The notes beneath the pieces are model-generated. The model ran no database searches, was not told the DNA's origin, and saw only the letters and a list, made by a program, of their open reading frames with translations. The position numbers and the translations under genes were made by a program. A stretch of 64,000 nt of DNA from Candidatus Hadarchaeota archaeon (GTDB lineage: Archaea > Hadarchaeota > Hadarchaeia > Hadarchaeales > JAGGTB01): NCBI GenBank assembly GCA_964384105.1, contig CAYLJV010000005.1, positions 1-64,000 on the forward strand, read 5' to 3'. Positions 1-64,000 of the stretch are shown here, one piece after another (position 1 is the first letter of the stretch; every line of letters begins with the position of its first letter).

Positions 1-19
1 TTATGGGTGTAACAAAAAA
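1..19 (+). repeat. Dispersed 26-bp palindromic element, copy 1 (truncated by window edge)
   Basis: TTATGGGTGTAACAAAAAA is identical to the right part of the other copies. Confidence 0.9.
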
Positions 20-66
20 TTTTGGAAAAGAACAAATAGTAAGAAAAATATTACTAATTTGATAAA

Positions 67-348
67 GTGAGTTTTGAAGCATATATACCCCTCCTGGCCC
101 CATTCATCATAGGTCTTCTCGTAGGAGTAGTAATAAAAAAAGGGTTGAAATTAATTTTAGCAGTAATAGCCCTAATAATAGCCCTTGTAGCCACCGGGTA
201 CCTCTCAATAGGATTTTCAGAAGTAAGAGATAGGGCGATGGACTATCTGCCTAGGATCCTAGGAGAGGCAAGGAACGAGTTTCAAATTCTCCCCTACTCC
301 AGCGCAGCTTTTTTGATAGGAATAGCTCTGGGCCTCTGGAAGGGTTAA
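67..348 (+). CDS. Small membrane protein (FUN14-like)
   Basis: 93 aa with three hydrophobic segments; pattern IIGLLVGVVIKKGLK ... AFLIGIALG. Confidence 0.6.
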   Translation: MSFEAYIPLLAPFIIGLLVGVVIKKGLKLILAVIALIIALVATGYLSIGFSEVRDRAMDYLPRILGEARNEFQILPYSSAAFLIGIALGLWKG

Positions 349-420
349 AAATAGAATAAAATTGATCAAAACATTAATCCTAAGAAGAAGGAACCTTAAA
401 GGCTTCTCAGATGGATAAAG

Positions 421-1212
421 ATGGAAATCCTACCAATACACAACACCAGAGCTCTTAAAATAGAACTAGAAGGAGAAAAAGTACTCATAGTAGCCGATCT
501 CCACATAGGAATATCTGCAGAACTGGCAAAAAAGGGAATAGAAATACCAAGTCAAGCAAAAAAGATAGAAAAAAAGCTAATCAGACTGATCGAAAAAGAG
601 AAATCGGATCGTCTCTTTTTGCTTGGGGACATAAAACATAATATTCCCATAACAAGCTGGGAAGAATGGAGTAATCTGCCTGGATTTTTTTCTAAGTTAA
701 ACGATAAAACTCGAGTAGAAGTAATACCTGGAAATCACGATGGAGACATAGAAGGTTTGATCACAAAAAATATCATATTGCACGGGCCTGAAGGAACAAC
801 AGTAGGAAATGGAAAAGTAGGTTTAATACACGGCCACGCCTGGCCGGCTCCGAAGCTTCTTGAAGCAGAAGAAATAATCATGGGGCACAACCACCCAATT
901 ATAGAATTCAAAGACAATTTAGGAGGTAGAGTCACAGAACCTGCCTGGATAAGAGGGAAAATAATTCCGGAAAAATTTCCTAAAAGATTTCAAAAACACC
1001 TGGAGGGAAAGCGACCACCAAAAATTACAATAATACCAGCCTTCAGCGAATTAGTTGGTGGAGGAGCAATAAACAGAGAGATTCCGGAAAAACTTCTTGG
1101 TCCCCTTTTCAAATCCGGGGCAATAGACCTAGAGGAGGCCGAAGTATATCTATTGGACGGAACATTTCTAGGAAAACTAAAAAATCTGAGAGGACTCAAC
1201 AAGACAGATTAA
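421..1212 (+). CDS. Calcineurin-like metallophosphoesterase (ICC-like archaeal family)
   Basis: DLHIG, LGD, GNHD, HGH and GHNHP motifs. Confidence 0.9.
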   Translation: MEILPIHNTRALKIELEGEKVLIVADLHIGISAELAKKGIEIPSQAKKIEKKLIRLIEKEKSDRLFLLGDIKHNIPITSWEEWSNLPGFFSKLNDKTRVEVIPGNHDGDIEGLITKNIILHGPEGTTVGNGKVGLIHGHAWPAPKLLEAEEIIMGHNHPIIEFKDNLGGRVTEPAWIRGKIIPEKFPKRFQKHLEGKRPPKITIIPAFSELVGGGAINREIPEKLLGPLFKSGAIDLEEAEVYLLDGTFLGKLKNLRGLNKTD

Positions 1213-1297
1213 AAAATTTATTCAGAGACCTTGATAGAATTAATCGCCTCAAGACAAGTTTTATAAATAAATACCAGAAGTAGGGAAGGGATAAAAT

Positions 1298-2662
1298 TTG
1301 ACTGACGTTTTTATTATCGGGGCCGGTCCCGCAGGCCTCTTTGCTGCAAAAGAGATTGCTGAAAATTCCAATCTTTCCGTAAAAGTCATAGAAGAAGGAA
1401 AAGCCATCTCCGACAGAAGCTGTCCTGCAACAGAGACTGGCGAATGCAAAGGATGTGAACCCTGCGACGTTATGCATGGAGTTGGGGGCACCGGTGGTAT
1501 GTCGGATGGTACCCTCAACTTAAGCCCTTACATAGGTGGGGATCTGACTGAGTATGTTGATATAAGAGAAGCCGAAGAGCTCATAGAGATTGTTGATTCA
1601 ACTTTTCAGGAATTTGGAGCCTCAAAAAAGCTCTACGGAGGAAAAAAAGCGGAAACCGAAGAACTAGAAAGAAAGGCCGCTGCTTCAGATGTCAAATTCA
1701 TTCCTATAAAACAGAGGCACATGGGATCCGAAAACCTCCCAAGGATAATCTCCTCTTTCAGAAAATATCTTGAGAAAAAGGGAGTAGAGTTCCAAATAAA
1801 CACAAGAGTCGACGAAATAACCCGTGATGGGATCGCGATAAACGGGGAAAAATTCAATCCAAAATACATAATCGCAGCCCCAGGAAGGTCCGGAGCAGTC
1901 TGGTTGGCCAAACAAGCCAAGAGATTAAGCCTCAAAGTATCTCACGGACCTATAGACGTGGGGATAAGAGTGGAGGTGCCTTCAATCGTAATGGAACCCG
2001 TGATAGAAGTCAATAGAGATCCTAAATTCCATATCAGAACAGAATCCTTCGACGATTTCGTGAGGACTTTCTGCACCAATCACGAGGGCTTCGTCGTTTC
2101 AGAAAGATACGAGGAGTACATCGGGGTCAACGGCCATGCGCTGAAATCAGATAAATCCAGAAACACCAACTTCGCCTTCATCTCCAGAGTCACCTTGACT
2201 GAACCTGTCACAAATACAACCGCCTACGGGGAATCTATCAGTTATCTGGCCACTACCATCGGAGGAGGTCTCCCCGTGGTTCAAAGACTGGGAGATCTGA
2301 GAAGAGGTCAGCGGTCCACCTGGAGCAGGATAGATAGGGGCCACGTAGAACCAACCCTCAAGAGCGTGACTCCAGGGGATATATCCATGGCTCTGCCCGG
2401 CCGAATTGTCACAAACCTACAGGAAGGCCTCAATCAGCTGGACAAAGTTATCCCGGGGGTTGCTTCAAATTCTACCCTGCTTTACGCCCCAGAAGTAAAA
2501 CTGTATGCTATGAAGGTAAGGGTCAATAAAAATATGGAGACTGATTTAGAGAACTTCTTCGTGGCTGGAGACGGAGCTGGTCTCTCTAGGGATATAGTGA
2601 ACGCCGCCGCGACGGGCATAATAGCCGCCCGAGGAATAATGAAAAAGTCCAAGGGAAAATAG
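1298..2662 (+). CDS. FAD-dependent oxidoreductase (COG2509-like)
   Basis: GAGPAG Rossmann motif, Cys cluster, RTFC, VNGH and AGDGAG. Confidence 0.85.
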   Translation: MTDVFIIGAGPAGLFAAKEIAENSNLSVKVIEEGKAISDRSCPATETGECKGCEPCDVMHGVGGTGGMSDGTLNLSPYIGGDLTEYVDIREAEELIEIVDSTFQEFGASKKLYGGKKAETEELERKAAASDVKFIPIKQRHMGSENLPRIISSFRKYLEKKGVEFQINTRVDEITRDGIAINGEKFNPKYIIAAPGRSGAVWLAKQAKRLSLKVSHGPIDVGIRVEVPSIVMEPVIEVNRDPKFHIRTESFDDFVRTFCTNHEGFVVSERYEEYIGVNGHALKSDKSRNTNFAFISRVTLTEPVTNTTAYGESISYLATTIGGGLPVVQRLGDLRRGQRSTWSRIDRGHVEPTLKSVTPGDISMALPGRIVTNLQEGLNQLDKVIPGVASNSTLLYAPEVKLYAMKVRVNKNMETDLENFFVAGDGAGLSRDIVNAAATGIIAARGIMKKSKGK

Positions 2663-2720
2663 AGAAGCGGTTAAATTCCCGAACATCTAATATCGATAAA
2701 TACTAATTTCAAACGATTTT

Positions 2721-2954
2721 ATGAAAAAAACAGTAATCATAATATTTGTGGTCGCAATCTCGTTCCTCGTAATATCCAACTATTACTCAAGCTGTCAAAA
2801 ATCAGACATAAAAACAGAAAATATCTCCGAAAATCCAGATTCTCTTAAAAAATACTCAGGTCTCGGATCATCCTATATCGCAAAGGGTCTACTATATCTC
2901 GGAATAGCTATTATTCTACTGATAGTTTGGCTTCTGCTACACTACAAATTTTAG
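2721..2954 (+). CDS. Hypothetical small membrane protein
   Basis: 77 aa, two hydrophobic segments, fills the intergenic gap. Confidence 0.5.
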   Translation: MKKTVIIIFVVAISFLVISNYYSSCQKSDIKTENISENPDSLKKYSGLGSSYIAKGLLYLGIAIILLIVWLLLHYKF

Positions 2955-2975
2955 CGAAAACTGCGAAATAAAAAA

Positions 2976-3001
2976 TTTTTTGTTATGGGTGTAACAAAAA
3001 A
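2976..3001 (+). repeat. Dispersed 26-bp palindromic element, copy 2
   Basis: TTTTTTGTTATGGGTGTAACAAAAAA between a convergent CDS and tRNA-Pro. Confidence 0.95.
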
Positions 3002-3040
3002 TCTGTTCAAAAACCGAAATTTTATGAACAAAAGATGAGG

Positions 3041-3130
3041 TGGGGTGGCGGGGATTCGAACCCCGGATCTCCAGCTTTTCCGCAAGGAGTCCCGAAGCTG
3101 GTGTCCTGAGCCTAACTAGACTACCACCCC
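3041..3130 (-). tRNA. tRNA-Pro(CGG) with 14-nt intron at position 37/38 (3077-3090)
   Basis: Acceptor GGGGTGG/CCACCCC, T-loop GTTCGAATC, anticodon stem CCAGC/GCTGG; the 21-nt loop TTCGGG-ACTCCTTGCGGAAA-A can form a bulge-helix-bulge. Confidence 0.9.
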
Positions 3131-3154
3131 TATTCGAAAGGAATTCTAAAACCA

Positions 3155-4342
3155 CTATGCCCTCTCAAGAATTTTCTCGATCTCCTTCTCCACCATCTCA
3201 GGAGGCGCATCTGATATGCTTATCTTCTGGCTCTTCCCCACTTGTCCCTCGCCCGACATCTCTGAATCGATCAACCCCAAATTCTTCGCTCTCTCTATGT
3301 ACTTCCAAAACTGAGTATGGGCTCTAGGTTTCTCCTCGTACTCCTCGCACACAATCTTATACGCGTCTTCGACCTCTCCCGTGAGAATATAAGCTCTTTC
3401 AGAGGATTTCAACTTACGAGAAAGCGCCAACAAAAATAGGAGCTCGTGGAGGTTAAGGTCCACCAAGACGTCTTTCCTAATTCCCGGATGAATTTCAGCC
3501 TTCGCCATTCTAACGTGATTTGGGGAAACTTTTTCAACCTCACCCTGACTGGCTATTCTGCCAGCATACCAGAGAAGCTCCAGAGCAAACCGGGCATCAC
3601 CCCGTCTCGCAGAGATATCGGAGATAAGTTTAACCGCTTCATCTCTGACCATATCAGGCCTGAAAGCTACGTCAACTCTCTGACGTAAAATATCTGTAAT
3701 CTGCTCGGAGTTGTATTTGTCTAATTTTATCTGATTGTGCATAAAGGAACTCCTAGTTGCATCGTCCAAGAGTTCGAGGAAATTAGGGGTATGAGAAATA
3801 GCGATCAAGCTAATCCGATTTACGGAATCAGATTCCTCCGACACCCTAGTGAGAGAATACAGCAGATCGGGCCCGTTATTTCTGACAAAGTAGTCGAGCT
3901 CGTCCAAAGCGAGAGTCAAATAAGTATCCTTCTTCTCGAGATAATCCACTATCTGCTCCATAAGCTCCTGGGAGGAAAAACCTCTTCTGGGAACACTCAG
4001 TGGAAAATTACTCGAAAGCTTGTGGAGAACCATTTGAGGGGTTCCCTGCTTACGACAGTTTATATGTGCGTAGATAAGGTTTGTTCCCTTATCTTTTGCT
4101 ACAGACTTGAGTTCTTTACCAAATCTTGAAGTCAGAGCAGTCTTACCTACACCAACTGACCCAGTGATGAGAACTCTTTGACTGGCCCTATTCTCTAATA
4201 GCGGTCTGAACAGCTGGACAAGCTTTCTGAATTCCTCATCCCTATGAACGAGTTCCTTGGGAACGTAATCAGGGGAAAGCTTCGACTGGTCTTTAAAAAC
4301 CGTCTTTTTGGACATCTCCTCTTCAAAAAAATCTCTATACAT
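3155..4342 (-). CDS. cdc6: Orc1/Cdc6 replication initiator
   Basis: DYVPKELVHR, Walker A GSVGVGKT, LDELD, GDARFAL, C-terminal winged helix. Confidence 0.95.
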   Translation of the reverse strand: MYRDFFEEEMSKKTVFKDQSKLSPDYVPKELVHRDEEFRKLVQLFRPLLENRASQRVLITGSVGVGKTALTSRFGKELKSVAKDKGTNLIYAHINCRKQGTPQMVLHKLSSNFPLSVPRRGFSSQELMEQIVDYLEKKDTYLTLALDELDYFVRNNGPDLLYSLTRVSEESDSVNRISLIAISHTPNFLELLDDATRSSFMHNQIKLDKYNSEQITDILRQRVDVAFRPDMVRDEAVKLISDISARRGDARFALELLWYAGRIASQGEVEKVSPNHVRMAKAEIHPGIRKDVLVDLNLHELLFLLALSRKLKSSERAYILTGEVEDAYKIVCEEYEEKPRAHTQFWKYIERAKNLGLIDSEMSGEGQVGKSQKISISDAPPEMVEKEIEKILERA

Positions 4343-4457
4343 TTTTTATCATAGTCAATTATTCGTGAAAGTAACTAAAAAAACTGGATAATTCAAATAT
4401 TAAAACATAGCAAATTTTAATCCTTTAAAATCGAGTTACAAAGGAATATAAAAAGCT

Positions 4458-4946
4458 CTATTCTGTAGTCCTCCATGAAGGTCTAGCCACTAAAAGAGAA
4501 CAAGGGGCTTCATGGATAACGTTCTCAGTAACGCTACCGTAGAGAAACTTCTGGATCTTTCCTTTAGTGCTCTTGTCGTGCAACCTTCCAGAACCCATAA
4601 CTATCAGATCAACCCCTTCCTGCTGGGCAGTCTTGACTATTTCGACATCAGGCTTTCCCTCTTTAATCTTCGTAGTTATATTTTCTAGTCCTCTCTCCTT
4701 GCACATCTTCCTAATCTTCTCGAATTCCTCCTGAACCTTCTCCCTCTTCATCTCGTGAATTCTGCTCCTCTCCGACATGGGGACTCTATTATCAGAGTGG
4801 AGGACATGCAAGAAGATTAATTCGGGCTCCTCAACACCTAGATAACACCCTCTGGCAAAATCCATAGCATTTATAACTCCGCTGAGGGTATTATCCCACT
4901 TTATGGAGTCCAAAGGAACTAAGATTTTCTCTATCACTAGAAACAC
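4458..4946 (-). CDS. Universal stress protein (UspA family)
   Basis: KILVPLD, DLIVMGS and GSVTENVIHEAPCSLLV. Confidence 0.9.
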   Translation of the reverse strand: MFLVIEKILVPLDSIKWDNTLSGVINAMDFARGCYLGVEEPELIFLHVLHSDNRVPMSERSRIHEMKREKVQEEFEKIRKMCKERGLENITTKIKEGKPDVEIVKTAQQEGVDLIVMGSGRLHDKSTKGKIQKFLYGSVTENVIHEAPCSLLVARPSWRTTE

Positions 4947-4981
4947 CTTACTCTCTTATTTGTAATATGACAAGTAAAAAA

Positions 4982-6313
4982 CTACTGTGGAAGTAACGGG
5001 ATATGAAAACTTGTAGAAATTTGGGCCAGCAACGCTAGAGCGGCTATTCCAACTGTGATTATACCTATCACGGACCCGTATTTTAGCCAGTAAACAAAGG
5101 TGAAGGGATACATATGGTCCTCGCTTACTTTGCACGCAACCACATTCGCGGAAGAACCTATATAGGTAAAGTTTCCTCCGAATCCTGCTCCGAAAGCTAA
5201 AGCCCACCATAGGATGCTAGAAGAAAGTCCAAGTTGAGTAGTCAGAGCTCCTACAACGGGAATCATCATGGCCGTAAAGGGAATATTATCTATAAAAGCA
5301 GATCCTAAAGCGGCCAATAAGAGAATAACTAAGGCACTGAGAAGGAGGCTACCCGAAGTCAATTCGAGGACTCCCGAAGCCAAGCTTGAGAGTAAACCCG
5401 TCTTAACAACTCCATGAACTAGCACAAATAATCCTGCAAAAAACAAGAGTGTAGTCCATTTTACCCTCGTTATAATCTTATCTATATCAGGTCTTGTGAC
5501 AAATAGAATCAGAGCAGCCCCTATAAGGGCTACGGTCGCTGGCTCTAAACCGATCAGATGATGGGTGACAAATAAGATAATAACAAAGAAAAGTACAGAA
5601 ACGCTTTTCTTAAGAAGACCCCAGTCTCTGATCTCCGTAGAAGGCTTTTCTCTCATTAGTTTTTCCAATGAACTTTTCCTAATCTTAGAATCTTCCTTTT
5701 TGACTTTTTCAGAGAAAACTATCTTGAAAGCCAATGTTGATGCCAAAAGACATACTATAACCACAGGAGCAAGATTGACTACAAACTCGGAATAACTGAG
5801 ATTTGCCGAACTCGCAATCATAACATTTGGAGGGTCTCCTACTAAGGTAGCCACTCCACCAATATTTGAGAAAAGTGCTTCTGTTATTATTATCGGCCTA
5901 GGATCGACCCCAAGCCTGGAACAGATGGCTAATGTGATCGGGACTACAAGCAATATCGTTGTAATGTTATCTATAGTAGTCGAAGCCATAGCCGTGAATA
6001 AGCCGAAAAGAAGCATCATGTAAAAATATCGGCCCTTTGATATCCTAGCGATCCAAACTGACAGTGACTCAAACATTCCCGTATCTTCCAATACCCCAAC
6101 TATCAGCATCATTCCCAGAAGCAACCCTATCGTATTCCAATCTATAGCATCTATCACAACTTCCGACTGCGTATAAAACCCAAAATAGAGACCTGCAATA
6201 ACCATCGAAACAGCGCCCATCATCGTAGCTATAGATCTTTCGACTTTACCGCTTACAATTGCCCCATAAGTAGCCACAAAGATTAGAAGGGAAACTACTA
6301 AGCTCGCTTCCAA
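4982..6313 (-). CDS. ArsB/NhaD (IT superfamily) ion transporter
   Basis: Polytopic membrane protein; IDNITT, SNIGGVATLVGDPPN, IDNIPF, GGNFTYIGSSAN. Confidence 0.9.
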   Translation of the reverse strand: MEASLVVSLLIFVATYGAIVSGKVERSIATMMGAVSMVIAGLYFGFYTQSEVVIDAIDWNTIGLLLGMMLIVGVLEDTGMFESLSVWIARISKGRYFYMMLLFGLFTAMASTTIDNITTILLVVPITLAICSRLGVDPRPIIITEALFSNIGGVATLVGDPPNVMIASSANLSYSEFVVNLAPVVIVCLLASTLAFKIVFSEKVKKEDSKIRKSSLEKLMREKPSTEIRDWGLLKKSVSVLFFVIILFVTHHLIGLEPATVALIGAALILFVTRPDIDKIITRVKWTTLLFFAGLFVLVHGVVKTGLLSSLASGVLELTSGSLLLSALVILLLAALGSAFIDNIPFTAMMIPVVGALTTQLGLSSSILWWALAFGAGFGGNFTYIGSSANVVACKVSEDHMYPFTFVYWLKYGSVIGIITVGIAALALLAQISTSFHIPLLPQ

Positions 6314-6406
6314 AAAATCACCCTTCCAGTAGAAGTATCCAAATTAATCACTCCGCCTGATAAGGAACCACGAATTATAAGCTCTTTTCATTAAATATAC
6401 CCATTC

Positions 6407-7564
6407 TTATGAGACGGGTGCCGGCCTCTTCTTTCTGTAACCTACTATAACCCTAGCGTAACCCCTCAATCTATCGTCCAACTCCGGGTCGCCCGTATCC
6501 ACTTTAAGCATAGATGTTTCGACCAATTTATTCGGGGTAGCCAAAACTAAGAGATTATCGATTCCCACGGCTTTGATCACTCGGGGGCTGATTTGTTGAT
6601 TTCCTCTTCCAAAAACAAAACCTTGTTTGCCAATCGGGCTTACTATTATCGTCGTCGCACCTTCTTCCTCAACCTTTTCATAGATTTCATTTTCTCTAAC
6701 ATCTTTGGCAATCAATTTCCCATTTTTGATCAAATCTATTCCTAAGAGTGTAGAGTCGGATATACCCAATTCCTCTGCAACCGCTCTAGTCGTCGTTCCT
6801 GGTCCAAGCAAATACAGACGATTATCATCCATAAGTTCAGTGACCCAACGAGCTATCGACTTCTGATCTTCTTTTTCAGAGCCGGAAGAAGGGGTAGGAG
6901 ATTTAGCGGCTTGAACCCAGTGTGGGTCGTAAGGAACTTTGGCATATCCCTTCAAATCAGTCGAAAGTCTATTTTCTCGAAAAGCTTCTTCATCGACATC
7001 CATAACCTCTGCTTCCCTTAAAGGAAGGTTTCCCATTAAATACCTCGAAACCAATCGGCCAGCAATTTCGGGAGTGTTAGCGAAAACAGCAGAATGCATC
7101 TTCACTCCCGTAGGGATTCCCAATATAGGAACATCCATATTCACTATCTCTACCACATCTCTGGCTGTTCCATCGCCTCCAGCAAAAAGGATAATATCAA
7201 CACCTTCCTCGAGAAATCTACTCATAGCACTCTTCGTATCCTCGGGAGAAGTATCACTAGGGTTAATTTCCTCCAGAACTCGGGGTTCAAAACCCACCTC
7301 CCTTGCTTCGTTTGCACCCATTTCATCGGAAAAACATAGTATCTCAGGTTCCACTCCAGAATCTTTAAGTTTCTTTAGCGCTTTGATCGCCCGCTCCGGA
7401 GCAACCGGCTCGGAACCTAATTCTCTGGCTTTCTTAAGAATCTCGGGGCCGTCAGTTCCTTTAAGACCCACCTTACCGCCCATCCCTGCAATAGGATTAA
7501 CTAACAAACCAACCTTATTTTCAGGCAAGTCTATCCCCCTCTTATTAACTGTCACAGCATTCAA
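6407..7564 (-). CDS. ATP-NAD kinase family protein (true start probably TTG at 7528)
   Basis: NPIAGMGGKVGLKGTDG, GGDGTARD, GVKMHS, GRGNQQ. Confidence 0.85.
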   Translation of the reverse strand: MNAVTVNKRGIDLPENKVGLLVNPIAGMGGKVGLKGTDGPEILKKARELGSEPVAPERAIKALKKLKDSGVEPEILCFSDEMGANEAREVGFEPRVLEEINPSDTSPEDTKSAMSRFLEEGVDIILFAGGDGTARDVVEIVNMDVPILGIPTGVKMHSAVFANTPEIAGRLVSRYLMGNLPLREAEVMDVDEEAFRENRLSTDLKGYAKVPYDPHWVQAAKSPTPSSGSEKEDQKSIARWVTELMDDNRLYLLGPGTTTRAVAEELGISDSTLLGIDLIKNGKLIAKDVRENEIYEKVEEEGATTIIVSPIGKQGFVFGRGNQQISPRVIKAVGIDNLLVLATPNKLVETSMLKVDTGDPELDDRLRGYARVIVGYRKKRPAPVS

Positions 7565-7659
7565 GATAAAAACGTCCCTTTTGAAATTTTAATTTTAAAG
7601 ATTTGGGAGATCAAGGTATTGAGATCGATATTATTTAATTTCATAACCAATAGACAGGC

Positions 7660-8082
7660 TTATCCTTCAGATTTTAAAAATTCTTTATAGGACTTTGAAT
7701 CCATTAACTCCTCCAAATCCTCTTCAAGGTTAGAAGGCCTAATAACACAGATCCATCCTTGCCCATAAGGATCCTCATTTATCAGCTCCGGTTGTGCCTG
7801 CAAATCCTCGTTAACTTCCTCTACGCTTCCCATAACAGGAGAGTATATATCAGAAACTGTTTTAACTGATTCCACTGCACCCAATTCAGCCTCCTTAGAA
7901 CTTCCTTCCTCGTATCTTTCAACTTTATCTCCGATAGGTGGTAACTCAACAAAAACAACATCCCCTAACTGTTCCTGTGCATAATCACTAATCCCTATCC
8001 TGACCAGATCTCCTTCAACTTTAATCCACTCATGCTCCGGAGTATAATATAGACCCTCAGGAATTTCCGTTTCTTCAGCCAA
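7660..8082 (-). CDS. gcvH: Glycine cleavage H protein / lipoyl carrier
   Basis: HEW, GISDYAQEQLGDVVFVELP, lipoyl-Lys motif VESVK, INEDPYGQGW. Confidence 0.95.
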   Translation of the reverse strand: MAEETEIPEGLYYTPEHEWIKVEGDLVRIGISDYAQEQLGDVVFVELPPIGDKVERYEEGSSKEAELGAVESVKTVSDIYSPVMGSVEEVNEDLQAQPELINEDPYGQGWICVIRPSNLEEDLEELMDSKSYKEFLKSEG

Positions 8083-8137
8083 TCTTACACCCTCCTAGCT
8101 CTTTGGTAGATTCTTAACTTAAGTATTTCGCAAAATC

Positions 8138-9118
8138 CTAGAAGATAGACTCCAATTTACCTAAAATTCTTTTTAAATCTTCGGAACTTGGTTCTTCCGG
8201 AAAGTTGTAGACCGGACCTAAAGGAGTTTCATTATAGTACGGCCTGTTACAGCCAGGGCAACCTGAGGTAAGAAAGGGATCACCTGAAATTATGGATTCT
8301 CTTAAAACATTTGAGGAAAAGCCAAAACTAGTCAAATTTCCATTTTCAAAGCTCATATCATTAAAATTCACTAAACCTTCTTCAATTAGATATTTTGCCA
8401 GTTGGATTCTTCGATACCTATCTATTGTTGGTTTCTTTTTATCTTCTAATACAGAACCTTTTATGGGGGTAAAAGCAAATAAAGCAACTTCAACCCCCCT
8501 CTTCTTGAAAAATTGAATTCTTTTAAGCATCTCTTCATCGCTCTCTCCAAGGCCTACAATAAGATGAGTAGAAACTTCCCCATCGAATACTTCAACTGCT
8601 TTTTCTAAAGCTTCGATGCTTCTTTCCCACCTATAAGGACCGCCAGCAGATCTACCTTTTATTGAATCAAAAACTTCCGGAGTCGCACCATCAATGGGAA
8701 TTCCCAAACGATCAACCCCCTTCTTTTTCAATTTCTTCATATCATCCTTTACCAGCGGCTGACAGGACACAGAAAGCGGAATACCCGAAATTTCTTTCAA
8801 AGAAAAAGCCACCTCACAAAGGTCCTCAACCACCCCCGGATAATTTAAAGCCTGGATACAAATTCTTTTGAACTTCTCTTGATTTTCAGAAAAGTGCTTC
8901 TCGAAAACTTCGAAATCGCACTCTGGCCAAGAAACTCTTGAAAGTTTATCTGAATCAGAAACACTTGATCTAGACTGAGGACAAAAAAGACAGTTGGCCG
9001 AGCATTTACCCTCCAGATAAGTCATCAAATAACACGTCGTGGGTTTCGCAGATAACTTACGGCTCCATAGTCCCAACAAAGCGCCACTAGCTTCTGATAC
9101 TCTAATAAAATCAACCAC
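8138..9118 (-). CDS. lipS2: Radical SAM protein, archaeal lipoyl synthase LipS2-like
   Basis: CSANCLFCPQ (CxxxCxxC), LSRVSWP, TSGCPGCNRPYYNE; lipoate gene context. Confidence 0.8.
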   Translation of the reverse strand: MVDFIRVSEASGALLGLWSRKLSAKPTTCYLMTYLEGKCSANCLFCPQSRSSVSDSDKLSRVSWPECDFEVFEKHFSENQEKFKRICIQALNYPGVVEDLCEVAFSLKEISGIPLSVSCQPLVKDDMKKLKKKGVDRLGIPIDGATPEVFDSIKGRSAGGPYRWERSIEALEKAVEVFDGEVSTHLIVGLGESDEEMLKRIQFFKKRGVEVALFAFTPIKGSVLEDKKKPTIDRYRRIQLAKYLIEEGLVNFNDMSFENGNLTSFGFSSNVLRESIISGDPFLTSGCPGCNRPYYNETPLGPVYNFPEEPSSEDLKRILGKLESIF

Positions 9119-9122
9119 TAGA

Positions 9123-10022
9123 TCACCTCACTAAAAAATCCTCAGGAACTGCACAACAAGCTTCGAGTTCTTTAACGACCAAACCATTCCATTCGGCGAA
9201 TTCAACCGCACGTTGAGAAGGAAGAACTATCCGATCTATCCCTGATTTTATAGACTCTATCTCCACTGGAATTCTTTCACTGGACTTTGGCCTCATGCAA
9301 CCTAGAGCCATTGGAGTATCTGGAAAATTAAGGCGGGCCCTAGCAATAAACTCCCCAACTTTCTTGGGATCAGGAATTTTGTAGTTGGAATCAGGTGGAG
9401 GGATAATAACCAAGAAGACTAGTGCCGACATATCCACTCCCTCCAAAAAAGACAAGGCTTTTTTTTCAGATTCAAGGCTTGTTCCAGAAAGACCCAAAAG
9501 TATATGGGGAGAAAGATACGGAATCTCTTCAGAAATTGAATGGAGGGACCTCTTATACTCCTCCGCAGTTTTATCTAAGCCAATCCTCGAAGAAATAGTC
9601 GAATCATCTGCTATTAAATCAAAGTCGACTAAATCAACGCCTGACTTTCCAAGCTTTTTTGCAAGGTCCTCCGGAACTATTCCAGAATGTATACTTACAA
9701 AAAGGTCCGTTTTTTTCTTTATCCTAGATATAACATCGAGAAAAGGATCAAACGGAACATACCCTTCACTATTGTAACCTCCACTAAGAAGGACCCCTTT
9801 TGCTCCTTCGGAATACAATGATAAGCAAATTCTTTGGAGTTTCTCTGGGTTACGAGCGGAAACCATCCCTTCCAAATAATGGCCCTTGCAATGATCACAA
9901 TCCAAAGCGCAATTATTCCCTGTCAAAGAAATCGCCGGAAAACTTGGATGTGGAATTGAACTCCATAATACTCTTCTCCTTTTAAATTTCTCCGAAAAAG
10001 CTTTTCTCTGGATATTATTCAT
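9123..10022 (-). CDS. lipS1: Radical SAM protein, archaeal lipoyl synthase LipS1-like
   Basis: ISLTGNNCALDCDHC, LGCMRP, C-terminal CCA; lipoate gene context. Confidence 0.8.
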   Translation of the reverse strand: MNNIQRKAFSEKFKRRRVLWSSIPHPSFPAISLTGNNCALDCDHCKGHYLEGMVSARNPEKLQRICLSLYSEGAKGVLLSGGYNSEGYVPFDPFLDVISRIKKKTDLFVSIHSGIVPEDLAKKLGKSGVDLVDFDLIADDSTISSRIGLDKTAEEYKRSLHSISEEIPYLSPHILLGLSGTSLESEKKALSFLEGVDMSALVFLVIIPPPDSNYKIPDPKKVGEFIARARLNFPDTPMALGCMRPKSSERIPVEIESIKSGIDRIVLPSQRAVEFAEWNGLVVKELEACCAVPEDFLVR

Positions 10023-10023
10023 A

Positions 10024-10779
10024 CTACCGTTTCCTTATCCAATCCTCTGAAGCGTATCTGTCCTTCAAACTTTTAACCAGACCTCTCTCTCCTTCAGTTA
10101 ACTCTCCAAAAGAAATTTCGGCTCCAAATTCTCTCTCAAAACCAGTGACCATAGCGTCTCTAACCTCAGTAAAACTAGGCCTATTTTCCAGTTCTCGAAA
10201 AATTGAGGTTACTCTCTTATAAACGGAAGAAACAAATTTATCCGTAATCTTCTCTGGAGATACTTTTAGTAATCTAAACATCAACCTAATATCTGGATCT
10301 ATCAGTATAGTTCCATGCTGAAGAACCGCTCCATAACGCCGAGTTTGGGCACTTCCCGAGATTTTTTTATCATTTACTAAAACATCATTGACCTCACTGT
10401 AATTCGCGTCTAAACCCAAAACACGAAATCCACCAACTAGACCATTACATATTTTTTTGAAAGACTCGATTATATCAGTAGGAACCTCTTCCAACTTAGA
10501 AACGAATGAATAAGTCAATTCACCGTAACTGTCATGGAAAACAGCCCCACCACCACTTATTCTTCTAACGATATCGACATTATTTTGAGAAGCCTGTTCC
10601 TCATCAATCTCGTATTCAAAACTTTGAAAACAACCGAGTGAAACTGCAGAAGGTCTCCATCGATAAAATCTCAGGGTGGATGGAGAATCTCCTCTACCAA
10701 CCGATCTCAAAATCGCCTCATCGGTCGCCATATTTTCCGCCGCAGTGGCAATGCTCAAAGGAATTAATCTATATTCCAT
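10024..10779 (-). CDS. lplA: Lipoate/octanoate-protein ligase catalytic subunit
   Basis: NMATDEAI, VRRISGGGAVFHD, KKISGSAQ, LQHGTIL. Confidence 0.9.
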   Translation of the reverse strand: MEYRLIPLSIATAAENMATDEAILRSVGRGDSPSTLRFYRWRPSAVSLGCFQSFEYEIDEEQASQNNVDIVRRISGGGAVFHDSYGELTYSFVSKLEEVPTDIIESFKKICNGLVGGFRVLGLDANYSEVNDVLVNDKKISGSAQTRRYGAVLQHGTILIDPDIRLMFRLLKVSPEKITDKFVSSVYKRVTSIFRELENRPSFTEVRDAMVTGFEREFGAEISFGELTEGERGLVKSLKDRYASEDWIRKR

Positions 10780-10786
10780 ATATTTC

Positions 10787-11059
10787 CTATCCAGAAGTCT
10801 TTCTTATCGCTTTTAACCAATGCTCCGGTTCCAAAGCCGGAGTTTTTATATCTCTAGAATCGTAAAATTTTTGAATTTTATCTCTTAGCTTTTCCTCATC
10901 AAGTCCCGAACCCTCAAGGAACTCCTCAAAATCCTCAAGAAGTTCTTCCGGATATAGAAAAAAATCACCGTTAAAGTTAATTTTCTTAATTTTATTGCCA
11001 GAAATCTCTAGCTCCACCCGGATCAATCCTGCCGGTGACTTAAACTCCCCAACTTTCAT
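10787..11059 (-). CDS. lplB: Lipoate-protein ligase accessory (C-terminal domain) subunit
   Basis: KSPAGLIRV and GDFFLYPEE; adjacent to lplA. Confidence 0.8.
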   Translation of the reverse strand: MKVGEFKSPAGLIRVELEISGNKIKKINFNGDFFLYPEELLEDFEEFLEGSGLDEEKLRDKIQKFYDSRDIKTPALEPEHWLKAIRKTSG

Positions 11060-11185
11060 TGAAACCTCTATTTGAAGGATTTATCCATTCCTGAAAAATT
11101 TATCTAAATTGTTCTCAAAAGAAATTTATAATCAAACACTATAAGTAGATTCCACTTTTACATAAATCACATAGGAGGACATAAC

Positions 11186-11854
11186 ATACATAACAAGTTA
11201 GAAGAAACCGCGAAAATCCTCAGAGAAGAATACGGAATTCCAAAACAGAATTATAGAGATAAGAGCGTAAATTCTCTCATAAAAGTAATACTCTCTCAGA
11301 ACACGAACGACAAAAATCGAGATAGGGCCTACAGACGACTAAAGGAGAGATTCGACTCACCTGAAGATATTTTAAAGACAACCGAAGAGGATATTGCCGA
11401 TGCAATCTCGGTAGCAGGGTTACACAATACGAAAGCAAAAAGAATAAAGGAATCTCTAGAAAGAATCAAAAAAGAAAAAGGAAATCTGAATCTAGAATTC
11501 CTCGAAGAAATGGGCTTAGAAGAAGCAAGAAAATGGCTAATGAACCTCCCGGGGGTAGGACCCAAATCCGCCGCTGTAATACTTAACTTTGGTTTTGATA
11601 AACCTGCATTTCCAGTTGACACTCACGTATTTAGAGTAACGAAACGTCTGGGTCTAATACCTGAGAAAACTACACGAGAAAAAGCTCATAAAATCTTAGA
11701 GGAGATGACACCTGAGGAATTGATGTTTGAATTCCACATAAACCTTATCAAACATGGTAGAACGACTTGTAAATCACTCACTCCAGAATGCTCCAGATGT
11801 CCGCTAACAAATATCTGTGACTACTTTAAGAAAAACAAAGGACCTAAAAAATAA
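11186..11854 (+). CDS. nth: Endonuclease III (HhH-GPD, 4Fe-4S); likely ATA start at 11186
   Basis: Open frame upstream of the tracked ORF encodes ILSQNTND; then LPGVGPKSA, PVDTHV and CKSLTPECSRCPLTNIC; GGAGG at 11174-11178. Confidence 0.9.
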   Translation: MHNKLEETAKILREEYGIPKQNYRDKSVNSLIKVILSQNTNDKNRDRAYRRLKERFDSPEDILKTTEEDIADAISVAGLHNTKAKRIKESLERIKKEKGNLNLEFLEEMGLEEARKWLMNLPGVGPKSAAVILNFGFDKPAFPVDTHVFRVTKRLGLIPEKTTREKAHKILEEMTPEELMFEFHINLIKHGRTTCKSLTPECSRCPLTNICDYFKKNKGPKK

Positions 11855-11875
11855 TTAAACTGATCGACAATTGAG

Positions 11876-11901
11876 TTTTTTGTTATGGGTGTAACAAAAA
11901 A
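11876..11901 (+). repeat. Dispersed 26-bp palindromic element, copy 3 (abuts the stop codon of the orphan gene)
   Basis: TTTTTTGTTATGGGTGTAACAAAAAA. Confidence 0.95.
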
Positions 11902-12462
11902 TTATAGTTTCTGTCTAAGAGGTTCAATCATATTGTTCAGTTCTTCAGAAAATTTTGAATCATCCGACCAATCGTGATCCATTAACTCACCACACTGTCT
12001 AACCACCCTCTTAATTCTTTCTAATTCCTCTGATTCTATAGAACCTCTCTTTTCTATTGATCTAAGATATTTAATTTCCGAAAACAGCGGCTCATCGCGA
12101 GTAACTTTTACCCTCTCAAGAGCCTCATGCATAGCCCTCAATCGATCTTCAGAAGGTAAGATACCATCGAAAGCATATAGATCTATGGAACCCCACTTGG
12201 AATTCTCAAAGAAATCGTCCAATGACTTTTCAGCTCTTTTAGGAATAGCTATTACACTTTTTCCGAGCCTAAGATGAGGAATTGGAGTTAATACTCCAGG
12301 ATAAAGATTTTCGTAAGTTTTTTCTCTCCCCTTTTTATCTTCTCTGGTTGTTTTAGACCTAAATCCAAACAACTTCCTATAGAACTTTGTTCTATTACTT
12401 CCACCAAACTTAAGATCAAAGCTATAAATTCTTGCTAGGATTTTCCCATCAATCTTCATCAC
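11902..12462 (-). CDS. Hypothetical origin-adjacent protein (basic N-terminal domain, helical acidic C-terminus)
   Basis: 186-aa ORF with no competing ORF, bracketed by two repeat copies. Confidence 0.75.
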   Translation of the reverse strand: MMKIDGKILARIYSFDLKFGGSNRTKFYRKLFGFRSKTTREDKKGREKTYENLYPGVLTPIPHLRLGKSVIAIPKRAEKSLDDFFENSKWGSIDLYAFDGILPSEDRLRAMHEALERVKVTRDEPLFSEIKYLRSIEKRGSIESEELERIKRVVRQCGELMDHDWSDDSKFSEELNNMIEPLRQKL

Positions 12463-12485
12463 TTTTTGTTATGGGTGTAACAAAA
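12463..12485 (+). repeat. Dispersed palindromic element, copy 4 (abuts the start codon of the orphan gene)
   Basis: TTTTTGTTATGGGTGTAACAAAA. Confidence 0.95.
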
Positions 12486-12528
12486 TAAAATTTTCTATTT
12501 ATATACCACTTTACCACCTATTCAAAAA

Positions 12529-12556
12529 CACCACCACCCCTTCATTTCCACTGGAG
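12529..12556 (-). promoter_or_regulatory. Origin recognition box (ORB) with G-string
   Basis: Reverse complement CTCCAGTGGAAATGAAGGGGTGGTGGTG matches the archaeal ORB consensus TCCA-N3-GAAA plus G-run. Confidence 0.85.
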
Positions 12557-12581
12557 TAATAAAAACAATAAAAAACGATAT

Positions 12582-12607
12582 TTTTTTGTTATGGGTGTAA
12601 CAAAAAA
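12582..12607 (+). repeat. Dispersed 26-bp palindromic element, copy 5 (inside the origin, between the ORBs)
   Basis: TTTTTTGTTATGGGTGTAACAAAAAA. Confidence 0.95.
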
Positions 12608-12699
12608 GAGGTAAAAAAGAAAGTTCGTAAGTAAAGAATTAATTTGAAATGTCACAATCGGCCGACTCTAAAATGAAAGACACAGACACTCAGTTTTCA

Positions 12700-12727
12700 T
12701 TCCACTCGAAACGTAGGGGGTGGTGTG
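12700..12727 (+). promoter_or_regulatory. Origin recognition box (ORB) with G-string
   Basis: TTCCACTCGAAACGTAGGGGGTGGTGTG. Confidence 0.85.
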
Positions 12728-12731
12728 ATTG

Positions 12732-13775
12732 TTACCTAGTTACCTTTTGTTTTTTAACAAATTCGTAGAGTTTTTTAGCGTCCTTATCTTCCTTAAAATG
12801 CTCTCTAATTGGTTTTATCATCTTGTTTAGGTACCTGGCAACCCCTTTCTTTAGATCAAGGGGGTGAAGCTCTCCTCTTCGATAATCTTCTTTTAGTTTC
12901 GAGTAACTTGAATATGTGATGTTTCCTCCATATTTCTGCTTTCTTTTGATCTCTATGGAGTCAAAGCTGTTGAAAATTAGATATCTGGTATAATCTATGA
13001 TTGGATTTTTCTTTATTTGTTTTTCAGGACAGTAGGCGCCCTTTATCTTTTCCCATATCTCGTTTTCTGTGTCATGAACGTATATGGAAGTTGAAGGTTT
13101 GCTTTTGCTCATTTTTTCTTTTTCCCCACCACCCTGAAGACCCATCAACATATGGTGAGAAACTGTAATCGGTTTTTTTCTTCCCAGTTTATCGGCGACC
13201 TCCCTAGCTAACATATTGGCTCTTCTTTGGTCCTTTCCTAACTGGCATATGTCAACATCAAGATTGAATATATCTGCTACTTGCATGCTGGGGTAGAAAA
13301 CCCATGCCACGGGGTTTTTGGAAGTTCCTTTTCTTCCAGCGATTTTAAGGGCCCGCTGTGTTCGATTTAACGTATGGTTCTTTGCTATTTTTATAACCGT
13401 TTTCCAGTACTCTTGGTCCATTTGTTCCGAGGCCCACAAGACATCTACTTCCTTCATCGGAACTCCTGCCGCTTTCCACACCTCTTTGAAATATTCACCA
13501 ACTTTTCTGATATTTTCAAGATCCCCCCCCATCTTGTCATTCATCCAAGCGTACCAGTCCGCGAGTAGAAGTTTAAAGCGAACTCCTGCTTTGATCATCT
13601 TTTTTAGATTGATAGCCCTGTAGACTCCGAAGGCTATATGCGCCATCCCGGAAGGTTCAAATCCATCGTAAGCTACAGGGTGTTTTTTCGTTTCCAATAG
13701 CTCTTTCAATTCTTCTTCTGTAACTATTTCTTCGCCAACTTCTCGGATCAAGTCAAATCTTTTACTAGTATCCAT
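12732..13775 (-). CDS. tyrS: Tyrosyl-tRNA synthetase (archaeal type)
   Basis: AYDGFEPSG, YPSMQVADI, GKDQR, KMSKS, LHPLDLK. Confidence 0.95.
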   Translation of the reverse strand: MDTSKRFDLIREVGEEIVTEEELKELLETKKHPVAYDGFEPSGMAHIAFGVYRAINLKKMIKAGVRFKLLLADWYAWMNDKMGGDLENIRKVGEYFKEVWKAAGVPMKEVDVLWASEQMDQEYWKTVIKIAKNHTLNRTQRALKIAGRKGTSKNPVAWVFYPSMQVADIFNLDVDICQLGKDQRRANMLAREVADKLGRKKPITVSHHMLMGLQGGGEKEKMSKSKPSTSIYVHDTENEIWEKIKGAYCPEKQIKKNPIIDYTRYLIFNSFDSIEIKRKQKYGGNITYSSYSKLKEDYRRGELHPLDLKKGVARYLNKMIKPIREHFKEDKDAKKLYEFVKKQKVTR

Positions 13776-13849
13776 CTTAACGTCCTCTTCGATTCGTGCT
13801 TTATTTTAAATAACTTTTCGGAGTTTTATAGAAAAAGTCTTCGATTTGG

Positions 13850-14740
13850 ATGACAATCTCCCTAGGTTATCTAGAATTTAAAAGTAAACTAATCTATTTC
13901 TTTAAGGTGTTCGAGTTGAGATCTAAGGCGAGGTCGATAGCCATATCTTCTGGTAAAGGGGGAACCGGAAAAACCACTCTGACCGCCAATTTGGGGATAG
14001 CTCTTGCGAATGAAGGGTATGATGTGACTATTCTTGATGGGGATCTGAGTATGGCAAATTTAAGCATAATTATGGGTATGAATACCTGTCCTGTTAGCTT
14101 CTTAGATGTCATTTCTGGCGATGCGGACCCAAGCGATGCAGTCTATACAGATTATGGGGTTAAGGTAGTGCCTACAGGTTTCAGGTTTGAGGAAATACAT
14201 GAGAGCTTATCTGAAGTAAACCAGGATGTTGTAGAGGTGGCCGTAGAAGAGCTTCTAAGTCAGACCGAATTTCTCCTGATAGATGTTCCTGCGGGGATGA
14301 CTGATACGACTATAATTTCGATTGCAGCTGCAAGAGAAATGCTTCCGGTAACGAACCCGAGCTATTCTAGTCTGGTAGACACTTACAAGACCATTAGGCT
14401 GGCTAATGTTGTGGATACTTGGACTCGTGGACTTGTCGTAAATAGAGTTGGAAAAAATTCAGATATTTCTAGAAGAGAAATAGAGCACTTTATGGGGAAG
14501 ACATTAGGTTCAATTTCGGTCCTTTCGGAAATACCGGATGATGATAAAGTTCAAGAGGCGGAGCGGGAGGAGGTTCCTATAATGGTTTATTCTCCCCAGT
14601 CTTCTGCGGCCAGATCGATCTACGAGCTTGCCAAAATTGTTACTGGTGAATCTGATCTCCCTTATGAACTCTATGAAGAAGGAGAAGTGGATTTGACGGT
14701 GAAGAGACTTTCTAGGGCTTTGGTTGGACGAAGGTCTTAG
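13850..14740 (+). CDS. minD: MinD/ParA family ATPase (likely start TTG at 13916)
   Basis: Deviant Walker A SGKGGTGKTT, DGDLSMANL, IDVPAG, VVNR. Confidence 0.85.
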   Translation: MTISLGYLEFKSKLIYFFKVFELRSKARSIAISSGKGGTGKTTLTANLGIALANEGYDVTILDGDLSMANLSIIMGMNTCPVSFLDVISGDADPSDAVYTDYGVKVVPTGFRFEEIHESLSEVNQDVVEVAVEELLSQTEFLLIDVPAGMTDTTIISIAAAREMLPVTNPSYSSLVDTYKTIRLANVVDTWTRGLVVNRVGKNSDISRREIEHFMGKTLGSISVLSEIPDDDKVQEAEREEVPIMVYSPQSSAARSIYELAKIVTGESDLPYELYEEGEVDLTVKRLSRALVGRRS

Positions 14741-15464
14741 TCAGTTTACCACTAAACCAAAGTATTAGTATTGTAAGTGAGATCAGACTGAATATAATTA
14801 GAAGAATCTCTGTTTTTGGCGAGGCTAGGATTTGGTCTTTTTTGCTTCCCAGGAGACCTTCTACTATACCAGCTACTGTGATTAGAATGAGTGAGAGAGG
14901 GATCAGATGAGTTATTTTGAGAAAGTTTTTCTTCAAGGGCTCGACTTTTCTGTGGAATAGACTCTTTATGCTCCCTATGCCGAGTTTCATTCCGCAACTT
15001 ATTGCCAAAATGTATCCCGTGAGTTCAAAAACCCCATGAGGTAAGATCATGGCCGAGGCGGATAATGGGGAAAGAGTGGTCAGTGATAGCACGTAACCTA
15101 TCAATAAACCGTTGATTAGAAGGGTATAGAGAGGGAGTATCCCAAAGAATAGCCCTAAAGCTATTGTCAAAATTGTGCTCCTCAAGTTATTTTTCAAAAG
15201 GAAAATTGTCCATTCTAATTGTGTTCTTTCTACATTAGCTTCTTCGTTTAATATCTCTCTGGCTGGTTTGGTTTGGGTTTCAATCGTGTCTTTTAAAGGA
15301 TTTTCATCCAGTTGAGTGGCCGAGAAAGCTAGTCCGGCTAGTGAAAGAAAAACTATTGTGGTTATATAGATTATTTTTTTGTTTTTTCTGACTGCTTTTG
15401 GAAAGTCTGTAGTGAATAGTTTTGGAATTTTTTCTTTCAATTTTGGAGCTTTCATTGTTTCCAT
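14712..15464 (-). CDS. SpoIIM (DUF95) family membrane protein
   Basis: KNNLR, LLINGLLIG, ILPHGVFEL, VAGIVEG. Confidence 0.85.
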   Translation of the reverse strand: METMKAPKLKEKIPKLFTTDFPKAVRKNKKIIYITTIVFLSLAGLAFSATQLDENPLKDTIETQTKPAREILNEEANVERTQLEWTIFLLKNNLRSTILTIALGLFFGILPLYTLLINGLLIGYVLSLTTLSPLSASAMILPHGVFELTGYILAISCGMKLGIGSIKSLFHRKVEPLKKNFLKITHLIPLSLILITVAGIVEGLLGSKKDQILASPKTEILLIIFSLISLTILILWFSGKLTKTFVQPKP

Positions 15465-15495
15465 TAGATAATATTGAAACTCCGGTTTTAGGTTA

Positions 15496-15521
15496 TTTTT
15501 TGTTATGGGTGTAACAAAAAA
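15496..15521 (+). repeat. Dispersed 26-bp palindromic element, copy 6 (abuts the stop of the hydrogenase protease gene)
   Basis: TTTTTTGTTATGGGTGTAACAAAAAA. Confidence 0.95.
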
Positions 15522-16004
15522 TCAGGAGTTCTCTCCTATTTCCTTTTTTATTTGATTGCTAATCTCAGATGTGATACTCGGAATTTTATTCTCTAGTTTC
15601 TTGGATAGACCCTCTCCAAACTCGAAAGGGTTCTCTACCTCGATTGCAAATACTGTAACTTCCGGCATTTTTTCCCCTATGGAGTTTCCTATCTTTCTCA
15701 GCATACTTAGGCTAATATTGTGAGTTGCGAATAATCCCGATTCGCTTTCTAAATCTTCAGGGGTAAGAGAGTACCAATCACCCACCTTGCCGTTTTTTGT
15801 TTTAATTGCATCTATTAGGAAGACTTTTTTGTAGCCTTTTATTTCGCCTAAAAGCAGGATTCGGCCAGAAAGGGAATTTTTAAATTCAACGTTTTCTTTT
15901 CTTATTAGCTCGGATATTTTCTTTGATACTATGAGCCCTACTGCATCGTCCTTTTTTATTTTGTTCCCAACACCCATCACTAAAAATTTCATTTCTATTA
16001 CCAA
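15522..16004 (-). CDS. hoxW: Hydrogenase maturation protease (HoxW-like)
   Basis: GVGN..KKDDAVG, IDA, THNISL, FGEGLS. Confidence 0.9.
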   Translation of the reverse strand: MVIEMKFLVMGVGNKIKKDDAVGLIVSKKISELIRKENVEFKNSLSGRILLLGEIKGYKKVFLIDAIKTKNGKVGDWYSLTPEDLESESGLFATHNISLSMLRKIGNSIGEKMPEVTVFAIEVENPFEFGEGLSKKLENKIPSITSEISNQIKKEIGENS

Positions 16005-16034
16005 GGGATTTAGTTTAGAAAGAAGAGATAATAT

Positions 16035-17456
16035 CTACTTCCTGGCTTCGTCTAGGACCTCGCCATCGGAAGAAACCAGTTGCAGATTTATTGGCATCTT
16101 GCCTATAGCATGAGTAGAACAGGATAGGCAGGGATCATAACATCTTATTACACTCTCAATTCTGTTTAAAATTCCCTCGGGTATTTCAGGTCCATCTACA
16201 AATTTTTCTGCCACCATTTTTATTCCATCGTTCATCCCGAAGTTGTTGTGTGTTGTAGCGATGACAAGGTTAGCATCTTCTATCATTCCGTTCTCGTCAG
16301 CCTTGTAATCGTGTATTAGCGTTCCTCTCGGTGCTTCTACGACTCCTACGCTCTCTGTGTTTTTGGGTTTGACTGGAACGTTTGTGAGTCCATTGTAAAC
16401 GTCCTCGTCGTTAAGTAATTCTTGTATTTTTTCTACACAAAATAGCATTTCTATTAAGCGAGCGTAATGGTAAAATAAGGTCCTATGCTCTAGTTTGTCT
16501 TCAGACAGCTCTTTGAATCTTTCGAACTGTTCTTGTGCAAGTTTTGTTCCCACCTTTTCTGAAATATTAAGGCGAGCTAGGGGGCCTACTCTGTATCTAC
16601 CTTCTTCTACCCCCAGTTTTTTGTAGTATGGGAACTTTAGGTAGGACCAATCCTCAGATCTTTCATTTATCACGGAGGCGTATTCGCTCGGATCAAATCT
16701 TTCTAATAGTTTACCTTTTTTATCGATTAGTTTTAGTTTGCCATCGTAGTGTTCTAGTCCGTCTTCCTCGGTAACCAGACCCATGTATCCAGTTTCTTGT
16801 ACTGCGCAGTTCAGCATCTCTTCTCCGAGATTTTCGTAAACTTTTTTGAGTGTATCTATTGTTTCTATAATTTGATCTGGAGCGGACTTGGATTTTTCGA
16901 GGAGTTTCTCCCCGTCTTCTCTATCAAGATTTTTTGTTACTCCTCCGGGTATTGCAAATTCTGGGTGTACCTTCTTTTTTCCAAGTGATTGAATTACTGT
17001 CTGACCCAAACTTCTGAGGCTTACTCCTCTTTTGGCTAGTTCTGGGTGTTTCTCGAGAAGACCTACGATATTTCTTTTCTTGGGATCCGATTCATGTCCT
17101 AGTATGAGGTCCGGACTCGATAGGTAAAAGAAGCTGAGAGCGTGTGATTGTAATATTTGTCCCATATGCATGAGTCTCCTCAGCTTTTTAGCTGCGTCGG
17201 GTATTTCGGCCCCTACAAGACCATCGCATGCTTTAGCCGACCCGAGATGGTGACTTACCGGACATATTCCACATATTCTGGAAGTTATATCGGGCATTTC
17301 CCATAGAGGTCTACCTTTAACGAAGGTTTCGTACCCTCTAAATTCGGTTACGTGGAACTTTGCATCTTCCACTTGATTGTTGTCGTTCAGATGTACAGTG
17401 ATCTTGGCATGACCCTCAAGTCTGGTGACCGGTTCTATTACTTTGGTTTCTCCCAT
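16035..17456 (-). CDS. hoxH: NiFe hydrogenase large subunit, group 3d-like
   Basis: L1 RICGICPVSHH; L2 DPCLSCSTH followed by a cleavable tail. Confidence 0.92.
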   Translation of the reverse strand: MGETKVIEPVTRLEGHAKITVHLNDNNQVEDAKFHVTEFRGYETFVKGRPLWEMPDITSRICGICPVSHHLGSAKACDGLVGAEIPDAAKKLRRLMHMGQILQSHALSFFYLSSPDLILGHESDPKKRNIVGLLEKHPELAKRGVSLRSLGQTVIQSLGKKKVHPEFAIPGGVTKNLDREDGEKLLEKSKSAPDQIIETIDTLKKVYENLGEEMLNCAVQETGYMGLVTEEDGLEHYDGKLKLIDKKGKLLERFDPSEYASVINERSEDWSYLKFPYYKKLGVEEGRYRVGPLARLNISEKVGTKLAQEQFERFKELSEDKLEHRTLFYHYARLIEMLFCVEKIQELLNDEDVYNGLTNVPVKPKNTESVGVVEAPRGTLIHDYKADENGMIEDANLVIATTHNNFGMNDGIKMVAEKFVDGPEIPEGILNRIESVIRCYDPCLSCSTHAIGKMPINLQLVSSDGEVLDEARK

Positions 17457-17469
17457 GTTATTTTCCTCC

Positions 17470-18018
17470 TTAATCGTAATCCAATCTTTCCTCTGTGAGT
17501 TTTGGAATGTTTCCTTTTAGTACTTCTGTGAGTCCGTACTTTATCAATTCGGCTGAGGGTGGACAACCGGGTATGTAAACGTCCACTTCCACATATTTGT
17601 CTACGGCTGAGGCTTCTTCGAGTAGCTCGGGTACTCCATCGGGTGAAGGTATCTTGCTATCAGAATCCGCTTTTTCTAGGTAGCTATTTTTAAGACAATC
17701 CTCTGCATCGTAAAAGTTCCTCATGGTATGTATTCCTCCAAAGCAGGCACAGTCTCCCCAGGCGATTAGTAAGTCGCATTTCTCTCTAAGTTCTTTGACG
17801 ACTCTGACGTTTTCCTCGTTTGTCATAGTGCCTTCTACTATGCCAACGTCGACCTTTGGAAAGTCTCCATATTTCGTGTCAACTATCATATGACTGGCTT
17901 CAATATCGACTTTCTCTACTAGGTCTATCAGATATTCATCGATGTCTAAAAATGACATATGACATCCTGAACATCCACACATGCATGCAGTTGCTACCTT
18001 AGCTTTTTTCTCACTCAT
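17470..18018 (-). CDS. hoxY: NiFe hydrogenase small subunit (short, proximal cluster only)
   Basis: GCSGCHMSFLD, GDCA, PGCPP; 182 aa. Confidence 0.9.
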   Translation of the reverse strand: MSEKKAKVATACMCGCSGCHMSFLDIDEYLIDLVEKVDIEASHMIVDTKYGDFPKVDVGIVEGTMTNEENVRVVKELREKCDLLIAWGDCACFGGIHTMRNFYDAEDCLKNSYLEKADSDSKIPSPDGVPELLEEASAVDKYVEVDVYIPGCPPSAELIKYGLTEVLKGNIPKLTEERLDYD

Positions 18019-18032
18019 ATTATCCTCTCCAT

Positions 18033-19928
18033 CTATTTCAGTCCTTTAAGGGCTTCTTGATCTGAGATTATTCTCAACCCTCTCAGTACTTCTTGATCGG
18101 TAATTGGTATTCTGGGTTCTAGAACTGGGGTTATCTGTTTCTCTTTTCCGTTAACGTCTACGAAGCTCCCGCTTCTTTCGAACCAATCCAAAGCAGGTAG
18201 CACTATATCCGCTAGTTCTGTTAATTTTGAATGTCTTGCAGCTTGTACTATCACGGAATCAGCCCCTTCTGCCACGTTTAGCATTCCTTCGAGCTCCTCT
18301 TCTCGATAATCTGAGGCGAATATGTATGCTGTATCAGCGGATTCGTGCAAAATGTCTGTTTTTATATCTTTAAAAGCCTGATTTGAAGCGGAGTTTAGAT
18401 CCATTACTCTGGATTTCGTTAACATGGATAAGCGTGATATACTGATTAGTGACTCTTCGTCTTTAACACTTGGACCAGTAACTATCATATTAGCTCCTTC
18501 TTTTATGCTTGAACACAGTTCGGTTATTTCTTCCTGCCCTGCGTCTATTTTTTCTAGGAGTTCTTCCGGCAGTTCCGAGGCGTTTTCTAGATTTTCTTCG
18601 ATCATCTTTATGACGGCTTTGTTGAGGGAAGAAACAGATTCCTCGAGATTTTCCAATTTGATAGAGAGGTTGGAGTATCTCCCAAATTTATCTTCTCCTG
18701 AGTCTATGGTAACGAGTTTAGCTCCTCCTTTTGAAGCTCTTCTTATAAATGAGCTAAGTATTGGTTCAGATTCCAGTATGCTGGTATCATAAACTATTAT
18801 CGTATCAGTGGTCAGGACGGCGGATGTGGAGGAGGCGATAACTTGCCGTTCCATAGTTTCTGCTCCCATGTCTCTGAGCATTTCGTCTTTGATTCTTTCC
18901 TTTTCAGTCCCGGGAATGTCGAAGTGGGCTCCGAATTCCTTCATTATCTGATGGAAAAGTACCATCGTTTCGGTAGGCAGCCTGTCTGAGGATACGGCGT
19001 TAACTCTATCTGATCCTCTCAGTATTTGAGAAACTCTTTTAAGCGCTTCTTCAAGATTAAGCTTCTTCTTATTTCCGTTATCTTTTATATGAGCTGCCTT
19101 TATGCGAGCTCTATCATCTATTAATGACTCGAATCTTCCTTTTACACAGAGCTGCCCGCCTGAAGGCTTATCTAGCTCGTTGCCTTCCACTCTAACTAGG
19201 TTGCCGGTTCTGGTCAACACGTCTATTCCACAACCTTCGCTGCAGAAAGAACAGACTGTCTCCACTTTTTCGCAGTCTTCGGGACTCCCTTTGAAGAGAC
19301 TGTGTTTGTCCCATAAAGTTCCGGTCGGACAAGCCTGTACACAGGCTCCACATGAAATGCAAGAGGAATCTCCAAGGGGACGATTGTCATCGGCAATTAT
19401 TTTGGCTTTAAACCCTCTCCTACCGATATTAAGAGTATCATTAGCTACTATCTCTTTACAGACTCTTACACATCTTTCGCATAGTATGCATCTGTTGTGT
19501 TCTTGGATTATATGTGGATGAGATCCATCTACATCCTTTTTTTCAAAGCTTGGGTAGAATCCTAGTCTGTCTAACCCCCCTCTTTTGAATAAATCTTGAA
19601 GTTCGCAATCATCATCCGCCTCACAGTACATGCAGTAGTGACTGTCTTCGGCCTTTAAGAGATCTAGTAGGTCTCTTCTATGTCTCCAGAGTTCTTCCGT
19701 GTCTGTTTTTATCTCCATTCCGTGTTCGGCAGGTGTAGTACATGAAGGTACAAATCTTCCTCCGTCAACTTCTACCAGACACATCCTACAAGCTCCAACA
19801 TCTTCTACAGGTTCGTAGTGACACAAAGTTGGGACGTTTATGCCTCCTTTCTTACAGACATCGAGAATGGTATCCCCGTCGGAACCTTTTACTTCCTTCC
19901 CATTTATCGTGAGGGTAATCTCACCCAT
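18033..19928 (-). CDS. hoxU: HoxU/NuoG-like Fe-S subunit with C-terminal degenerate molybdopterin-oxidoreductase domain
   Basis: PTLCH..CRMCLVE, HYCMYC, CILCERC, CISCGACVQACP, CSFCSEGC..LCVKG, DIVLPA. Confidence 0.8.
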   Translation of the reverse strand: MGEITLTINGKEVKGSDGDTILDVCKKGGINVPTLCHYEPVEDVGACRMCLVEVDGGRFVPSCTTPAEHGMEIKTDTEELWRHRRDLLDLLKAEDSHYCMYCEADDDCELQDLFKRGGLDRLGFYPSFEKKDVDGSHPHIIQEHNRCILCERCVRVCKEIVANDTLNIGRRGFKAKIIADDNRPLGDSSCISCGACVQACPTGTLWDKHSLFKGSPEDCEKVETVCSFCSEGCGIDVLTRTGNLVRVEGNELDKPSGGQLCVKGRFESLIDDRARIKAAHIKDNGNKKKLNLEEALKRVSQILRGSDRVNAVSSDRLPTETMVLFHQIMKEFGAHFDIPGTEKERIKDEMLRDMGAETMERQVIASSTSAVLTTDTIIVYDTSILESEPILSSFIRRASKGGAKLVTIDSGEDKFGRYSNLSIKLENLEESVSSLNKAVIKMIEENLENASELPEELLEKIDAGQEEITELCSSIKEGANMIVTGPSVKDEESLISISRLSMLTKSRVMDLNSASNQAFKDIKTDILHESADTAYIFASDYREEELEGMLNVAEGADSVIVQAARHSKLTELADIVLPALDWFERSGSFVDVNGKEKQITPVLEPRIPITDQEVLRGLRIISDQEALKGLK

Positions 19929-21644
19929 TTATTTTCCCTCCTCCATCTCCTTTTTGAATCCTATACATTGTCCCGCTGGGCAATGGAGCACCTTATCTTT
20001 TACGTGGGCATCATATTCGTCTTGATATCGTTTTATTGTACTTAGAACAGGATTCGGAGCAGTCTGTCCAAGTCCACATAGAGACGCTTTTTTCATAGTG
20101 TCGGCCAGAGACTTTAGTCGATCTACATCCTCTGGTTTTCCTTCCCCTTGTGTTATTCTCTCTAAAATTTCAAGACTCTTTTTAGTACCTTTTCTGCAGG
20201 GTGTACATTTTCCACAGGATTCTTCTCTGAGGAATTCGAAGAAGAAACGAGCTAGTTCTACCACACAGGTATCGTTATCTATGACTATCATTCCCCCTGA
20301 TCCCATTATCGAACCCAGTTCTTGGAGCTTTTCGTAGTCTACGGGTGTATCGAATTCACTCTTTGGGATTACTCCACCTGAAGGTCCTCCAGTCTGGACT
20401 GCCTTTGTCCTTTCTTTATCTGCATCTCCTATTGTGAAAACTATATCTCCTATTTTTGTACCCATTGGAACTTCTACCAGTCCCGTGTTTTCAACGTCTC
20501 CGGTCAATGAGAATACTTTGGTTCCCCCACTTTTTTCAGTTCCTATAGAAGCGAACCAGTTTGCTCCTTTATCTAGTATCTTTGGCACGTTGGCCCATGT
20601 TTCTACATTGTTTATGTTTGTGGGTTTTCCCCAGACTCCGGAAATTGCAGGATAAGGAGGTTTGGGTCTCGGCATTCCTCTTTTCGATTCTATGGATGCT
20701 ATTAATGCAGTTTCTTCACCACAGACGAAAGCACCAGCTCCTTTTTTCATTTCGATGTCGAAGCTTAGTTCTTGGCCCATAATGTTTTCTCCAAGAAGAC
20801 CATACTCACGGGCTATCTCTAAGGATTTTTGCAGACGTCTGACGGCTACGGGATATTCGGCCCTCACATATAGATATCCCTTAGTTGCTCCGGTAGCGTA
20901 AGCACCGACAGTCATTCCTTCTAAAACTGCGAAGGGGTCTCCCTCTAGGACGCTTCTGTCCATATACGCACCGGGGTCCCCCTCATCCGCGTTGCAGATT
21001 AGATATTTTGGTTCACCTTGGGCTTTCTGGACGAATTCCCATTTGATACCAGTGGGGAAACCGGCGCCACCTCTACCTCTAAGGTTAGATTCTTTTATTT
21101 CCTCGATTACTCCTTTGGGTTTATACAGAGTAAGTGCTTTCAGCAGTCCTGAGTAACCGCCTTGGGCCACATATTCGGATAGACTGGTTGGATCGATTAT
21201 TCCACTGTTTTTTAGCACGATTTTATTTTGAAGGCGATAGAAGTCGATAGAGTTGATTTCCGGAAGATTTGAAAACTCTTTACCTCCGTCGGTATTTTTT
21301 CTGACTCCGAGAACGTTTTCTTTTAGAGTTTTTCCTTTTTTTAGTGCACTGGCTATCCTTTTTGCATCTTCGGTAGTCACTCTTTGATAGATTGCAGAGT
21401 TTCCATCTGGTTTTATTATTTCTACTAAGGGCTCTCTTGAACAGAAGCCTAGACAACCTGTTTTACCGACTGTAAATTCTTCTTCCTCTCCAAGTTCTTC
21501 TTTCAAAAGCTTAAAAACACCATCGGCTCCTGCTGCTTTTCCGCAGGAGGCGAGACCTACCAATATTTTTGTTTTGTCTGGCTGGAGGGATTTCTCACCC
21601 TCTTCTTTTAATTTATTTAAATCTTCTTCAGAAGTTATTTTCAT
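19929..21644 (-). CDS. hoxF: HoxF/NuoF-like NADH/FMN-binding subunit
   Basis: RGRGGAGFPTG, NADEGDPGAYMDR, GAFVCGEETAL, ESCGKCTPCR. Confidence 0.92.
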   Translation of the reverse strand: MKITSEEDLNKLKEEGEKSLQPDKTKILVGLASCGKAAGADGVFKLLKEELGEEEEFTVGKTGCLGFCSREPLVEIIKPDGNSAIYQRVTTEDAKRIASALKKGKTLKENVLGVRKNTDGGKEFSNLPEINSIDFYRLQNKIVLKNSGIIDPTSLSEYVAQGGYSGLLKALTLYKPKGVIEEIKESNLRGRGGAGFPTGIKWEFVQKAQGEPKYLICNADEGDPGAYMDRSVLEGDPFAVLEGMTVGAYATGATKGYLYVRAEYPVAVRRLQKSLEIAREYGLLGENIMGQELSFDIEMKKGAGAFVCGEETALIASIESKRGMPRPKPPYPAISGVWGKPTNINNVETWANVPKILDKGANWFASIGTEKSGGTKVFSLTGDVENTGLVEVPMGTKIGDIVFTIGDADKERTKAVQTGGPSGGVIPKSEFDTPVDYEKLQELGSIMGSGGMIVIDNDTCVVELARFFFEFLREESCGKCTPCRKGTKKSLEILERITQGEGKPEDVDRLKSLADTMKKASLCGLGQTAPNPVLSTIKRYQDEYDAHVKDKVLHCPAGQCIGFKKEMEEGK

Positions 21645-22123
21645 TTATATTTCTCCAGTATATCAGGGATTTTTTCTCGGGTTAAGTTTCCATGAACGTC
21701 CTCGTCAATCATTATGACTGGGGCGAGACTACAACAACCCAGACATCTTACTGTGGCGAGTGTAAAATTCCCATCTTCTGTAACCTCGCCGGGTATAATG
21801 TTTAATTCGCTTTGTAACTCTTCGAGTATTTCATCGGCTCCTTTTATGTGGCAGGCTGTCCCTTGACAGACTCTAATTGTGTGTTCCCCTTGGGGTTCTA
21901 ATTGAAATTGTGAATAAAAAGTTGCTACTCCATATACGTCTGCAGGTGGGATTTTGAAATCTTCTGATATATAGTCAAGTGCTTCCTTTGGTAGGTATCC
22001 GAACCTTTTTTGAACAGTTTGAAGGGCGGGAATAAGAGACTCTCTATCTCGGGGTAACTCGGATAGAGTTTCTTCAATATCTTCTTTCATATCTTTATCT
22101 TCTACTTTACAGGAGGAATCCAT
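21641..22123 (-). CDS. hoxE: HoxE/NuoE-like 2Fe-2S subunit
   Basis: GVATFY, CQGTACH, CLGCCSLAP. Confidence 0.92.
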   Translation of the reverse strand: MDSSCKVEDKDMKEDIEETLSELPRDRESLIPALQTVQKRFGYLPKEALDYISEDFKIPPADVYGVATFYSQFQLEPQGEHTIRVCQGTACHIKGADEILEELQSELNIIPGEVTEDGNFTLATVRCLGCCSLAPVIMIDEDVHGNLTREKIPDILEKYK

Positions 22124-22316
22124 GGAATTTACCTTCTCTTGAGGGTGCTTCAGTAAGTTTTCGTTCTTTCCTCCGATTTTATCATATAAAAATACTAGGT
22201 AGACTATCTATGATTGCTAACTTTCTATTTTGGTTTATAAGTTCTTTGTGAATACTTTCACCTACCCCTTACGAAAAACGACTTTTAATAAGACAGTAAA
22301 TTTCACATCAAGGACT

Positions 22317-23123
22317 ATGAGAAGTTACTATAAAAAAAAGGGAATTAAAAGGGCCATATTGGATTTTGCTTATTCTGGGAATCCTACTCCACTTAGAGAG
22401 AGTGCTTTTTATAATGAGAATATAGGAGGAATCCAACGCCATCTCCCGGGGGATGAGAATGGCTCAACATTAGTGATAGATTCAGAGGAAAAATTTTCTA
22501 AAGTGCTGAGGGCAGGGGCAATTTCCTTTTATTTCTCTTATTGGCGTTATGAAGACCCATTTTCTACATCTGAAATAAGAGGAAGGGATCTAGTTTGGTC
22601 TTTGAGGGCTAAAAAGGGGGGCCTTACTGCAGCTAAAGAGGTTACTAATCTTTTTGTGAATTTTCTTGAGGAGGAAGGTTTTTTCAATCCACTTATCAAG
22701 TATTCGGGAGAAGTAGGTTTCGATATCGTGATTCCTTTAGAAGATGTTCAGACTACTTCCCCGAATGATCTGGATTTTCTCTCTAAAGTTCATAGAGATT
22801 TGACGGGGTGTGCTTCTGATTACATTTTATCTAATTCTTCTTTCGGTGTCGAGAATAATGGATTTGAACTCAAGCTAAAAGGCAGAATGGGCACCTGCCT
22901 CCTTACCGAGCTCAGATGGAGGAGAGGCTTACTTCTCGCGCCAATGAGCCTCCATCCTAGCTCGGGATTAGTTTCGGTTCCTCTTTTCCCTGAAGAATTG
23001 AATGATTTTTCGATAGTTGAAGCGAGTCCTAAGAAGGTACAACCTAGAAAATGGTCCATGTCCAAGTTTTTGAGTGAGAGAACGGAATATGTGAATAGTC
23101 CTCCTGTTCTATTGGAAGCTTAA
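22317..23123 (+). CDS. Divergent, probably inactive AEP (PriS-like) primase homolog
   Basis: GRDLVWSL, IKYSGEVGFDIVIP and LLLAPMSLHPSSGLVSVP resemble AEP motifs with catalytic residues lost; ATG at 22317. Confidence 0.6.
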   Translation: MRSYYKKKGIKRAILDFAYSGNPTPLRESAFYNENIGGIQRHLPGDENGSTLVIDSEEKFSKVLRAGAISFYFSYWRYEDPFSTSEIRGRDLVWSLRAKKGGLTAAKEVTNLFVNFLEEEGFFNPLIKYSGEVGFDIVIPLEDVQTTSPNDLDFLSKVHRDLTGCASDYILSNSSFGVENNGFELKLKGRMGTCLLTELRWRRGLLLAPMSLHPSSGLVSVPLFPEELNDFSIVEASPKKVQPRKWSMSKFLSERTEYVNSPPVLLEA

Positions 23124-23155
23124 ACTTTTTTATCAAATCAAATAAATGAGCAATC

Positions 23156-23788
23156 ATGTTGGACTTAACTTCTAAAATAGAGGACTTGAAAAAGTCTGAT
23201 ATCAGAGAGACTGTTGAAGATCGTATAAAAACTTTTGACTTAATCAGAGAGAAGGGAGATAACAGATGGTTTTCGGAGTTGTCTTTCTGTATTTTGACAG
23301 CGAACTCTTCAGCTCAGCTTGGACTAGATATTCAGAAGGGTCTGGGAGTCGAGGGTTTCATAGATCTTCCGGAATATGAGCTTAAAGAGAAAATGAGAGA
23401 TTATGGTCATAGGTTTCATCGAACGAGGTCTGAGTATATTTTGGAAGCAAGGAAGTATTCAGATAACATAAAAGAAATTATCACAAGTTTCTCAAATTCA
23501 GGAGAATCCAGACGATGGCTTGTTGAAAACGTTAAAGGCATTGGATATAAAGAAGGAAGTCACTTTCTCAGGAATGTGGGATATAGAGACCTTGCTATTT
23601 TAGACCGCCATGTTCTAAGAGTATTAGAAAGAGCGGGTCTAATAGAATGTGTTCCCAAGACTTTGACAAAAAGGAGATATCTCTCGATAGAGAAAGAAGT
23701 CGAGACGCTAGTTGAAGAAGTTGATCTCTCCCTTGCCGAAATCGATCTATATATCTGGTATATGAGCACGGGAAAGGTACTAAAATAG
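23156..23788 (+). CDS. ogg: 8-oxoguanine DNA glycosylase/lyase (OGG2 family)
   Basis: FSELSFCILTAN, KGIGYKEGSHFLRNVG, AILDRH, C-terminal TGKVLK. Confidence 0.92.
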   Translation: MLDLTSKIEDLKKSDIRETVEDRIKTFDLIREKGDNRWFSELSFCILTANSSAQLGLDIQKGLGVEGFIDLPEYELKEKMRDYGHRFHRTRSEYILEARKYSDNIKEIITSFSNSGESRRWLVENVKGIGYKEGSHFLRNVGYRDLAILDRHVLRVLERAGLIECVPKTLTKRRYLSIEKEVETLVEEVDLSLAEIDLYIWYMSTGKVLK

Positions 23789-23870
23789 TTAGATATGGTC
23801 ATTCTGGTTCCTATACTAAAAGCCTTCTTATACGATTTACTATTAAATTTGAGTGTCTTGGGATGTTTGA

Positions 23871-25061
23871 ATGAAGTACGTTTTGGTTATTGGAGATGGA
23901 ATGGCAGATCGTCCTATTGAAGAGCTTGGAGGTAAGACACCCCTTCAAGTGGCGAAGAAACCAAGTATGGATTGGGTAGCCTCTAAGGGCAAGAGCGGTT
24001 TTTTGAAAAATGTTCCCGATGAAATGAAGCCTAATTCCGATGTTGCTATAATGTCGTTAATGGGATATGACCCACTCAAATATTATACAGGAAGGGGACC
24101 TCTTGAAGCCGCGGGAATGGACATTACGCTAGACGCGGAGGATGTGGCATTCAGGTGTAACCTAATAACTGAAGAAGATAACCGAATTTTGGATTATAGT
24201 GCAGGCCATATTTCAACCACAGAAGCGGAAGAGCTTATTTCTCTTATAGACAAAAAAACACCCGTTGGTAAGTTTTATCCGGGCGTTGATTACAGGCATC
24301 TTCTTTTGATTAAATATCCTTCCCAGGATATCGAAGAAATGATTTCTACCCCTCCCCATGATGTGATTGGAGAGGATTTTGAAGAGAATTTATTAAAGCC
24401 GAAAGAAATGGAAATAGCTAGAATTCTAAACGATTTTATTTTAGACTCAAGGGAAATAATTTCGGATCACCCAATAAATCGGGATAGAGTTAAAAATGGA
24501 AAGAGGCCAGCTAATTCAATTTGGCTGTGGGGCCAGGGTAGAAAACCAGATTTTGAACCTTTTTTGGATAGATATGGAGTTAAAGGGGCAGTCATATCAG
24601 CGGTTACTTTGGTAAAAGGATTGGGGAAGCTTGCCGGAATGGATAGTATAGATGTTCCTGGAGCGACCGGTTATTATGATACGGATTACGAAAGTAAAGC
24701 AGATTATGCTTTGAAAGCTTTGGATGAGCACGATCTGGTTATAGTTCATGTTGAGGCACCTGATGAAGCGGGTCACTCTGGAGATATTAAACGTAAAATT
24801 GAAGCTATAGAAAATTTAGATGAAAGACTATTGAAGAGGATATTGGATAATATTGAAGATGAATATACTATAGTGGTTACAGCTGACCACCCTACCCCAA
24901 TAAGCGTTAAAAATCACGTTTCAGATCCTGTACCCTTTTGTTTTTTCTCTAGTCGAGAAAATTCAGATGGTTTGGGTTCTTTTGATGAAGAATCTGCTTT
25001 GAGGGGTTCAGAAGGAGTTTTAAATGGACATGAACTTATGAGAAGGATAATCGATTCTTAA
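23871..25061 (+). CDS. apgM: Cofactor-independent phosphoglycerate mutase family protein (ApgM; possibly homoserine-kinase-like)
   Basis: GDGMAD, TPL, GRGPLEA, HVEAPDEAGH, DHPTP. Confidence 0.85.
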   Translation: MKYVLVIGDGMADRPIEELGGKTPLQVAKKPSMDWVASKGKSGFLKNVPDEMKPNSDVAIMSLMGYDPLKYYTGRGPLEAAGMDITLDAEDVAFRCNLITEEDNRILDYSAGHISTTEAEELISLIDKKTPVGKFYPGVDYRHLLLIKYPSQDIEEMISTPPHDVIGEDFEENLLKPKEMEIARILNDFILDSREIISDHPINRDRVKNGKRPANSIWLWGQGRKPDFEPFLDRYGVKGAVISAVTLVKGLGKLAGMDSIDVPGATGYYDTDYESKADYALKALDEHDLVIVHVEAPDEAGHSGDIKRKIEAIENLDERLLKRILDNIEDEYTIVVTADHPTPISVKNHVSDPVPFCFFSSRENSDGLGSFDEESALRGSEGVLNGHELMRRIIDS

Positions 25062-25137
25062 ATTTTTAATTTTAGGAGTTTGCGTCTAAATAAAAAATCA
25101 AATAAAGCTATAAGACTCACAATAGTAAGGTGTTCGA

Positions 25138-25635
25138 TTGAGAGCAAGATTGGAGATGGAACTGGAAGACGTGCCAGGCCAGCTGGTAAATGTTCTTGAG
25201 CCAATCTCAAGATTGGGGGCTAATATCCAGAATATAGTTCACAAGAGAGAAGAAAAGACACCTCTCGGTAAGGTACCAATCACGATTCTTTTGGAATTAG
25301 AGAGTAAAAAACTGCTCGATAAGATTGTGGAAGAATTAGAGGAGAGAGGGGCTCGGATAGTTAGAGTTGGGGAGGAGAAGGCGGCCACTTCTACTGTTCT
25401 TCTTCTAATTGGTGATATTCTTCAGACGGATATGCGAGATTCGGTATTGAGACTAAATTCAATTGATGGGGCTAGGATTTCTAATCTGAGCATGGCTATT
25501 GGCGAGTCAGATGAAGAAAATTCGGCTCGGATTATAGTGGAAGCTAGGAACGAGGAAGTTCTTAAGAAAACAGTTTCTAGAATGAAGAATATAGCAAAGG
25601 AAAAAGATCTTTTATTGATTGAGACTTTAGGGTGA
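25138..25635 (+). CDS. ACT-domain protein, probable regulatory subunit of homoserine dehydrogenase
   Basis: LEDVPGQLVNVLEPISRLGANI; directly upstream of hom. Confidence 0.85.
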   Translation: MRARLEMELEDVPGQLVNVLEPISRLGANIQNIVHKREEKTPLGKVPITILLELESKKLLDKIVEELEERGARIVRVGEEKAATSTVLLLIGDILQTDMRDSVLRLNSIDGARISNLSMAIGESDEENSARIIVEARNEEVLKKTVSRMKNIAKEKDLLLIETLG

Positions 25636-25639
25636 TTTT

Positions 25640-26650
25640 TTGAAACTAGCTTTGATTGGATATGGTAATCTGGGGAAAGGACTATCTAAGATTCTATTGG
25701 AGAAGAAGGAGTATCTGAAGAAATACAAGGGATTCGATCCTAAAGTAGTTGCCGCAGTGGATACTAAGGGGGCGGCTATGGATCCAAATGGGCTCGATTT
25801 AGGTGAATTACTGGAAGTTTCAGAGGAGAAAGGAACAGTCACAGCTTATGGGGGTGCAGAAGAGGGTGTCTCTTCTTTCGATGTAATACAGGATGCTGAT
25901 TACGATATTTTAGTGGAACTTACTCCGACAGATATTGACGAGGGTGAGCCAGGACTTTCTCACATAAAAGAGGCGATGAATCGTGAGAGACACGTTGTAA
26001 CTTCCAATAAAGGTCCACTCGTAGTTTCTTTCCATGAGTTAGAAACCCTTTCAGAGGAAAAGAAAATCGAGTTCAGATACTCCGCTACGGTTGGTGGCGC
26101 TGTTCCAATAATCGGCCTGGCTCAGAAACAGCTGTATGGAGATACTATTCAAGAGATTAGAGGTGTTTTGAATGGGACTACGAATTATGTTCTTACTAGA
26201 ATGGCAGAAGAGGGAACACCTTTCGATGTGATTCTACATGAGGCCCAAGAACTAGGAATAGCTGAAAAGGATCCAACTCTCGATATTGAAGGTATTGATA
26301 CTGCTTCTAAAATGACCATATTAACGAATGCGTTGTTGGATAGAAAGGTGGGTCTCGATGACGTAAGTGTTGAAGGTATCACTCGGATTGGTCCGGAGGT
26401 CTTAAGACTAGCTAAAGATACCGGAAAAGAGGTTCGACTGGTGGGAATAGCTAGTTCCGATACTTTAGAAGTAGCACCAAAGCTTGTTCCTTCTGGTAAT
26501 CCTCTAGCAGTAACGGGTACTTTAAACTCCGTTACTTTGGAGACGGACCTTGCTAGAGAGGTTACTATAACCGGTTTTGGAGCAGGACCAATAGAGACTT
26601 CTAGTTCTATACTATCTGATATAGTGGATGTATATCTCTCTGTTAGGTAA
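25640..26650 (+). CDS. hom: Homoserine dehydrogenase
   Basis: GYGNLG, VTSNKGP, ATVGGAVP, LNGTTNY, GAGPIET. Confidence 0.95.
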   Translation: MKLALIGYGNLGKGLSKILLEKKEYLKKYKGFDPKVVAAVDTKGAAMDPNGLDLGELLEVSEEKGTVTAYGGAEEGVSSFDVIQDADYDILVELTPTDIDEGEPGLSHIKEAMNRERHVVTSNKGPLVVSFHELETLSEEKKIEFRYSATVGGAVPIIGLAQKQLYGDTIQEIRGVLNGTTNYVLTRMAEEGTPFDVILHEAQELGIAEKDPTLDIEGIDTASKMTILTNALLDRKVGLDDVSVEGITRIGPEVLRLAKDTGKEVRLVGIASSDTLEVAPKLVPSGNPLAVTGTLNSVTLETDLAREVTITGFGAGPIETSSSILSDIVDVYLSVR

Positions 26651-26806
26651 TGAGAGAGTGTCTTTAACTTCCGGAGATTTGGATATGTTTTGGTATTCTA
26701 TTTTTAGTGAAGATTCTCATTTATCTCGCCCAAAAAGAACGATTTAAAATTCGGTTTTTCTCCGATCCCCCTCAATTTTCAAAAACCGAGAACCTTTATT
26801 TCCAGT

Positions 26807-26819
26807 GTTTCGAGTGGAA
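26807..26819 (-). promoter_or_regulatory. Mini-ORB upstream of the mcm operon
   Basis: Reverse complement TTCCACTCGAAAC is identical to the core of the ORB at 12700-12712. Confidence 0.6.
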
Positions 26820-27178
26820 GACCGGAAATTAGATTTTCATTTTCTGAATAAATGGGATTTTTGGTTTCTTTCTCTTCCGAATAGGAGGAGGATTTTTTCT
26901 GGGAAAAGAGAGTTTTTTTACTTTCACTCACCCCTCCCAGAAAAGCTATTCAATTTTTCTTGGAACAAAGAACTATCAGCTCTCAATTTGGTGAATAGAG
27001 TGAATGTTTTCAATTTGGTGTCGGGGTCAAAGACTTTGAGTGGGTGTTGTTTTGTGCTTTCGGTTAATGATGATAGTAAAATAATTTCACAAATTTCAGA
27101 AAAAGGTGTAATCTTTACACCCAAATCTCATAAAAAGGATAACGAAAATTTCGTTCATGCAGTCGGAGGCTGAGGAAT

Positions 27179-29197
27179 TTGGACGAGGATATAGGGCAGA
27201 GGTTAGAAGAGCTTTTGAGTAGCAGTGAAATAGCAGATGAATTACAGAAGCTTTCTTCAAAAGGTAAGAGGTCACTTGTTCTAGATTTTGATCGTTTGTT
27301 TGAAGAGGATACTGATCTTGCTAACTATCTCCTTGATAATCCATCTAAGTTTTTAGAGAAGGCAGATTCTATTCTAAAAGACATAACTGAAATACCGGGC
27401 TTTCATTTACGGATTAAAAACCTGGATGAAACTGTTGATATAAGACAGGTAAGAGCCAGTGACGTGGGCAAATTCATACAGTTAGAGGGTATTTTGACTC
27501 GGGCCAGCGATATAAAGCCGGAAATCAAGGTTGCTACTTTCAAGTGCCTTAAGTGTGGGGAGAGGAATAGGGTTCAACAACCTGGTGAGATGTTCAGGGA
27601 ACCCCAAGTTTGTCAGAATCCGAACTGTTCGAAGAAAGGACCATTTAAGCTTGAGGCCGAGGACTCAGAATTTGTAGATTGGCAGAGCCTTAGAGTACAG
27701 GAGTTACCGGAGAAACTTAGAGGTGGTAGAATCCCTCGTTATATCAATGCCATAGCTAGGGATGATATTGTTGATGAAGGGGTACCAGGTAACCAAGTTC
27801 TGATTACGGGCATTCTCAGAGCATTTCAGGAGTCCAAAAGAAACAAGAAAAAAACGACTTTCCAAAAAGTTCTTGAAATAAATTATATCAAAGTTAAGGA
27901 AAAGAGTGTAGAAGAGACAGAGCTCTCAGAAGAAGACGAAGAATGGATCGAGGATTTAAAGCAGAATCACCGAGTTAGAAATATTTTCATAAATTCTATT
28001 GCACCTAGTATTTTCGGTTACGAAAAAATCAAGGAAGCTATTGCTCTTCAGTTAGTTGGGTCTCCCGCTGTTGAACTTCCGGATGGGTCGAGGATTAGAG
28101 GTGATAGTCATATTTTGATGACGGGGGATCCTGGAACGGCTAAGAGCCAACTCCTAAAGTGGACGAACAAAGTTACACCTAGAGGAGTGTATACTTCGGG
28201 TAAGAAGGCGACTGGAGCGGGGTTGACTGCTGCTGCCGTTAGAGATGAGATGACTGGTGGTTGGACTCTTGAGGCAGGTGCTTTGGCCATAGGAGATGGT
28301 GGAATGGCTTGTATAGATGAGTTTGATAAGATGTCTGATGAGGATTCGGGTGCTATTTTGGAATCCATGGAGCAACAAACTATTAGTGTGGCCAAGGCAG
28401 GTATTGTAGCAACTTTGAATACAAGAACAGCTATACTAGCAGCGGCTAACCCAAGGTTGGGTAGATTTGATAGATATGATCCTATTCCTCAACAGATAGA
28501 TTTACCGGCTTTGATTCTATCCAGATTTGATTTGATATTTGTCTTGAGAGATGTTCCAAAGGAGGAGAAGGATCGGGATCTTGCGAAGCATATGTTGAAT
28601 CTTCAGAGTAGTCCTGACAAGGTTGTCAAACCAGATTTGACTCAGGAGGAGCTTAGGAAATTAATAATTTATGCTAAAAAGTACGTTCATCCCAAATTTA
28701 AGAGCGAAGAGGTAAAGAAGAAATTAGAAGACTTTTTCGTTCAGTGGAGGAAGGTTGCTGGTGGAGAAATAGCTTCTGAAGAAGAAGCTGTTCCTATAAC
28801 CGCTCGGCAGTTAGAAGCATTAGTGAGGTTGGCTAAGTCGAATGCACGACTAAGATTAGCCGATGAAGTTACAGTTGAGGATGCGGATAGAGCTATCGGG
28901 ATTTTTAGGGCCTCACTCAGACAACTTGGTATAGAGGATGAGTCGGGTAAAACCGATATAGATCTTCTGATGACCGGTCACTCTAGAACCCAACACGAAA
29001 AACTCCAGAGAATTATGGAGATTATTGATGATTTGGAGAAGGATTACGAAGACGGAGCCCCCATCAAATTGGTCAAGCAAGAGGCAAGATCAGAGGGAAT
29101 TGATCAAGAGTTTGTGGAAGAGATGATCCGCAGAGAAAAAAGAAACGGCAGACTTTACTCTCCAAGTGAGGAAGTAATCAGTCGGGCTACGAGGTGA
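27179..29197 (+). CDS. mcm: MCM replicative helicase
   Basis: Zn finger, GDPGTAKSQ, GLTAAAV, IDEFDKM, LSRFD, ITARQLE. Confidence 0.97.
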   Translation: MDEDIGQRLEELLSSSEIADELQKLSSKGKRSLVLDFDRLFEEDTDLANYLLDNPSKFLEKADSILKDITEIPGFHLRIKNLDETVDIRQVRASDVGKFIQLEGILTRASDIKPEIKVATFKCLKCGERNRVQQPGEMFREPQVCQNPNCSKKGPFKLEAEDSEFVDWQSLRVQELPEKLRGGRIPRYINAIARDDIVDEGVPGNQVLITGILRAFQESKRNKKKTTFQKVLEINYIKVKEKSVEETELSEEDEEWIEDLKQNHRVRNIFINSIAPSIFGYEKIKEAIALQLVGSPAVELPDGSRIRGDSHILMTGDPGTAKSQLLKWTNKVTPRGVYTSGKKATGAGLTAAAVRDEMTGGWTLEAGALAIGDGGMACIDEFDKMSDEDSGAILESMEQQTISVAKAGIVATLNTRTAILAAANPRLGRFDRYDPIPQQIDLPALILSRFDLIFVLRDVPKEEKDRDLAKHMLNLQSSPDKVVKPDLTQEELRKLIIYAKKYVHPKFKSEEVKKKLEDFFVQWRKVAGGEIASEEEAVPITARQLEALVRLAKSNARLRLADEVTVEDADRAIGIFRASLRQLGIEDESGKTDIDLLMTGHSRTQHEKLQRIMEIIDDLEKDYEDGAPIKLVKQEARSEGIDQEFVEEMIRREKRNGRLYSPSEEVISRATR

Positions 29198-29201
29198 TTT
29201 T

Positions 29202-29753
29202 ATGGAGCAAGTTGTGAAGATATTACAAGATTTTCCGGAAGTAAGATTGGTAGGGAGAAACTTGGGGTCTTTCTCGGAAGGGGAGGAGGTAAGCCTTAAG
29301 GTTTGGGAAGCTTCTCTTCTTGAGGAGAGGGGGATAGCAAAACCTGTTGATGATTTTTCCGTAGTAGGAATTCGTAAGATGCTTATGAGGGAACAAAGAT
29401 CTTCAGAGTTGAAAAAGATCCCTTCTAATTTTTATCACATTATTTCAAATAAGATCGAAAAGTTGAGACGTGAAGAAGAATTCGAGAAGGCTGAGGAAGT
29501 AAAGAAAATAATTAAGTCTTTAAGCAAGATCAGACTACAAAAAATTGCGAGAATTTCTTTGTCCTCTGATTCTACTACAGATACGTCTTATATGGAAACT
29601 TTCTTTGTGAATAGACTTAATCATGTTCTTAAAATATGGAGACAACGGCTGGACCGTCTCCTAGAAGAAACCTATAAAGAGGAGGTAGGTGCCCATAAAG
29701 GAGGAATCAGGAGGAGTATTCCGAGAGTTGTTGAAAACACAGCAGATATTTAA
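29202..29753 (+). CDS. GINS complex subunit (Gins23-like)
   Basis: N-terminal beta domain (LGSFSEGEEVSLKVWEA), P.NFY, RLQKI; directly after mcm. Confidence 0.75.
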   Translation: MEQVVKILQDFPEVRLVGRNLGSFSEGEEVSLKVWEASLLEERGIAKPVDDFSVVGIRKMLMREQRSSELKKIPSNFYHIISNKIEKLRREEEFEKAEEVKKIIKSLSKIRLQKIARISLSSDSTTDTSYMETFFVNRLNHVLKIWRQRLDRLLEETYKEEVGAHKGGIRRSIPRVVENTADI

Positions 29754-30972
29754 GAATAGAGAATATTTAAGACCGACATATATACCCGAAAACTTGCCCC
29801 ATCGGGGTGAGGAGATAGACCAATTAGCTAGGATATGGGTAGCACCCCTTAGAGGAGAGACTCCTTCGAATGTCTTTGTCTATGGAAAGACGGGCACAGG
29901 GAAGACTGCGACCGTAAAATACTTAATGGGCGAGCTGGAAGAGACTGCAGATGATTTTTCTCGAGAGATAAGAGTTGCTTATCTTAATTGCGAAGTTGTT
30001 GACACTAAATATAGAGTACTTGCTACTTTATCGAATAAGCTCCGTAGTGAGTTGAGTGATGATTTGAAGGAAGATGGGGATTTACCGGATGAAGTTCCAA
30101 TGACTGGCTGGCCGACGGATGAGGTATACGAAAATCTTCGAAGTATGTTGGATTTTAGGAATCAGATAGTAATAGTTATTTTAGATGAGATCGATCGATT
30201 GGTCTCGAAAGGAACTTCAGATGTTCTTTATCTTCTCACTCGAATAAATTCGGATTTGTCTAGGGCCAAAGTTGGAGTTGCAGGAATCTCAAATAATCTT
30301 AATTTTGTAAATGATTTAGATCCGAGAATTATTAGTAGCCTTGGAGAGGAGGAGGTTATATTTCCTCCATACAATGCAGAACAGTTAAAGGATATTCTGA
30401 TTGAGAGGTCTAGAAAGGGATTTGCTGAGAATGTTATTTCAGAGGGAGTGATAAGCCTTTGTGCGGCCCATGCTGCCAGAAAGCATGGTGATGCCCGAAG
30501 GGCACTAGACCTCCTGAGAAATGCGGGCGAAATTGCAGAGGAGGAGAGAGCTAAAGAAGTTAAGAATAAACATGTCACTCGCGCAGCCCAGCGAATCGAA
30601 AGAGATAGAATGGAAGAAGCGATCAGAACTCTTCCGGATCAATCAAAGTTAATTCTTTTGAGCGTTCTATTGCTTCAGGAAAGGAAAGCCCGTAAGATAG
30701 GAACTGGGGATGTTTACGATGTTTATTCTTCCTTATGCCGACAACATGGGTGGGAAATTTTAACCCGGAGGCGAGTTAGTGGGCTTCTTTCAGAATTGGA
30801 CATGATGGGTGTTTTAGATGCAAGAGTGGTCAGTAACGGTCGTTATGGAAGGACTAAGGAAGTTGAGTTGAATGTTGACCCACTTCAGGTTAAATCGGCG
30901 ATTCAGGAAGAGATCTATATAAAAAACTTGGATTCTCTTCCCGGACCTAAGCAGACTCGACTCGGAGGATAG
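29689..30972 (+). CDS. cdc6: Orc1/Cdc6 replication initiator
   Basis: YIPENLPHR, GKTGTGKT, LDEID, SSLGEEE, HGDARRALDLL, GRYGRTK. Confidence 0.96.
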   Translation: MPIKEESGGVFRELLKTQQIFKNREYLRPTYIPENLPHRGEEIDQLARIWVAPLRGETPSNVFVYGKTGTGKTATVKYLMGELEETADDFSREIRVAYLNCEVVDTKYRVLATLSNKLRSELSDDLKEDGDLPDEVPMTGWPTDEVYENLRSMLDFRNQIVIVILDEIDRLVSKGTSDVLYLLTRINSDLSRAKVGVAGISNNLNFVNDLDPRIISSLGEEEVIFPPYNAEQLKDILIERSRKGFAENVISEGVISLCAAHAARKHGDARRALDLLRNAGEIAEEERAKEVKNKHVTRAAQRIERDRMEEAIRTLPDQSKLILLSVLLLQERKARKIGTGDVYDVYSSLCRQHGWEILTRRRVSGLLSELDMMGVLDARVVSNGRYGRTKEVELNVDPLQVKSAIQEEIYIKNLDSLPGPKQTRLGG

Positions 30973-30974
30973 AA

Positions 30975-32615
30975 ATGTCGAAGGCTTCCGAAGTTGTGGA
31001 TAGATTTATTGATGAAGGAATGCATCTAACTCCAAAAGCTTTAGATTTAATTTTAGAGCGAACAGATTCGAATATTTCCCAGGTGATTTCAAAGCTTGAT
31101 GAAAGAAAAGATCGTCCTAGTATAATCACTGACGAGGTTTTATCTAGAATTTTGGAATCCGACGATACGATTACTTCCGATGCTTTTGAGCTCTCTTTGC
31201 AAGATGAAGATATTGAACCTGCAGAATGTAAAGAAAGTGTTGATACTGAGTCGGGCCATGGTTTTATAGAAGAAAAAGAGGAGTCGAGACTTCGGAAGAA
31301 TTTGAAGATTACGAAACATCGTGATCATCAGGATCAGGTTCAAGTTTTGCAAGAAATTACTGGAAAAAGTACTAGTGAAGGCAAAGTTGAAGACTTCGTT
31401 CAATTGTTTAGAGATAGATACGAGAAGCTAAGTTCTATTATCCGTTCTAGGGAGGGATTCCAAAATTACACAGAGATTGGCAATGTGGTAAGACATGAAG
31501 GTGATACAGTCCATCTGGTGGGATTAGTGAATAGTAAGAGAGAGACAAGAAATAAGGATGCGTGGTTGATAGAGCTAGAAGATCTTTCAGGAAAGGTTGT
31601 TGTTTACGTCAAAGATTCTCAAAGGAATGAGGAAGTTATCGAAAGTATGGGGAAAATAGTTACTGATGAGGTTATCGGAGTGAGGGCAAAGGTACCTGAT
31701 GACCTCCGGACAGGTGATAGAACTCCGCTGGTTTGGGGAAATGAAGTGGTTTGGCCAGATATTCCTATCTCAAGATCCCCTTCTTTTGATCAGGATGAAT
31801 CAGTAGAAGCTTCTGGTTTTGCAGTTCTCGTTTCTGATCTTCATGTTGGTAGTGGAATGTTTCTTCCAAAAGTTTTTGAAAAATTTCTCGAGTGGCTAAA
31901 CTGTGAAGCAGGTAACGAGGAACAAAGAAAGATAGCGGAACAGGTGAAATATCTGATAATTGCAGGAGATTTAGTCGACGGAATTGGAATCTATCCCGGT
32001 CAGCAGAAGGAACTTGAAATAGAGAATATAGAGGATCAGTATATGAAGGTAGCTGATTATTTGTCTCAAGTTCCAGATAGGATAAATATTATCGCTTCTC
32101 CCGGAAACCATGATGCCGTTAGACTAGCTGAACCTCAGCCTTGTTTGTATTCCGAAGTGGCAAATCCTCTGCGAGAAATAGGAGTGAAGTTGGTAGGAAA
32201 TCCTGCTCTTTTGGATATCGAGGGTATTAAGTTTCTTGTATATCACGGAATGGGTTTCGATGACTTATTTTCGGCAGTTTCTGGTTTAGATCGGAAGGAT
32301 GTTGTCACTCCGATGAAAGAGATTTTGAGAAGAAGACATTTAGCTCCTATTTATGGAGAACCTATGGGAGGAAGGACGCCTATAGCGCCTGAGAAAGAAG
32401 ACTATTTAGTAATTGATGAAGTGCCAGATGTCTTACATTGTGGCCATCTACATAGGTATGGGTGCGGAGAATATCGAGGAGTTCTAATGGTTAATTCAGC
32501 CACTTTCCAGGAACAGACTGTATTTATGAAAAGACAGGGGATTGTTCCAACGCCTGGTCGAGTTCCTATAGTTGATTTGGAAACAAAGAAAGCGAGGGCG
32601 ATAAATTTTGCCTAG
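30975..32615 (+). CDS. polB: DNA polymerase D small subunit DP1
   Basis: OB fold (LEDLSG), SDLHVGS, GDLVDGIG, PGNHD, HLAPIYG, GHLH. Confidence 0.95.
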   Translation: MSKASEVVDRFIDEGMHLTPKALDLILERTDSNISQVISKLDERKDRPSIITDEVLSRILESDDTITSDAFELSLQDEDIEPAECKESVDTESGHGFIEEKEESRLRKNLKITKHRDHQDQVQVLQEITGKSTSEGKVEDFVQLFRDRYEKLSSIIRSREGFQNYTEIGNVVRHEGDTVHLVGLVNSKRETRNKDAWLIELEDLSGKVVVYVKDSQRNEEVIESMGKIVTDEVIGVRAKVPDDLRTGDRTPLVWGNEVVWPDIPISRSPSFDQDESVEASGFAVLVSDLHVGSGMFLPKVFEKFLEWLNCEAGNEEQRKIAEQVKYLIIAGDLVDGIGIYPGQQKELEIENIEDQYMKVADYLSQVPDRINIIASPGNHDAVRLAEPQPCLYSEVANPLREIGVKLVGNPALLDIEGIKFLVYHGMGFDDLFSAVSGLDRKDVVTPMKEILRRRHLAPIYGEPMGGRTPIAPEKEDYLVIDEVPDVLHCGHLHRYGCGEYRGVLMVNSATFQEQTVFMKRQGIVPTPGRVPIVDLETKKARAINFA

Positions 32616-33417
32616 TATAAAAAAAGAGTTCTCTAACTTGGAGGCCTTTCTTTTTGATATGGATGGTGTTCTCTACATTGGTGAGTCTCCTATTAGGGGT
32701 TCTAAAGAGGCGATCTATTCTCTGAGGCGAGAGGGGAAAAAGATAGCTCTTCTGACTAATAATTCTACTAAGTCCCGGAAAAGTTACGAAAAGAAATTTT
32801 CTGAGGTTGGTCTGGAAATAGATAAATCTAATATAATAACTTCTAGTTATGCTACAGCCCTCTACTTATCCGAGAATTACAAAGAAAGGAAGGTTTATGT
32901 GATTGGAGAAGCGGGGCTAAAAACTGAGTTGGAGGAGGCGGGATTCGATATTCTTTCCCGAAAGGATTCGAAAAACGCAGATTTTGTTGTTGTGGGGATG
33001 GATAGAGGACTAACTTACGATAAAATCTGGGGTGGACTATCTGCTCTTCTATCCGGAGCTGAATTTATAGCTACAAATTCTGACCCAACCTACCCGACCG
33101 AGCAGGGCTTATCTCCAGGTGCAGGCGCATCAATAGGTGCACTCTCAGGGTCTTCAAAGAGAGAGCCTTCTACGGACATAGGGAAGCCTTCTACCTATAT
33201 GATTGATACGGCACTTGATATTCTCGGGGTTCCTCGAGAAAAAACCGCGATCGTAGGGGATAGAATAGATATGGACATAAAAGCGGGCAACCGAGCGGGT
33301 CTTACTTCTATTCTGGTTTTGACCGGTGTAGATGATCGAGATAATGCTAATACTGCTGTGGGAACTGAAGCTGCTCCAGATTATGTGATTTCCGATCTTC
33401 TTGAATTATTAGAGTAG
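32608..33417 (+). CDS. HAD-IIA (NagD-like) phosphatase
   Basis: FDMDGVL, LTNNS, ATNSD, GKP, GDRIDMDI. Confidence 0.92.
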   Translation: MPSIKKEFSNLEAFLFDMDGVLYIGESPIRGSKEAIYSLRREGKKIALLTNNSTKSRKSYEKKFSEVGLEIDKSNIITSSYATALYLSENYKERKVYVIGEAGLKTELEEAGFDILSRKDSKNADFVVVGMDRGLTYDKIWGGLSALLSGAEFIATNSDPTYPTEQGLSPGAGASIGALSGSSKREPSTDIGKPSTYMIDTALDILGVPREKTAIVGDRIDMDIKAGNRAGLTSILVLTGVDDRDNANTAVGTEAAPDYVISDLLELLE

Positions 33418-33425
33418 GTGGTTTT

Positions 33426-36400
33426 CTGAAAGATTATTTCTCTATTTTGGACGAAGGACTGGAAAAGGCCTATGAAACTGCTAAAAAGGCTAGAAAGAGA
33501 GGATTTGATCCAAAAGATGAACCCGAGATTCCTTTGGCGGAGGATCTCGCTGCTAGGGTAGAGAAGCTGGCTGGACCGGAGGGGGTTGCGGAGGCGATTA
33601 GAGACCTTGAGAAGGATTACTCCCGAGAGGATCTGACTTTCAAGATCGCAGAGATGATTGTTGACGATGAATTTGGACACCTTTCCGATAGTGAAGCAGC
33701 TGAACAGTCTGTTAGAACTTGTTTGGCTATTATAACTGAGGGGGTTGCTGCCGCTGCACCCATAGAAGGAATAACAAAAGTTGATATAAAGGAAAATTTT
33801 GATGGTTCCCTCTATCTGGCTATCTATTTCGCGGGTCCTATAAGGTCCGCGGGGGGGACTGCAGCTGCGCTTGCGGTACTACTGGGAGACTTTGTTAGAA
33901 GGAAGATGAATTTGAGTTCCTATGAACCCTCAGATCTTGAAGTGGAGCGATTTGTGGAAGAGGTAAATATCTACGGGGATACTGTAGGATTACAGTATAC
34001 GCCAAGAGAAGATGAGGTTAGAGAAGCATATCAGAATATTCCTGTTGAAGTAACGGGTGAACCCACTGAACAGGAGGTTGTAACTGGGTACAGAAATCTT
34101 GAGAGAGTTGAGACAAACAGGGTGAGGGGAGGTGCAGTTCTGGCCATAGCCGAGGGTGTTCTTCAGAAGGCACCAAAGATATTGAAGCACCTTGATAATT
34201 TGGGCTTAGGTGGATGGGAGTGGCTCAGTGATTTGCAGAAGCCCTCTTCGTCTGAGGAAGAGGAGAAGCAGAAGTATCCAAAAGGGGATAAATATCTTAA
34301 GGACATTATAGCTGGCCGAGCGGTTTTTAGCCATCCTGGTAGACCCGGTGGTTTTAGATTAAGATATGGGCGTGCTCGCAACACAGGACTTGCTGCCGCG
34401 GGTGTTCACCCTGCGACGATGAGGATCTTGGATGATCATATCTCCACTGGTATACAACTGAAGACTGAGCGTCCAGGGAAAGCGACAGCTGTTTCCCCTG
34501 TTGATTCGATCGAAGGTCCTACTGTACTTTTGAAAGATGGTTCAGTAATCCGTTTGGATTCAGCTTCAGTAGCTAAGGATATCAAAGACGATGTTAAGGA
34601 AATATTGTCTCTTGGAGATATTCTCTTTGGTTATGGTGAGTTCTTGGAAAATAATCATCCATTGATGCCTTCCGGTTATTGCCAGGAGTGGTGGTCTCTA
34701 GAGGTCAAAAAAGAACTCAAAAATAAAGACTTCGAAGAAGATTTGGCTCCTTACTTAGAACCCCCCTTCGAAACCCCCAGTCCAGGACTTGCTTTAGAAG
34801 TTTCTAGGAATCTAGATGTTCCTCTTCATCCTGACTTTACTTTCAATTATCACGATTTGGAGATAGAGGAAATTGAAAGGTTAGGGAACTGGCTGGCTTC
34901 TTGTGATGCTAGTTTCGAAGGAGAGATTTTAGGAAATCTTCGCGGCAATCTCGATAAAGACTCTAAGAGAATGTTGGAGGTTTTGGAAGTTCCCCATGAT
35001 GTTGAAGGTGATGAGATCATTATTGGGGAGGAGTCGCTTCCCCTCTGTGAAAGTCTGGGCCTTGTTGAGGGTGAAAATTTAAACTCTAATCGTCTTAGCT
35101 CCGCTGTCCGGGAGAATAGTGAGTTAGACACAGTAGATTTATTGAACTTAGTGGCAGGATTTCCGATCAGAGAAAAGGCTCCCACTCGTATAGGTGCAAG
35201 AATGGGCCGTCCCGAGAAAACTAATCCAAGAAAGATGAGTCCTCCCCCGCATGTTTTATTCCCGATAGGGTGGGCCGGAGGGAATACGAGAAATGTGGGC
35301 AAGGCATCCGACAAGGAAAATGTACAGATCGAGGTTGCACATTGCGAGTGTCCTGAATGTGGTGAGGTTACTATTCTCAACAAATGTCCCAGCTGTGGTA
35401 CTAGGACAGAGATGACCCGTTATTGCACTAAATGTGAACGACCTTCGAAAGAAGAAAATTGTGTTGCGTGTGGGGGTCGAGCAACTTTCTATCGTGAAAG
35501 AGAAGTGGACCTTAAGTCCTTTTTGAATGACGCACTTGGTAGGTTAGAGGAAGGTATTCCAGGAACTCTTAAGGGAGTAAAGGGAATGACTAGTGCATAT
35601 AAACTCCCTGAACCTCTCGAAAAAGGTATTCTCAGATCAAAACATGATGTTTATGTTTTTAAGGATGGGACTATAAGATTTGATGCTACGGATTTGCCCC
35701 TTACACATTTCTACCCTCGTGAGATAGATGTTTCAGTTGAACGACTTAGGGAGATGGGTTATACTGAGGATTATAGAGGAGACCCTTTGGAAAATGAAAA
35801 TCAGATCTTGGAGCTGAAGGTTCAAGATATACTTCTATCAAAATCTGCAACGGGCTATCTCTTAAAGACTGCCCAATTCGTTGACGATTTGCTAGAGAAG
35901 TTTTACGACTTGCCTCCATTCTACAATGCGAATGAGAAGGAGGATTTGATTGGTCATCTCGTGATTGGCCTTGCCCCTCACACTTCTGCTGGAATAACTG
36001 GTAGGATAATTGGATTCTCGGAAGCCAATGTTGGATATGCTCATCCTTACTTTCATGCCGCTAAGAGAAGGAATTGTTTCAATTATGATCATAGAGTTTT
36101 CTTTTACGATGAAAGTGTTGATAAATTTGTGACTAGTAAGGTAGGCGAATTAGTTGAGAATAGGTTTCAAAATAAGGAGCCAATACCCTTAGATAATTTC
36201 GGTACCGAAAAGGTCTGTTCCGATGGTAATCTATATGCTTATGTTTTAGATAGGGAGTCTGGAAAACTTGTTAAGAAACCGATTAATTGCTTTATTAGAG
36301 GAAGGACCGAGAAGTGGGTGAATATTACTACTTCGACTAACAGAGAGCTGAAAGTCACTCCAGGTCATAATATTTCTGTTATGGAGGATGGGGAGCTTAG

Positions 36401-38357
36401 AGTAAAAAAAGCTATTGAGATTAGTGAAGGAGATAGAATCCCTATTTCTTTGAAAACTCCTATTGAGACAAAAATAGATAACCTAAACCTAGCTAGAGAA
36501 CTCTCTACTTTAGAAGAAGAAAAACTTATGCAGATAAGAATAAGAAACGTTGAAGAATTTTTTGTTCAGATTATGGAGGAAATAGGAAAGAAAAAGCTTT
36601 ACGAAATCTGTGGAGGTGCGAAGAGCTTTCCAAAAAGTTTGTCGGATTGGTACAAGAGTGTGCCTTTGTTACATTTCAAGAAGATATGTAGTGAGGGTGT
36701 AAGAGATTACGAGGATTTACCTAAAGATGCGAAACTGGGTATTAGACGAGATAGTGTTGCACTCCCCTGTTACATTGAAGATATACTTTCATTGTTCTGG
36801 CTTTTAGGGATGTATTGTGCAGAAGGCTGGTCTAGATCAACAGAAAGTTCTCATCAGGTCTCTTTTAGAATAGGAAATGAAAGGTTGAGAGAAAGAGTAA
36901 AATCTGCTATAAAAAGCGTTTTTGGACTAGATCCATATGAGAAAAATGGAAAGCTTACATATTCCTCAAAGATACTCCGGTTCCTTATTTCGAATGTTTG
37001 GAATGCGGGTTCTTCTGCTTACGAGAAAAAAGTTCCAGAAATAGTTTACCATGGCGATGACGAGAAAGTGAAGGCTTTCCTATCTGCTTATTTTGATGGG
37101 GACGGAAGCATTAGTCTTTCCCCCGATAGAGTAACTTTCTATTCAGTTTCGAAGAAGCTTTTGGAGGGAATCTCAAATCTACTTTTGAGAGTTGATGTAT
37201 TCTCACGGTATCTAAGAACCGGTTTGAGAGAGCCGGGAAGAACGGTGGCTAGGAAATACAAAAAACGTGGGAAGGAACCTGTAGAACATCGTTTGTATCA
37301 TTTAGTATTGACGGGGGAGGATAGGTATAAATTCGCTTCTTATGTCCAACCTGTCTCTGAAAAGAAGCGAGATAGAGCTTCTAAAATGGCAGAATTTTCA
37401 CCCGAGAATGCTAAGAGGCTTATAAATTACAAGGGTAAAAATTACGAAGCAACCCCCTCTAGCGATTATACTTTTGATGTAGTTAAGGGAACTTCGGTAT
37501 TGAAAACACGGGGTGAAAAAACTTATTGTATTGATGTAGATGGGGAAGAAATATTGGACAAAAATGTTCTCTGGCATAATCAACTTGTACAATTACGATG
37601 TGATGGCGATGAAGATGCGATAATGTTGCTTCTCGATGGCCTCTTGAATTTCAGTCGTTATTACCTTCCTGAGACTCGAGGCGGGAAAATGGATGCTCCG
37701 CTTGTTTTAACTCCTCACTTGGACCCTTCTGAAATAGATGACGAGGCACACAATCTCGACGTGGACGAGATTTATCCATTGGAATTCTATGAGGCTTCTT
37801 TACTTTACGAGAATCCCAGTAAACTATCTTCAAAGATTGGAATTGCCGAGAATAGGTTGGGTACTGAGGAGCAATATAAAAATCTCAGTTTTTCTGAAGC
37901 CCATAATCCTACATCTATTTCTGCAGGTCCTACGTCCTGCCGATACAAGTCTTTGGGTCCTATGGAAGAAAAGACAGATTCTCAACTTTCCTTAGCAAGA
38001 AAAATTCGTGCTGTTGACGAATCTGATGTAGTTGAAAGGTTGATCGAGAACCATTTTATTCCAGATCTAAAAGGTAATCTCAGAGCTTTCTCTCGTCAAA
38101 AGTTCCGTTGCGCTTCGTGTAATTCAAAATACAGGCGGGTTCCTCTTACTGGTAAGTGTACTAATTGTGGTGAGAATTTGATCTTGACGGTCACTAAGGG
38201 AGGAGTAGAGAAGTATATAGATGTAGCTAGAAGGGTTGCTGGAGAATATGGGGCCTCTCAGTATACTAAACAGAGGCTGAGACTAGTCGAAGAGGAGATC
38301 GAGTCCGTCTTTGTCAGTGATATAAAAGAGCAGCTGAGTCTGGCAGATTTTGTATAG
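33426..38357 (+). CDS. polC: DNA polymerase D large subunit DP2 with intein (likely CTG start at 33426)
   Basis: AGPIRSAGGT, GGFRLRYGR, RMGRPEK, HAAKRRN/CDGDED, C-terminal PIP-like QLSLADF. Confidence 0.97.
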   Translation: MKDYFSILDEGLEKAYETAKKARKRGFDPKDEPEIPLAEDLAARVEKLAGPEGVAEAIRDLEKDYSREDLTFKIAEMIVDDEFGHLSDSEAAEQSVRTCLAIITEGVAAAAPIEGITKVDIKENFDGSLYLAIYFAGPIRSAGGTAAALAVLLGDFVRRKMNLSSYEPSDLEVERFVEEVNIYGDTVGLQYTPREDEVREAYQNIPVEVTGEPTEQEVVTGYRNLERVETNRVRGGAVLAIAEGVLQKAPKILKHLDNLGLGGWEWLSDLQKPSSSEEEEKQKYPKGDKYLKDIIAGRAVFSHPGRPGGFRLRYGRARNTGLAAAGVHPATMRILDDHISTGIQLKTERPGKATAVSPVDSIEGPTVLLKDGSVIRLDSASVAKDIKDDVKEILSLGDILFGYGEFLENNHPLMPSGYCQEWWSLEVKKELKNKDFEEDLAPYLEPPFETPSPGLALEVSRNLDVPLHPDFTFNYHDLEIEEIERLGNWLASCDASFEGEILGNLRGNLDKDSKRMLEVLEVPHDVEGDEIIIGEESLPLCESLGLVEGENLNSNRLSSAVRENSELDTVDLLNLVAGFPIREKAPTRIGARMGRPEKTNPRKMSPPPHVLFPIGWAGGNTRNVGKASDKENVQIEVAHCECPECGEVTILNKCPSCGTRTEMTRYCTKCERPSKEENCVACGGRATFYREREVDLKSFLNDALGRLEEGIPGTLKGVKGMTSAYKLPEPLEKGILRSKHDVYVFKDGTIRFDATDLPLTHFYPREIDVSVERLREMGYTEDYRGDPLENENQILELKVQDILLSKSATGYLLKTAQFVDDLLEKFYDLPPFYNANEKEDLIGHLVIGLAPHTSAGITGRIIGFSEANVGYAHPYFHAAKRRNCFNYDHRVFFYDESVDKFVTSKVGELVENRFQNKEPIPLDNFGTEKVCSDGNLYAYVLDRESGKLVKKPINCFIRGRTEKWVNITTSTNRELKVTPGHNISVMEDGELRVKKAIEISEGDRIPISLKTPIETKIDNLNLARELSTLEEEKLMQIRIRNVEEFFVQIMEEIGKKKLYEICGGAKSFPKSLSDWYKSVPLLHFKKICSEGVRDYEDLPKDAKLGIRRDSVALPCYIEDILSLFWLLGMYCAEGWSRSTESSHQVSFRIGNERLRERVKSAIKSVFGLDPYEKNGKLTYSSKILRFLISNVWNAGSSAYEKKVPEIVYHGDDEKVKAFLSAYFDGDGSISLSPDRVTFYSVSKKLLEGISNLLLRVDVFSRYLRTGLREPGRTVARKYKKRGKEPVEHRLYHLVLTGEDRYKFASYVQPVSEKKRDRASKMAEFSPENAKRLINYKGKNYEATPSSDYTFDVVKGTSVLKTRGEKTYCIDVDGEEILDKNVLWHNQLVQLRCDGDEDAIMLLLDGLLNFSRYYLPETRGGKMDAPLVLTPHLDPSEIDDEAHNLDVDEIYPLEFYEASLLYENPSKLSSKIGIAENRLGTEEQYKNLSFSEAHNPTSISAGPTSCRYKSLGPMEEKTDSQLSLARKIRAVDESDVVERLIENHFIPDLKGNLRAFSRQKFRCASCNSKYRRVPLTGKCTNCGENLILTVTKGGVEKYIDVARRVAGEYGASQYTKQRLRLVEEEIESVFVSDIKEQLSLADFV
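36075..37598 (+). mobile_element. 508-aa intein with LAGLIDADG homing endonuclease in DP2; atypical C-terminal Arg
   Basis: Splits KRRN|CDGDED; begins with Cys; block B VTPGH; LGMYCAEG and FLSAYFDGDG; block F TYCIDV; ends VQLR. Confidence 0.92.
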
Positions 38358-38380
38358 TTTGTTACACCCATAACAAAAAA
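38358..38380 (-). repeat. Dispersed palindromic element, copy 7 (inverted; abuts the DP2 stop)
   Basis: TTTGTTACACCCATAACAAAAAA is the reverse complement of the family sequence. Confidence 0.95.
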
Positions 38381-38402
38381 TTCTCATTGTTTTCTCGAGG
38401 TT

Positions 38403-39914
38403 TTGATAGTTGAAATTTATAATCTCTGGACAATACCAATAGAAATGATGAGGTACGAGAGCACTAGAAAGAATTACAGAAAGGTTGCCTCTTCGGAAGC
38501 AGTCCAGTTAGGTATGGTTCCGACAGGTGGTCTTTTTGTCCCTGAGGAGCTCCCTGAACTCTCTGAAAAGGAACTCGAGGGGATGTTGGATGAGAGCTAT
38601 CAGGAAAGAGCTTTTAGAATATTGAGAAAGTTTTTAACTGATTTTCCAATAGAGACTCTAAGGGAGATAGTTCTCAATTCTTATGGGCAAAATTTTGATT
38701 CAGAGGAAATAGCTCCAATAGCGAAGCTTGACAAAGAAGTCTATCTTTTAGAGCTTTGGCATGGACCAACGGCGGCTTTTAAGGATTTAGCTCTTCAATT
38801 TATGCCCCGCTTGCTTTCTAAAGCGATAGATAGAGAGACCGTTATTCTTGTGGCTACTTCAGGTGATACGGGCAAGGCCGCCTTGGAGGGTTTTAAAGAC
38901 GTAGAAGGTACGAAAATCATAGTTTTCTATCCAAAAGATGGCGTTAGTAAAATGCAGGAGCTTCAGATGGTCACTACAGGAGGTGGAAACACAGCAGTTG
39001 TGGCTCTTGAAGGGAACTTTGACGATTGTCAAAACGGAGTAAAGGAGATATTTTCTGATCAAGAATTTAAGAAACAGTTTGATCAAGCTTTCTCTTCTGC
39101 AAATTCTATAAATTGGGGGCGACTGGCTCCACAAATAGTTTACTGGTTTTCAGCTTATTCAGATCTTTGTAATGAGGGAGAGATAGATTTCGGAGAGAAG
39201 ATAGACATAATTGTGCCTACTGGGAACTTTGGTAACATCCTCTCTTCTTACTACGCCTACCGGATGGGTCTCCCTGTGGATAATTTTGTGTGTGCATCTA
39301 ATGAAAATAATATATTAACGGACTTCCTAAGAACGGGAGTTTATGATACTTCTAGAGAATTTAAAAAGACTATAAGTCCAGCAATGGATATTCTTATCTC
39401 TTCTAATCTTGAACGTTTTCTCTTCCATGTTTCAAACGGTAGTGCAGAAAAGATTAGAGGATGGTACGAAGATCTTGATGAAAGAGGAAAGTTTGTAGTT
39501 GATAAGAGAGTCAAAGAAAAGATAAATGGCTTTTTTTATGGTGAGTACGCGACCCAGAGAGAAACATTAGAAACTATCTCGGATACTTTCGAAGAGTACG
39601 ATTATCTTTTGGATCCTCACACTGCAGTTGGAGTCAAATGCTACTATAAGTACAGAGAGAAACTCGATAACAATAAGAAGGCTTTAGTCGCTTCTACGGC
39701 AAATCCCTTTAAGTTCGCGCCTGCTGTTTTGAGGGCCTTGACTGGAGAAGAGCATGAAAAGGATGTTTTTGAAACTTTGGAAAGATTGAAGGAAATAACC
39801 GGCTTGGAGATACATAGAGGTTTAAAAGATTTGAAAAATAAGAGTATCGAACATTGCTATACCAGTACTAAAAGTGGCATTAGAGAAACAATCAGAGAAG
39901 TACTCTCAAAATAA
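38403..39914 (+). CDS. thrC: Threonine synthase (long, bacterial/fungal type; true start probably about 38445)
   Basis: YESTR, GGLFVP, ELWHGPTAAFKD, ATSGDTG, SANSINWGR, VPTGNFGN. Confidence 0.95.
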   Translation: MIVEIYNLWTIPIEMMRYESTRKNYRKVASSEAVQLGMVPTGGLFVPEELPELSEKELEGMLDESYQERAFRILRKFLTDFPIETLREIVLNSYGQNFDSEEIAPIAKLDKEVYLLELWHGPTAAFKDLALQFMPRLLSKAIDRETVILVATSGDTGKAALEGFKDVEGTKIIVFYPKDGVSKMQELQMVTTGGGNTAVVALEGNFDDCQNGVKEIFSDQEFKKQFDQAFSSANSINWGRLAPQIVYWFSAYSDLCNEGEIDFGEKIDIIVPTGNFGNILSSYYAYRMGLPVDNFVCASNENNILTDFLRTGVYDTSREFKKTISPAMDILISSNLERFLFHVSNGSAEKIRGWYEDLDERGKFVVDKRVKEKINGFFYGEYATQRETLETISDTFEEYDYLLDPHTAVGVKCYYKYREKLDNNKKALVASTANPFKFAPAVLRALTGEEHEKDVFETLERLKEITGLEIHRGLKDLKNKSIEHCYTSTKSGIRETIREVLSK

Positions 39915-39920
39915 CGGCTA

Positions 39921-40640
39921 TTATTTTTCTTGGAAAGATATTCCTTCCTTTGTGGCACTTGCTTCCAATAAATAAGTCAATAAATCTTCGAAGCCATCCC
40001 AATTTTCAGAAGATACGAAAGGAAATACTGTAGAACGAGACACTTCTGATATCATATCTGCTATGTCTATATTCATCTGGACCCCCATCTTAAAGTTTCC
40101 AGTCTCTCTTATCATTCGAGGATCGGTCATTAGTCTCTCTAGTTCTTCAATATTGTTCTCACTCATCAAATCTACTTTATTTATCACTCGGACTACGGGT
40201 TTCTCCATAGAATATTCAGCTGCTAGTGAGTACAAGTACTGACTGGGGTAAGTTCGAGTAGGCGCGGTACCGTCGAAAAGGTATACGACTTGATCTGAGT
40301 AGTCTCTAATCACTTGAGATGCATCTCTGAAAACGAACGGATCGAGTTGACCAGGTGTGTCGATTAGAACAAAGTCGTCTTCGTAGATTGGGAGATCCAA
40401 GTTTATTAGCATGTCAACAGATTTTATTGTGGCTCCGTTTGGCCCCAATCCCTCTTCTTTCATTATTTCCTGTAGTGTATAGTAGTCTCTTACGTCAAAA
40501 TCTGGCTCATAGGGAAGGTCAATTACACCGGAGTCGAGGTTAATTATCCTAATGGAATAATTTTTCTGTAAATATTCTGCGAACGAGGCAGTCATTAGTG
40601 TCTTTCCTGCTCCAGCTGGACCCATAATAAGTATGTTCAT
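39921..40640 (-). CDS. GPN-loop GTPase
   Basis: GPAGAGKT, GLGPNGA, DTPGQ, NKVD. Confidence 0.9.
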   Translation of the reverse strand: MNILIMGPAGAGKTLMTASFAEYLQKNYSIRIINLDSGVIDLPYEPDFDVRDYYTLQEIMKEEGLGPNGATIKSVDMLINLDLPIYEDDFVLIDTPGQLDPFVFRDASQVIRDYSDQVVYLFDGTAPTRTYPSQYLYSLAAEYSMEKPVVRVINKVDLMSENNIEELERLMTDPRMIRETGNFKMGVQMNIDIADMISEVSRSTVFPFVSSENWDGFEDLLTYLLEASATKEGISFQEK

Positions 40641-40676
40641 AGTATCATTCTCTTATCATGTTTCTTTTCTTTGAAT

Positions 40677-41108
40677 TTATACTCCGGTGGAACCAAAGCC
40701 ACCTTCTCCTCTATCTGTGTTATCTAACTTTCCTAAGGATATTTTTGGATGTTCTACTCTTGCAAAAACCATTTGAGCTATTCGGTCTCCCCTCTTTATT
40801 GAAATTGTTTCTCCTAGTAAATTTGCTAGTATTACTTTTACTTCACCCCGATATCCTGAGTCTATGGTTCCTGGAGAGTTCAGTACGGTCAATCCAGACA
40901 ATGAAAGGCCACTTCTTGGCCGAACTTGGGCTTCTATACCTTCAGGGATTTTCATTCTCAGTCCTGTTGATACCGCTTTTACCTCTCCCCTTTCTATATT
41001 AGTTTCTTCTGAGGAAAAGAGATCGTATCCTGAATCCCCTTTATGTTGACGTTCAGGTAGCTTTGCGTTTTTATCAATTTTTTCGAAGATAACTTCTTGT
41101 TTGGGCAT
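40677..41108 (-). CDS. dut: dUTPase
   Basis: [36 protein letters not shown]; start at MPKQ. Confidence 0.95.
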
Positions 41109-41229
41109 ATTACACTCCTCTTTGAACCTGTTTTCGTATTTGGTTTTAAGGTGATTCTTTTTAGTATTGATCAAAACTTTTATGACTTGTCAGCTTTATT
41201 AGCTAATTTTCTTTATTTAAGATTAATAA

Positions 41230-41318
41230 GCCGGGGTGGCAGAATCTGGCTAATGCGCCGGCCTCGAGAGCCGGTGGCCTTCGTGGCCATCTGGGTTCAA
41301 ATCCCAGCCCCGGCGCCA
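41230..41318 (+). tRNA. tRNA-Ser(CGA), integration target
   Basis: GCCGGGG/CCCCGGC acceptor, CCGGC-CTCGAGA-GCCGG anticodon arm, long variable arm, GTTCAAATC, encoded CCA. Confidence 0.95.
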
Positions 41319-41323
41319 TTTTT
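41302..41323 (+). repeat. attL (tRNA-Ser 3' end)
   Basis: TCCCAGCCCCGGCGCCATTTTT. Confidence 0.92.
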
Positions 41324-41364
41324 GCCCGTAAATTTATTAGTGTTATCTTACATAATTTTACTCG

Positions 41365-41883
41365 ATGTCTAAGACGGACACGATAAAGCAGAGACGTGTG
41401 GACGTTTATCTCGATTCTCTTGAGAGGAAGAAGGAGCTGAAGGAAATAGCCGAGGAGGAGGATATTTCTCTTTCTAAGTTCATTCAGCGTTGTATTGAGT
41501 ATGCGATGGATCAGGGAGGGCCGGATCTTACTGAAACTGGCGCAGCAAAAAAGAAAGTTGAGAGTTTAGAGGAGGAGGTTTCTGAGCTTCGGAGGAAGTT
41601 GGAGCGGAAGGATAAGGTTATCGAGCGGCTTGAGGATGAGTTGAGGAAGTATAGGTTGGAAAAGTTTTCTGGGGAGGAGTTTGAGGGTGTTAGGGAGTTT
41701 GATGAGGAGTTGGTGGAGGTTTTGAAGGAGGATGGTTGGCATAATGATGAGGAGATTTTGAGGAGGCTTGATGTTGATCCTAAGAATTCTGATCTGGTTT
41801 CTGCTGTGAGGAGGCAGTTGGAACAGCTTGAGAATTATGGTTTGGTTAGATCGGGTAAGATGGGTTGGAGGTGGGAGGGATGA
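41365..41883 (+). CDS. Integrase-associated DNA-binding protein (RHH-like, coiled coil, wHTH-like)
   Basis: RVDVYL..SLSKFI, coiled coil, QLEQLENYGLV..GWRW; stop overlaps the integrase ATG. Confidence 0.7.
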   Translation: MSKTDTIKQRRVDVYLDSLERKKELKEIAEEEDISLSKFIQRCIEYAMDQGGPDLTETGAAKKKVESLEEEVSELRRKLERKDKVIERLEDELRKYRLEKFSGEEFEGVREFDEELVEVLKEDGWHNDEEILRRLDVDPKNSDLVSAVRRQLEQLENYGLVRSGKMGWRWEG

Positions 41884-42851
41884 AGGCTGAATATAAAATC
41901 TCTGAAGGTGGGGAGGCTGGTTCTGATTTGATTGAAGGTTTTTTGAAGGATTTGGAGGTTCAGGGAAAGAGTGAAGGGACGGTTAGGGATTATAGGACTT
42001 ATGTTTCTAGGTTTGCAGAGTTTCTTGAAGAGGAGGATTCTGTTTCTTTTGAGGAGGTTGGGACTGGGTGTTTGAGGGATTTTATTGGTTATCTTCGTGA
42101 GGAGCGGGGTCTTTCTGAGAAGACTATTGGTAATTATTTTTCTGGTCTTTCGAGTTTTTACGAGTATTTGAAGTTTGAGGGTTTGGTTGATGGTAATCCT
42201 GTTTTACCGGTGAGGAAGCGTTACGTTAAGGTTTCTAACGGTAATTCTGGCGGTTCTAAGAGGCAGTTGATTTCTGTGGAGGAGATGGCTATGCTTGTGA
42301 ACAGTATTTTGAATTCTAGGGATCGAGCGTTGGTTGTGCTTTTGGCTAAGACCGGTGTTAGGCGGAATGAGTTGTCGGCTATTGATGTTTCTGATATTGA
42401 TTTGGAAGATCAGTCTATTCGGCTTAAGGAGAAGTTTAGGGAGGGTAAGCGTTCGAATTTGACTGTGTTTTTCGATGATGAATGTGCTAGGGTTTTGAGG
42501 AGATGGTTGGATGAGAGGGGGGAGTGGTTGAAGGAGGAGGATACGGATGCTTTATTCTTGAATAATTATGGTACTAGGTTGAAACGTCATGGGATTCAGT
42601 ATGCGGTTAGGAAACATGCGGAGCGAGTAGGATTACATGACCCGGATAGTGATGATTTGAAGGATAAATTCACTGCTCATTGTTGTAGACATTGGTTCAC
42701 TACTCATTTGCGTAGGAATGGTATGCCTAGGGAGCATATTAAGGAGCTTCGAGGAGATTCGAGGGGTGAGGCGATGGATATTTATCATCATATTGATAAG
42801 AAGGAGCTTAGAGAGTCTTATTTGGCTCATATTCCTAGTTTGGGTCTTTGA
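41880..42851 (+). CDS. Tyrosine recombinase/integrase
   Basis: KTGVRRNEL (R), HCCRH (HxxR), LRGD, MDIY (Y); N-terminal core-binding domain. Confidence 0.95.
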   Translation: MKAEYKISEGGEAGSDLIEGFLKDLEVQGKSEGTVRDYRTYVSRFAEFLEEEDSVSFEEVGTGCLRDFIGYLREERGLSEKTIGNYFSGLSSFYEYLKFEGLVDGNPVLPVRKRYVKVSNGNSGGSKRQLISVEEMAMLVNSILNSRDRALVVLLAKTGVRRNELSAIDVSDIDLEDQSIRLKEKFREGKRSNLTVFFDDECARVLRRWLDERGEWLKEEDTDALFLNNYGTRLKRHGIQYAVRKHAERVGLHDPDSDDLKDKFTAHCCRHWFTTHLRRNGMPREHIKELRGDSRGEAMDIYHHIDKKELRESYLAHIPSLGL

Positions 42852-42868
42852 ATTTCTTTTCCGGATTT

Positions 42869-43285
42869 TTATTTGATGTTTAGGTGTTTGATGAGTTCAG
42901 ATGTTTTCCAGGCGTTTACTTTTTCTTGTTTTTGGAAGTGTTTGTCGTCTGACCATATGTCTGCGTCTAGGTGTAGGGCTAGGGCTAGAAATGGTACGTC
43001 GTCTGGGTCGATTTCTCCGATGATTTTTTCGGCTTGGGGTAGTGGGTTTTTGAATTCTGGTTTTGGTGTGATGTTGATTTGTTCGAGGATTATGTTGAGT
43101 AATAGTTGTAGGTCGGGTTTGTCTAGTTTTGTCTTGTTCTTGATTTCGTTTTGATGATTTTTGAGTTCGGTGAAGGTGTATTCTGGGGCGTGTAGGTTTT
43201 GATTGTCTGTTATGATGATTTTTCTTGTTTTCCCTCCGGCTATTAGGGCTGAGAAGAGGATGTTTGTGTCTATGACTAGTTTCAT
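42869..43285 (-). CDS. vapC: PIN-domain toxin (VapC-like)
   Basis: MKLVIDTNIL, DPDDVPFLALA, WSDDKH; ATG overlaps the antitoxin stop. Confidence 0.9.
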   Translation of the reverse strand: MKLVIDTNILFSALIAGGKTRKIIITDNQNLHAPEYTFTELKNHQNEIKNKTKLDKPDLQLLLNIILEQINITPKPEFKNPLPQAEKIIGEIDPDDVPFLALALHLDADIWSDDKHFQKQEKVNAWKTSELIKHLNIK

Positions 43286-43518
43286 GTGGTTTCCCTGTAG
43301 TGTTTTGCTATGTTGTGTTTGAGGTTTTTGCTCAGTTCTTCTGCTCCTTCTTCTGTTAGTTTGCTTTCTGAGGCTATTTTTTCTGCGACTTCTAGTTTGC
43401 GTATGTAGGTCCACATGGATTGTCTGGCGACTTCGCTCCAGTTTATTTCTGGGTGGTTGTCGATTTCTTTTTTCAGGTCTTCGGGGATTCTTATCGTCAT
43501 GTTCGGCACACTAATCAC
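43282..43518 (-). CDS. vapB: Ribbon-helix-helix antitoxin (VapB-like)
   Basis: NMTIRIPEDLKKEI..INWSEVAR; upstream of and overlapping the PIN gene. Confidence 0.85.
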   Translation of the reverse strand: MISVPNMTIRIPEDLKKEIDNHPEINWSEVARQSMWTYIRKLEVAEKIASESKLTEEGAEELSKNLKHNIAKHYRETT

Positions 43519-43583
43519 CAGTGCATATATGTGTATGCAAATACTAATAAGTTTGATTATCAGGGTTTGAATTGCTTCGGGTG

Positions 43584-44255
43584 TTATTTGTTTAGTACTT
43601 TTTTCTTGAGTTCCTCTACAATTTTTGAAGGTAAATAATCGAGTGAGGTTTGTGGTAGGCCTCTTATTCCTAGGATGAAGTATTTTTTGTTTTCTTTTGC
43701 CTTTTTAACTGTATCTTTGGATAGTAGGTCTTTTTGAGGGTATTGGAAGAGTCTGTTTACGAGTGGTCCGGCTAGTGCTTTGCTGTATATGGGTAGGTAT
43801 TTTTCGTATAGGATTTTGGAGTTGTATTTTCCTATTTCTTCTAGTTCTTGTGAGAATAGTTCTCGGACTTGTTTTTTGGTTGGTAGTTCGATTGTGAAGT
43901 ATTCTGGTAGTGCGCAGCTGAGTGAGATGTCCCAGATTGCGTTAACGTCTGGCATGTCTGCGGTTCCTATTTTGTTTAGGATTTTGCTGTAGCCTTTGAT
44001 GATTTCTTTGACTGTTTGGAGTTGTTCTTCTTTTATTCCGGCCATTTGATTGAGGTAGTCTGTGTAGACGGTTGTGTCGGATTTGTATTTTTTGATTAGG
44101 TTTCTTCCTCTCCCTCCACTTTCTTTTTCAAAGGTTTCGCTCTTGAGTAGTCCTTCTTTATCCATTTCTCTGATTGTGTTTCCGATGTGTTTTCTCGAAT
44201 AACCTGTGAAGTGTTCGTTTTCATCGTTAAGGTCGTATTCTTCGGCTAGTTTCAT
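43584..44255 (-). CDS. Putative winged-helix regulator (frame stays open about 28 codons further upstream)
   Basis: SRKHIGNTIREMDKEGLL..GGRGR..KKY wHTH-like pattern. Confidence 0.55.
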   Translation of the reverse strand: MKLAEEYDLNDENEHFTGYSRKHIGNTIREMDKEGLLKSETFEKESGGRGRNLIKKYKSDTTVYTDYLNQMAGIKEEQLQTVKEIIKGYSKILNKIGTADMPDVNAIWDISLSCALPEYFTIELPTKKQVRELFSQELEEIGKYNSKILYEKYLPIYSKALAGPLVNRLFQYPQKDLLSKDTVKKAKENKKYFILGIRGLPQTSLDYLPSKIVEELKKKVLNK

Positions 44256-44612
44256 GATGTTGAGTTTTCTCTCTATTAGGGAGAGATAGAGTCTTGATCT
44301 GGTTTCGGAATTGGTTAGTGTTTGCCATCTCGCAAATATTCAAGAAACACCCCCGTTATTTGTTTTTCGTTAATAATTTAGGTTGGTGTTTTATAATGGG
44401 TTTCGGGGAGGGGGACCTGAATGTACTTTAAAAAATTTTATTTGGCTTTGCCCGTCTGATTCCTTATTTTTATGCTTAAAATCATTCTATTTGCAAGCAT
44501 AAATGAACTATATCCCCATCTGATAAGCTTAAACTTCCTTATAGTGCTTATTTAAGCTAAAAATCCTTTAATAGTCCTCTAAATTTATTTTAATACAGAA
44601 TTAGGTCATAAA

Positions 44613-44900
44613 ATGATATCGAATATATTTTCGGATTCTAACTTGAACGGTGAAAGTGCGGGTGAAAGTAAGGTTGTTCGGCTTGGTGTTTGGGAGGAGG
44701 CTAGGGGTTGTTTGAAGGAGATCGATAGTGAAGAGGGTGAAGTCGTTCTTGAGGTCCGTAGAGAGTTCAAGATTAAGCTTCCTCCTCAGAAATTGGACGA
44801 TCTTAAAGGTTCGATTGGTGAGAAAATTAGTGTTCTGAAGACGGATGGGTCGGTTGATGATGATTTTCTGGTAAATATTGAGGGGGATGGGAATGTTTAG
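44613..44900 (+). CDS. Hypothetical protein (beta-rich)
   Basis: 95-aa ORF, first of three overlapping genes. Confidence 0.6.
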   Translation: MISNIFSDSNLNGESAGESKVVRLGVWEEARGCLKEIDSEEGEVVLEVRREFKIKLPPQKLDDLKGSIGEKISVLKTDGSVDDDFLVNIEGDGNV

Positions 44901-45267
44901 GATTTTGAAGAAGGTTTTTACGGTTTTGTATCTGTTTTTTGCTTTGTTGTTTCCTTTTGTTTTGACTGATTGGCTTTCATTTTCTGATTGGTTTGTGCTG
45001 CCTTTGATTTTGTTTTTCTTTGGTTTGGCGGACCCTTGGGAGGCTTATAGACGTATCAAGTCGGCTGTTTTTGATCTCTTTGATGATCTGGTTTTGGGCC
45101 GTACTCGTGATATGAGGAGGAGGTGGATTAGATCGGAAATGAGACGGGGTTTTCGAGAACTGCTTGAGCTTCTAGATCGGTATAGGAATGATGAGGTCGG
45201 TGTTAATTGGTTGTTGGTTAGGTTGGAGCAGATTGAGGATGTAATTGGGAGGGAAAAACATGACTAG
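44878..45267 (+). CDS. Hypothetical membrane protein (2 TM)
   Basis: Two N-terminal hydrophobic helices; overlaps both neighbours. Confidence 0.65.
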   Translation: MRGMGMFRILKKVFTVLYLFFALLFPFVLTDWLSFSDWFVLPLILFFFGLADPWEAYRRIKSAVFDLFDDLVLGRTRDMRRRWIRSEMRRGFRELLELLDRYRNDEVGVNWLLVRLEQIEDVIGREKHD

Positions 45268-47371
45268 CATAGCTGAATTCTTGTCAACACATTCTATTAC
45301 GGGTTTCGTTCTGCCTGCGTTGGCGTATGCTGGGCTTTTGGTTCTGTGTCTTTATTTTGTTTATCTGGGTTTGAGGAGGAGGCGTTGGTGGTGGACTTCA
45401 GTGTTGGCGCCTATAACGATTGTTTTTTATCTTGTTTTTCCTGGGCCGACTATGGCTGTGCTTCGGGGTTTGTTTGTTGAGTTGTTGGGTGAGTGGGGTT
45501 TTACTCTGAATCCTGTTGTTGGGCTTTTGGTTTTCTCTACGGTTCCTTGGTTTGGTCTTGCTGTGTGGGTTTGGAGGTATGTGGATGGAGATTTGTATGT
45601 TGAGTATTTGGTGAGTTTGTCTCATGAGGGGTTTACGGAGGTTGGGCGGCCTTTTGTTCCGAAGTGTGAGTTTTTGGAGGGTTTGGTTGAGGCTGAGGGG
45701 AAGTCTAATGAGAATGTTATGATTACTGGTGTGAGTGGTACGGGTAAGACTACTTTGGGGTGTTATTTGTTGGGGTGTTATTTTGTGGATAGGGCTCGGT
45801 TGGCGTTTTCTTATAAGCCGTGGGATTCTACTTTGGAGTTGCCGGGGTTTGATGTGGTTAGTGTTGCTGAGAATCCGCCTAGTCCTTTTTCTGATCCTGA
45901 TTCTTTTACTAAGGCTTATCAGGTGGCTTTTGCGGAGCAGTCTAGTGGGGCTCGGGCTCAGAGGGCGATGACTATTTTGCCTGAGGTTGTTGAGTCGAGC
46001 GATTCTTGGGGTGATCTTTTGCAGTGTTTGAGGGAGCGGAAGGGTAGTATTGATGATCCTGTTTTGGAGGGTGCGTTGGAAGATATTATCAGCAATGTTA
46101 GGGTTTTGCTGATGAAGAATTTGCCGGAGGGTTCTGGTTGGGGTTCGTGGGATTTTGAGGGTGATTTGATTGTTGATTTTAGTGGTTTGGAGAATGATCA
46201 GCAGAAGAATTTCTTTTCTGAATATTTGTTGCGTTCGATTTGGAGTGAGGTTGAGGAGGGCGATCGACGTGATTTTGTTTTGTTTACTGATGAGGCTCAT
46301 CGTGTTTTGAAGAAGTGGGCTGGTAGGCAGGTCGGGATTTTAGATGTGATGGCTCGGGAGGTCCGTAGTCTCGGCGGCAACTTGATTATTTCTACTCAGA
46401 ATCGTTCGGATATTTCGGAGTTGGCTTTGAATCAGTTTGATTCTCAGTTTTGTTTCCGGTCTACTTCGAAGAGTGATTTGGAGTCTCTTTCGCAGATTTA
46501 TGGGGGTTTGTCTTCTCTTGTTCGTGAGCTTTCCACTCATCATTTTGTCGATGTTCGCCAGTACGGTATGAACGAGGATGTTAAGGTTTACAGTGGTAAG
46601 TTCTCTGATTGGTTGGTTTCTGGTGAGGTGAAACCGTCTTCTTCCGTGAGTGAGACTTCACGAAAGAAAAGGGTGAAACTCGCCGTGAAACGGCAAGAAA
46701 CGGGGCGTGAAACGCCCGGAGAAAATCGTGAGACGAGTGAAAAAGAGCGTGAAACGCAAAAAGAGGGTTCCGGTTCTGGGAAAAAGGCGAAGGATTCTGA
46801 CGGTGCGGTAAAGGTTGATAAAGAGAGTTTGGAGAATGATTTGATGAGGTTGTTGAACGAGCGGGCTTACTATGTAACCGAACTGGGTCGAGAGCTTGAG
46901 GGTAAGTATGATAAGGATGCGAACAGGCTCAAGGTGGATTGTCATGCTCTGCTCAAGGATTTGACTTCTTCAGGTGCGGTAATGAAGGCCGATCTGGAAG
47001 ACCGTTGGGGAAACAGGCTTGTAATGTACTGGTCCAAGGAGAAGGGTGTGAGCGCTTTCCATAAAGCTTTGTCCAGAAAGGCAAAGGCCACAATTTTGGA
47101 GCAGGGTGGGGAGATCGAAAAGGGAAGAGCAGGGGTTGATTTTATGGCTTTGATAAATGGTTCTGAAATTGGGGTCGAATGCGAGACAGGGTTGAAATCG
47201 GATTTGGAGAAGTTCAAGGAAAAGGTTGAAGAAAGAGTTGAGCACTTTGATCAGGTTTGGATCATTACACCCACAAAGAAGAAGCGGAAAAAGTACCGGA
47301 AAGCCCTCGAAAGGGTTAGAAACTTGAGTTTCAAGACTCTAAAGACTTTGAAAAGTGCGATTAGAAAATGA
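45245..47371 (+). CDS. Membrane-anchored HerA/VirB4/coupling-protein-like ATPase fused to wHTH-like and PD-(D/E)xK-like domains
   Basis: Three TM segments; ITGVSGTGKTT; LFTDEAH; REVRSLG..STQ; C-terminal VDF..IGVECETG. Confidence 0.8.
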   Translation: MGGKNMTSIAEFLSTHSITGFVLPALAYAGLLVLCLYFVYLGLRRRRWWWTSVLAPITIVFYLVFPGPTMAVLRGLFVELLGEWGFTLNPVVGLLVFSTVPWFGLAVWVWRYVDGDLYVEYLVSLSHEGFTEVGRPFVPKCEFLEGLVEAEGKSNENVMITGVSGTGKTTLGCYLLGCYFVDRARLAFSYKPWDSTLELPGFDVVSVAENPPSPFSDPDSFTKAYQVAFAEQSSGARAQRAMTILPEVVESSDSWGDLLQCLRERKGSIDDPVLEGALEDIISNVRVLLMKNLPEGSGWGSWDFEGDLIVDFSGLENDQQKNFFSEYLLRSIWSEVEEGDRRDFVLFTDEAHRVLKKWAGRQVGILDVMAREVRSLGGNLIISTQNRSDISELALNQFDSQFCFRSTSKSDLESLSQIYGGLSSLVRELSTHHFVDVRQYGMNEDVKVYSGKFSDWLVSGEVKPSSSVSETSRKKRVKLAVKRQETGRETPGENRETSEKERETQKEGSGSGKKAKDSDGAVKVDKESLENDLMRLLNERAYYVTELGRELEGKYDKDANRLKVDCHALLKDLTSSGAVMKADLEDRWGNRLVMYWSKEKGVSAFHKALSRKAKATILEQGGEIEKGRAGVDFMALINGSEIGVECETGLKSDLEKFKEKVEERVEHFDQVWIITPTKKKRKKYRKALERVRNLSFKTLKTLKSAIRK
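46628..46755 (+). repeat. Intragenic array of GTGA(A/G)AC heptamers (iteron-like)
   Basis: Copies at 46628, 46650, 46673, 46685, 46707, 46728 and 46749. Confidence 0.65.
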
Positions 47372-47534
47372 TATTGACTTTTGGATCGTAATTAGAAAAT
47401 AAGTCATTTTACGTGCTTGGAAATAATTTTTCAAGATTTTATACGTATAAAGCTTCCTTCTACAGGGCGTAATTTTGTCTGTTCTCTATTCTTGTTTTAT
47501 AGTGTAATGGATTTTTGGAGATTTTGAACAGTGT

Positions 47535-47735
47535 TTATGGTGGAGTGTTTGTTTGTTCGATTATGAGGCGGTTGTTTTTTTGGTCGATTTTTATTTTGGT
47601 TTTTTCTCCTTCTTTTAGGGGGAATGAGCTGTCTTTTGCTACATCTGTGGGGATGTAGATGAAATATTTGTCGTATTTTTTGCCTCCTGTTTCTGTGGGC
47701 CGGTTTATGAACCTTCCTTCTCCTTTTAATACCAA
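47535..47735 (-). CDS. AbrB/MazE-like small DNA-binding protein
   Basis: KYFIYIPTDVAKDSSFPLKEGEKTKIKID..RLII. Confidence 0.7.
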   Translation of the reverse strand: MVLKGEGRFINRPTETGGKKYDKYFIYIPTDVAKDSSFPLKEGEKTKIKIDQKNNRLIIEQTNTPP

Positions 47736-48026
47736 TTTGGTGTCACCGTTTGTTGTCCAAGGTTGGAGAGGTATCGGCTTTTCCGACCACCAATTTGGTG
47801 TACCAAAGATTCTTATTGTGTTAGCAGGAATAGTTTAATCGAGAGTTTTTATTGATGAGATTGTTTGGGAAAATATTTTCAAATCTTTTGGGGTTATCCT
47901 TTGATTCTGTATGTGTGGAAGAGATGGAGGAGTATAAAAAAGATAGGTGGTCTTAAATAAATAATGGGTTGTTTAGATGGATTTCGACAATTTCAAGTTT
48001 TCCAATGTTTTTTGGGGGGGGGCGGT

Positions 48027-50576
48027 ATGAGAGTTTTGTTTGTGGACGACGAGATCGACATTTTAGAGCAGGCTAAAATTTTTCTTGAAAAAGAGTTGGA
48101 TCAACTTTCTGTAGAAACTGTAGTTTCTGCTAAAGAAGCTTTGGACTTATTGGAGGAGAAAACTTTTGATGTTGTGGTTTCCGATTATCAGATGCCGGAA
48201 ATGGACGGTCTCGAGTTTTTAGAAACTGTTAGAGAAGATAAAGATAGCGAGATTCCTTTCATAATCTTCACTGGGAAGGGTCGGGAGGAGGTTGCGATGA
48301 AGGCCTTGAATCTGGGGGCTAATCGTTATTTGCAGAAGGGTGGAAGTCCTAAGTCGCAGTACGGAGTCTTGGCGCAATCGATTGTTCAGGAGGTTAAGCA
48401 TGCAAGGGGTACGTTAGAAAGGAAGAAAGTGGAGGCCAAGTTATCCTCTATCGTGAGGGGTTCCGAGGACCCGATCTATATTGTGGACGAGGACTGTAGG
48501 ATTACGTTTGCAAATCAGGCTGAGTTGGAGAAGACAGGGATGGAGTTTGGAGAGATAATCGGTTTAGAGTTCGGCGAATCGCACCCGGAAGAAGATGCTA
48601 GAGATTTTGAAGAGAAAGTGAAAAAAGCTCTTGAAACCGGAAAATCACAGCGACAGGAAGTCGAACATGAGGACTCTGGACGATTCTATGATAGGACTAT
48701 CACACCTGTTGAAGATCCTCGAACCGGAATGATGAATAGAGCAGCTGTAATCTCGAAAGATGTAACCGAACGGAAAAAGCGCGAAAAAGAACTTGAAGAA
48801 AGCGAAGAGCGTTACAGACGGCTTTTCGAGACCGCTCAAGATGGAATGCTCATAGTGGATGCGGAAACGGGCGAGATAAAGGATGCTAATCCCTTTATCC
48901 AGGATATTTTGGGTTATTCAAAGGAGGAACTTCTAGGCAGAGAACTCGGGGAGATCGGAACCTTCAGAAACTTTGCTGAGAACAGAGCCCGGTTCAAAGA
49001 ACTTGTAGATGAGGGATATATTCGTTACGAGGACCTACCGCTCGAAACCAAGGAAGGAAAAGAAGTCCCTGTGGAATTCGTGAGCAATACTTACGAGGCG
49101 GGTGGGGAGAAAGTGCTTCAATGCAACATCCGGGAAATCTCCGAGAGAAAGAAGAGGAAAGAAAAACTCCAAAAAGAGAAGAAAAGATTTCAAGAAATTT
49201 TCAACAATGTGAACGATGCGATTTATCTCCACGAGTTGACTGAGGATGGGACGCCTGGCGAGTTTATAGAAGTTAACGATGTTGCCTGTGAGATGCTTGG
49301 ATATTCGAGGGATGAATTTATGGAAATGTCTCCTCAAGACATAGATTCTTCGAAAAAATCCGACGAAATCCCTGAAGTAATGGAAGAACTGTTTGAGAAA
49401 GGAGATGTCCGTTTTGAAATGTTGCATCAAGCGAAGGACGGCACCGAGATACCTGTCGAGATCCATTCCCATCTGTTTGAACTGGAAGGTGAAGAAAGAG
49501 TCCTATCCGTAGCCAGAGATATTTCGGAAAGGAAGGGGGCGGAGGAAGATTTAAAACTATATAAGAAGGGTCTGGAGGCTTCAGGCGATTCTATATACAT
49601 GATTGATGTTGATGGTCGGTATGTTTTTGCCAATGATGAGCATTTATCGAGGCTTTACGAAGATGGCAGGATCTCTAGGAAAGATGAAGTTGAAGTTGTT
49701 GGGAGAAAATATCGAGATATTCACCCTGACGAGGATTCAAAGGGACTGGAGGCGAATCTTGAAAAGGTGATAGAAACTGGAGAGGTGAGAGTGGAGGAGC
49801 ACGAGTTTTCGTCTATGGACAGGTGGTCGAGCAGAACCTACAGCCCTATCGAAAATCCAGAGTCGGGAGATATTGAAGGCGTTATTATCGTTTCGAAGGA
49901 TATAACGAACCAGAAGGAGGCAGAGAAAAGGGAAGAGTTTCTCCATTCACTGTTACGTCATGACGTGAGAAACAAGGCTCAGATTGCGAAGGGATATTTT
50001 GAACTTCTTGATGAGGAGGATCTCTCTGAGAGAGGAAGAGACTTTCTTGAGAAGACAGAGAAAGCGTGTGATGAAGCTGTGGAGATTATCGAAAAGGTGA
50101 GGAAATTACGAGATGTTGAGAAGGGGTCGGAGATTAGGGAGGTTAGCTTAGCGGAAGTAATTGATGTGGTGGTTGATGAGCATAAGGATCAGCTTTCTGA
50201 GAAAAACATCGAATTAGAGTGTAAAGATGATAAGCGAAAAGTGATGGCGGGTCCTCTGTTGGAAGAGCTTTTTTCCAATCTTATAGAGAATGCTATCAGG
50301 CATTCGGATTGTTCAAACATTCGTATTTATGGAAGAGATCAAGGTGCGGGATGTATTGTTACCGTCGAGGATGATGGATGTGGAATTTCTGATGAAGATA
50401 AGGAGAAAATCTTTGAAAAGGGGTATAGGAAAAGTGAGCGCGTTGGTTCGGGACTTGGGTTATATATGGTAAAGGAAATTGCTGAAAATTACGGTGGTGG
50501 AGTGAAGGTTAGGGATTCAGATCTTGGTGGGGTCAGATTTGATGTTTACTTGAAAAATGTACATAAGGGGGGTTAG
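48027..50576 (+). CDS. Hybrid sensor histidine kinase (REC, four PAS, HisKA/HATPase)
   Basis: VDDE, SDYQMP, FTGKG; PAS repeats; RHDVRN, NLIENAIRH, EDDGCGI, GLGLY. Confidence 0.93.
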   Translation: MRVLFVDDEIDILEQAKIFLEKELDQLSVETVVSAKEALDLLEEKTFDVVVSDYQMPEMDGLEFLETVREDKDSEIPFIIFTGKGREEVAMKALNLGANRYLQKGGSPKSQYGVLAQSIVQEVKHARGTLERKKVEAKLSSIVRGSEDPIYIVDEDCRITFANQAELEKTGMEFGEIIGLEFGESHPEEDARDFEEKVKKALETGKSQRQEVEHEDSGRFYDRTITPVEDPRTGMMNRAAVISKDVTERKKREKELEESEERYRRLFETAQDGMLIVDAETGEIKDANPFIQDILGYSKEELLGRELGEIGTFRNFAENRARFKELVDEGYIRYEDLPLETKEGKEVPVEFVSNTYEAGGEKVLQCNIREISERKKRKEKLQKEKKRFQEIFNNVNDAIYLHELTEDGTPGEFIEVNDVACEMLGYSRDEFMEMSPQDIDSSKKSDEIPEVMEELFEKGDVRFEMLHQAKDGTEIPVEIHSHLFELEGEERVLSVARDISERKGAEEDLKLYKKGLEASGDSIYMIDVDGRYVFANDEHLSRLYEDGRISRKDEVEVVGRKYRDIHPDEDSKGLEANLEKVIETGEVRVEEHEFSSMDRWSSRTYSPIENPESGDIEGVIIVSKDITNQKEAEKREEFLHSLLRHDVRNKAQIAKGYFELLDEEDLSERGRDFLEKTEKACDEAVEIIEKVRKLRDVEKGSEIREVSLAEVIDVVVDEHKDQLSEKNIELECKDDKRKVMAGPLLEELFSNLIENAIRHSDCSNIRIYGRDQGAGCIVTVEDDGCGISDEDKEKIFEKGYRKSERVGSGLGLYMVKEIAENYGGGVKVRDSDLGGVRFDVYLKNVHKGG

Positions 50577-50581
50577 AAAGT

Positions 50582-50827
50582 TTGACGGGGGAGGACGATT
50601 CTAAGGATGAATTTGATGTGTTGGATCAGATTTTGTATCTTTTGAATGATGAAAATTGGCATGACTTGGAAGAGATAGTAGAGGAGATTTCTATATCGGA
50701 GGAGAAAATTAAAGAGATAATGAAACTTCTTGAAAAAACGGAAATGGTTGAAACAAAAAATGGTGAGAAGAAAGTCAAAATAGATAAACTTGGGATAACA
50801 ATTCTGGAATTGCCGTCAGAATCCTAA
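50582..50827 (+). CDS. Small winged-helix protein
   Basis: ILYLL..WHDLEEIVEE..IMKLLEKTEMVE. Confidence 0.65.
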   Translation: MTGEDDSKDEFDVLDQILYLLNDENWHDLEEIVEEISISEEKIKEIMKLLEKTEMVETKNGEKKVKIDKLGITILELPSES

Positions 50828-50883
50828 AACGTAAAACTAAAAGATTAATAGATAACCCTTTACGGGCAAATTTAGGGTTAGTT

Positions 50884-50905
50884 TCCCAGCCCCGGCGCCA
50901 TTTTT
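50884..50905 (+). repeat. attR (duplicate of the tRNA-Ser 3' end)
   Basis: TCCCAGCCCCGGCGCCATTTTT, identical to 41302-41323. Confidence 0.92.
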
Positions 50906-51034
50906 AATGTTATTTCGACTGGATTCAGAAGGTATTTTGGAAATTTTTAAAATTAGGCGCGAATATGTCTTGTCGATATGTTTGGATAACAGAGGAGTGG
51001 GAAACTCTTAGAAGCAAGCATCTAAATGGCGGAG

Positions 51035-51754
51035 CTATCCTTTAGGTAAGTTCTTAATTTCACAATTTTCGAAGTTATCTTTTATCTCTTCCCGAATTTC
51101 CCTTATTTTTTCGTCGGCAATAGGTTCTAGTTGCTCGTATTTTTCTTTTAAAGTGTTCTGGGGAATAAACTGCTGTAGGTGGTAATTTTTGGTTCTTCCT
51201 TTTATCTGGTCTGCGATGTCTATTATTTCATCTTCACTAACGATATTTGGAACGATAGTGGTCCTGAATTCATAATTTGTGTTGGAATGTTCTAACAGTG
51301 AGATTGTTTTCTTTACGTTTTCAAATAACTCTTTTTTATCAACACCAATGGCTTTTCTATATTTTTTCCAGTTTAGTGGTGCTTTTATGTCTAGAAAAAT
51401 ATGGTCGGTAAGGTTTCTCTCAAGAAGCTTTTTCAGCATATCAGGATTTGATCCATTTGTTTCTATTCCAACTTGAAACCCTAATTCTTTGACTTTTTTG
51501 GAAAATTCTGGCAGAGCGGAATCCATAGTTGGTTCTCCTCCCGTTATTACTAGGCCATCTAACCATCTCTTTTTTGACTCTAGATGGTTTAATATCTCAT
51601 TTTCTTCTATCACTGGGAGTCTTTCTGGGTTAAGTACCAAATCTTTGTTTTGGCAAAATGGACATCTAAAGTTACACCCACCGACAAATGCAACCGCTAC
51701 TATCTTCCCCGACCACTCGATAAGAGAGCTTTTTTCAAGGCCTCTGAATTTCAT
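51035..51754 (-). CDS. nrdG: Anaerobic ribonucleotide reductase activating enzyme
   Basis: GCNFRCPFCQN, TGGEPT, ETNG, YEFRTT; downstream of nrdD. Confidence 0.93.
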   Translation of the reverse strand: MKFRGLEKSSLIEWSGKIVAVAFVGGCNFRCPFCQNKDLVLNPERLPVIEENEILNHLESKKRWLDGLVITGGEPTMDSALPEFSKKVKELGFQVGIETNGSNPDMLKKLLERNLTDHIFLDIKAPLNWKKYRKAIGVDKKELFENVKKTISLLEHSNTNYEFRTTIVPNIVSEDEIIDIADQIKGRTKNYHLQQFIPQNTLKEKYEQLEPIADEKIREIREEIKDNFENCEIKNLPKG

Positions 51755-51764
51755 GAGCCACCCT

Positions 51765-53990
51765 TTAGGCTAGAGCTAGAGTTTGGTCGAAAGTTTTTCT
51801 TTCGCTATACTCTTCTTGTTTTCCGTCATTCCAATTTTGTACCGGTCTGTAGTATCCTACTACTCGAGAGTAGACTTCTGTGCCTTTTCCACAGGTCGGG
51901 CATTCAGCGTGTTCTCCTGAGATGTACCCATGATCATGACAGATACTGTAAGTCGGCGTCAGAGTTATATAAGGCAACTTCGTTTTATGCGTGAGTTTCC
52001 TGACTAGAGTTTTAGCTTCTTCTCTACCTAGTCTTTCTCCTAGGAATGTGTGGAATACTGTTCCACCCGTATACTTGGTTTGAAGATCTTCTTCTATTTC
52101 TATCTGTTCAAGAACGTCGTCTGTTTCTCCGACAGGAACTTGAGTCGAATTGGTGTAGTAAGGAGTGTCTTCTCCTGCGGCAATTATCTCGGGATATTTC
52201 TTCTTATCATTTTTTGCCAGCCTGTAGCTTGTACCTTCTGCGGGCGTTGCCTCTAGGTTATATAGGTTTCCGGTTTTCTCTTGGAAGTCCTGAAGTCTCT
52301 TCAACATGTAGTCAAGTACACTATTGGAAAATTCATGACCATCTTTAGTGGCTATGCTTTTTCCAAATAGATTGATACAAGCTTCGTTCATACCAACTAG
52401 CCCTATCGTAGAAAAGTGATTTTGCAAAGTCCCTAGATATCTCTTAGAGTAGGGGAGCAGGTCATTTTCCATATTTTTGCTTACTACTTCTCTCTTTATC
52501 TCGAGAGAATTTTTAGCTAAGACCATCATGTAGTCTAGTCTTTCAAAGAATTCTTCTTCGTTATTTGAGAGGAAGCCTATTCTTGGCATGTTTATAGTTA
52601 CTACCCCTAGGGATCCGGTCATATCACTTGAACCGAAAAGTCCACCGGTTACATTTCTTTCTAGCTCTCTTTTATCTAATCGGAGTCTACAGCACATACT
52701 CCTAATGTCGTCTGGACTGAGATTTGGACTGTTTACGAAGTTCGAGAAGTAAGGTAGACCGTACTGTGCGGTCATTTCGAAAAGTAGATCCGTGTTTTCG
52801 CTATTCCAGTCGAAAGAATCGGTGATGTTGTAGGTTGGAATTGGAAAGGTGAAAGGTCTTCCCTGCATGTCTCCCTCCATTAATACTTCCAGAAAAGCCT
52901 TGTTTATCAGTTCCATCTCCTGTTGGTAATCTCCATAGGTTCCGTCTCTCGTTTCGCCCTCTATAACTACAGGAGAGTTTTTGAGATCTTTTGGGACTGT
53001 CCAGTCCATAGTTAAGTTAGTGAAGGGTGTTTGGCCACCCCATCTGCTAGCTATGTTCAGGTTGAAGACGAATTTTTGCATACCTTGTTTTACTTCATTA
53101 TAACTCAAGTCATCTGCTCTCACAAATGGTGCCAGAAGAGTATCCATTGAATTGAAAGCTTGGGCCCCTGCCCATTCATTCTGTAAGGTTCCTATGAAAT
53201 TCGCCATCTGTAGCAGAGCTGTATCGTAGTGTTTTGGTGGTTTTGATTCAACTCTTCCTGGAACTCCGTTAAATCCCTCTCTGAGTAATTTTTGCAATGA
53301 CCAACCTGCACAGTACCCTGCTATTCCGAATGAAAGATCGTGAATATGAATATCCCCATTCCTGTGAGCGTCAGAAACTTCCATTGGATAGATCCTATCT
53401 AGAGTGTAATTTGAAACGACTGATCCAGCAGCGTGTTTGTATAGGCCCGACATTGAGTATCCTATATTGCTGTTTTCTTTTACCCTCCAGCTCCTTTGTC
53501 CCAGGTAATCATCTACTAGCTCCTCTACTTCTATGAAGGTGTTTTTTATTTCCCTCATATCTTCATGCTGTTTTCTATACAAAATGTAGGCTTTTGCTGT
53601 CTTAGCGTGACCGTTCTCGATTAGAACTTTTTCTACGGCATCTTGAATTTCTTCAACATAAGGAACTTCTTTGGTAATGTTTTTCTCTAAATACTCTACT
53701 ACTTTATCGGAAAGTCTCTCTGCCAATCGCCTGTTTCTCCCTCCGACAGCACGAGCAGCGCTCCATATGGCTTCAGTTATTTTGCTCTGATCAAATTCTA
53801 CTATTCTTCCGTCTCTCTTCTCGACTTTTTCTATTTCAGAAATCTTTGATTCCTCTTTCTCTTCTTCTCCGCCCGATACCAACCATAAACCACAACGAGG
53901 ACATCTTTTAGGTTGTTCAACCCTTGGGTTCCAGATATGGCCACATTTCGGACATCTCATCTTTTCATCTTTTTCAGAAATCGAAATCAC
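51765..53990 (-). CDS. nrdD: Class III ribonucleoside-triphosphate reductase with ATP cone and extra N-terminal Zn ribbon
   Basis: VEKRDGR, IHIHDL, MCCRL, NLEATPAE, YTGGT, YSRVVGY. Confidence 0.95.
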   Translation of the reverse strand: MISISEKDEKMRCPKCGHIWNPRVEQPKRCPRCGLWLVSGGEEEKEESKISEIEKVEKRDGRIVEFDQSKITEAIWSAARAVGGRNRRLAERLSDKVVEYLEKNITKEVPYVEEIQDAVEKVLIENGHAKTAKAYILYRKQHEDMREIKNTFIEVEELVDDYLGQRSWRVKENSNIGYSMSGLYKHAAGSVVSNYTLDRIYPMEVSDAHRNGDIHIHDLSFGIAGYCAGWSLQKLLREGFNGVPGRVESKPPKHYDTALLQMANFIGTLQNEWAGAQAFNSMDTLLAPFVRADDLSYNEVKQGMQKFVFNLNIASRWGGQTPFTNLTMDWTVPKDLKNSPVVIEGETRDGTYGDYQQEMELINKAFLEVLMEGDMQGRPFTFPIPTYNITDSFDWNSENTDLLFEMTAQYGLPYFSNFVNSPNLSPDDIRSMCCRLRLDKRELERNVTGGLFGSSDMTGSLGVVTINMPRIGFLSNNEEEFFERLDYMMVLAKNSLEIKREVVSKNMENDLLPYSKRYLGTLQNHFSTIGLVGMNEACINLFGKSIATKDGHEFSNSVLDYMLKRLQDFQEKTGNLYNLEATPAEGTSYRLAKNDKKKYPEIIAAGEDTPYYTNSTQVPVGETDDVLEQIEIEEDLQTKYTGGTVFHTFLGERLGREEAKTLVRKLTHKTKLPYITLTPTYSICHDHGYISGEHAECPTCGKGTEVYSRVVGYYRPVQNWNDGKQEEYSERKTFDQTLALA

Positions 53991-54063
53991 CCCGTTTTAC
54001 TATTATTACTATTACTACTACAGTATAAATCTATAGGTTACTAAAAATTAGGACTAGAGTTGA

Positions 54064-54738
54064 TTATAGTACCCCTATAGCTATTTCCCTTATTACGTCG
54101 GCACTATTTTCAGATTGATCAAGTACTTCCTCTATGTTGTCTTCTACTTCCCAGAGGAAGTAAGAAGTCCCGGGTTTTTGGGAGTCGTCGGCCCATTTAA
54201 CTAGTAGTGGAGTTAGGTTTTTTGCTCTAAAGTAGTCCGCTTTTTCTTCTATTTTCTCTACTTCTTCGGTTTTTTCTATCGCTTTTTCGGGGTCCTTGAT
54301 TAATAGTGAAAATGCTTCCTCTAACAATTTCGATGATTCAAAAGCGAGATCAGCCAGATTTTTTAGTCCTTTCTTAACATCATCGTCAATATTTTTTGGG
54401 TTGAGGAAAGTTAATTTTGCACTAGCTGCCCTAGCATTGTCTGCTATATCATCTGTGGTCATTATAAGTCGTATAATCATTTCTCGGTTTAAAGGTGGAA
54501 AGTTCCCTTTAGAAAGTTCGTCTATGACCTCTGCTTTTTTGCTATCTGCCTTTTTTTCTTCGTCCATAACTTTTTTGGATTTAGTTTCTAGATCTCTTTC
54601 TCCTTTGCTGAATGAGTAGACTAGCTCCTTCATAGCTTCGACAACTTTCACTATTTCATTCATATGTTCTTTAGAGAGCTTCAATGCTCTCTTTTCTTTT
54701 TGTTTTCCGAGCCATAATATTGGTTTTTCTTTAGGCAT
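54064..54738 (-). CDS. DUF47/PhoU-like phosphate transport regulator
   Basis: EKKAD..DDIAD and EEKAD..DQSENSAD helical repeats; follows the pst operon. Confidence 0.85.
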   Translation of the reverse strand: MPKEKPILWLGKQKEKRALKLSKEHMNEIVKVVEAMKELVYSFSKGERDLETKSKKVMDEEKKADSKKAEVIDELSKGNFPPLNREMIIRLIMTTDDIADNARAASAKLTFLNPKNIDDDVKKGLKNLADLAFESSKLLEEAFSLLIKDPEKAIEKTEEVEKIEEKADYFRAKNLTPLLVKWADDSQKPGTSYFLWEVEDNIEEVLDQSENSADVIREIAIGVL

Positions 54739-54800
54739 TCTATCTCTCTATCTTTTAATTGATTAGTTTATTAGAAGCTTTTCCTTTTTCAATAAACTTT

Positions 54801-55613
54801 CTATAACTCTCCTTCAATGTATTTTTTTGTTCTCTTATGTTCTGGATTTTCAAATACATCTTCTGCAGGACCATTTTCTAGGAGTTCACCCATATAAAGG
54901 AAAACTGTATAATCAGCGATTCTCTTTGCTTGGTGGACATCGTGAGTAACGACGATTACGGTTATACCGTACATATCTCTTAAATCATTCATGAGAGTCT
55001 CTATCGTTTTTGAAGAGGTTGGGTCTAGTGAGGATGTAGGTTCGTCCATCAAGATAATATTGGGTTCTACTGCGAGGGCACGAGCTATACATAATCGCTG
55101 TTGCTGACCGCCTGAGAGTTGAAATGCGGAGGTATCCAGCCTATCTTTAACTTCTTTCCATAGTCCTGCAGCCTTTAGGCTTCCTTCTAGAATTTCTTCC
55201 TTGTTGTTGTCTAATCCATGTATCCGGGGTCCATAGAGAATGTTATCTTCTATTGACATGGGAAGGGGATTTGGTTCTTGAAATACCATTCCGACTTTTG
55301 TTCTTACATCGAGCACATCTACTTCAGAATCATAGATGTTGGTGTCTCCGATCCACACCTCTCCGGTTACTTTAGCACCCTCAGTAGTTTCGAGCATTCT
55401 GTTTAGGCATTTTATGAAAGTAGATTTTCCACACCCGGATGGGCCCATAATGGAGGTTATACTTTTTTCTGGTATACTCACGGAGATATTTTTCAAAGCA
55501 TGAAAGTCATCATAGTAGGCATTTAGATTTTTTATTTCGACTAACTCCTTTCCTATATCCAAATTTATCACCGTTTTATTTCCCAAGTTTAGCTGGATAG
55601 AATCTCTTATCAT
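54801..55613 (-). CDS. pstB: Phosphate ABC transporter ATPase
   Basis: GPSGCGKST, LSGGQQQRLCIARAL, DEPTSSLDP. Confidence 0.95.
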   Translation of the reverse strand: MIRDSIQLNLGNKTVINLDIGKELVEIKNLNAYYDDFHALKNISVSIPEKSITSIMGPSGCGKSTFIKCLNRMLETTEGAKVTGEVWIGDTNIYDSEVDVLDVRTKVGMVFQEPNPLPMSIEDNILYGPRIHGLDNNKEEILEGSLKAAGLWKEVKDRLDTSAFQLSGGQQQRLCIARALAVEPNIILMDEPTSSLDPTSSKTIETLMNDLRDMYGITVIVVTHDVHQAKRIADYTVFLYMGELLENGPAEDVFENPEHKRTKKYIEGEL

Positions 55614-55622
55614 TTTTGGGTT

Positions 55623-56477
55623 TTACCATTCTCTCTTACTCCTGTAGTGTCTTCTAATTAATATCATCCCGATACTTACGGAAAAAACAAGTAATATGAG
55701 AACTATCGCTGTGGCCGATGCATACGCGGAGGCATGTTCGCTAGTGTGTTGAGTTGCCAGTATGTAAATGTGATACGGAAGTGCCATGAATTGGCTAAGA
55801 GGAGAGTCTGGAAGAGACCCCATGTAAAATACACCGCCTACTAGGAGAAGAGGAGCGGTTTCACCAAGTGCTCTTGCAAGGCCTATTATTGACCCTGTGA
55901 TCATTCCAGGAATGGCGTGGGGTAGGACTGTTTTCCTAATTGTCTGCCATTTGGTGGCCCCTAGAGCTAGGGATGCTTGCCTGAAGGAGTTGGGTATATT
56001 TTTTAGAGCTTCTTCACTTGCTGTTATTGTCCAGGGTAGAGTCATAACGGAAAGAGTCAGCCAAGCGGCGAGGAGAGACTTGCCAAATCCAAACACCATA
56101 ACGAAAGCGGCGAATCCGAAAAGTCCATAAACTATTGAAGGCACCCCTGCAAGGTTTCTTATTGCAACTCTAACTGCTCTTACGATTTTTCCTTTCTTTG
56201 CATATTCGTTTAGATATATGGCACAGAATATTCCGGTTGGAATGGAGAATGCCCCTATGCCCGCTGCTAGGTATAGAGTTCCAATAATAGCTGGTAATAT
56301 CCCGCCTTGGGTTATCTCTCTATGTTCCCACATCGACGAGAGGAACTGCCAGTCTATTATGCTAACTCCCGCTCTGAATGTGTAAAAAATTACGATAGCC
56401 AATATGGCAATACTTAGAACACCAGCGGCTTTTAGTATTCCAAAATAGATTTTCTCTTTTTCTTTTCTAGAAAACAT
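55623..56477 (-). CDS. pstA: Phosphate ABC transporter permease
   Basis: GILPAIIGT, LAGVPSIVYGLFG, ARALGETAP. Confidence 0.95.
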   Translation of the reverse strand: MFSRKEKEKIYFGILKAAGVLSIAILAIVIFYTFRAGVSIIDWQFLSSMWEHREITQGGILPAIIGTLYLAAGIGAFSIPTGIFCAIYLNEYAKKGKIVRAVRVAIRNLAGVPSIVYGLFGFAAFVMVFGFGKSLLAAWLTLSVMTLPWTITASEEALKNIPNSFRQASLALGATKWQTIRKTVLPHAIPGMITGSIIGLARALGETAPLLLVGGVFYMGSLPDSPLSQFMALPYHIYILATQHTSEHASAYASATAIVLILLVFSVSIGMILIRRHYRSKREW

Positions 56478-56481
56478 TTTA

Positions 56482-57345
56482 TTACTCCTTGTGGATTACC
56501 CAGTCTGCTATTGTATTGACACCGAAGGTGATTAGAAAAAGGAACAAACCTATCGCAAAAAGTCCTTGATAATGAGGGCTACCTTGCACAACTTCTTGAG
56601 CTTCCATTGCTATATTTGCTGTCATCGGTCTTACTGGGTCGAGAAGGGTTGTGGGCAGTCCTCTTATATTTCCTGCTACCATGAGAACAACCATTGTTTC
56701 ACCTATGACTCTACCAAATCCGAGCATCAGTGAGGCTATTATCCCCGAGTTCGCTGCTGGTACACTCACGTTTTGTATCGTCTCCCATTTTGTTGCACCT
56801 AGCGCTAGGCTTGCTTGCTCGTATTTCTTTGGAACCCCTGATAATGCGTCTTCCGAGATACTGATTATTGTCGGTAGTGCCATAAATCCCACTAAAATTG
56901 ATGCTGTAAGCGCATTCAGCCCGTTGGAGAGCCCGAGAATACCTGAAAAGAAAGAAGCTAAGACGAATAACCCGAAGAGGCCTAGTACGACCGAAGGGAT
57001 GGCTGCGATCATTTCAAAGACAGGTTTAAGAATTTCTCTAGTTCTTTCACTGGCAATTTTTGATAGATATACGGCTGTAGCTATCCCAAGTGGAATTGCA
57101 AAGCCTAATGCTCCAAGTGCTATAAAGAGAGTTCCTAATAGGAGATTTATTACACCCCAGGATGGGTCTCCGTAGGCTAATGGGTTCCATTCTAGCTCAA
57201 AAAAGAATTCGGCCGGACTTACATTGGTGAAGAATTGAATTCCGGTGAATCCTATGAAGACGAAAATTGCCAGAAGAATAATAATGATAGAAAAAGCGTT
57301 TAAACCTAGAAAATATTTTACAAGTCTGTTTTTTATGTTACTCAT
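56482..57345 (-). CDS. pstC: Phosphate ABC transporter permease
   Basis: AAIPSVVLG, SEDAL, GRVIGETM. Confidence 0.95.
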   Translation of the reverse strand: MSNIKNRLVKYFLGLNAFSIIIILLAIFVFIGFTGIQFFTNVSPAEFFFELEWNPLAYGDPSWGVINLLLGTLFIALGALGFAIPLGIATAVYLSKIASERTREILKPVFEMIAAIPSVVLGLFGLFVLASFFSGILGLSNGLNALTASILVGFMALPTIISISEDALSGVPKKYEQASLALGATKWETIQNVSVPAANSGIIASLMLGFGRVIGETMVVLMVAGNIRGLPTTLLDPVRPMTANIAMEAQEVVQGSPHYQGLFAIGLFLFLITFGVNTIADWVIHKE

Positions 57346-57350
57346 TCATA

Positions 57351-58286
57351 TCACCTTACTTCATCCCAAGTGGTGATTTCTCCACTGAATATTTTGGATA
57401 GCTCTTTTAGAGTTAGATTGTTTATAGGGTTGTCTTCGTTTACGATTATTGATATACAATCTCTTGCTATGACAAATTCTAGCGGGTTAATCCCATTTTT
57501 ATTAGCTTCTATAATTTCTTCTTGTTCCATTTCTCTTGAAGAGTTAGCTATATTCGTTCTACCCCCTATTAAAGCGGCTATACCTGTTCCGGAGCCACCG
57601 CCTTCGACAGTTATATTTACGTTTTGGTTGTTTTCCTTGTAAGCTTCTACCATATTAGCTACTAATTGGAGCATTGTATCTGATCCTTGTATTCGTAATT
57701 CGTTTCCTGCTGAGGTATCTCCTGAATAGTTTTCTTCTTTTGCTATTTTGAATTGGTTTTCGTTCTGTTCTCTGTCTCTGGGAATAGTAGGATAAAATCC
57801 CGTATCTCTTATTATTTGTTCTCCAGTGTCACTGAGTTCGAACTTTAGAAATTCTCGAGTTAGACCACCTTCTTTAATTTCTACTACATACTGGTATAGA
57901 GGTCTTGCAATTGGATACTTCCCGGTTTTTACATTCATGGGATCTAGTGGAGAAGCAGGCTCAAGATTTTCACTTTTTGCTATTTTTAGTATTTTTATTC
58001 CAGATATTGGTTGACCGTTTTCTTTAGTTGCGTACCCTACACCCACGTATCCGATGCCGGTTTTGTCTTTCTTTACGGCTTCTACGATTGATTCGTTTCC
58101 TGCTATGGAGAAAATTTTTGAGCTGTATTCTTTCTCAATAATGTTATTTCTAAAGTATATGTAGGTCCCTGAGGAGTTCGGTCTTCCATATAGGGTTATT
58201 TCGTCTTCTTGCTTCGCCGCGACTGAACCAACTACTGCGACAATAAGGATTATTAACGGGAGAGCAACTTTCCAATCTAATCTCAT
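57351..58286 (-). CDS. pstS: Phosphate-binding protein, circularly permuted
   Basis: R..SGT/GIGYV/YPIARPL half precedes the GSDT/GGGSGTG/ANSSR/GEITTW half. Confidence 0.9.
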   Translation of the reverse strand: MRLDWKVALPLIILIVAVVGSVAAKQEDEITLYGRPNSSGTYIYFRNNIIEKEYSSKIFSIAGNESIVEAVKKDKTGIGYVGVGYATKENGQPISGIKILKIAKSENLEPASPLDPMNVKTGKYPIARPLYQYVVEIKEGGLTREFLKFELSDTGEQIIRDTGFYPTIPRDREQNENQFKIAKEENYSGDTSAGNELRIQGSDTMLQLVANMVEAYKENNQNVNITVEGGGSGTGIAALIGGRTNIANSSREMEQEEIIEANKNGINPLEFVIARDCISIIVNEDNPINNLTLKELSKIFSGEITTWDEVR

Positions 58287-58337
58287 TTCATTCCCTGAAT
58301 CAGTTAAACGATCAAAAAAATCTTAAGGGGTGGAGAA

Positions 58338-58386
58338 TATATAATTTGTCCAAGTAAAATATATACTTTTATATATGATATATATA
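58338..58386. promoter_or_regulatory. Phased TATATA repeats (candidate PHO boxes) between pstS and phoU
   Basis: TATATA at 58338, 58360, 58370 and 58381. Confidence 0.45.
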
Positions 58387-58435
58387 CAATTCATTTGGTA
58401 AGATAAAGAAATTAAAATAAATATCCGGGTTTAAT

Positions 58436-59473
58436 ATGAATAAAAATAAGAAAGCCGAAGTAAGGAAAATCCAATTAACAGGTGGATCTACGTATACCCT
58501 GTCACTCCCCAAAAAATGGATCCAGAAAATGGAACTTAAAACGGGTGAGGGTATGAGGGTAGAGGAGAGGGGATCTTATCTAATGCTGTCTCCTGCTAAA
58601 TTGGAAGATGAGAAAAATCAGGAGGCGATGGTTGAAGTTGGTCCAAATGATAGTTTGGATGCTATAGATAGAAAAATTCTTTCACTGTATCTTTTAGGAT
58701 ACAATTCTATCAATGTAAAGTCCTCTGAGGGTAGACTTTCATCAGCCCAGAAACGGTCGATAAAGGAGTTCGTTCGAAACAAACTGGTAGGGACCGAGAT
58801 AATCTCCGAGTCTATTGAAGAAATGACTTTAAAAACCCTTTTGAGTTATTCCGAGCTCTCGGTTAGAGGGGCTCTTAAGCGGATGTATAGAATCTCCACA
58901 TCTATGCAAGAAAATGCGATGGCCGCTTTAAAAAACGATGATAAAAGATTGGCGAGTGATGTTATGGAGATCGACGATGAAGTAGATAGGTTTCAAATGT
59001 ACTTGATCAGGGAGATAAAAGCTGCTATACAAAATCCATCTTTAATAGAGGAAATAGGTTTGAAAACCCTTAGAGAGTGCTTTGGATATAGGTTGGTGTC
59101 TAACAGCTTAGAACGAGTTGGGGACCACGCAGCTTTGATGGCGAAGAATATTTTGGAAATGGAAAGTTCAATTGGTGAAGAGTCTTTAGAAATGCTTACT
59201 AAGATAAATTCACTAGCGGAATCTATTCTTAAGAGGGCAGTAGAGTCTTTATTTGAAGAAGATTACGATCGTGCCGAGGAGGTTATTCAGAATCTCAAGG
59301 ATATTTACAAATTAGAGAATGAAATGAATCAATATCTGTCTAAAGAGAATCCTACTGAAGTGATTAGAATTCGTTTGATTTTAGAAAGTATAAGGAGAAT
59401 TGCAGAATACGGGAGCGATATAGCGGAGATAGTTCTTAATCTTACAGTAGTGGAAAATAACTATTCTTTTTAA
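58436..59473 (+). CDS. phoU: AbrB-PhoU phosphate uptake regulator
   Basis: RKIQLTGGSTYTLSLPKKW, DDEVDR, LERVGDH, RRIAEYGSDIAE. Confidence 0.92.
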   Translation: MNKNKKAEVRKIQLTGGSTYTLSLPKKWIQKMELKTGEGMRVEERGSYLMLSPAKLEDEKNQEAMVEVGPNDSLDAIDRKILSLYLLGYNSINVKSSEGRLSSAQKRSIKEFVRNKLVGTEIISESIEEMTLKTLLSYSELSVRGALKRMYRISTSMQENAMAALKNDDKRLASDVMEIDDEVDRFQMYLIREIKAAIQNPSLIEEIGLKTLRECFGYRLVSNSLERVGDHAALMAKNILEMESSIGEESLEMLTKINSLAESILKRAVESLFEEDYDRAEEVIQNLKDIYKLENEMNQYLSKENPTEVIRIRLILESIRRIAEYGSDIAEIVLNLTVVENNYSF

Positions 59474-59489
59474 TTACACAATGATTTTT

Positions 59490-60086
59490 CTAACCTTCAG
59501 AAAAAATATTCGGTGCAATGTCTTTTACTTCTTTCAACATTCTCTTTGCTACTTTTCTGATTTCCCACTGAGCGCTTTCGTCAAGTCTTAGATTGAAAAA
59601 GTGTAGTAATTCTCTTCCATTCATAGTCACGGTAATATTGGTCGGTGCAGCTATTGGTAGTACAAATCTCGCATCCTCTTTTGGTACTCCTTTTTTCAAT
59701 AATTTCTTATACGTCGAAATCGAGTAATCCAAGAGTTTCTTGTAGTCCTCTTCGGCACCGGCTTCTTTGATTGAGTCGGGGATAACAAAGTCTTCATACT
59801 TCAGTTTGGAAAGATTAACGTACCTCATGGATTGTTGTGAGTATGAAGCTAGTCTATGTCTGACTAGTTGGTGGGTGCAACTTCTGGAAACTCCTTCTAT
59901 TGAGAAAGTAAAATTTGCATGTTCTATTACAGAGAGATGACCGAGCTTTTTGGCTTTTCTTATATAATATTCAGCGGGTTTTTCTAAAGCGAGTTTGTCA
60001 GAAGGTTCCTTCGTATGGCAGCTCCTGAAGGCTCTTGCAACGATCTCTTCTGGATTAGGTGTATGTCTTATTAATTCGACTCTCAA
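59490..60086 (-). CDS. thyX: Flavin-dependent thymidylate synthase
   Basis: GHLSVIEH, HQLVRHRLASYSQQSMRY, EDARFVLP, AQWEIR. Confidence 0.96.
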   Translation of the reverse strand: MRVELIRHTPNPEEIVARAFRSCHTKEPSDKLALEKPAEYYIRKAKKLGHLSVIEHANFTFSIEGVSRSCTHQLVRHRLASYSQQSMRYVNLSKLKYEDFVIPDSIKEAGAEEDYKKLLDYSISTYKKLLKKGVPKEDARFVLPIAAPTNITVTMNGRELLHFFNLRLDESAQWEIRKVAKRMLKEVKDIAPNIFSEG

Positions 60087-60121
60087 TTTTTTCCCTCTTT
60101 GCTTTTTTGATATCGGACTAT

Positions 60122-60628
60122 TTACTCTCTTGTTTCCTCCAGTGATTTCAGATAGTTTTCAGTGTCTTTTGATATCCAGTCTTTAACGTTCTCTTTGAGT
60201 ATGGTACCATCGGGCCTCTTCGTAATCAGTGTTCTTATGCCTGCATTGATTATCGTTCTTTTGCATCGGTCACATGGTTTTCCTTCGAATATCTCTCCAG
60301 AATCATATTTTTGTCCATAAAGATACAAATCACCCTCTAGAACGCTTACACCATGTCTTGCTGCATTTATAACTGCATTCTCTTCCGCATGAACTGCTGG
60401 GCAGTAGTCATAACCTTTGTAGGAGGGTATTTCGAGTTCGTCTTTCAGACAACCTACTTGGAGACAGTTTACTACTCCTCTTGCAGGACCGTTGTACCCG
60501 GTGCTGACCACTGCATCGTTCTTCACCACTATAGCTCCGAATCTTCTTCTAATGCAAGGCGATCTCTTACAGACCGCTTTTGCAATGCCTAAATAATACT
60601 CGTCTTTACCTGGTCTTTTCTCTACCAA
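60122..60628 (-). CDS. dCMP deaminase (ComEB family)
   Basis: STGYNG, VHAEENA, PCDRC. Confidence 0.92.
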   Translation of the reverse strand: MVEKRPGKDEYYLGIAKAVCKRSPCIRRRFGAIVVKNDAVVSTGYNGPARGVVNCLQVGCLKDELEIPSYKGYDYCPAVHAEENAVINAARHGVSVLEGDLYLYGQKYDSGEIFEGKPCDRCKRTIINAGIRTLITKRPDGTILKENVKDWISKDTENYLKSLEETRE

Positions 60629-60700
60629 ATCTACACCACGTCTTTCCTAATTTCTTTTGCAAGGAATTTATAATCATAGGCTATGAGATTGAGTTGGTTT

Positions 60701-62353
60701 TCATTCAGTATTTTTATTCTTTCTTTTGGCGGCCGCTTTTATGAAGGACAAGTATATGGGATTAGGTTTTCCGGGTCTAGATGTAAATTCTGGATGGAAT
60801 TGTACTCCTACAGCCCACTGGTCATCTTGAATTTCGATCGCATTTACAATGCGGCTGTCTTTGTCGGTGGCTGAAACTACTACTCCATTCTCTTTCATTT
60901 CTTCCACGTATTTTGGGATTAGGTGATACCTATGCCGGAACCTTTCTACTACCCGTTCTTTCCCGTAGGCCTTGTGTAGAATTGTATCTGGTTTTATCCT
61001 GATTTCCTGACCTCCCAGTCTCATAGTCCCTCCTTTTTGTGAGATCTCTTTTTGTTCAGGAAGCAAATCTACAACGGGTTGGCTAGTTTCTGGGTCTATC
61101 TCTGCACTATTCGCTTCATTCAGCCCTTTTTCTCTACAAAATGCGATAAACAGTATTTGTGAACCAAAGCAAATTCCCAAGAAAGGTATCTTCTTTTCTA
61201 TGGCTCTTTGGGAAGCCTTTATCATCCCTTCAGCCCCTCTGGTTCCAAATCCGGGGGTCAAAAGTATTCCATGGTAGTCCTCTAGTTTTTCGAGTTTTTC
61301 AGGATCATCTTCAAAGGGTTCTGTATCTACAAATTCTAGTTCGGCTTTGTATCCTAGTTCTGCTGCAGCATGCTTTAATGCACCATTTATGCTAATGTAG
61401 CTGTCTAGAATCTGAGTGTATTTCCCGGGCATTGCTATCCGAATCTTTTCCTTCGCTTTTTTGAATTTTTCAACTGTTTCTTCCCAGGATGTGATTTTCG
61501 GTTTTCTCGCTCTAAGTCTGAGAATATCACAGAGATAATCACCCAGCCCTTGTTTTTCGAATAGCAATGGAAGTTCGTAAAGGATTGAAATTCTAGGATC
61601 CGAGATTACTGCCCTTTTTGGCACATTACTATACAGGCTTATCTTCTCTCTAGCGGAGTCTGATAGCGGTCTGTCGCTTCTCCCCACAACCACATCTGGT
61701 TGTAGACCTGCCGATAGGAGATTCTTTACGCTGTGCTGCGTGGGTTTTGTTTTCAGTTGTCCTATAGTTTGTAAGTAAGGTACTAAGGTCACGTGTACCA
61801 AAGCCACTCTATCCTCGGGTTCCTCCAATTTCATTTGTCTTATGGCCTCAAGAAAAGGACTTGCTTCTATGTCTCCTACTGTTCCTCCAATTTCAGAGAT
61901 CAATATATCGGGAGAGTTCCTTTCGGCTACAGCTCTTATTCTTTTTTTGATTTCATCTGTTATGTGAGGAATTATCTGAACAGTTCTTCCCAAGTACCCT
62001 CCTGCTCTTTCTTGCAATAGAACTGAAAGATAAACTTGGCCGCTGGTAATATTGTTTCGAGGGTGCATCGTTTTATCTAAAAATCTCTCGTAAGTCCCAA
62101 AATCTTGATCAATCTCAGCTATTGTGAAAGAAGAGTCTTCAGATGGATTGAATTCCCAGACATCGTCGGTGACGAAAACTTCACCATGTTCTATAGGGTT
62201 TAGAGTACCTGGGTCCACGTTAAGGTACGGATCTATTTTTATCATGTCTACGTCGAGATCTCTGAATTGGAATGACTTACCTATTGCTGCTGCGGCAGCC
62301 CCTTTACCTATCCCTGAAAGCACTCCACCTGTTACAAAAATAAATTTAGTCAT
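60701..62353 (-). CDS. pyrG: CTP synthase
   Basis: [39 protein letters not shown]. Confidence 0.97.
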
Positions 62354-62450
62354 ACAATATGAAAATGGTGTGGACAGCTAAAAAATTTTTGAAAGAATCC
62401 ATATTAATAAAAAATCTAATCTATAAGTGTTGAGAAATAATTAAAAGAGG

Positions 62451-63362
62451 ATGACCGATAAGCGACTGAATATTGATTTGGGTGGGCTTCAACTTAGGAA
62501 CCCAACTATTCTTGCTGCAGGAATCCTTGGTTTGACTGGAGCATCCTTGCTTAGAGTTTGGAATTCAGGTACTGGTGCTGTAATAACTAAGACAGTTGGA
62601 AGAAATCCTCGAGAGGGCCATCCTGGTCCGAGAATATTAGGGGCCTCTTGTGGGTTAATTAATGCTATGGGTCTTCCTAACCCTGGTATCGAAGAGATCA
62701 CTGAGGAAATAAAAATTGTGAAAGATCATAATTCAGTTGTAATTGGGAGTGTTTTTGGAAAAGACCCGGAAGATTACTCTTTTTTAGTTTCTGAGATGAA
62801 CCGTGCAAAGGTCGATGCAGTAGAACTAAATCTTTCTTGTCCTCATGCGGAGGGTCTTTCTACTATTGGACAGAATCCAGATCTTACTGGTGATATAATC
62901 GAAACTTCTAAAAAAGAATCCGATGTTCCTCTGTGGGCCAAACTTCCAAGTAATACTAATATAACTAATCTCCTTGATGTTGCGAAATCCGCTGAGTCTG
63001 CTGGAGTAGATGCTGTAGTCTTAATGAATACGATTCCTGCTATGGCTATAGATGCAAATTCCGAGAAACCGATTTTGGGTAACGTTACTGGAGGGTTGTC
63101 CGGTCCGGCTGTTAAGCCGTTGGGCCTCAGAATTGTTTATGAGGCTTATAAAGAGGTGAGTATTCCGATTATTGGGTCTGGTGGGGTTTTAAGTGGTGAG
63201 GACCTGATAGAGTATATTCTGGCAGGAGCTTCGGCTGTTGAGATTGGAACTGGAATATTGGAAAGAGATTTGGACATATTTGATAGGGTTTGTGAAGAAG
63301 CTTTGGAATACTTGAAAGATCGAAAAATAAAAGACTTAGTGGGAAAAATTCACTCAGATTAA
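62451..63362 (+). CDS. pyrD: Dihydroorotate dehydrogenase family 1B catalytic subunit
   Basis: NAMGLPNPG, ELNLSCPH, GGLSGPAVKP. Confidence 0.95.
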   Translation: MTDKRLNIDLGGLQLRNPTILAAGILGLTGASLLRVWNSGTGAVITKTVGRNPREGHPGPRILGASCGLINAMGLPNPGIEEITEEIKIVKDHNSVVIGSVFGKDPEDYSFLVSEMNRAKVDAVELNLSCPHAEGLSTIGQNPDLTGDIIETSKKESDVPLWAKLPSNTNITNLLDVAKSAESAGVDAVVLMNTIPAMAIDANSEKPILGNVTGGLSGPAVKPLGLRIVYEAYKEVSIPIIGSGGVLSGEDLIEYILAGASAVEIGTGILERDLDIFDRVCEEALEYLKDRKIKDLVGKIHSD

Positions 63363-64000
63363 AAATTTTCTTTTAACCCCCTGGAATCTCTACAGTACTT
63401 ACCAAGCTCACTATTTTCTATTTCTTCGTATCTGAAGATCGGTCCTTCTTTACAGACTCTTAGCCCTGAGGGATCGATTGTACATTGACCACATATACCA
63501 ATACCACACTTCATATATCGTTCTAGGCTAAGTTGACTCGGAATCCGTTTATTCTTTAGAATTTCCGCAGCCTTTTTCATCATTAGTTCAGGTCCGCAGA
63601 TCAAACAGTCATCAAAATCCCATTTTTTAATTTCTTTTTTTAGAGCGTCTGTGGCCAAACCTTTTATTCCAGCTGATCCATCCTCTGTTGCTATTATTAG
63701 ATTTACCCCTAAATTTTTCAATCTTGATCTGAACAGTAGATGTTCGGAGTCTTTTGCTGCGAGTATGGCTGTTACTTTTTTGTCTTCACTTATCGCTTTT
63801 TCTGCACTAAATGCTAATGGTGCTGCTCCACATCCTCCACAGATCATCAGAAGATTGTCTCCGGTTAAATCAAATCCATTTCCGTAAGGTCCCCTAATGC
63901 CGATTAGCTCACCTTCTCGTAATTCATGAAGTCTAGAGGTAGAATCTCCTATCTTTTCGACAGTTAATCCTATCCGACCATTTTCTTCTGTTTTTGAAAT
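63359..64000 (-). CDS. pyrK: Dihydroorotate dehydrogenase electron-transfer subunit (5' end outside the window)
   Basis: IRGPYGNGF, GGCGAAPL, CGPE, MKCGIGICGQC, VCKEGP. Confidence 0.9.
   Translation of the reverse strand: MSKTEENGRIGLTVEKIGDSTSRLHELREGELIGIRGPYGNGFDLTGDNLLMICGGCGAAPLAFSAEKAISEDKKVTAILAAKDSEHLLFRSRLKNLGVNLIIATEDGSAGIKGLATDALKKEIKKWDFDDCLICGPELMMKKAAEILKNKRIPSQLSLERYMKCGIGICGQCTIDPSGLRVCKEGPIFRYEEIENSELGKYCRDSRGLKENF

Follow-up and report, generated by a model that had tools for sequence, protein, structure and literature searches.

A 26-base palindrome that recurs near the replication origin in a Hadarchaeota archaeon, a probable docking site of a small protein encoded beside the origin

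The window, i.e., the whole 64,000-nucleotide stretch that was analysed, opens contig C5 of a 1.617-Mb assembly (G000) of a Hadarchaeota archaeon and holds a replication origin, an initiator gene, a gene for an orphan protein of 186 aa (P0001) and a short repeated palindrome. The features concerned are the following:

1..20, + strand, partial palindrome, truncated by the contig start, with a degenerate left arm in the overlapping contig
2976..3001, + strand, palindrome T6-GTTATGGGTGTAAC-A6, flanked by a 77-aa ORF and the tRNA-Trp 3' end, on the downstream side of orc1/cdc6
3155..4342, − strand, Orc1/Cdc6 initiator gene (Cdc6_lid 3e-22, Cdc6_C 1e-18), 8 kb from the ORB pair
11876..11901, + strand, palindrome copy immediately next to the stop of the 186-aa gene, at a junction of convergent genes
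11902..12462, − strand, 186-aa orphan gene P0001, beside the origin, the proposed reader of the palindrome
12463..12485, + strand, palindrome copy in operator position, its core 7–20 bp ahead of the start codon of P0001
12537..12555, − strand, ORB1, G-string pointing left
12581..12607, + strand, palindrome copy inside the origin (core 12588–12601), between the two inverted ORBs and adjoining an AT-rich stretch
12701..12719, + strand, ORB2, G-string pointing right
13850..14740, + strand, archaeal MinD-type P-loop ATPase (TIGR01969, 232.7 bits)
15496..15521, + strand, palindrome copy 6 bp past the stop of a HycI-like gene and 37 bp before a SpoIIM-like gene
38358..38380, − strand, inverted palindrome copy 3 bp past the PolD DP2 stop and 28 bp before the threonine synthase gene

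The 26-bp element consists of the core GTTATGGGTGTAAC between arms of T5–7 and A3–7. A 14-mer scan permitting one mismatch at most found six matches to the core in the window, all exact, with core starts at 2982, 11882, 12468, 12588 and 15502 (+) and 38361 (−), against an expectation of 0.01; none of 100 shuffles reached six. The initial annotation had counted seven copies with perfect inverted arms and an identical spacer. The seventh is real and cut by the contig start, the window opening with TTATGGGTGTAACAAAAAA, and the spacer is invariant among all copies. The arms agreed with the earlier description in their T and A runs; the left arm of the contig-start copy, read from the overlapping contig C12, is degenerate (ctctttagCTTATGGG..). 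A few copies have one arm missing (C2:329, C12:1529, L034 and L035). Among 83 copies from six species of the genus (g1), A-T6-core-A6-T was common to the copies and the flanks were unrelated; the 14-bp core was invariant, even though the P0001 orthologues of these species are only 54–64% identical. The site is asymmetric in every copy from this genus, a feature not explained by a simple homodimer. When contigs of four DNA runs were compared with positions 1–20,000 of the window, their loose ends were other repeat copies only. The palindrome, repeated around the origin, is a real element of this genome. Rfam, applied at gathering score to the window plus 17 loci that contain all copies of the assembly, gave only eight tRNA matches, none over the element. 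In a string search of the main texts of papers, the g1 motif and the class-A strings were not found; the matches listed for a class-B-like string were clearly unrelated (herpesvirus telomerase RNA and a human lncRNA screen), and a search for "Hadesarchaea" with "origin of replication" gave nothing on topic, judged by title and abstract start.

The ORB consensus TCCA[CG]T[CG]GAAANGNAGGGG was found to occur just twice in the whole assembly, at C5:12537 (−) and C5:12701 (+). The arrangement is like a canonical archaeal oriC in having two inverted ORBs around an AT-rich interval, unique in the assembly, and differs from it in having a third conserved, sequence-specific element between the ORBs, an adjoining dedicated non-Orc gene and an orc1/cdc6 gene 8 kb away. 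The palindrome core at 12588–12601, which belongs to the copy that the initial annotation had placed inside the origin, lies between the two ORBs. The architecture is conserved, since gene, palindrome and ORBs were linked at 19 P0001 loci from at least 10 genera, with a GTTAC-N4-GTAAC-type site upstream of the gene. The inter-ORB position of the site held wherever the ORB pattern found both ORBs, with a spacing to the gene-proximal ORB of 42–49 bp (11 loci where both were found). In the four g1 species with the triple, 12 of 12 origin copies kept a constant orientation relative to the gene. A palindrome copy also stands beside a Cdc6 homologue in two other genomes (G003 and G006). The MinD-type ATPase gene lies in a conserved block that also includes TyrRS, P0001 and the origin. 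The next gene is the SpoIIM-like one, convergent with it, instead of a small gene for a DNA-binding protein; this ATPase is a possible partner of the system.

The assembly holds 23 repeat hits, which correspond to 22 unique copies because two copies appear twice on overlapping contig ends. All 23 hits were intergenic, according to a crude ORF caller that marked 86% of the genome as coding. Six of the 22 copies lie within 15 kb of the sole ORB pair, a result matched in 0 of 20,000 random placements on intergenic bases, and a scan for the fullest 30-kb window reached six copies in 8 of 5000 placements. Moreover, 21 of the 22 fall in 37% of the assembly bases, a domain drawn after seeing the data and assuming two scaffolds to be adjacent. 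The claim that copies are absent after 38.4 kb is correct within the window, but the same contig carries a further copy at C5:79515. Similar concentrations were found in relatives: the 68-kb origin contig of G006 holds eight of its 13 copies, and in another family 10 of the 21 copies of G018 lie within 17.8 kb around the origin and the 32-kb origin contig of G012 holds 12 of 30. The scan of the genome and its relatives therefore gave a strongly non-uniform distribution centred on oriC, as had been predicted. One genome, G017, has two gene-flanking copies only, so dispersal is not universal. The orientation of the core relative to the direction of the upstream gene was mixed in the assembly (about 5 to 5), which makes an RNA-level role of the loop unlikely. 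A Ter-like polar fork trap was also considered and argued against, as the orientation shows no switch at the origin.

The positions of the dispersed copies change between species. A flanking homologue in common with a copy in another species was found for only 11 of the 23 hits, and synteny with G000 was kept at 3 of 18 copy-bearing junctions versus 39 of 53 other junctions (13 of 22 when only those other junctions whose gap was at least 40 bp were counted). For the copy at 38361, the orthologue of the downstream gene was found only in G004, where the gene order is different. Given the few common flanks and the low synteny at copy junctions, the copies either are gained and lost or coincide with points of rearrangement. 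Point mutation cannot produce an exact 26-bp site as often as this, which implies some copying mechanism.

The repeat of the window is a genus-specific, asymmetric form of a Hadarchaeota-wide family of GTTAC-N4-GTAAC (5-N4-5) palindromes. Spacers differ between genera (CACGTG, CATATG, TATAGT-type and TGGGTG) and are identical among the copies inside one genome, and the sites of the f5 lineage, TGTCTGTTACCATGGTAACAGACA and TGTTACTATAGTAACA, occur without T or A runs, arranged in pairs plus one seven-site array with a spacing of about 57 bp. P0001 was present in 17 of 41 genomes of the order. Counting the exact g1 motif or TGTTAC-N4-GTAACA, at least two palindromes were found in 12 of the 17 genomes with P0001 versus 0 of 23 without it, these being counts from related genomes and therefore not independent; 22 of the 23 had no copy and one had a single copy. 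G005 (eight copies, 65% complete, P0001 not found) was left out of the count, and a reversed-pattern control gave 0–1 hits. The proposed co-occurrence with homologues of the 186-aa gene was thus borne out. A loose pattern, GTWMNNNNNNKWAC, gave no information, its control out-hitting the pattern itself.

The paralogues of P0001 presented a comparable arrangement, in which shorter members carry a private 5-N4-5 palindrome upstream of their own gene. A family of about 90 aa, whose homology to the N-domain of P0001 is clear (hhalign probability 97.5%, E 5.8e-12, 68 columns), was found in 34 of the 41 genomes, and in at least 17 of its genomes one to four TTGTTAT-N4-ATAACAA palindromes lie directly upstream of the gene. 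A third paralogue in the assembly is preceded, at 13 bp from its start, by GTAACACGTGTTAC, a sequence occurring nowhere else in the genome. For a fourth paralogue clade, 11 loci were examined and TGCAC-N4-GTGCA was found upstream at 4 of them. The P0001 family itself comprises 22 clusters among 1.84 billion representatives.

The AF2 model of P0001 (pLDDT 93) shows a basic ferredoxin-like N-domain (pI 9.9) and an acidic three-helix bundle as C-domain (pI 5.25), with F15, D16, L31, G33, G56 and L66 invariant in the family. No recognised DNA-binding fold was found in the model, and a ribbon-helix-helix (RHH) was absent from it. P0001 had no Pfam, NCBIfam or PDB match, with no Pfam hit even at E 10 and nothing below E 0.4 in sequence and profile searches of the PDB. 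Fold searches (the PDB by Foldseek, the PDB by VIA wide search and a viral library) gave no clear match, the best being weak (Foldseek E ≥ 0.04; VIA Z ≤ 7.5), and E2, EBNA1 and HUH domains were not credible hits in them. A single archaeal cluster in the ESM Atlas (score 0.88) is a lead only.

Taken together, the palindrome is most likely the docking site of P0001, a small protein not described before whose gene adjoins the origin, and the system most likely marks and organises the origin region. The sites and their distribution, the conserved layout of the origin, the joint occurrence of protein and palindrome and the pattern of the paralogues are observed; from them we infer that P0001 binds the site and does so as a dimer, and the same applies to every functional role considered here. 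The 26-bp element would act as a double-stranded DNA binding site, read by a P0001 dimer through the basic ferredoxin-like N-domain. Three types of site can be distinguished. One is a fixed part of oriC, between the inverted ORBs, some four helical turns away from one ORB and beside the AT-rich stretch. Another overlaps the promoter and the start of the P0001 gene, which suggests autoregulation. The remaining type comprises exact copies spread to intergenic spots, mostly just past stop codons or tRNA genes, in several lineages including g1; these spread copies are densest around the origin and restricted to the third of the chromosome nearest to it. The system may serve initiation control, organisation of the origin domain or segregation, and the MinD-type ATPase encoded nearby may take part. 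The T and A runs that border the core in this genus would also halt the archaeal RNA polymerase from both sides and so shield the bound site. The earlier proposal of an origin element read by the orphan protein is thus supported in part, by clustering, co-occurrence and the palindromes of the paralogues, and has to be qualified for the 16 of 22 copies found at gene ends over 15 kb away from the origin. A bolder version, in which Hadarchaeota have a third dedicated origin component beside ORBs and Orc1, namely a palindrome-binding protein of a new fold with a site at fixed phase in oriC and, in several lineages, with the extra sites around the origin as a centromere or origin-domain organiser, is regarded as unlikely.

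Several known systems resemble the present one in part. Bacterial parS is a palindrome of about 16 bp with a few to about 20 origin-proximal copies, and the element is like it in being short, of modest copy number and concentrated near oriC, both in the assembly and in the enriched origin contigs of G006, G018 and G012; furthermore, the sister-genus form TGTTACACGTGTAACA differs at two symmetric positions from what we take to be the parS consensus. Nevertheless, the parS analogy drawn by the initial annotation failed on co-occurrence with ParB: the ParB N-domain PF02195, present in 15 of 41 genomes, was not found in seven palindrome-bearing ones (G002, G006, G007, G008, G012, G015 and G018, with 2–30 palindromes) and was present in several genomes without palindromes, and the proposed reader, P0001, is unrelated to ParB. 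MatP/matS, SlmA/SBS and Noc/NBS comprise about 20–70 copies of a 12–16-bp palindrome confined to one large chromosomal domain and read by small dimeric proteins with a second domain for higher-order contacts; unlike the present system, they are bacterial, use other folds, are situated away from oriC or leave out the terminus, and place no site within the origin. The viral origin-binding proteins E2, EBNA1 and LANA recognise palindromes that have a 4-bp spacer or a length of 18 bp, through dimeric alpha/beta (ferredoxin-like) domains, at sites in the origin and in separate arrays for genome tethering; as the fold searches gave no match to them, the likeness is an analogy only. For SegAB of Sulfolobales, a preprint (bioRxiv 10.1101/2025.02.07.637068) describes SegB as a ribbon-helix-helix protein with a 13-bp motif, TCTAGA-S-TCTAGA, about 84% intragenic, with sites near its own operon and a further 46–49 restricted to one chromosomal compartment. 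The Hadarchaeota system is similar in having a short palindrome just upstream of the gene of the (here proposed) reader, sites clustered near the locus, further sites limited to one part of the chromosome, and a small archaea-specific protein, here a proposed DNA-binding one, with a ParA/MinD-type ATPase nearby. It differs in the ferredoxin-like fold without RHH, in its motif, in having only intergenic sites with one between the ORBs in oriC, and in an ATPase gene lying outside any operon with the putative reader. In SegAB, the segB gene comes directly after segA.

Among other explanations is a bidirectional transcription terminator or insulator, in which the first-met T run stops the polymerase on either strand and the element is a favoured cassette at gene ends. 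Oligo-T terminates archaeal transcription, and T runs of 5–7 were found in 77 of the 83 copies and A runs of 5–7 in 66; the 88 stop codons that face a copy include 18 at no more than 3 bp from the 26-bp element and 33 at no more than 30 bp, so that oligo-T of at least five at the 3' end of a transcription unit is present by sequence. Five copies of the assembly lie 9–245 bp past tRNA genes, and among 78 classified copies convergent junctions are over-represented (21, versus 18% of intergenic length) and divergent ones under-represented (15, versus 32%). Termination, however, needs no invariant 14-bp core, the related f5 sites have not kept the T run, and neither the inter-ORB copy at fixed spacing nor the one at the P0001 start fits the role; the hairpin, with −5.8 to −9.7 kcal/mol at 37 °C, is a weak one and would be transcribed after the U run, and terminators are needed everywhere, not in 37% of the genome. 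As the whole explanation this is unlikely, but a terminator role may well coexist with the docking site in this genus. An ordinary regulon, with P0001 as a transcription factor having about 20 operators and its place beside the origin due to conserved gene order, is considered quite unlikely. The site overlapping the promoter of P0001 itself, the resemblance of the paralogues to autoregulators, the clustering of facing start codons 31–60 bp from the element (17 of 74) and the copy directly upstream of a metallophosphoesterase operon in G002, G005 and G006 agree with it; most g1 copies, however, abut stop codons, the 21 between convergent genes have no promoter to regulate, and the flanking genes are housekeeping ones without a theme (PolD, TyrRS, TFB, tRNAs, Thr synthase and glycosyltransferase). 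Gene order alone hardly explains an inter-ORB site with fixed spacing, and origin clustering recurs in two families.

Another explanation is a REP-like mobile palindrome, with P0001 as a nuclease- or transposase-like protein (Cas2/VapD-like fold) that would copy it around the genome as RAYT does REPs. REPs are extragenic palindromes at gene 3' ends, lineage-specific and flanking a single-copy, vertically inherited gene; here too extragenic palindromes of lineage-specific sequence flank a single-copy gene, P0001 having copies on both sides in seven genomes (G000, G002, G003, G006, G008, G017 and G026). Identity of copies within a genome with spacers differing between genera, the turnover of positions at synteny breaks and the copies with one arm missing point the same way. 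The ferredoxin-like fold fits the Cas2 superfamily, as does D16, the invariant Asp with which strand 1 ends, although the structural matches to Cas2 (Foldseek probability 0.95–0.97 but E 0.13) and VapD are weak and no Cas-family Pfam hit was found among the P0001 neighbour genes scanned. This reading is nevertheless very unlikely: a Y1/HUH transposase was not found in the assembly (PF01797, 0 matches, with control genomes responding), P0001 shows no HUH or other catalytic motif, the paralogues hold a private palindrome at their own promoter only, in the style of regulators, the element is set in the origin with a spacing to the ORB fixed across the phylum, copy number is low (2–30, and just two in G017), and some copies retain a neighbour gene between species with about 60% identical orthologues. 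A tyrosine recombinase core site (arm, 6-bp asymmetric spacer, arm) driving rearrangements or cassette exchange had also been suggested by analogy, and the arm-spacer-arm architecture, the synteny breakpoints and two of the five integrase loci of the assembly lying less than 1 kb from a copy (the C10/C2 junction and C2:155.2–156.0 kb) are consistent with it. This analogy was not sustained and is extremely improbable, since tblastn with the five integrases found 0 homologues in 46 loci of five relatives (±1.5 kb around 64 copies), the sister-genus spacers CACGTG and CATATG are perfect palindromes and hence have no polarity, and P0001 and the ORBs are linked phylum-wide while integrases are unlinked to them. 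A protein-binding site that is part of oriC and has spread across the origin-proximal domain is the best reading, as a generic terminator, a REP-like mobile repeat, a recombinase site and ParB/parS all fit the data worse.

To our knowledge, archaeal origins have been described as ORBs plus Orc1/Cdc6 (and WhiP at one Sulfolobus origin), and SegAB is the only archaeal chromosome-segregation system studied. The whole phylum retains an extra sequence-specific element at fixed spacing inside oriC, beside the gene of a protein family without known relatives, and several lineages carry further copies of this element, which mark the part of the chromosome near the origin. As the repeat is probably the docking site of the origin-adjacent protein, it points to an extra part of archaeal replication origins. 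If P0001 binds the site, it would represent a new DNA-binding fold family with a recognition code that is readable because four paralogue clades use four different half-sites, and the proteins and 26-bp duplexes are small enough for direct in vitro work. Binding would also make origin control or segregation directly accessible to tests in this uncultured group of archaea. Should the bolder version be true, a single protein would link the control of initiation to segregation, in the way of EBNA1 or E2 with viral episomes, and might do so together with the MinD-type ATPase.

The repeated palindrome described in the initial annotation was confirmed, with six exact matches to the 14-mer GTTATGGGTGTAAC in the window (chance expectation 0.01) and a seventh copy straddling the window start, the window beginning inside it. 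The left arm of this seventh copy is degenerate and was seen in contig C12, whose overlap with the window's contig (C5, of which the window is positions 1-64000) is 55 nt. The origin recognition box (ORB) consensus gave just two matches in the assembly, mutually inverted.

2982, plus strand, palindrome core, exact GTTATGGGTGTAAC match
11882, plus strand, palindrome core, exact match
12468, plus strand, palindrome core, exact match
12588, plus strand, palindrome core, exact match
15502, plus strand, palindrome core, exact match
38361, minus strand, palindrome core, exact match
C5:12537, minus strand, ORB, consensus match
C5:12701, plus strand, ORB, consensus match
3155-4342, orc1/cdc6 gene, 8 kb from the ORB pair

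One copy lies in the inter-ORB interval and another between ORB1 and the start of the gene for P0001, the 186-aa orphan protein (11902-12462, minus strand). The whole assembly (1.617 Mb, 12 contigs) returned 21 exact and two one-mismatch hits; unique copies number 22, two copies being counted twice at overlapping contig ends, and every hit was intergenic according to a crude ORF caller that marked 86% of the genome as coding. Across 83 copies from six species the logo is A-T6-GTTATGGGTGTAAC-A6-T, with T at −5 to −1 in 94–100% of copies and A at +14 to +17 in 98–99%, and outside the element the copies' flanks showed no similarity. Elsewhere in the window, the gene for the PolD large subunit (DP2; 33447-38357) contains an intein with a LAGLIDADG homing-endonuclease domain (residues ~932-1378). 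An ORF of 114 aa (11510-11854) covers just the C-terminal part of an HhH-GPD glycosylase domain (window 11170-11854), the sequence upstream of it looking coding in a different frame, and may represent a frameshift, a pseudogene or an assembly error.

The proposed clustering around the origin was borne out, with six of the 22 copies within 15 kb of the ORB pair, a count matched in 0 of 20000 random intergenic placements and attained by a scan statistic in 8 of 5000. In scaffolds built from 55-nt end overlaps, C12-C5-C1 carries copies between 1.5 and 280 kb and none in the next 527 kb, C10-C2-C11-C7 (316 kb) carries nine, and the other contigs (~0.5 Mb in all) carry one; 37% of the bases hold 21 of the 22 copies, in a domain set post hoc that assumes the two scaffolds to be adjacent. 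Two recurring end sequences were found at contig ends (starts of C3, C4, C8, C9 and C12; ends of C1, C3, C7 and C10), and the assembly appears to be interrupted, beside the first palindrome copy among other places, by an insertion-sequence-like multi-copy repeat left unassembled.

The exact 14-mer was present in five of the six other genomes of the genus (17, 17, 9, 8 and 13 copies) and in none of the 34 genomes of the order's other genera, the reversed control pattern giving zero matches in the same genomes. A 68-kb origin contig carries eight of the 13 copies in one of these relatives, and one 108-kb contig carries five of the 17 in another. Comparison across genera indicates that this repeat is the local form of a wider palindrome family, GTTAC-N4-GTAAC. 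In two sister genera TTTTGTTACACGTGTAACAAAA and TTGTTACATATGTAACAA accompany the 186-aa gene and the ORBs, more distant genera have the forms GTTACAATAGTAAC, GTTACGATAGTATC and GTTACTATAGTAAC, and the arms have diverged in G004. Two genomes of another family (f5) have sites without T or A runs: TGTCTGTTACCATGGTAACAGACA in G018 (21 copies, ten within 17.8 kb around the origin) and TGTTACTATAGTAACA in G012 (30 copies, 12 on a 32-kb origin contig). On a second contig of G012, away from the origin contig, seven sites follow one another every ~57 bp; this iteron- or centromere-like array (L123:3711-4067, G012:C18:11709-12067) comes after a 678-aa gene and consists of TGTTAC(C/T)ATAGTAACA sites at ~52-64-bp spacing. 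The 3-contig genome G017 has just two copies, both flanking the 186-aa gene.

No Pfam, NCBIfam or PDB sequence match was obtained for P0001; 22 clusters matched at E ≤ 0.001 among 1.84 billion representatives, and the 14 genomic loci found were without exception from Hadarchaeota. The AlphaFold model is confident (pLDDT 93.1, pTM 0.85) and comprises a beta-alpha-beta-beta-alpha-beta domain (residues ~6-102) and a three-helix bundle (103-186), with pI values of 9.9 for the basic N-domain (10.4 for helix 1, RTKFYRKLFG, plus the hairpin, both candidates for reading the half-site) and 5.25 for the acidic C-domain. Fold searches returned weak, generic matches, namely CutA (E 0.04), Cas2 (probability 0.95-0.97, yet E 0.13), PaaX (TM 0.36) and VIA (Z ≤ 7.5), and nothing credible in the viral library.

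P0001 was found in 17 of 41 genomes, and the 14-mer-type motif of the genus or TGTTAC-N4-GTAACA occurred at two or more copies in 12 of the 17 (the remaining five having variant arms or lying outside the examined set) versus 0 of 23 genomes without P0001 (22 with none, one with a single copy), a contrast in which independence is overstated by the mutual relatedness of the genomes. One genome, with eight copies and P0001 not found in its 65%-complete assembly, was set aside. The distribution of the ParB N-domain does not track the palindromes. Comparative genomics across the phylum supports linking the palindrome with both the origin and the orphan protein, the latter link already suspected in the initial annotation.

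Thirty-four of the 41 genomes of the order encode a family of ~90-aa proteins (consensus LLVWDVKSRGSPATxFYRALxGY...) whose homology to the P0001 N-domain is shown by hhalign (97.5%, E 5.8e-12). For at least 17 of the 34, a lower bound obtained with a strict pattern by comparing coordinates, one to four TTGTTAT-N4-ATAACAA (class-B) palindromes lie ~10-50 bp upstream of the family's start codon. In the present genome such palindromes flank the paralogue (C1:604252-604515) and occur nowhere else.

C1:604185-604545, palindromes beside the ~90-aa paralogue, TTGTTGTATATATAACAA twice and TTGTTATAATTATAACAA once

Upstream of a third paralogue (C3:4361-4615), 13 bp from its start, is a GTAACACGTGTTAC that occurs once in the genome, and a fourth clade has TGCAC-N4-GTGCA upstream in four of 11 loci examined, the remaining seven having a different palindrome or none. 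This pattern is the one expected of dimeric, autoregulating DNA-binding proteins, and the possession by four related proteins of a 5-N4-5 palindrome each, at their own gene, points to P0001 as the natural candidate reader of the GTTAC-N4-GTAAC sites. In the sister-genus genome G007 (0.8 Mb), at least four loci (L072-L075, on contigs C9, C17, C10 and C1) share a composite module in which four or five sites (class-B, class-A, class-B, class-B) are packed into 220-350 bp.

When 19 P0001 loci from at least ten genera were oriented on the gene and ORB-like boxes and sites were marked, the order ORB-site-ORB was found in every locus with both ORBs detected, and the site lay 42-49 bp from the gene-proximal ORB across an AT-rich interval (11 loci with both found). 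All 12 copies in the four species of the genus with the origin triple share one orientation relative to the gene. P0001, the origin and TyrRS keep this order in nearly all loci, and a MinD-type ATPase gene (TIGR01969, above cut-off) follows TyrRS in the genus, G007 and G017. At six loci from several genera (L097, L098, L099, L100, L103 and L117) the P0001 gene is followed by a conserved stretch, ..TTACTTTCGG(T/C)(C/G)ACCTCTCTC..CCCTTAA.., absent from the present genome, which may mark another protein site or encode an unannotated RNA.

Oligo-T stops archaeal RNA polymerase, and a copy of the genus form, which presents T5-7 first on either strand, should halt the polymerase from both sides. By junction, 84 such copies were 42 tandem, 21 convergent, 15 divergent and six at locus edges, the intergenic-length shares in the present genome being 50% tandem, 18% convergent and 32% divergent. 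Of the copy-facing stop codons (88 in all), 33 are no more than 30 bp from the element and 18 no more than 3 bp; copy-facing start codons cluster at 31-60 bp, and five copies in the present genome are located after tRNA genes. The RNA hairpin of the element is AU-rich and, with −5.8 to −9.7 kcal/mol (37 °C), weak, and no Rfam family matches the element. Because the f5 sites have no such runs, we take the T and A runs to have been added in this genus, where they would shield the site, and not to be its primary function. Four copies (L004, L006, L009 and L014) are preceded at 30-45 nt by a common ~55-nt block, TTATAGGTGACCTATATTAAATC..CAAATATTGCTT..ATTTGG.

C1:190100-190176, block-preceded locus
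C2:35662-35760, block-preceded locus
C2:156530-156615, block-preceded locus
C5:79529-79620, block-preceded locus

The block, without an Rfam match, could be a composite repeat, or else a promoter together with a short RNA that ends at the T run.

The copies appear to turn over or to sit at rearrangement points: just 11 of the 23 hits share a flanking homologue with another species' copy, and three of 18 copy-bearing junctions in relatives are syntenic with this genome, all three being the origin locus, versus 39 of 53 other junctions (13 of 22 when the gap is at least 40 bp). Some copies retain the neighbouring gene on one side and differ on the other, as with the metallophosphoesterase gene (four species), Cdc6 with tRNA-Trp, and MinD. 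Since copies are identical within a genome and different between genera, rearrangement between copies, gene conversion or copy-and-paste would be needed. A REP/RAYT-like mobile palindrome, which would supply the last of these, is kept as a rival, but no HUH transposase was found in this genome and P0001, apart from an invariant Asp, has no catalytic motif. Tyrosine recombinases lie near two copies here, whereas the surroundings of 64 copies in relatives yielded none. The two integrase genes within 1 kb of copies are at the C10/C2 junction (C2:329) and at C2:155150-156640, one of them split in two ORFs; the integrase start codon is ~70 bp downstream of the copy at C2:329, which has no A run. 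A tRNA-Ser (cga) gene and, after it, a gene for a tyrosine integrase of 330 aa (PF00589, 91.8 bits) occupy window positions 41230-42803, and a strong strand-composition skew is seen at 42-48 kb; this is probably an element integrated at the tRNA.

Bacterial parS, matS, SBS and NBS and the viral E2 and EBNA1 sites are known systems with which the palindrome can be compared as functional analogies. The nearest described archaeal system is SegAB, in which SegB sites (TCTAGA-S-TCTAGA, n=46-49) are reported to occur at the segAB promoter and to cluster near the locus (10.1101/2025.02.07.637068). The present sites are similarly palindromic, one of them at the promoter of the presumed reader, and clustered near its locus, whereas SegB is described there as an RHH protein with mostly intragenic sites (10.1101/2025.02.07.637068). 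The palindrome is probably a protein-binding site; the full statement, in which such binding would include a role in the origin region, is favoured on balance and somewhat less firmly, and the function, whether at the origin or at copies farther off, is inferred.
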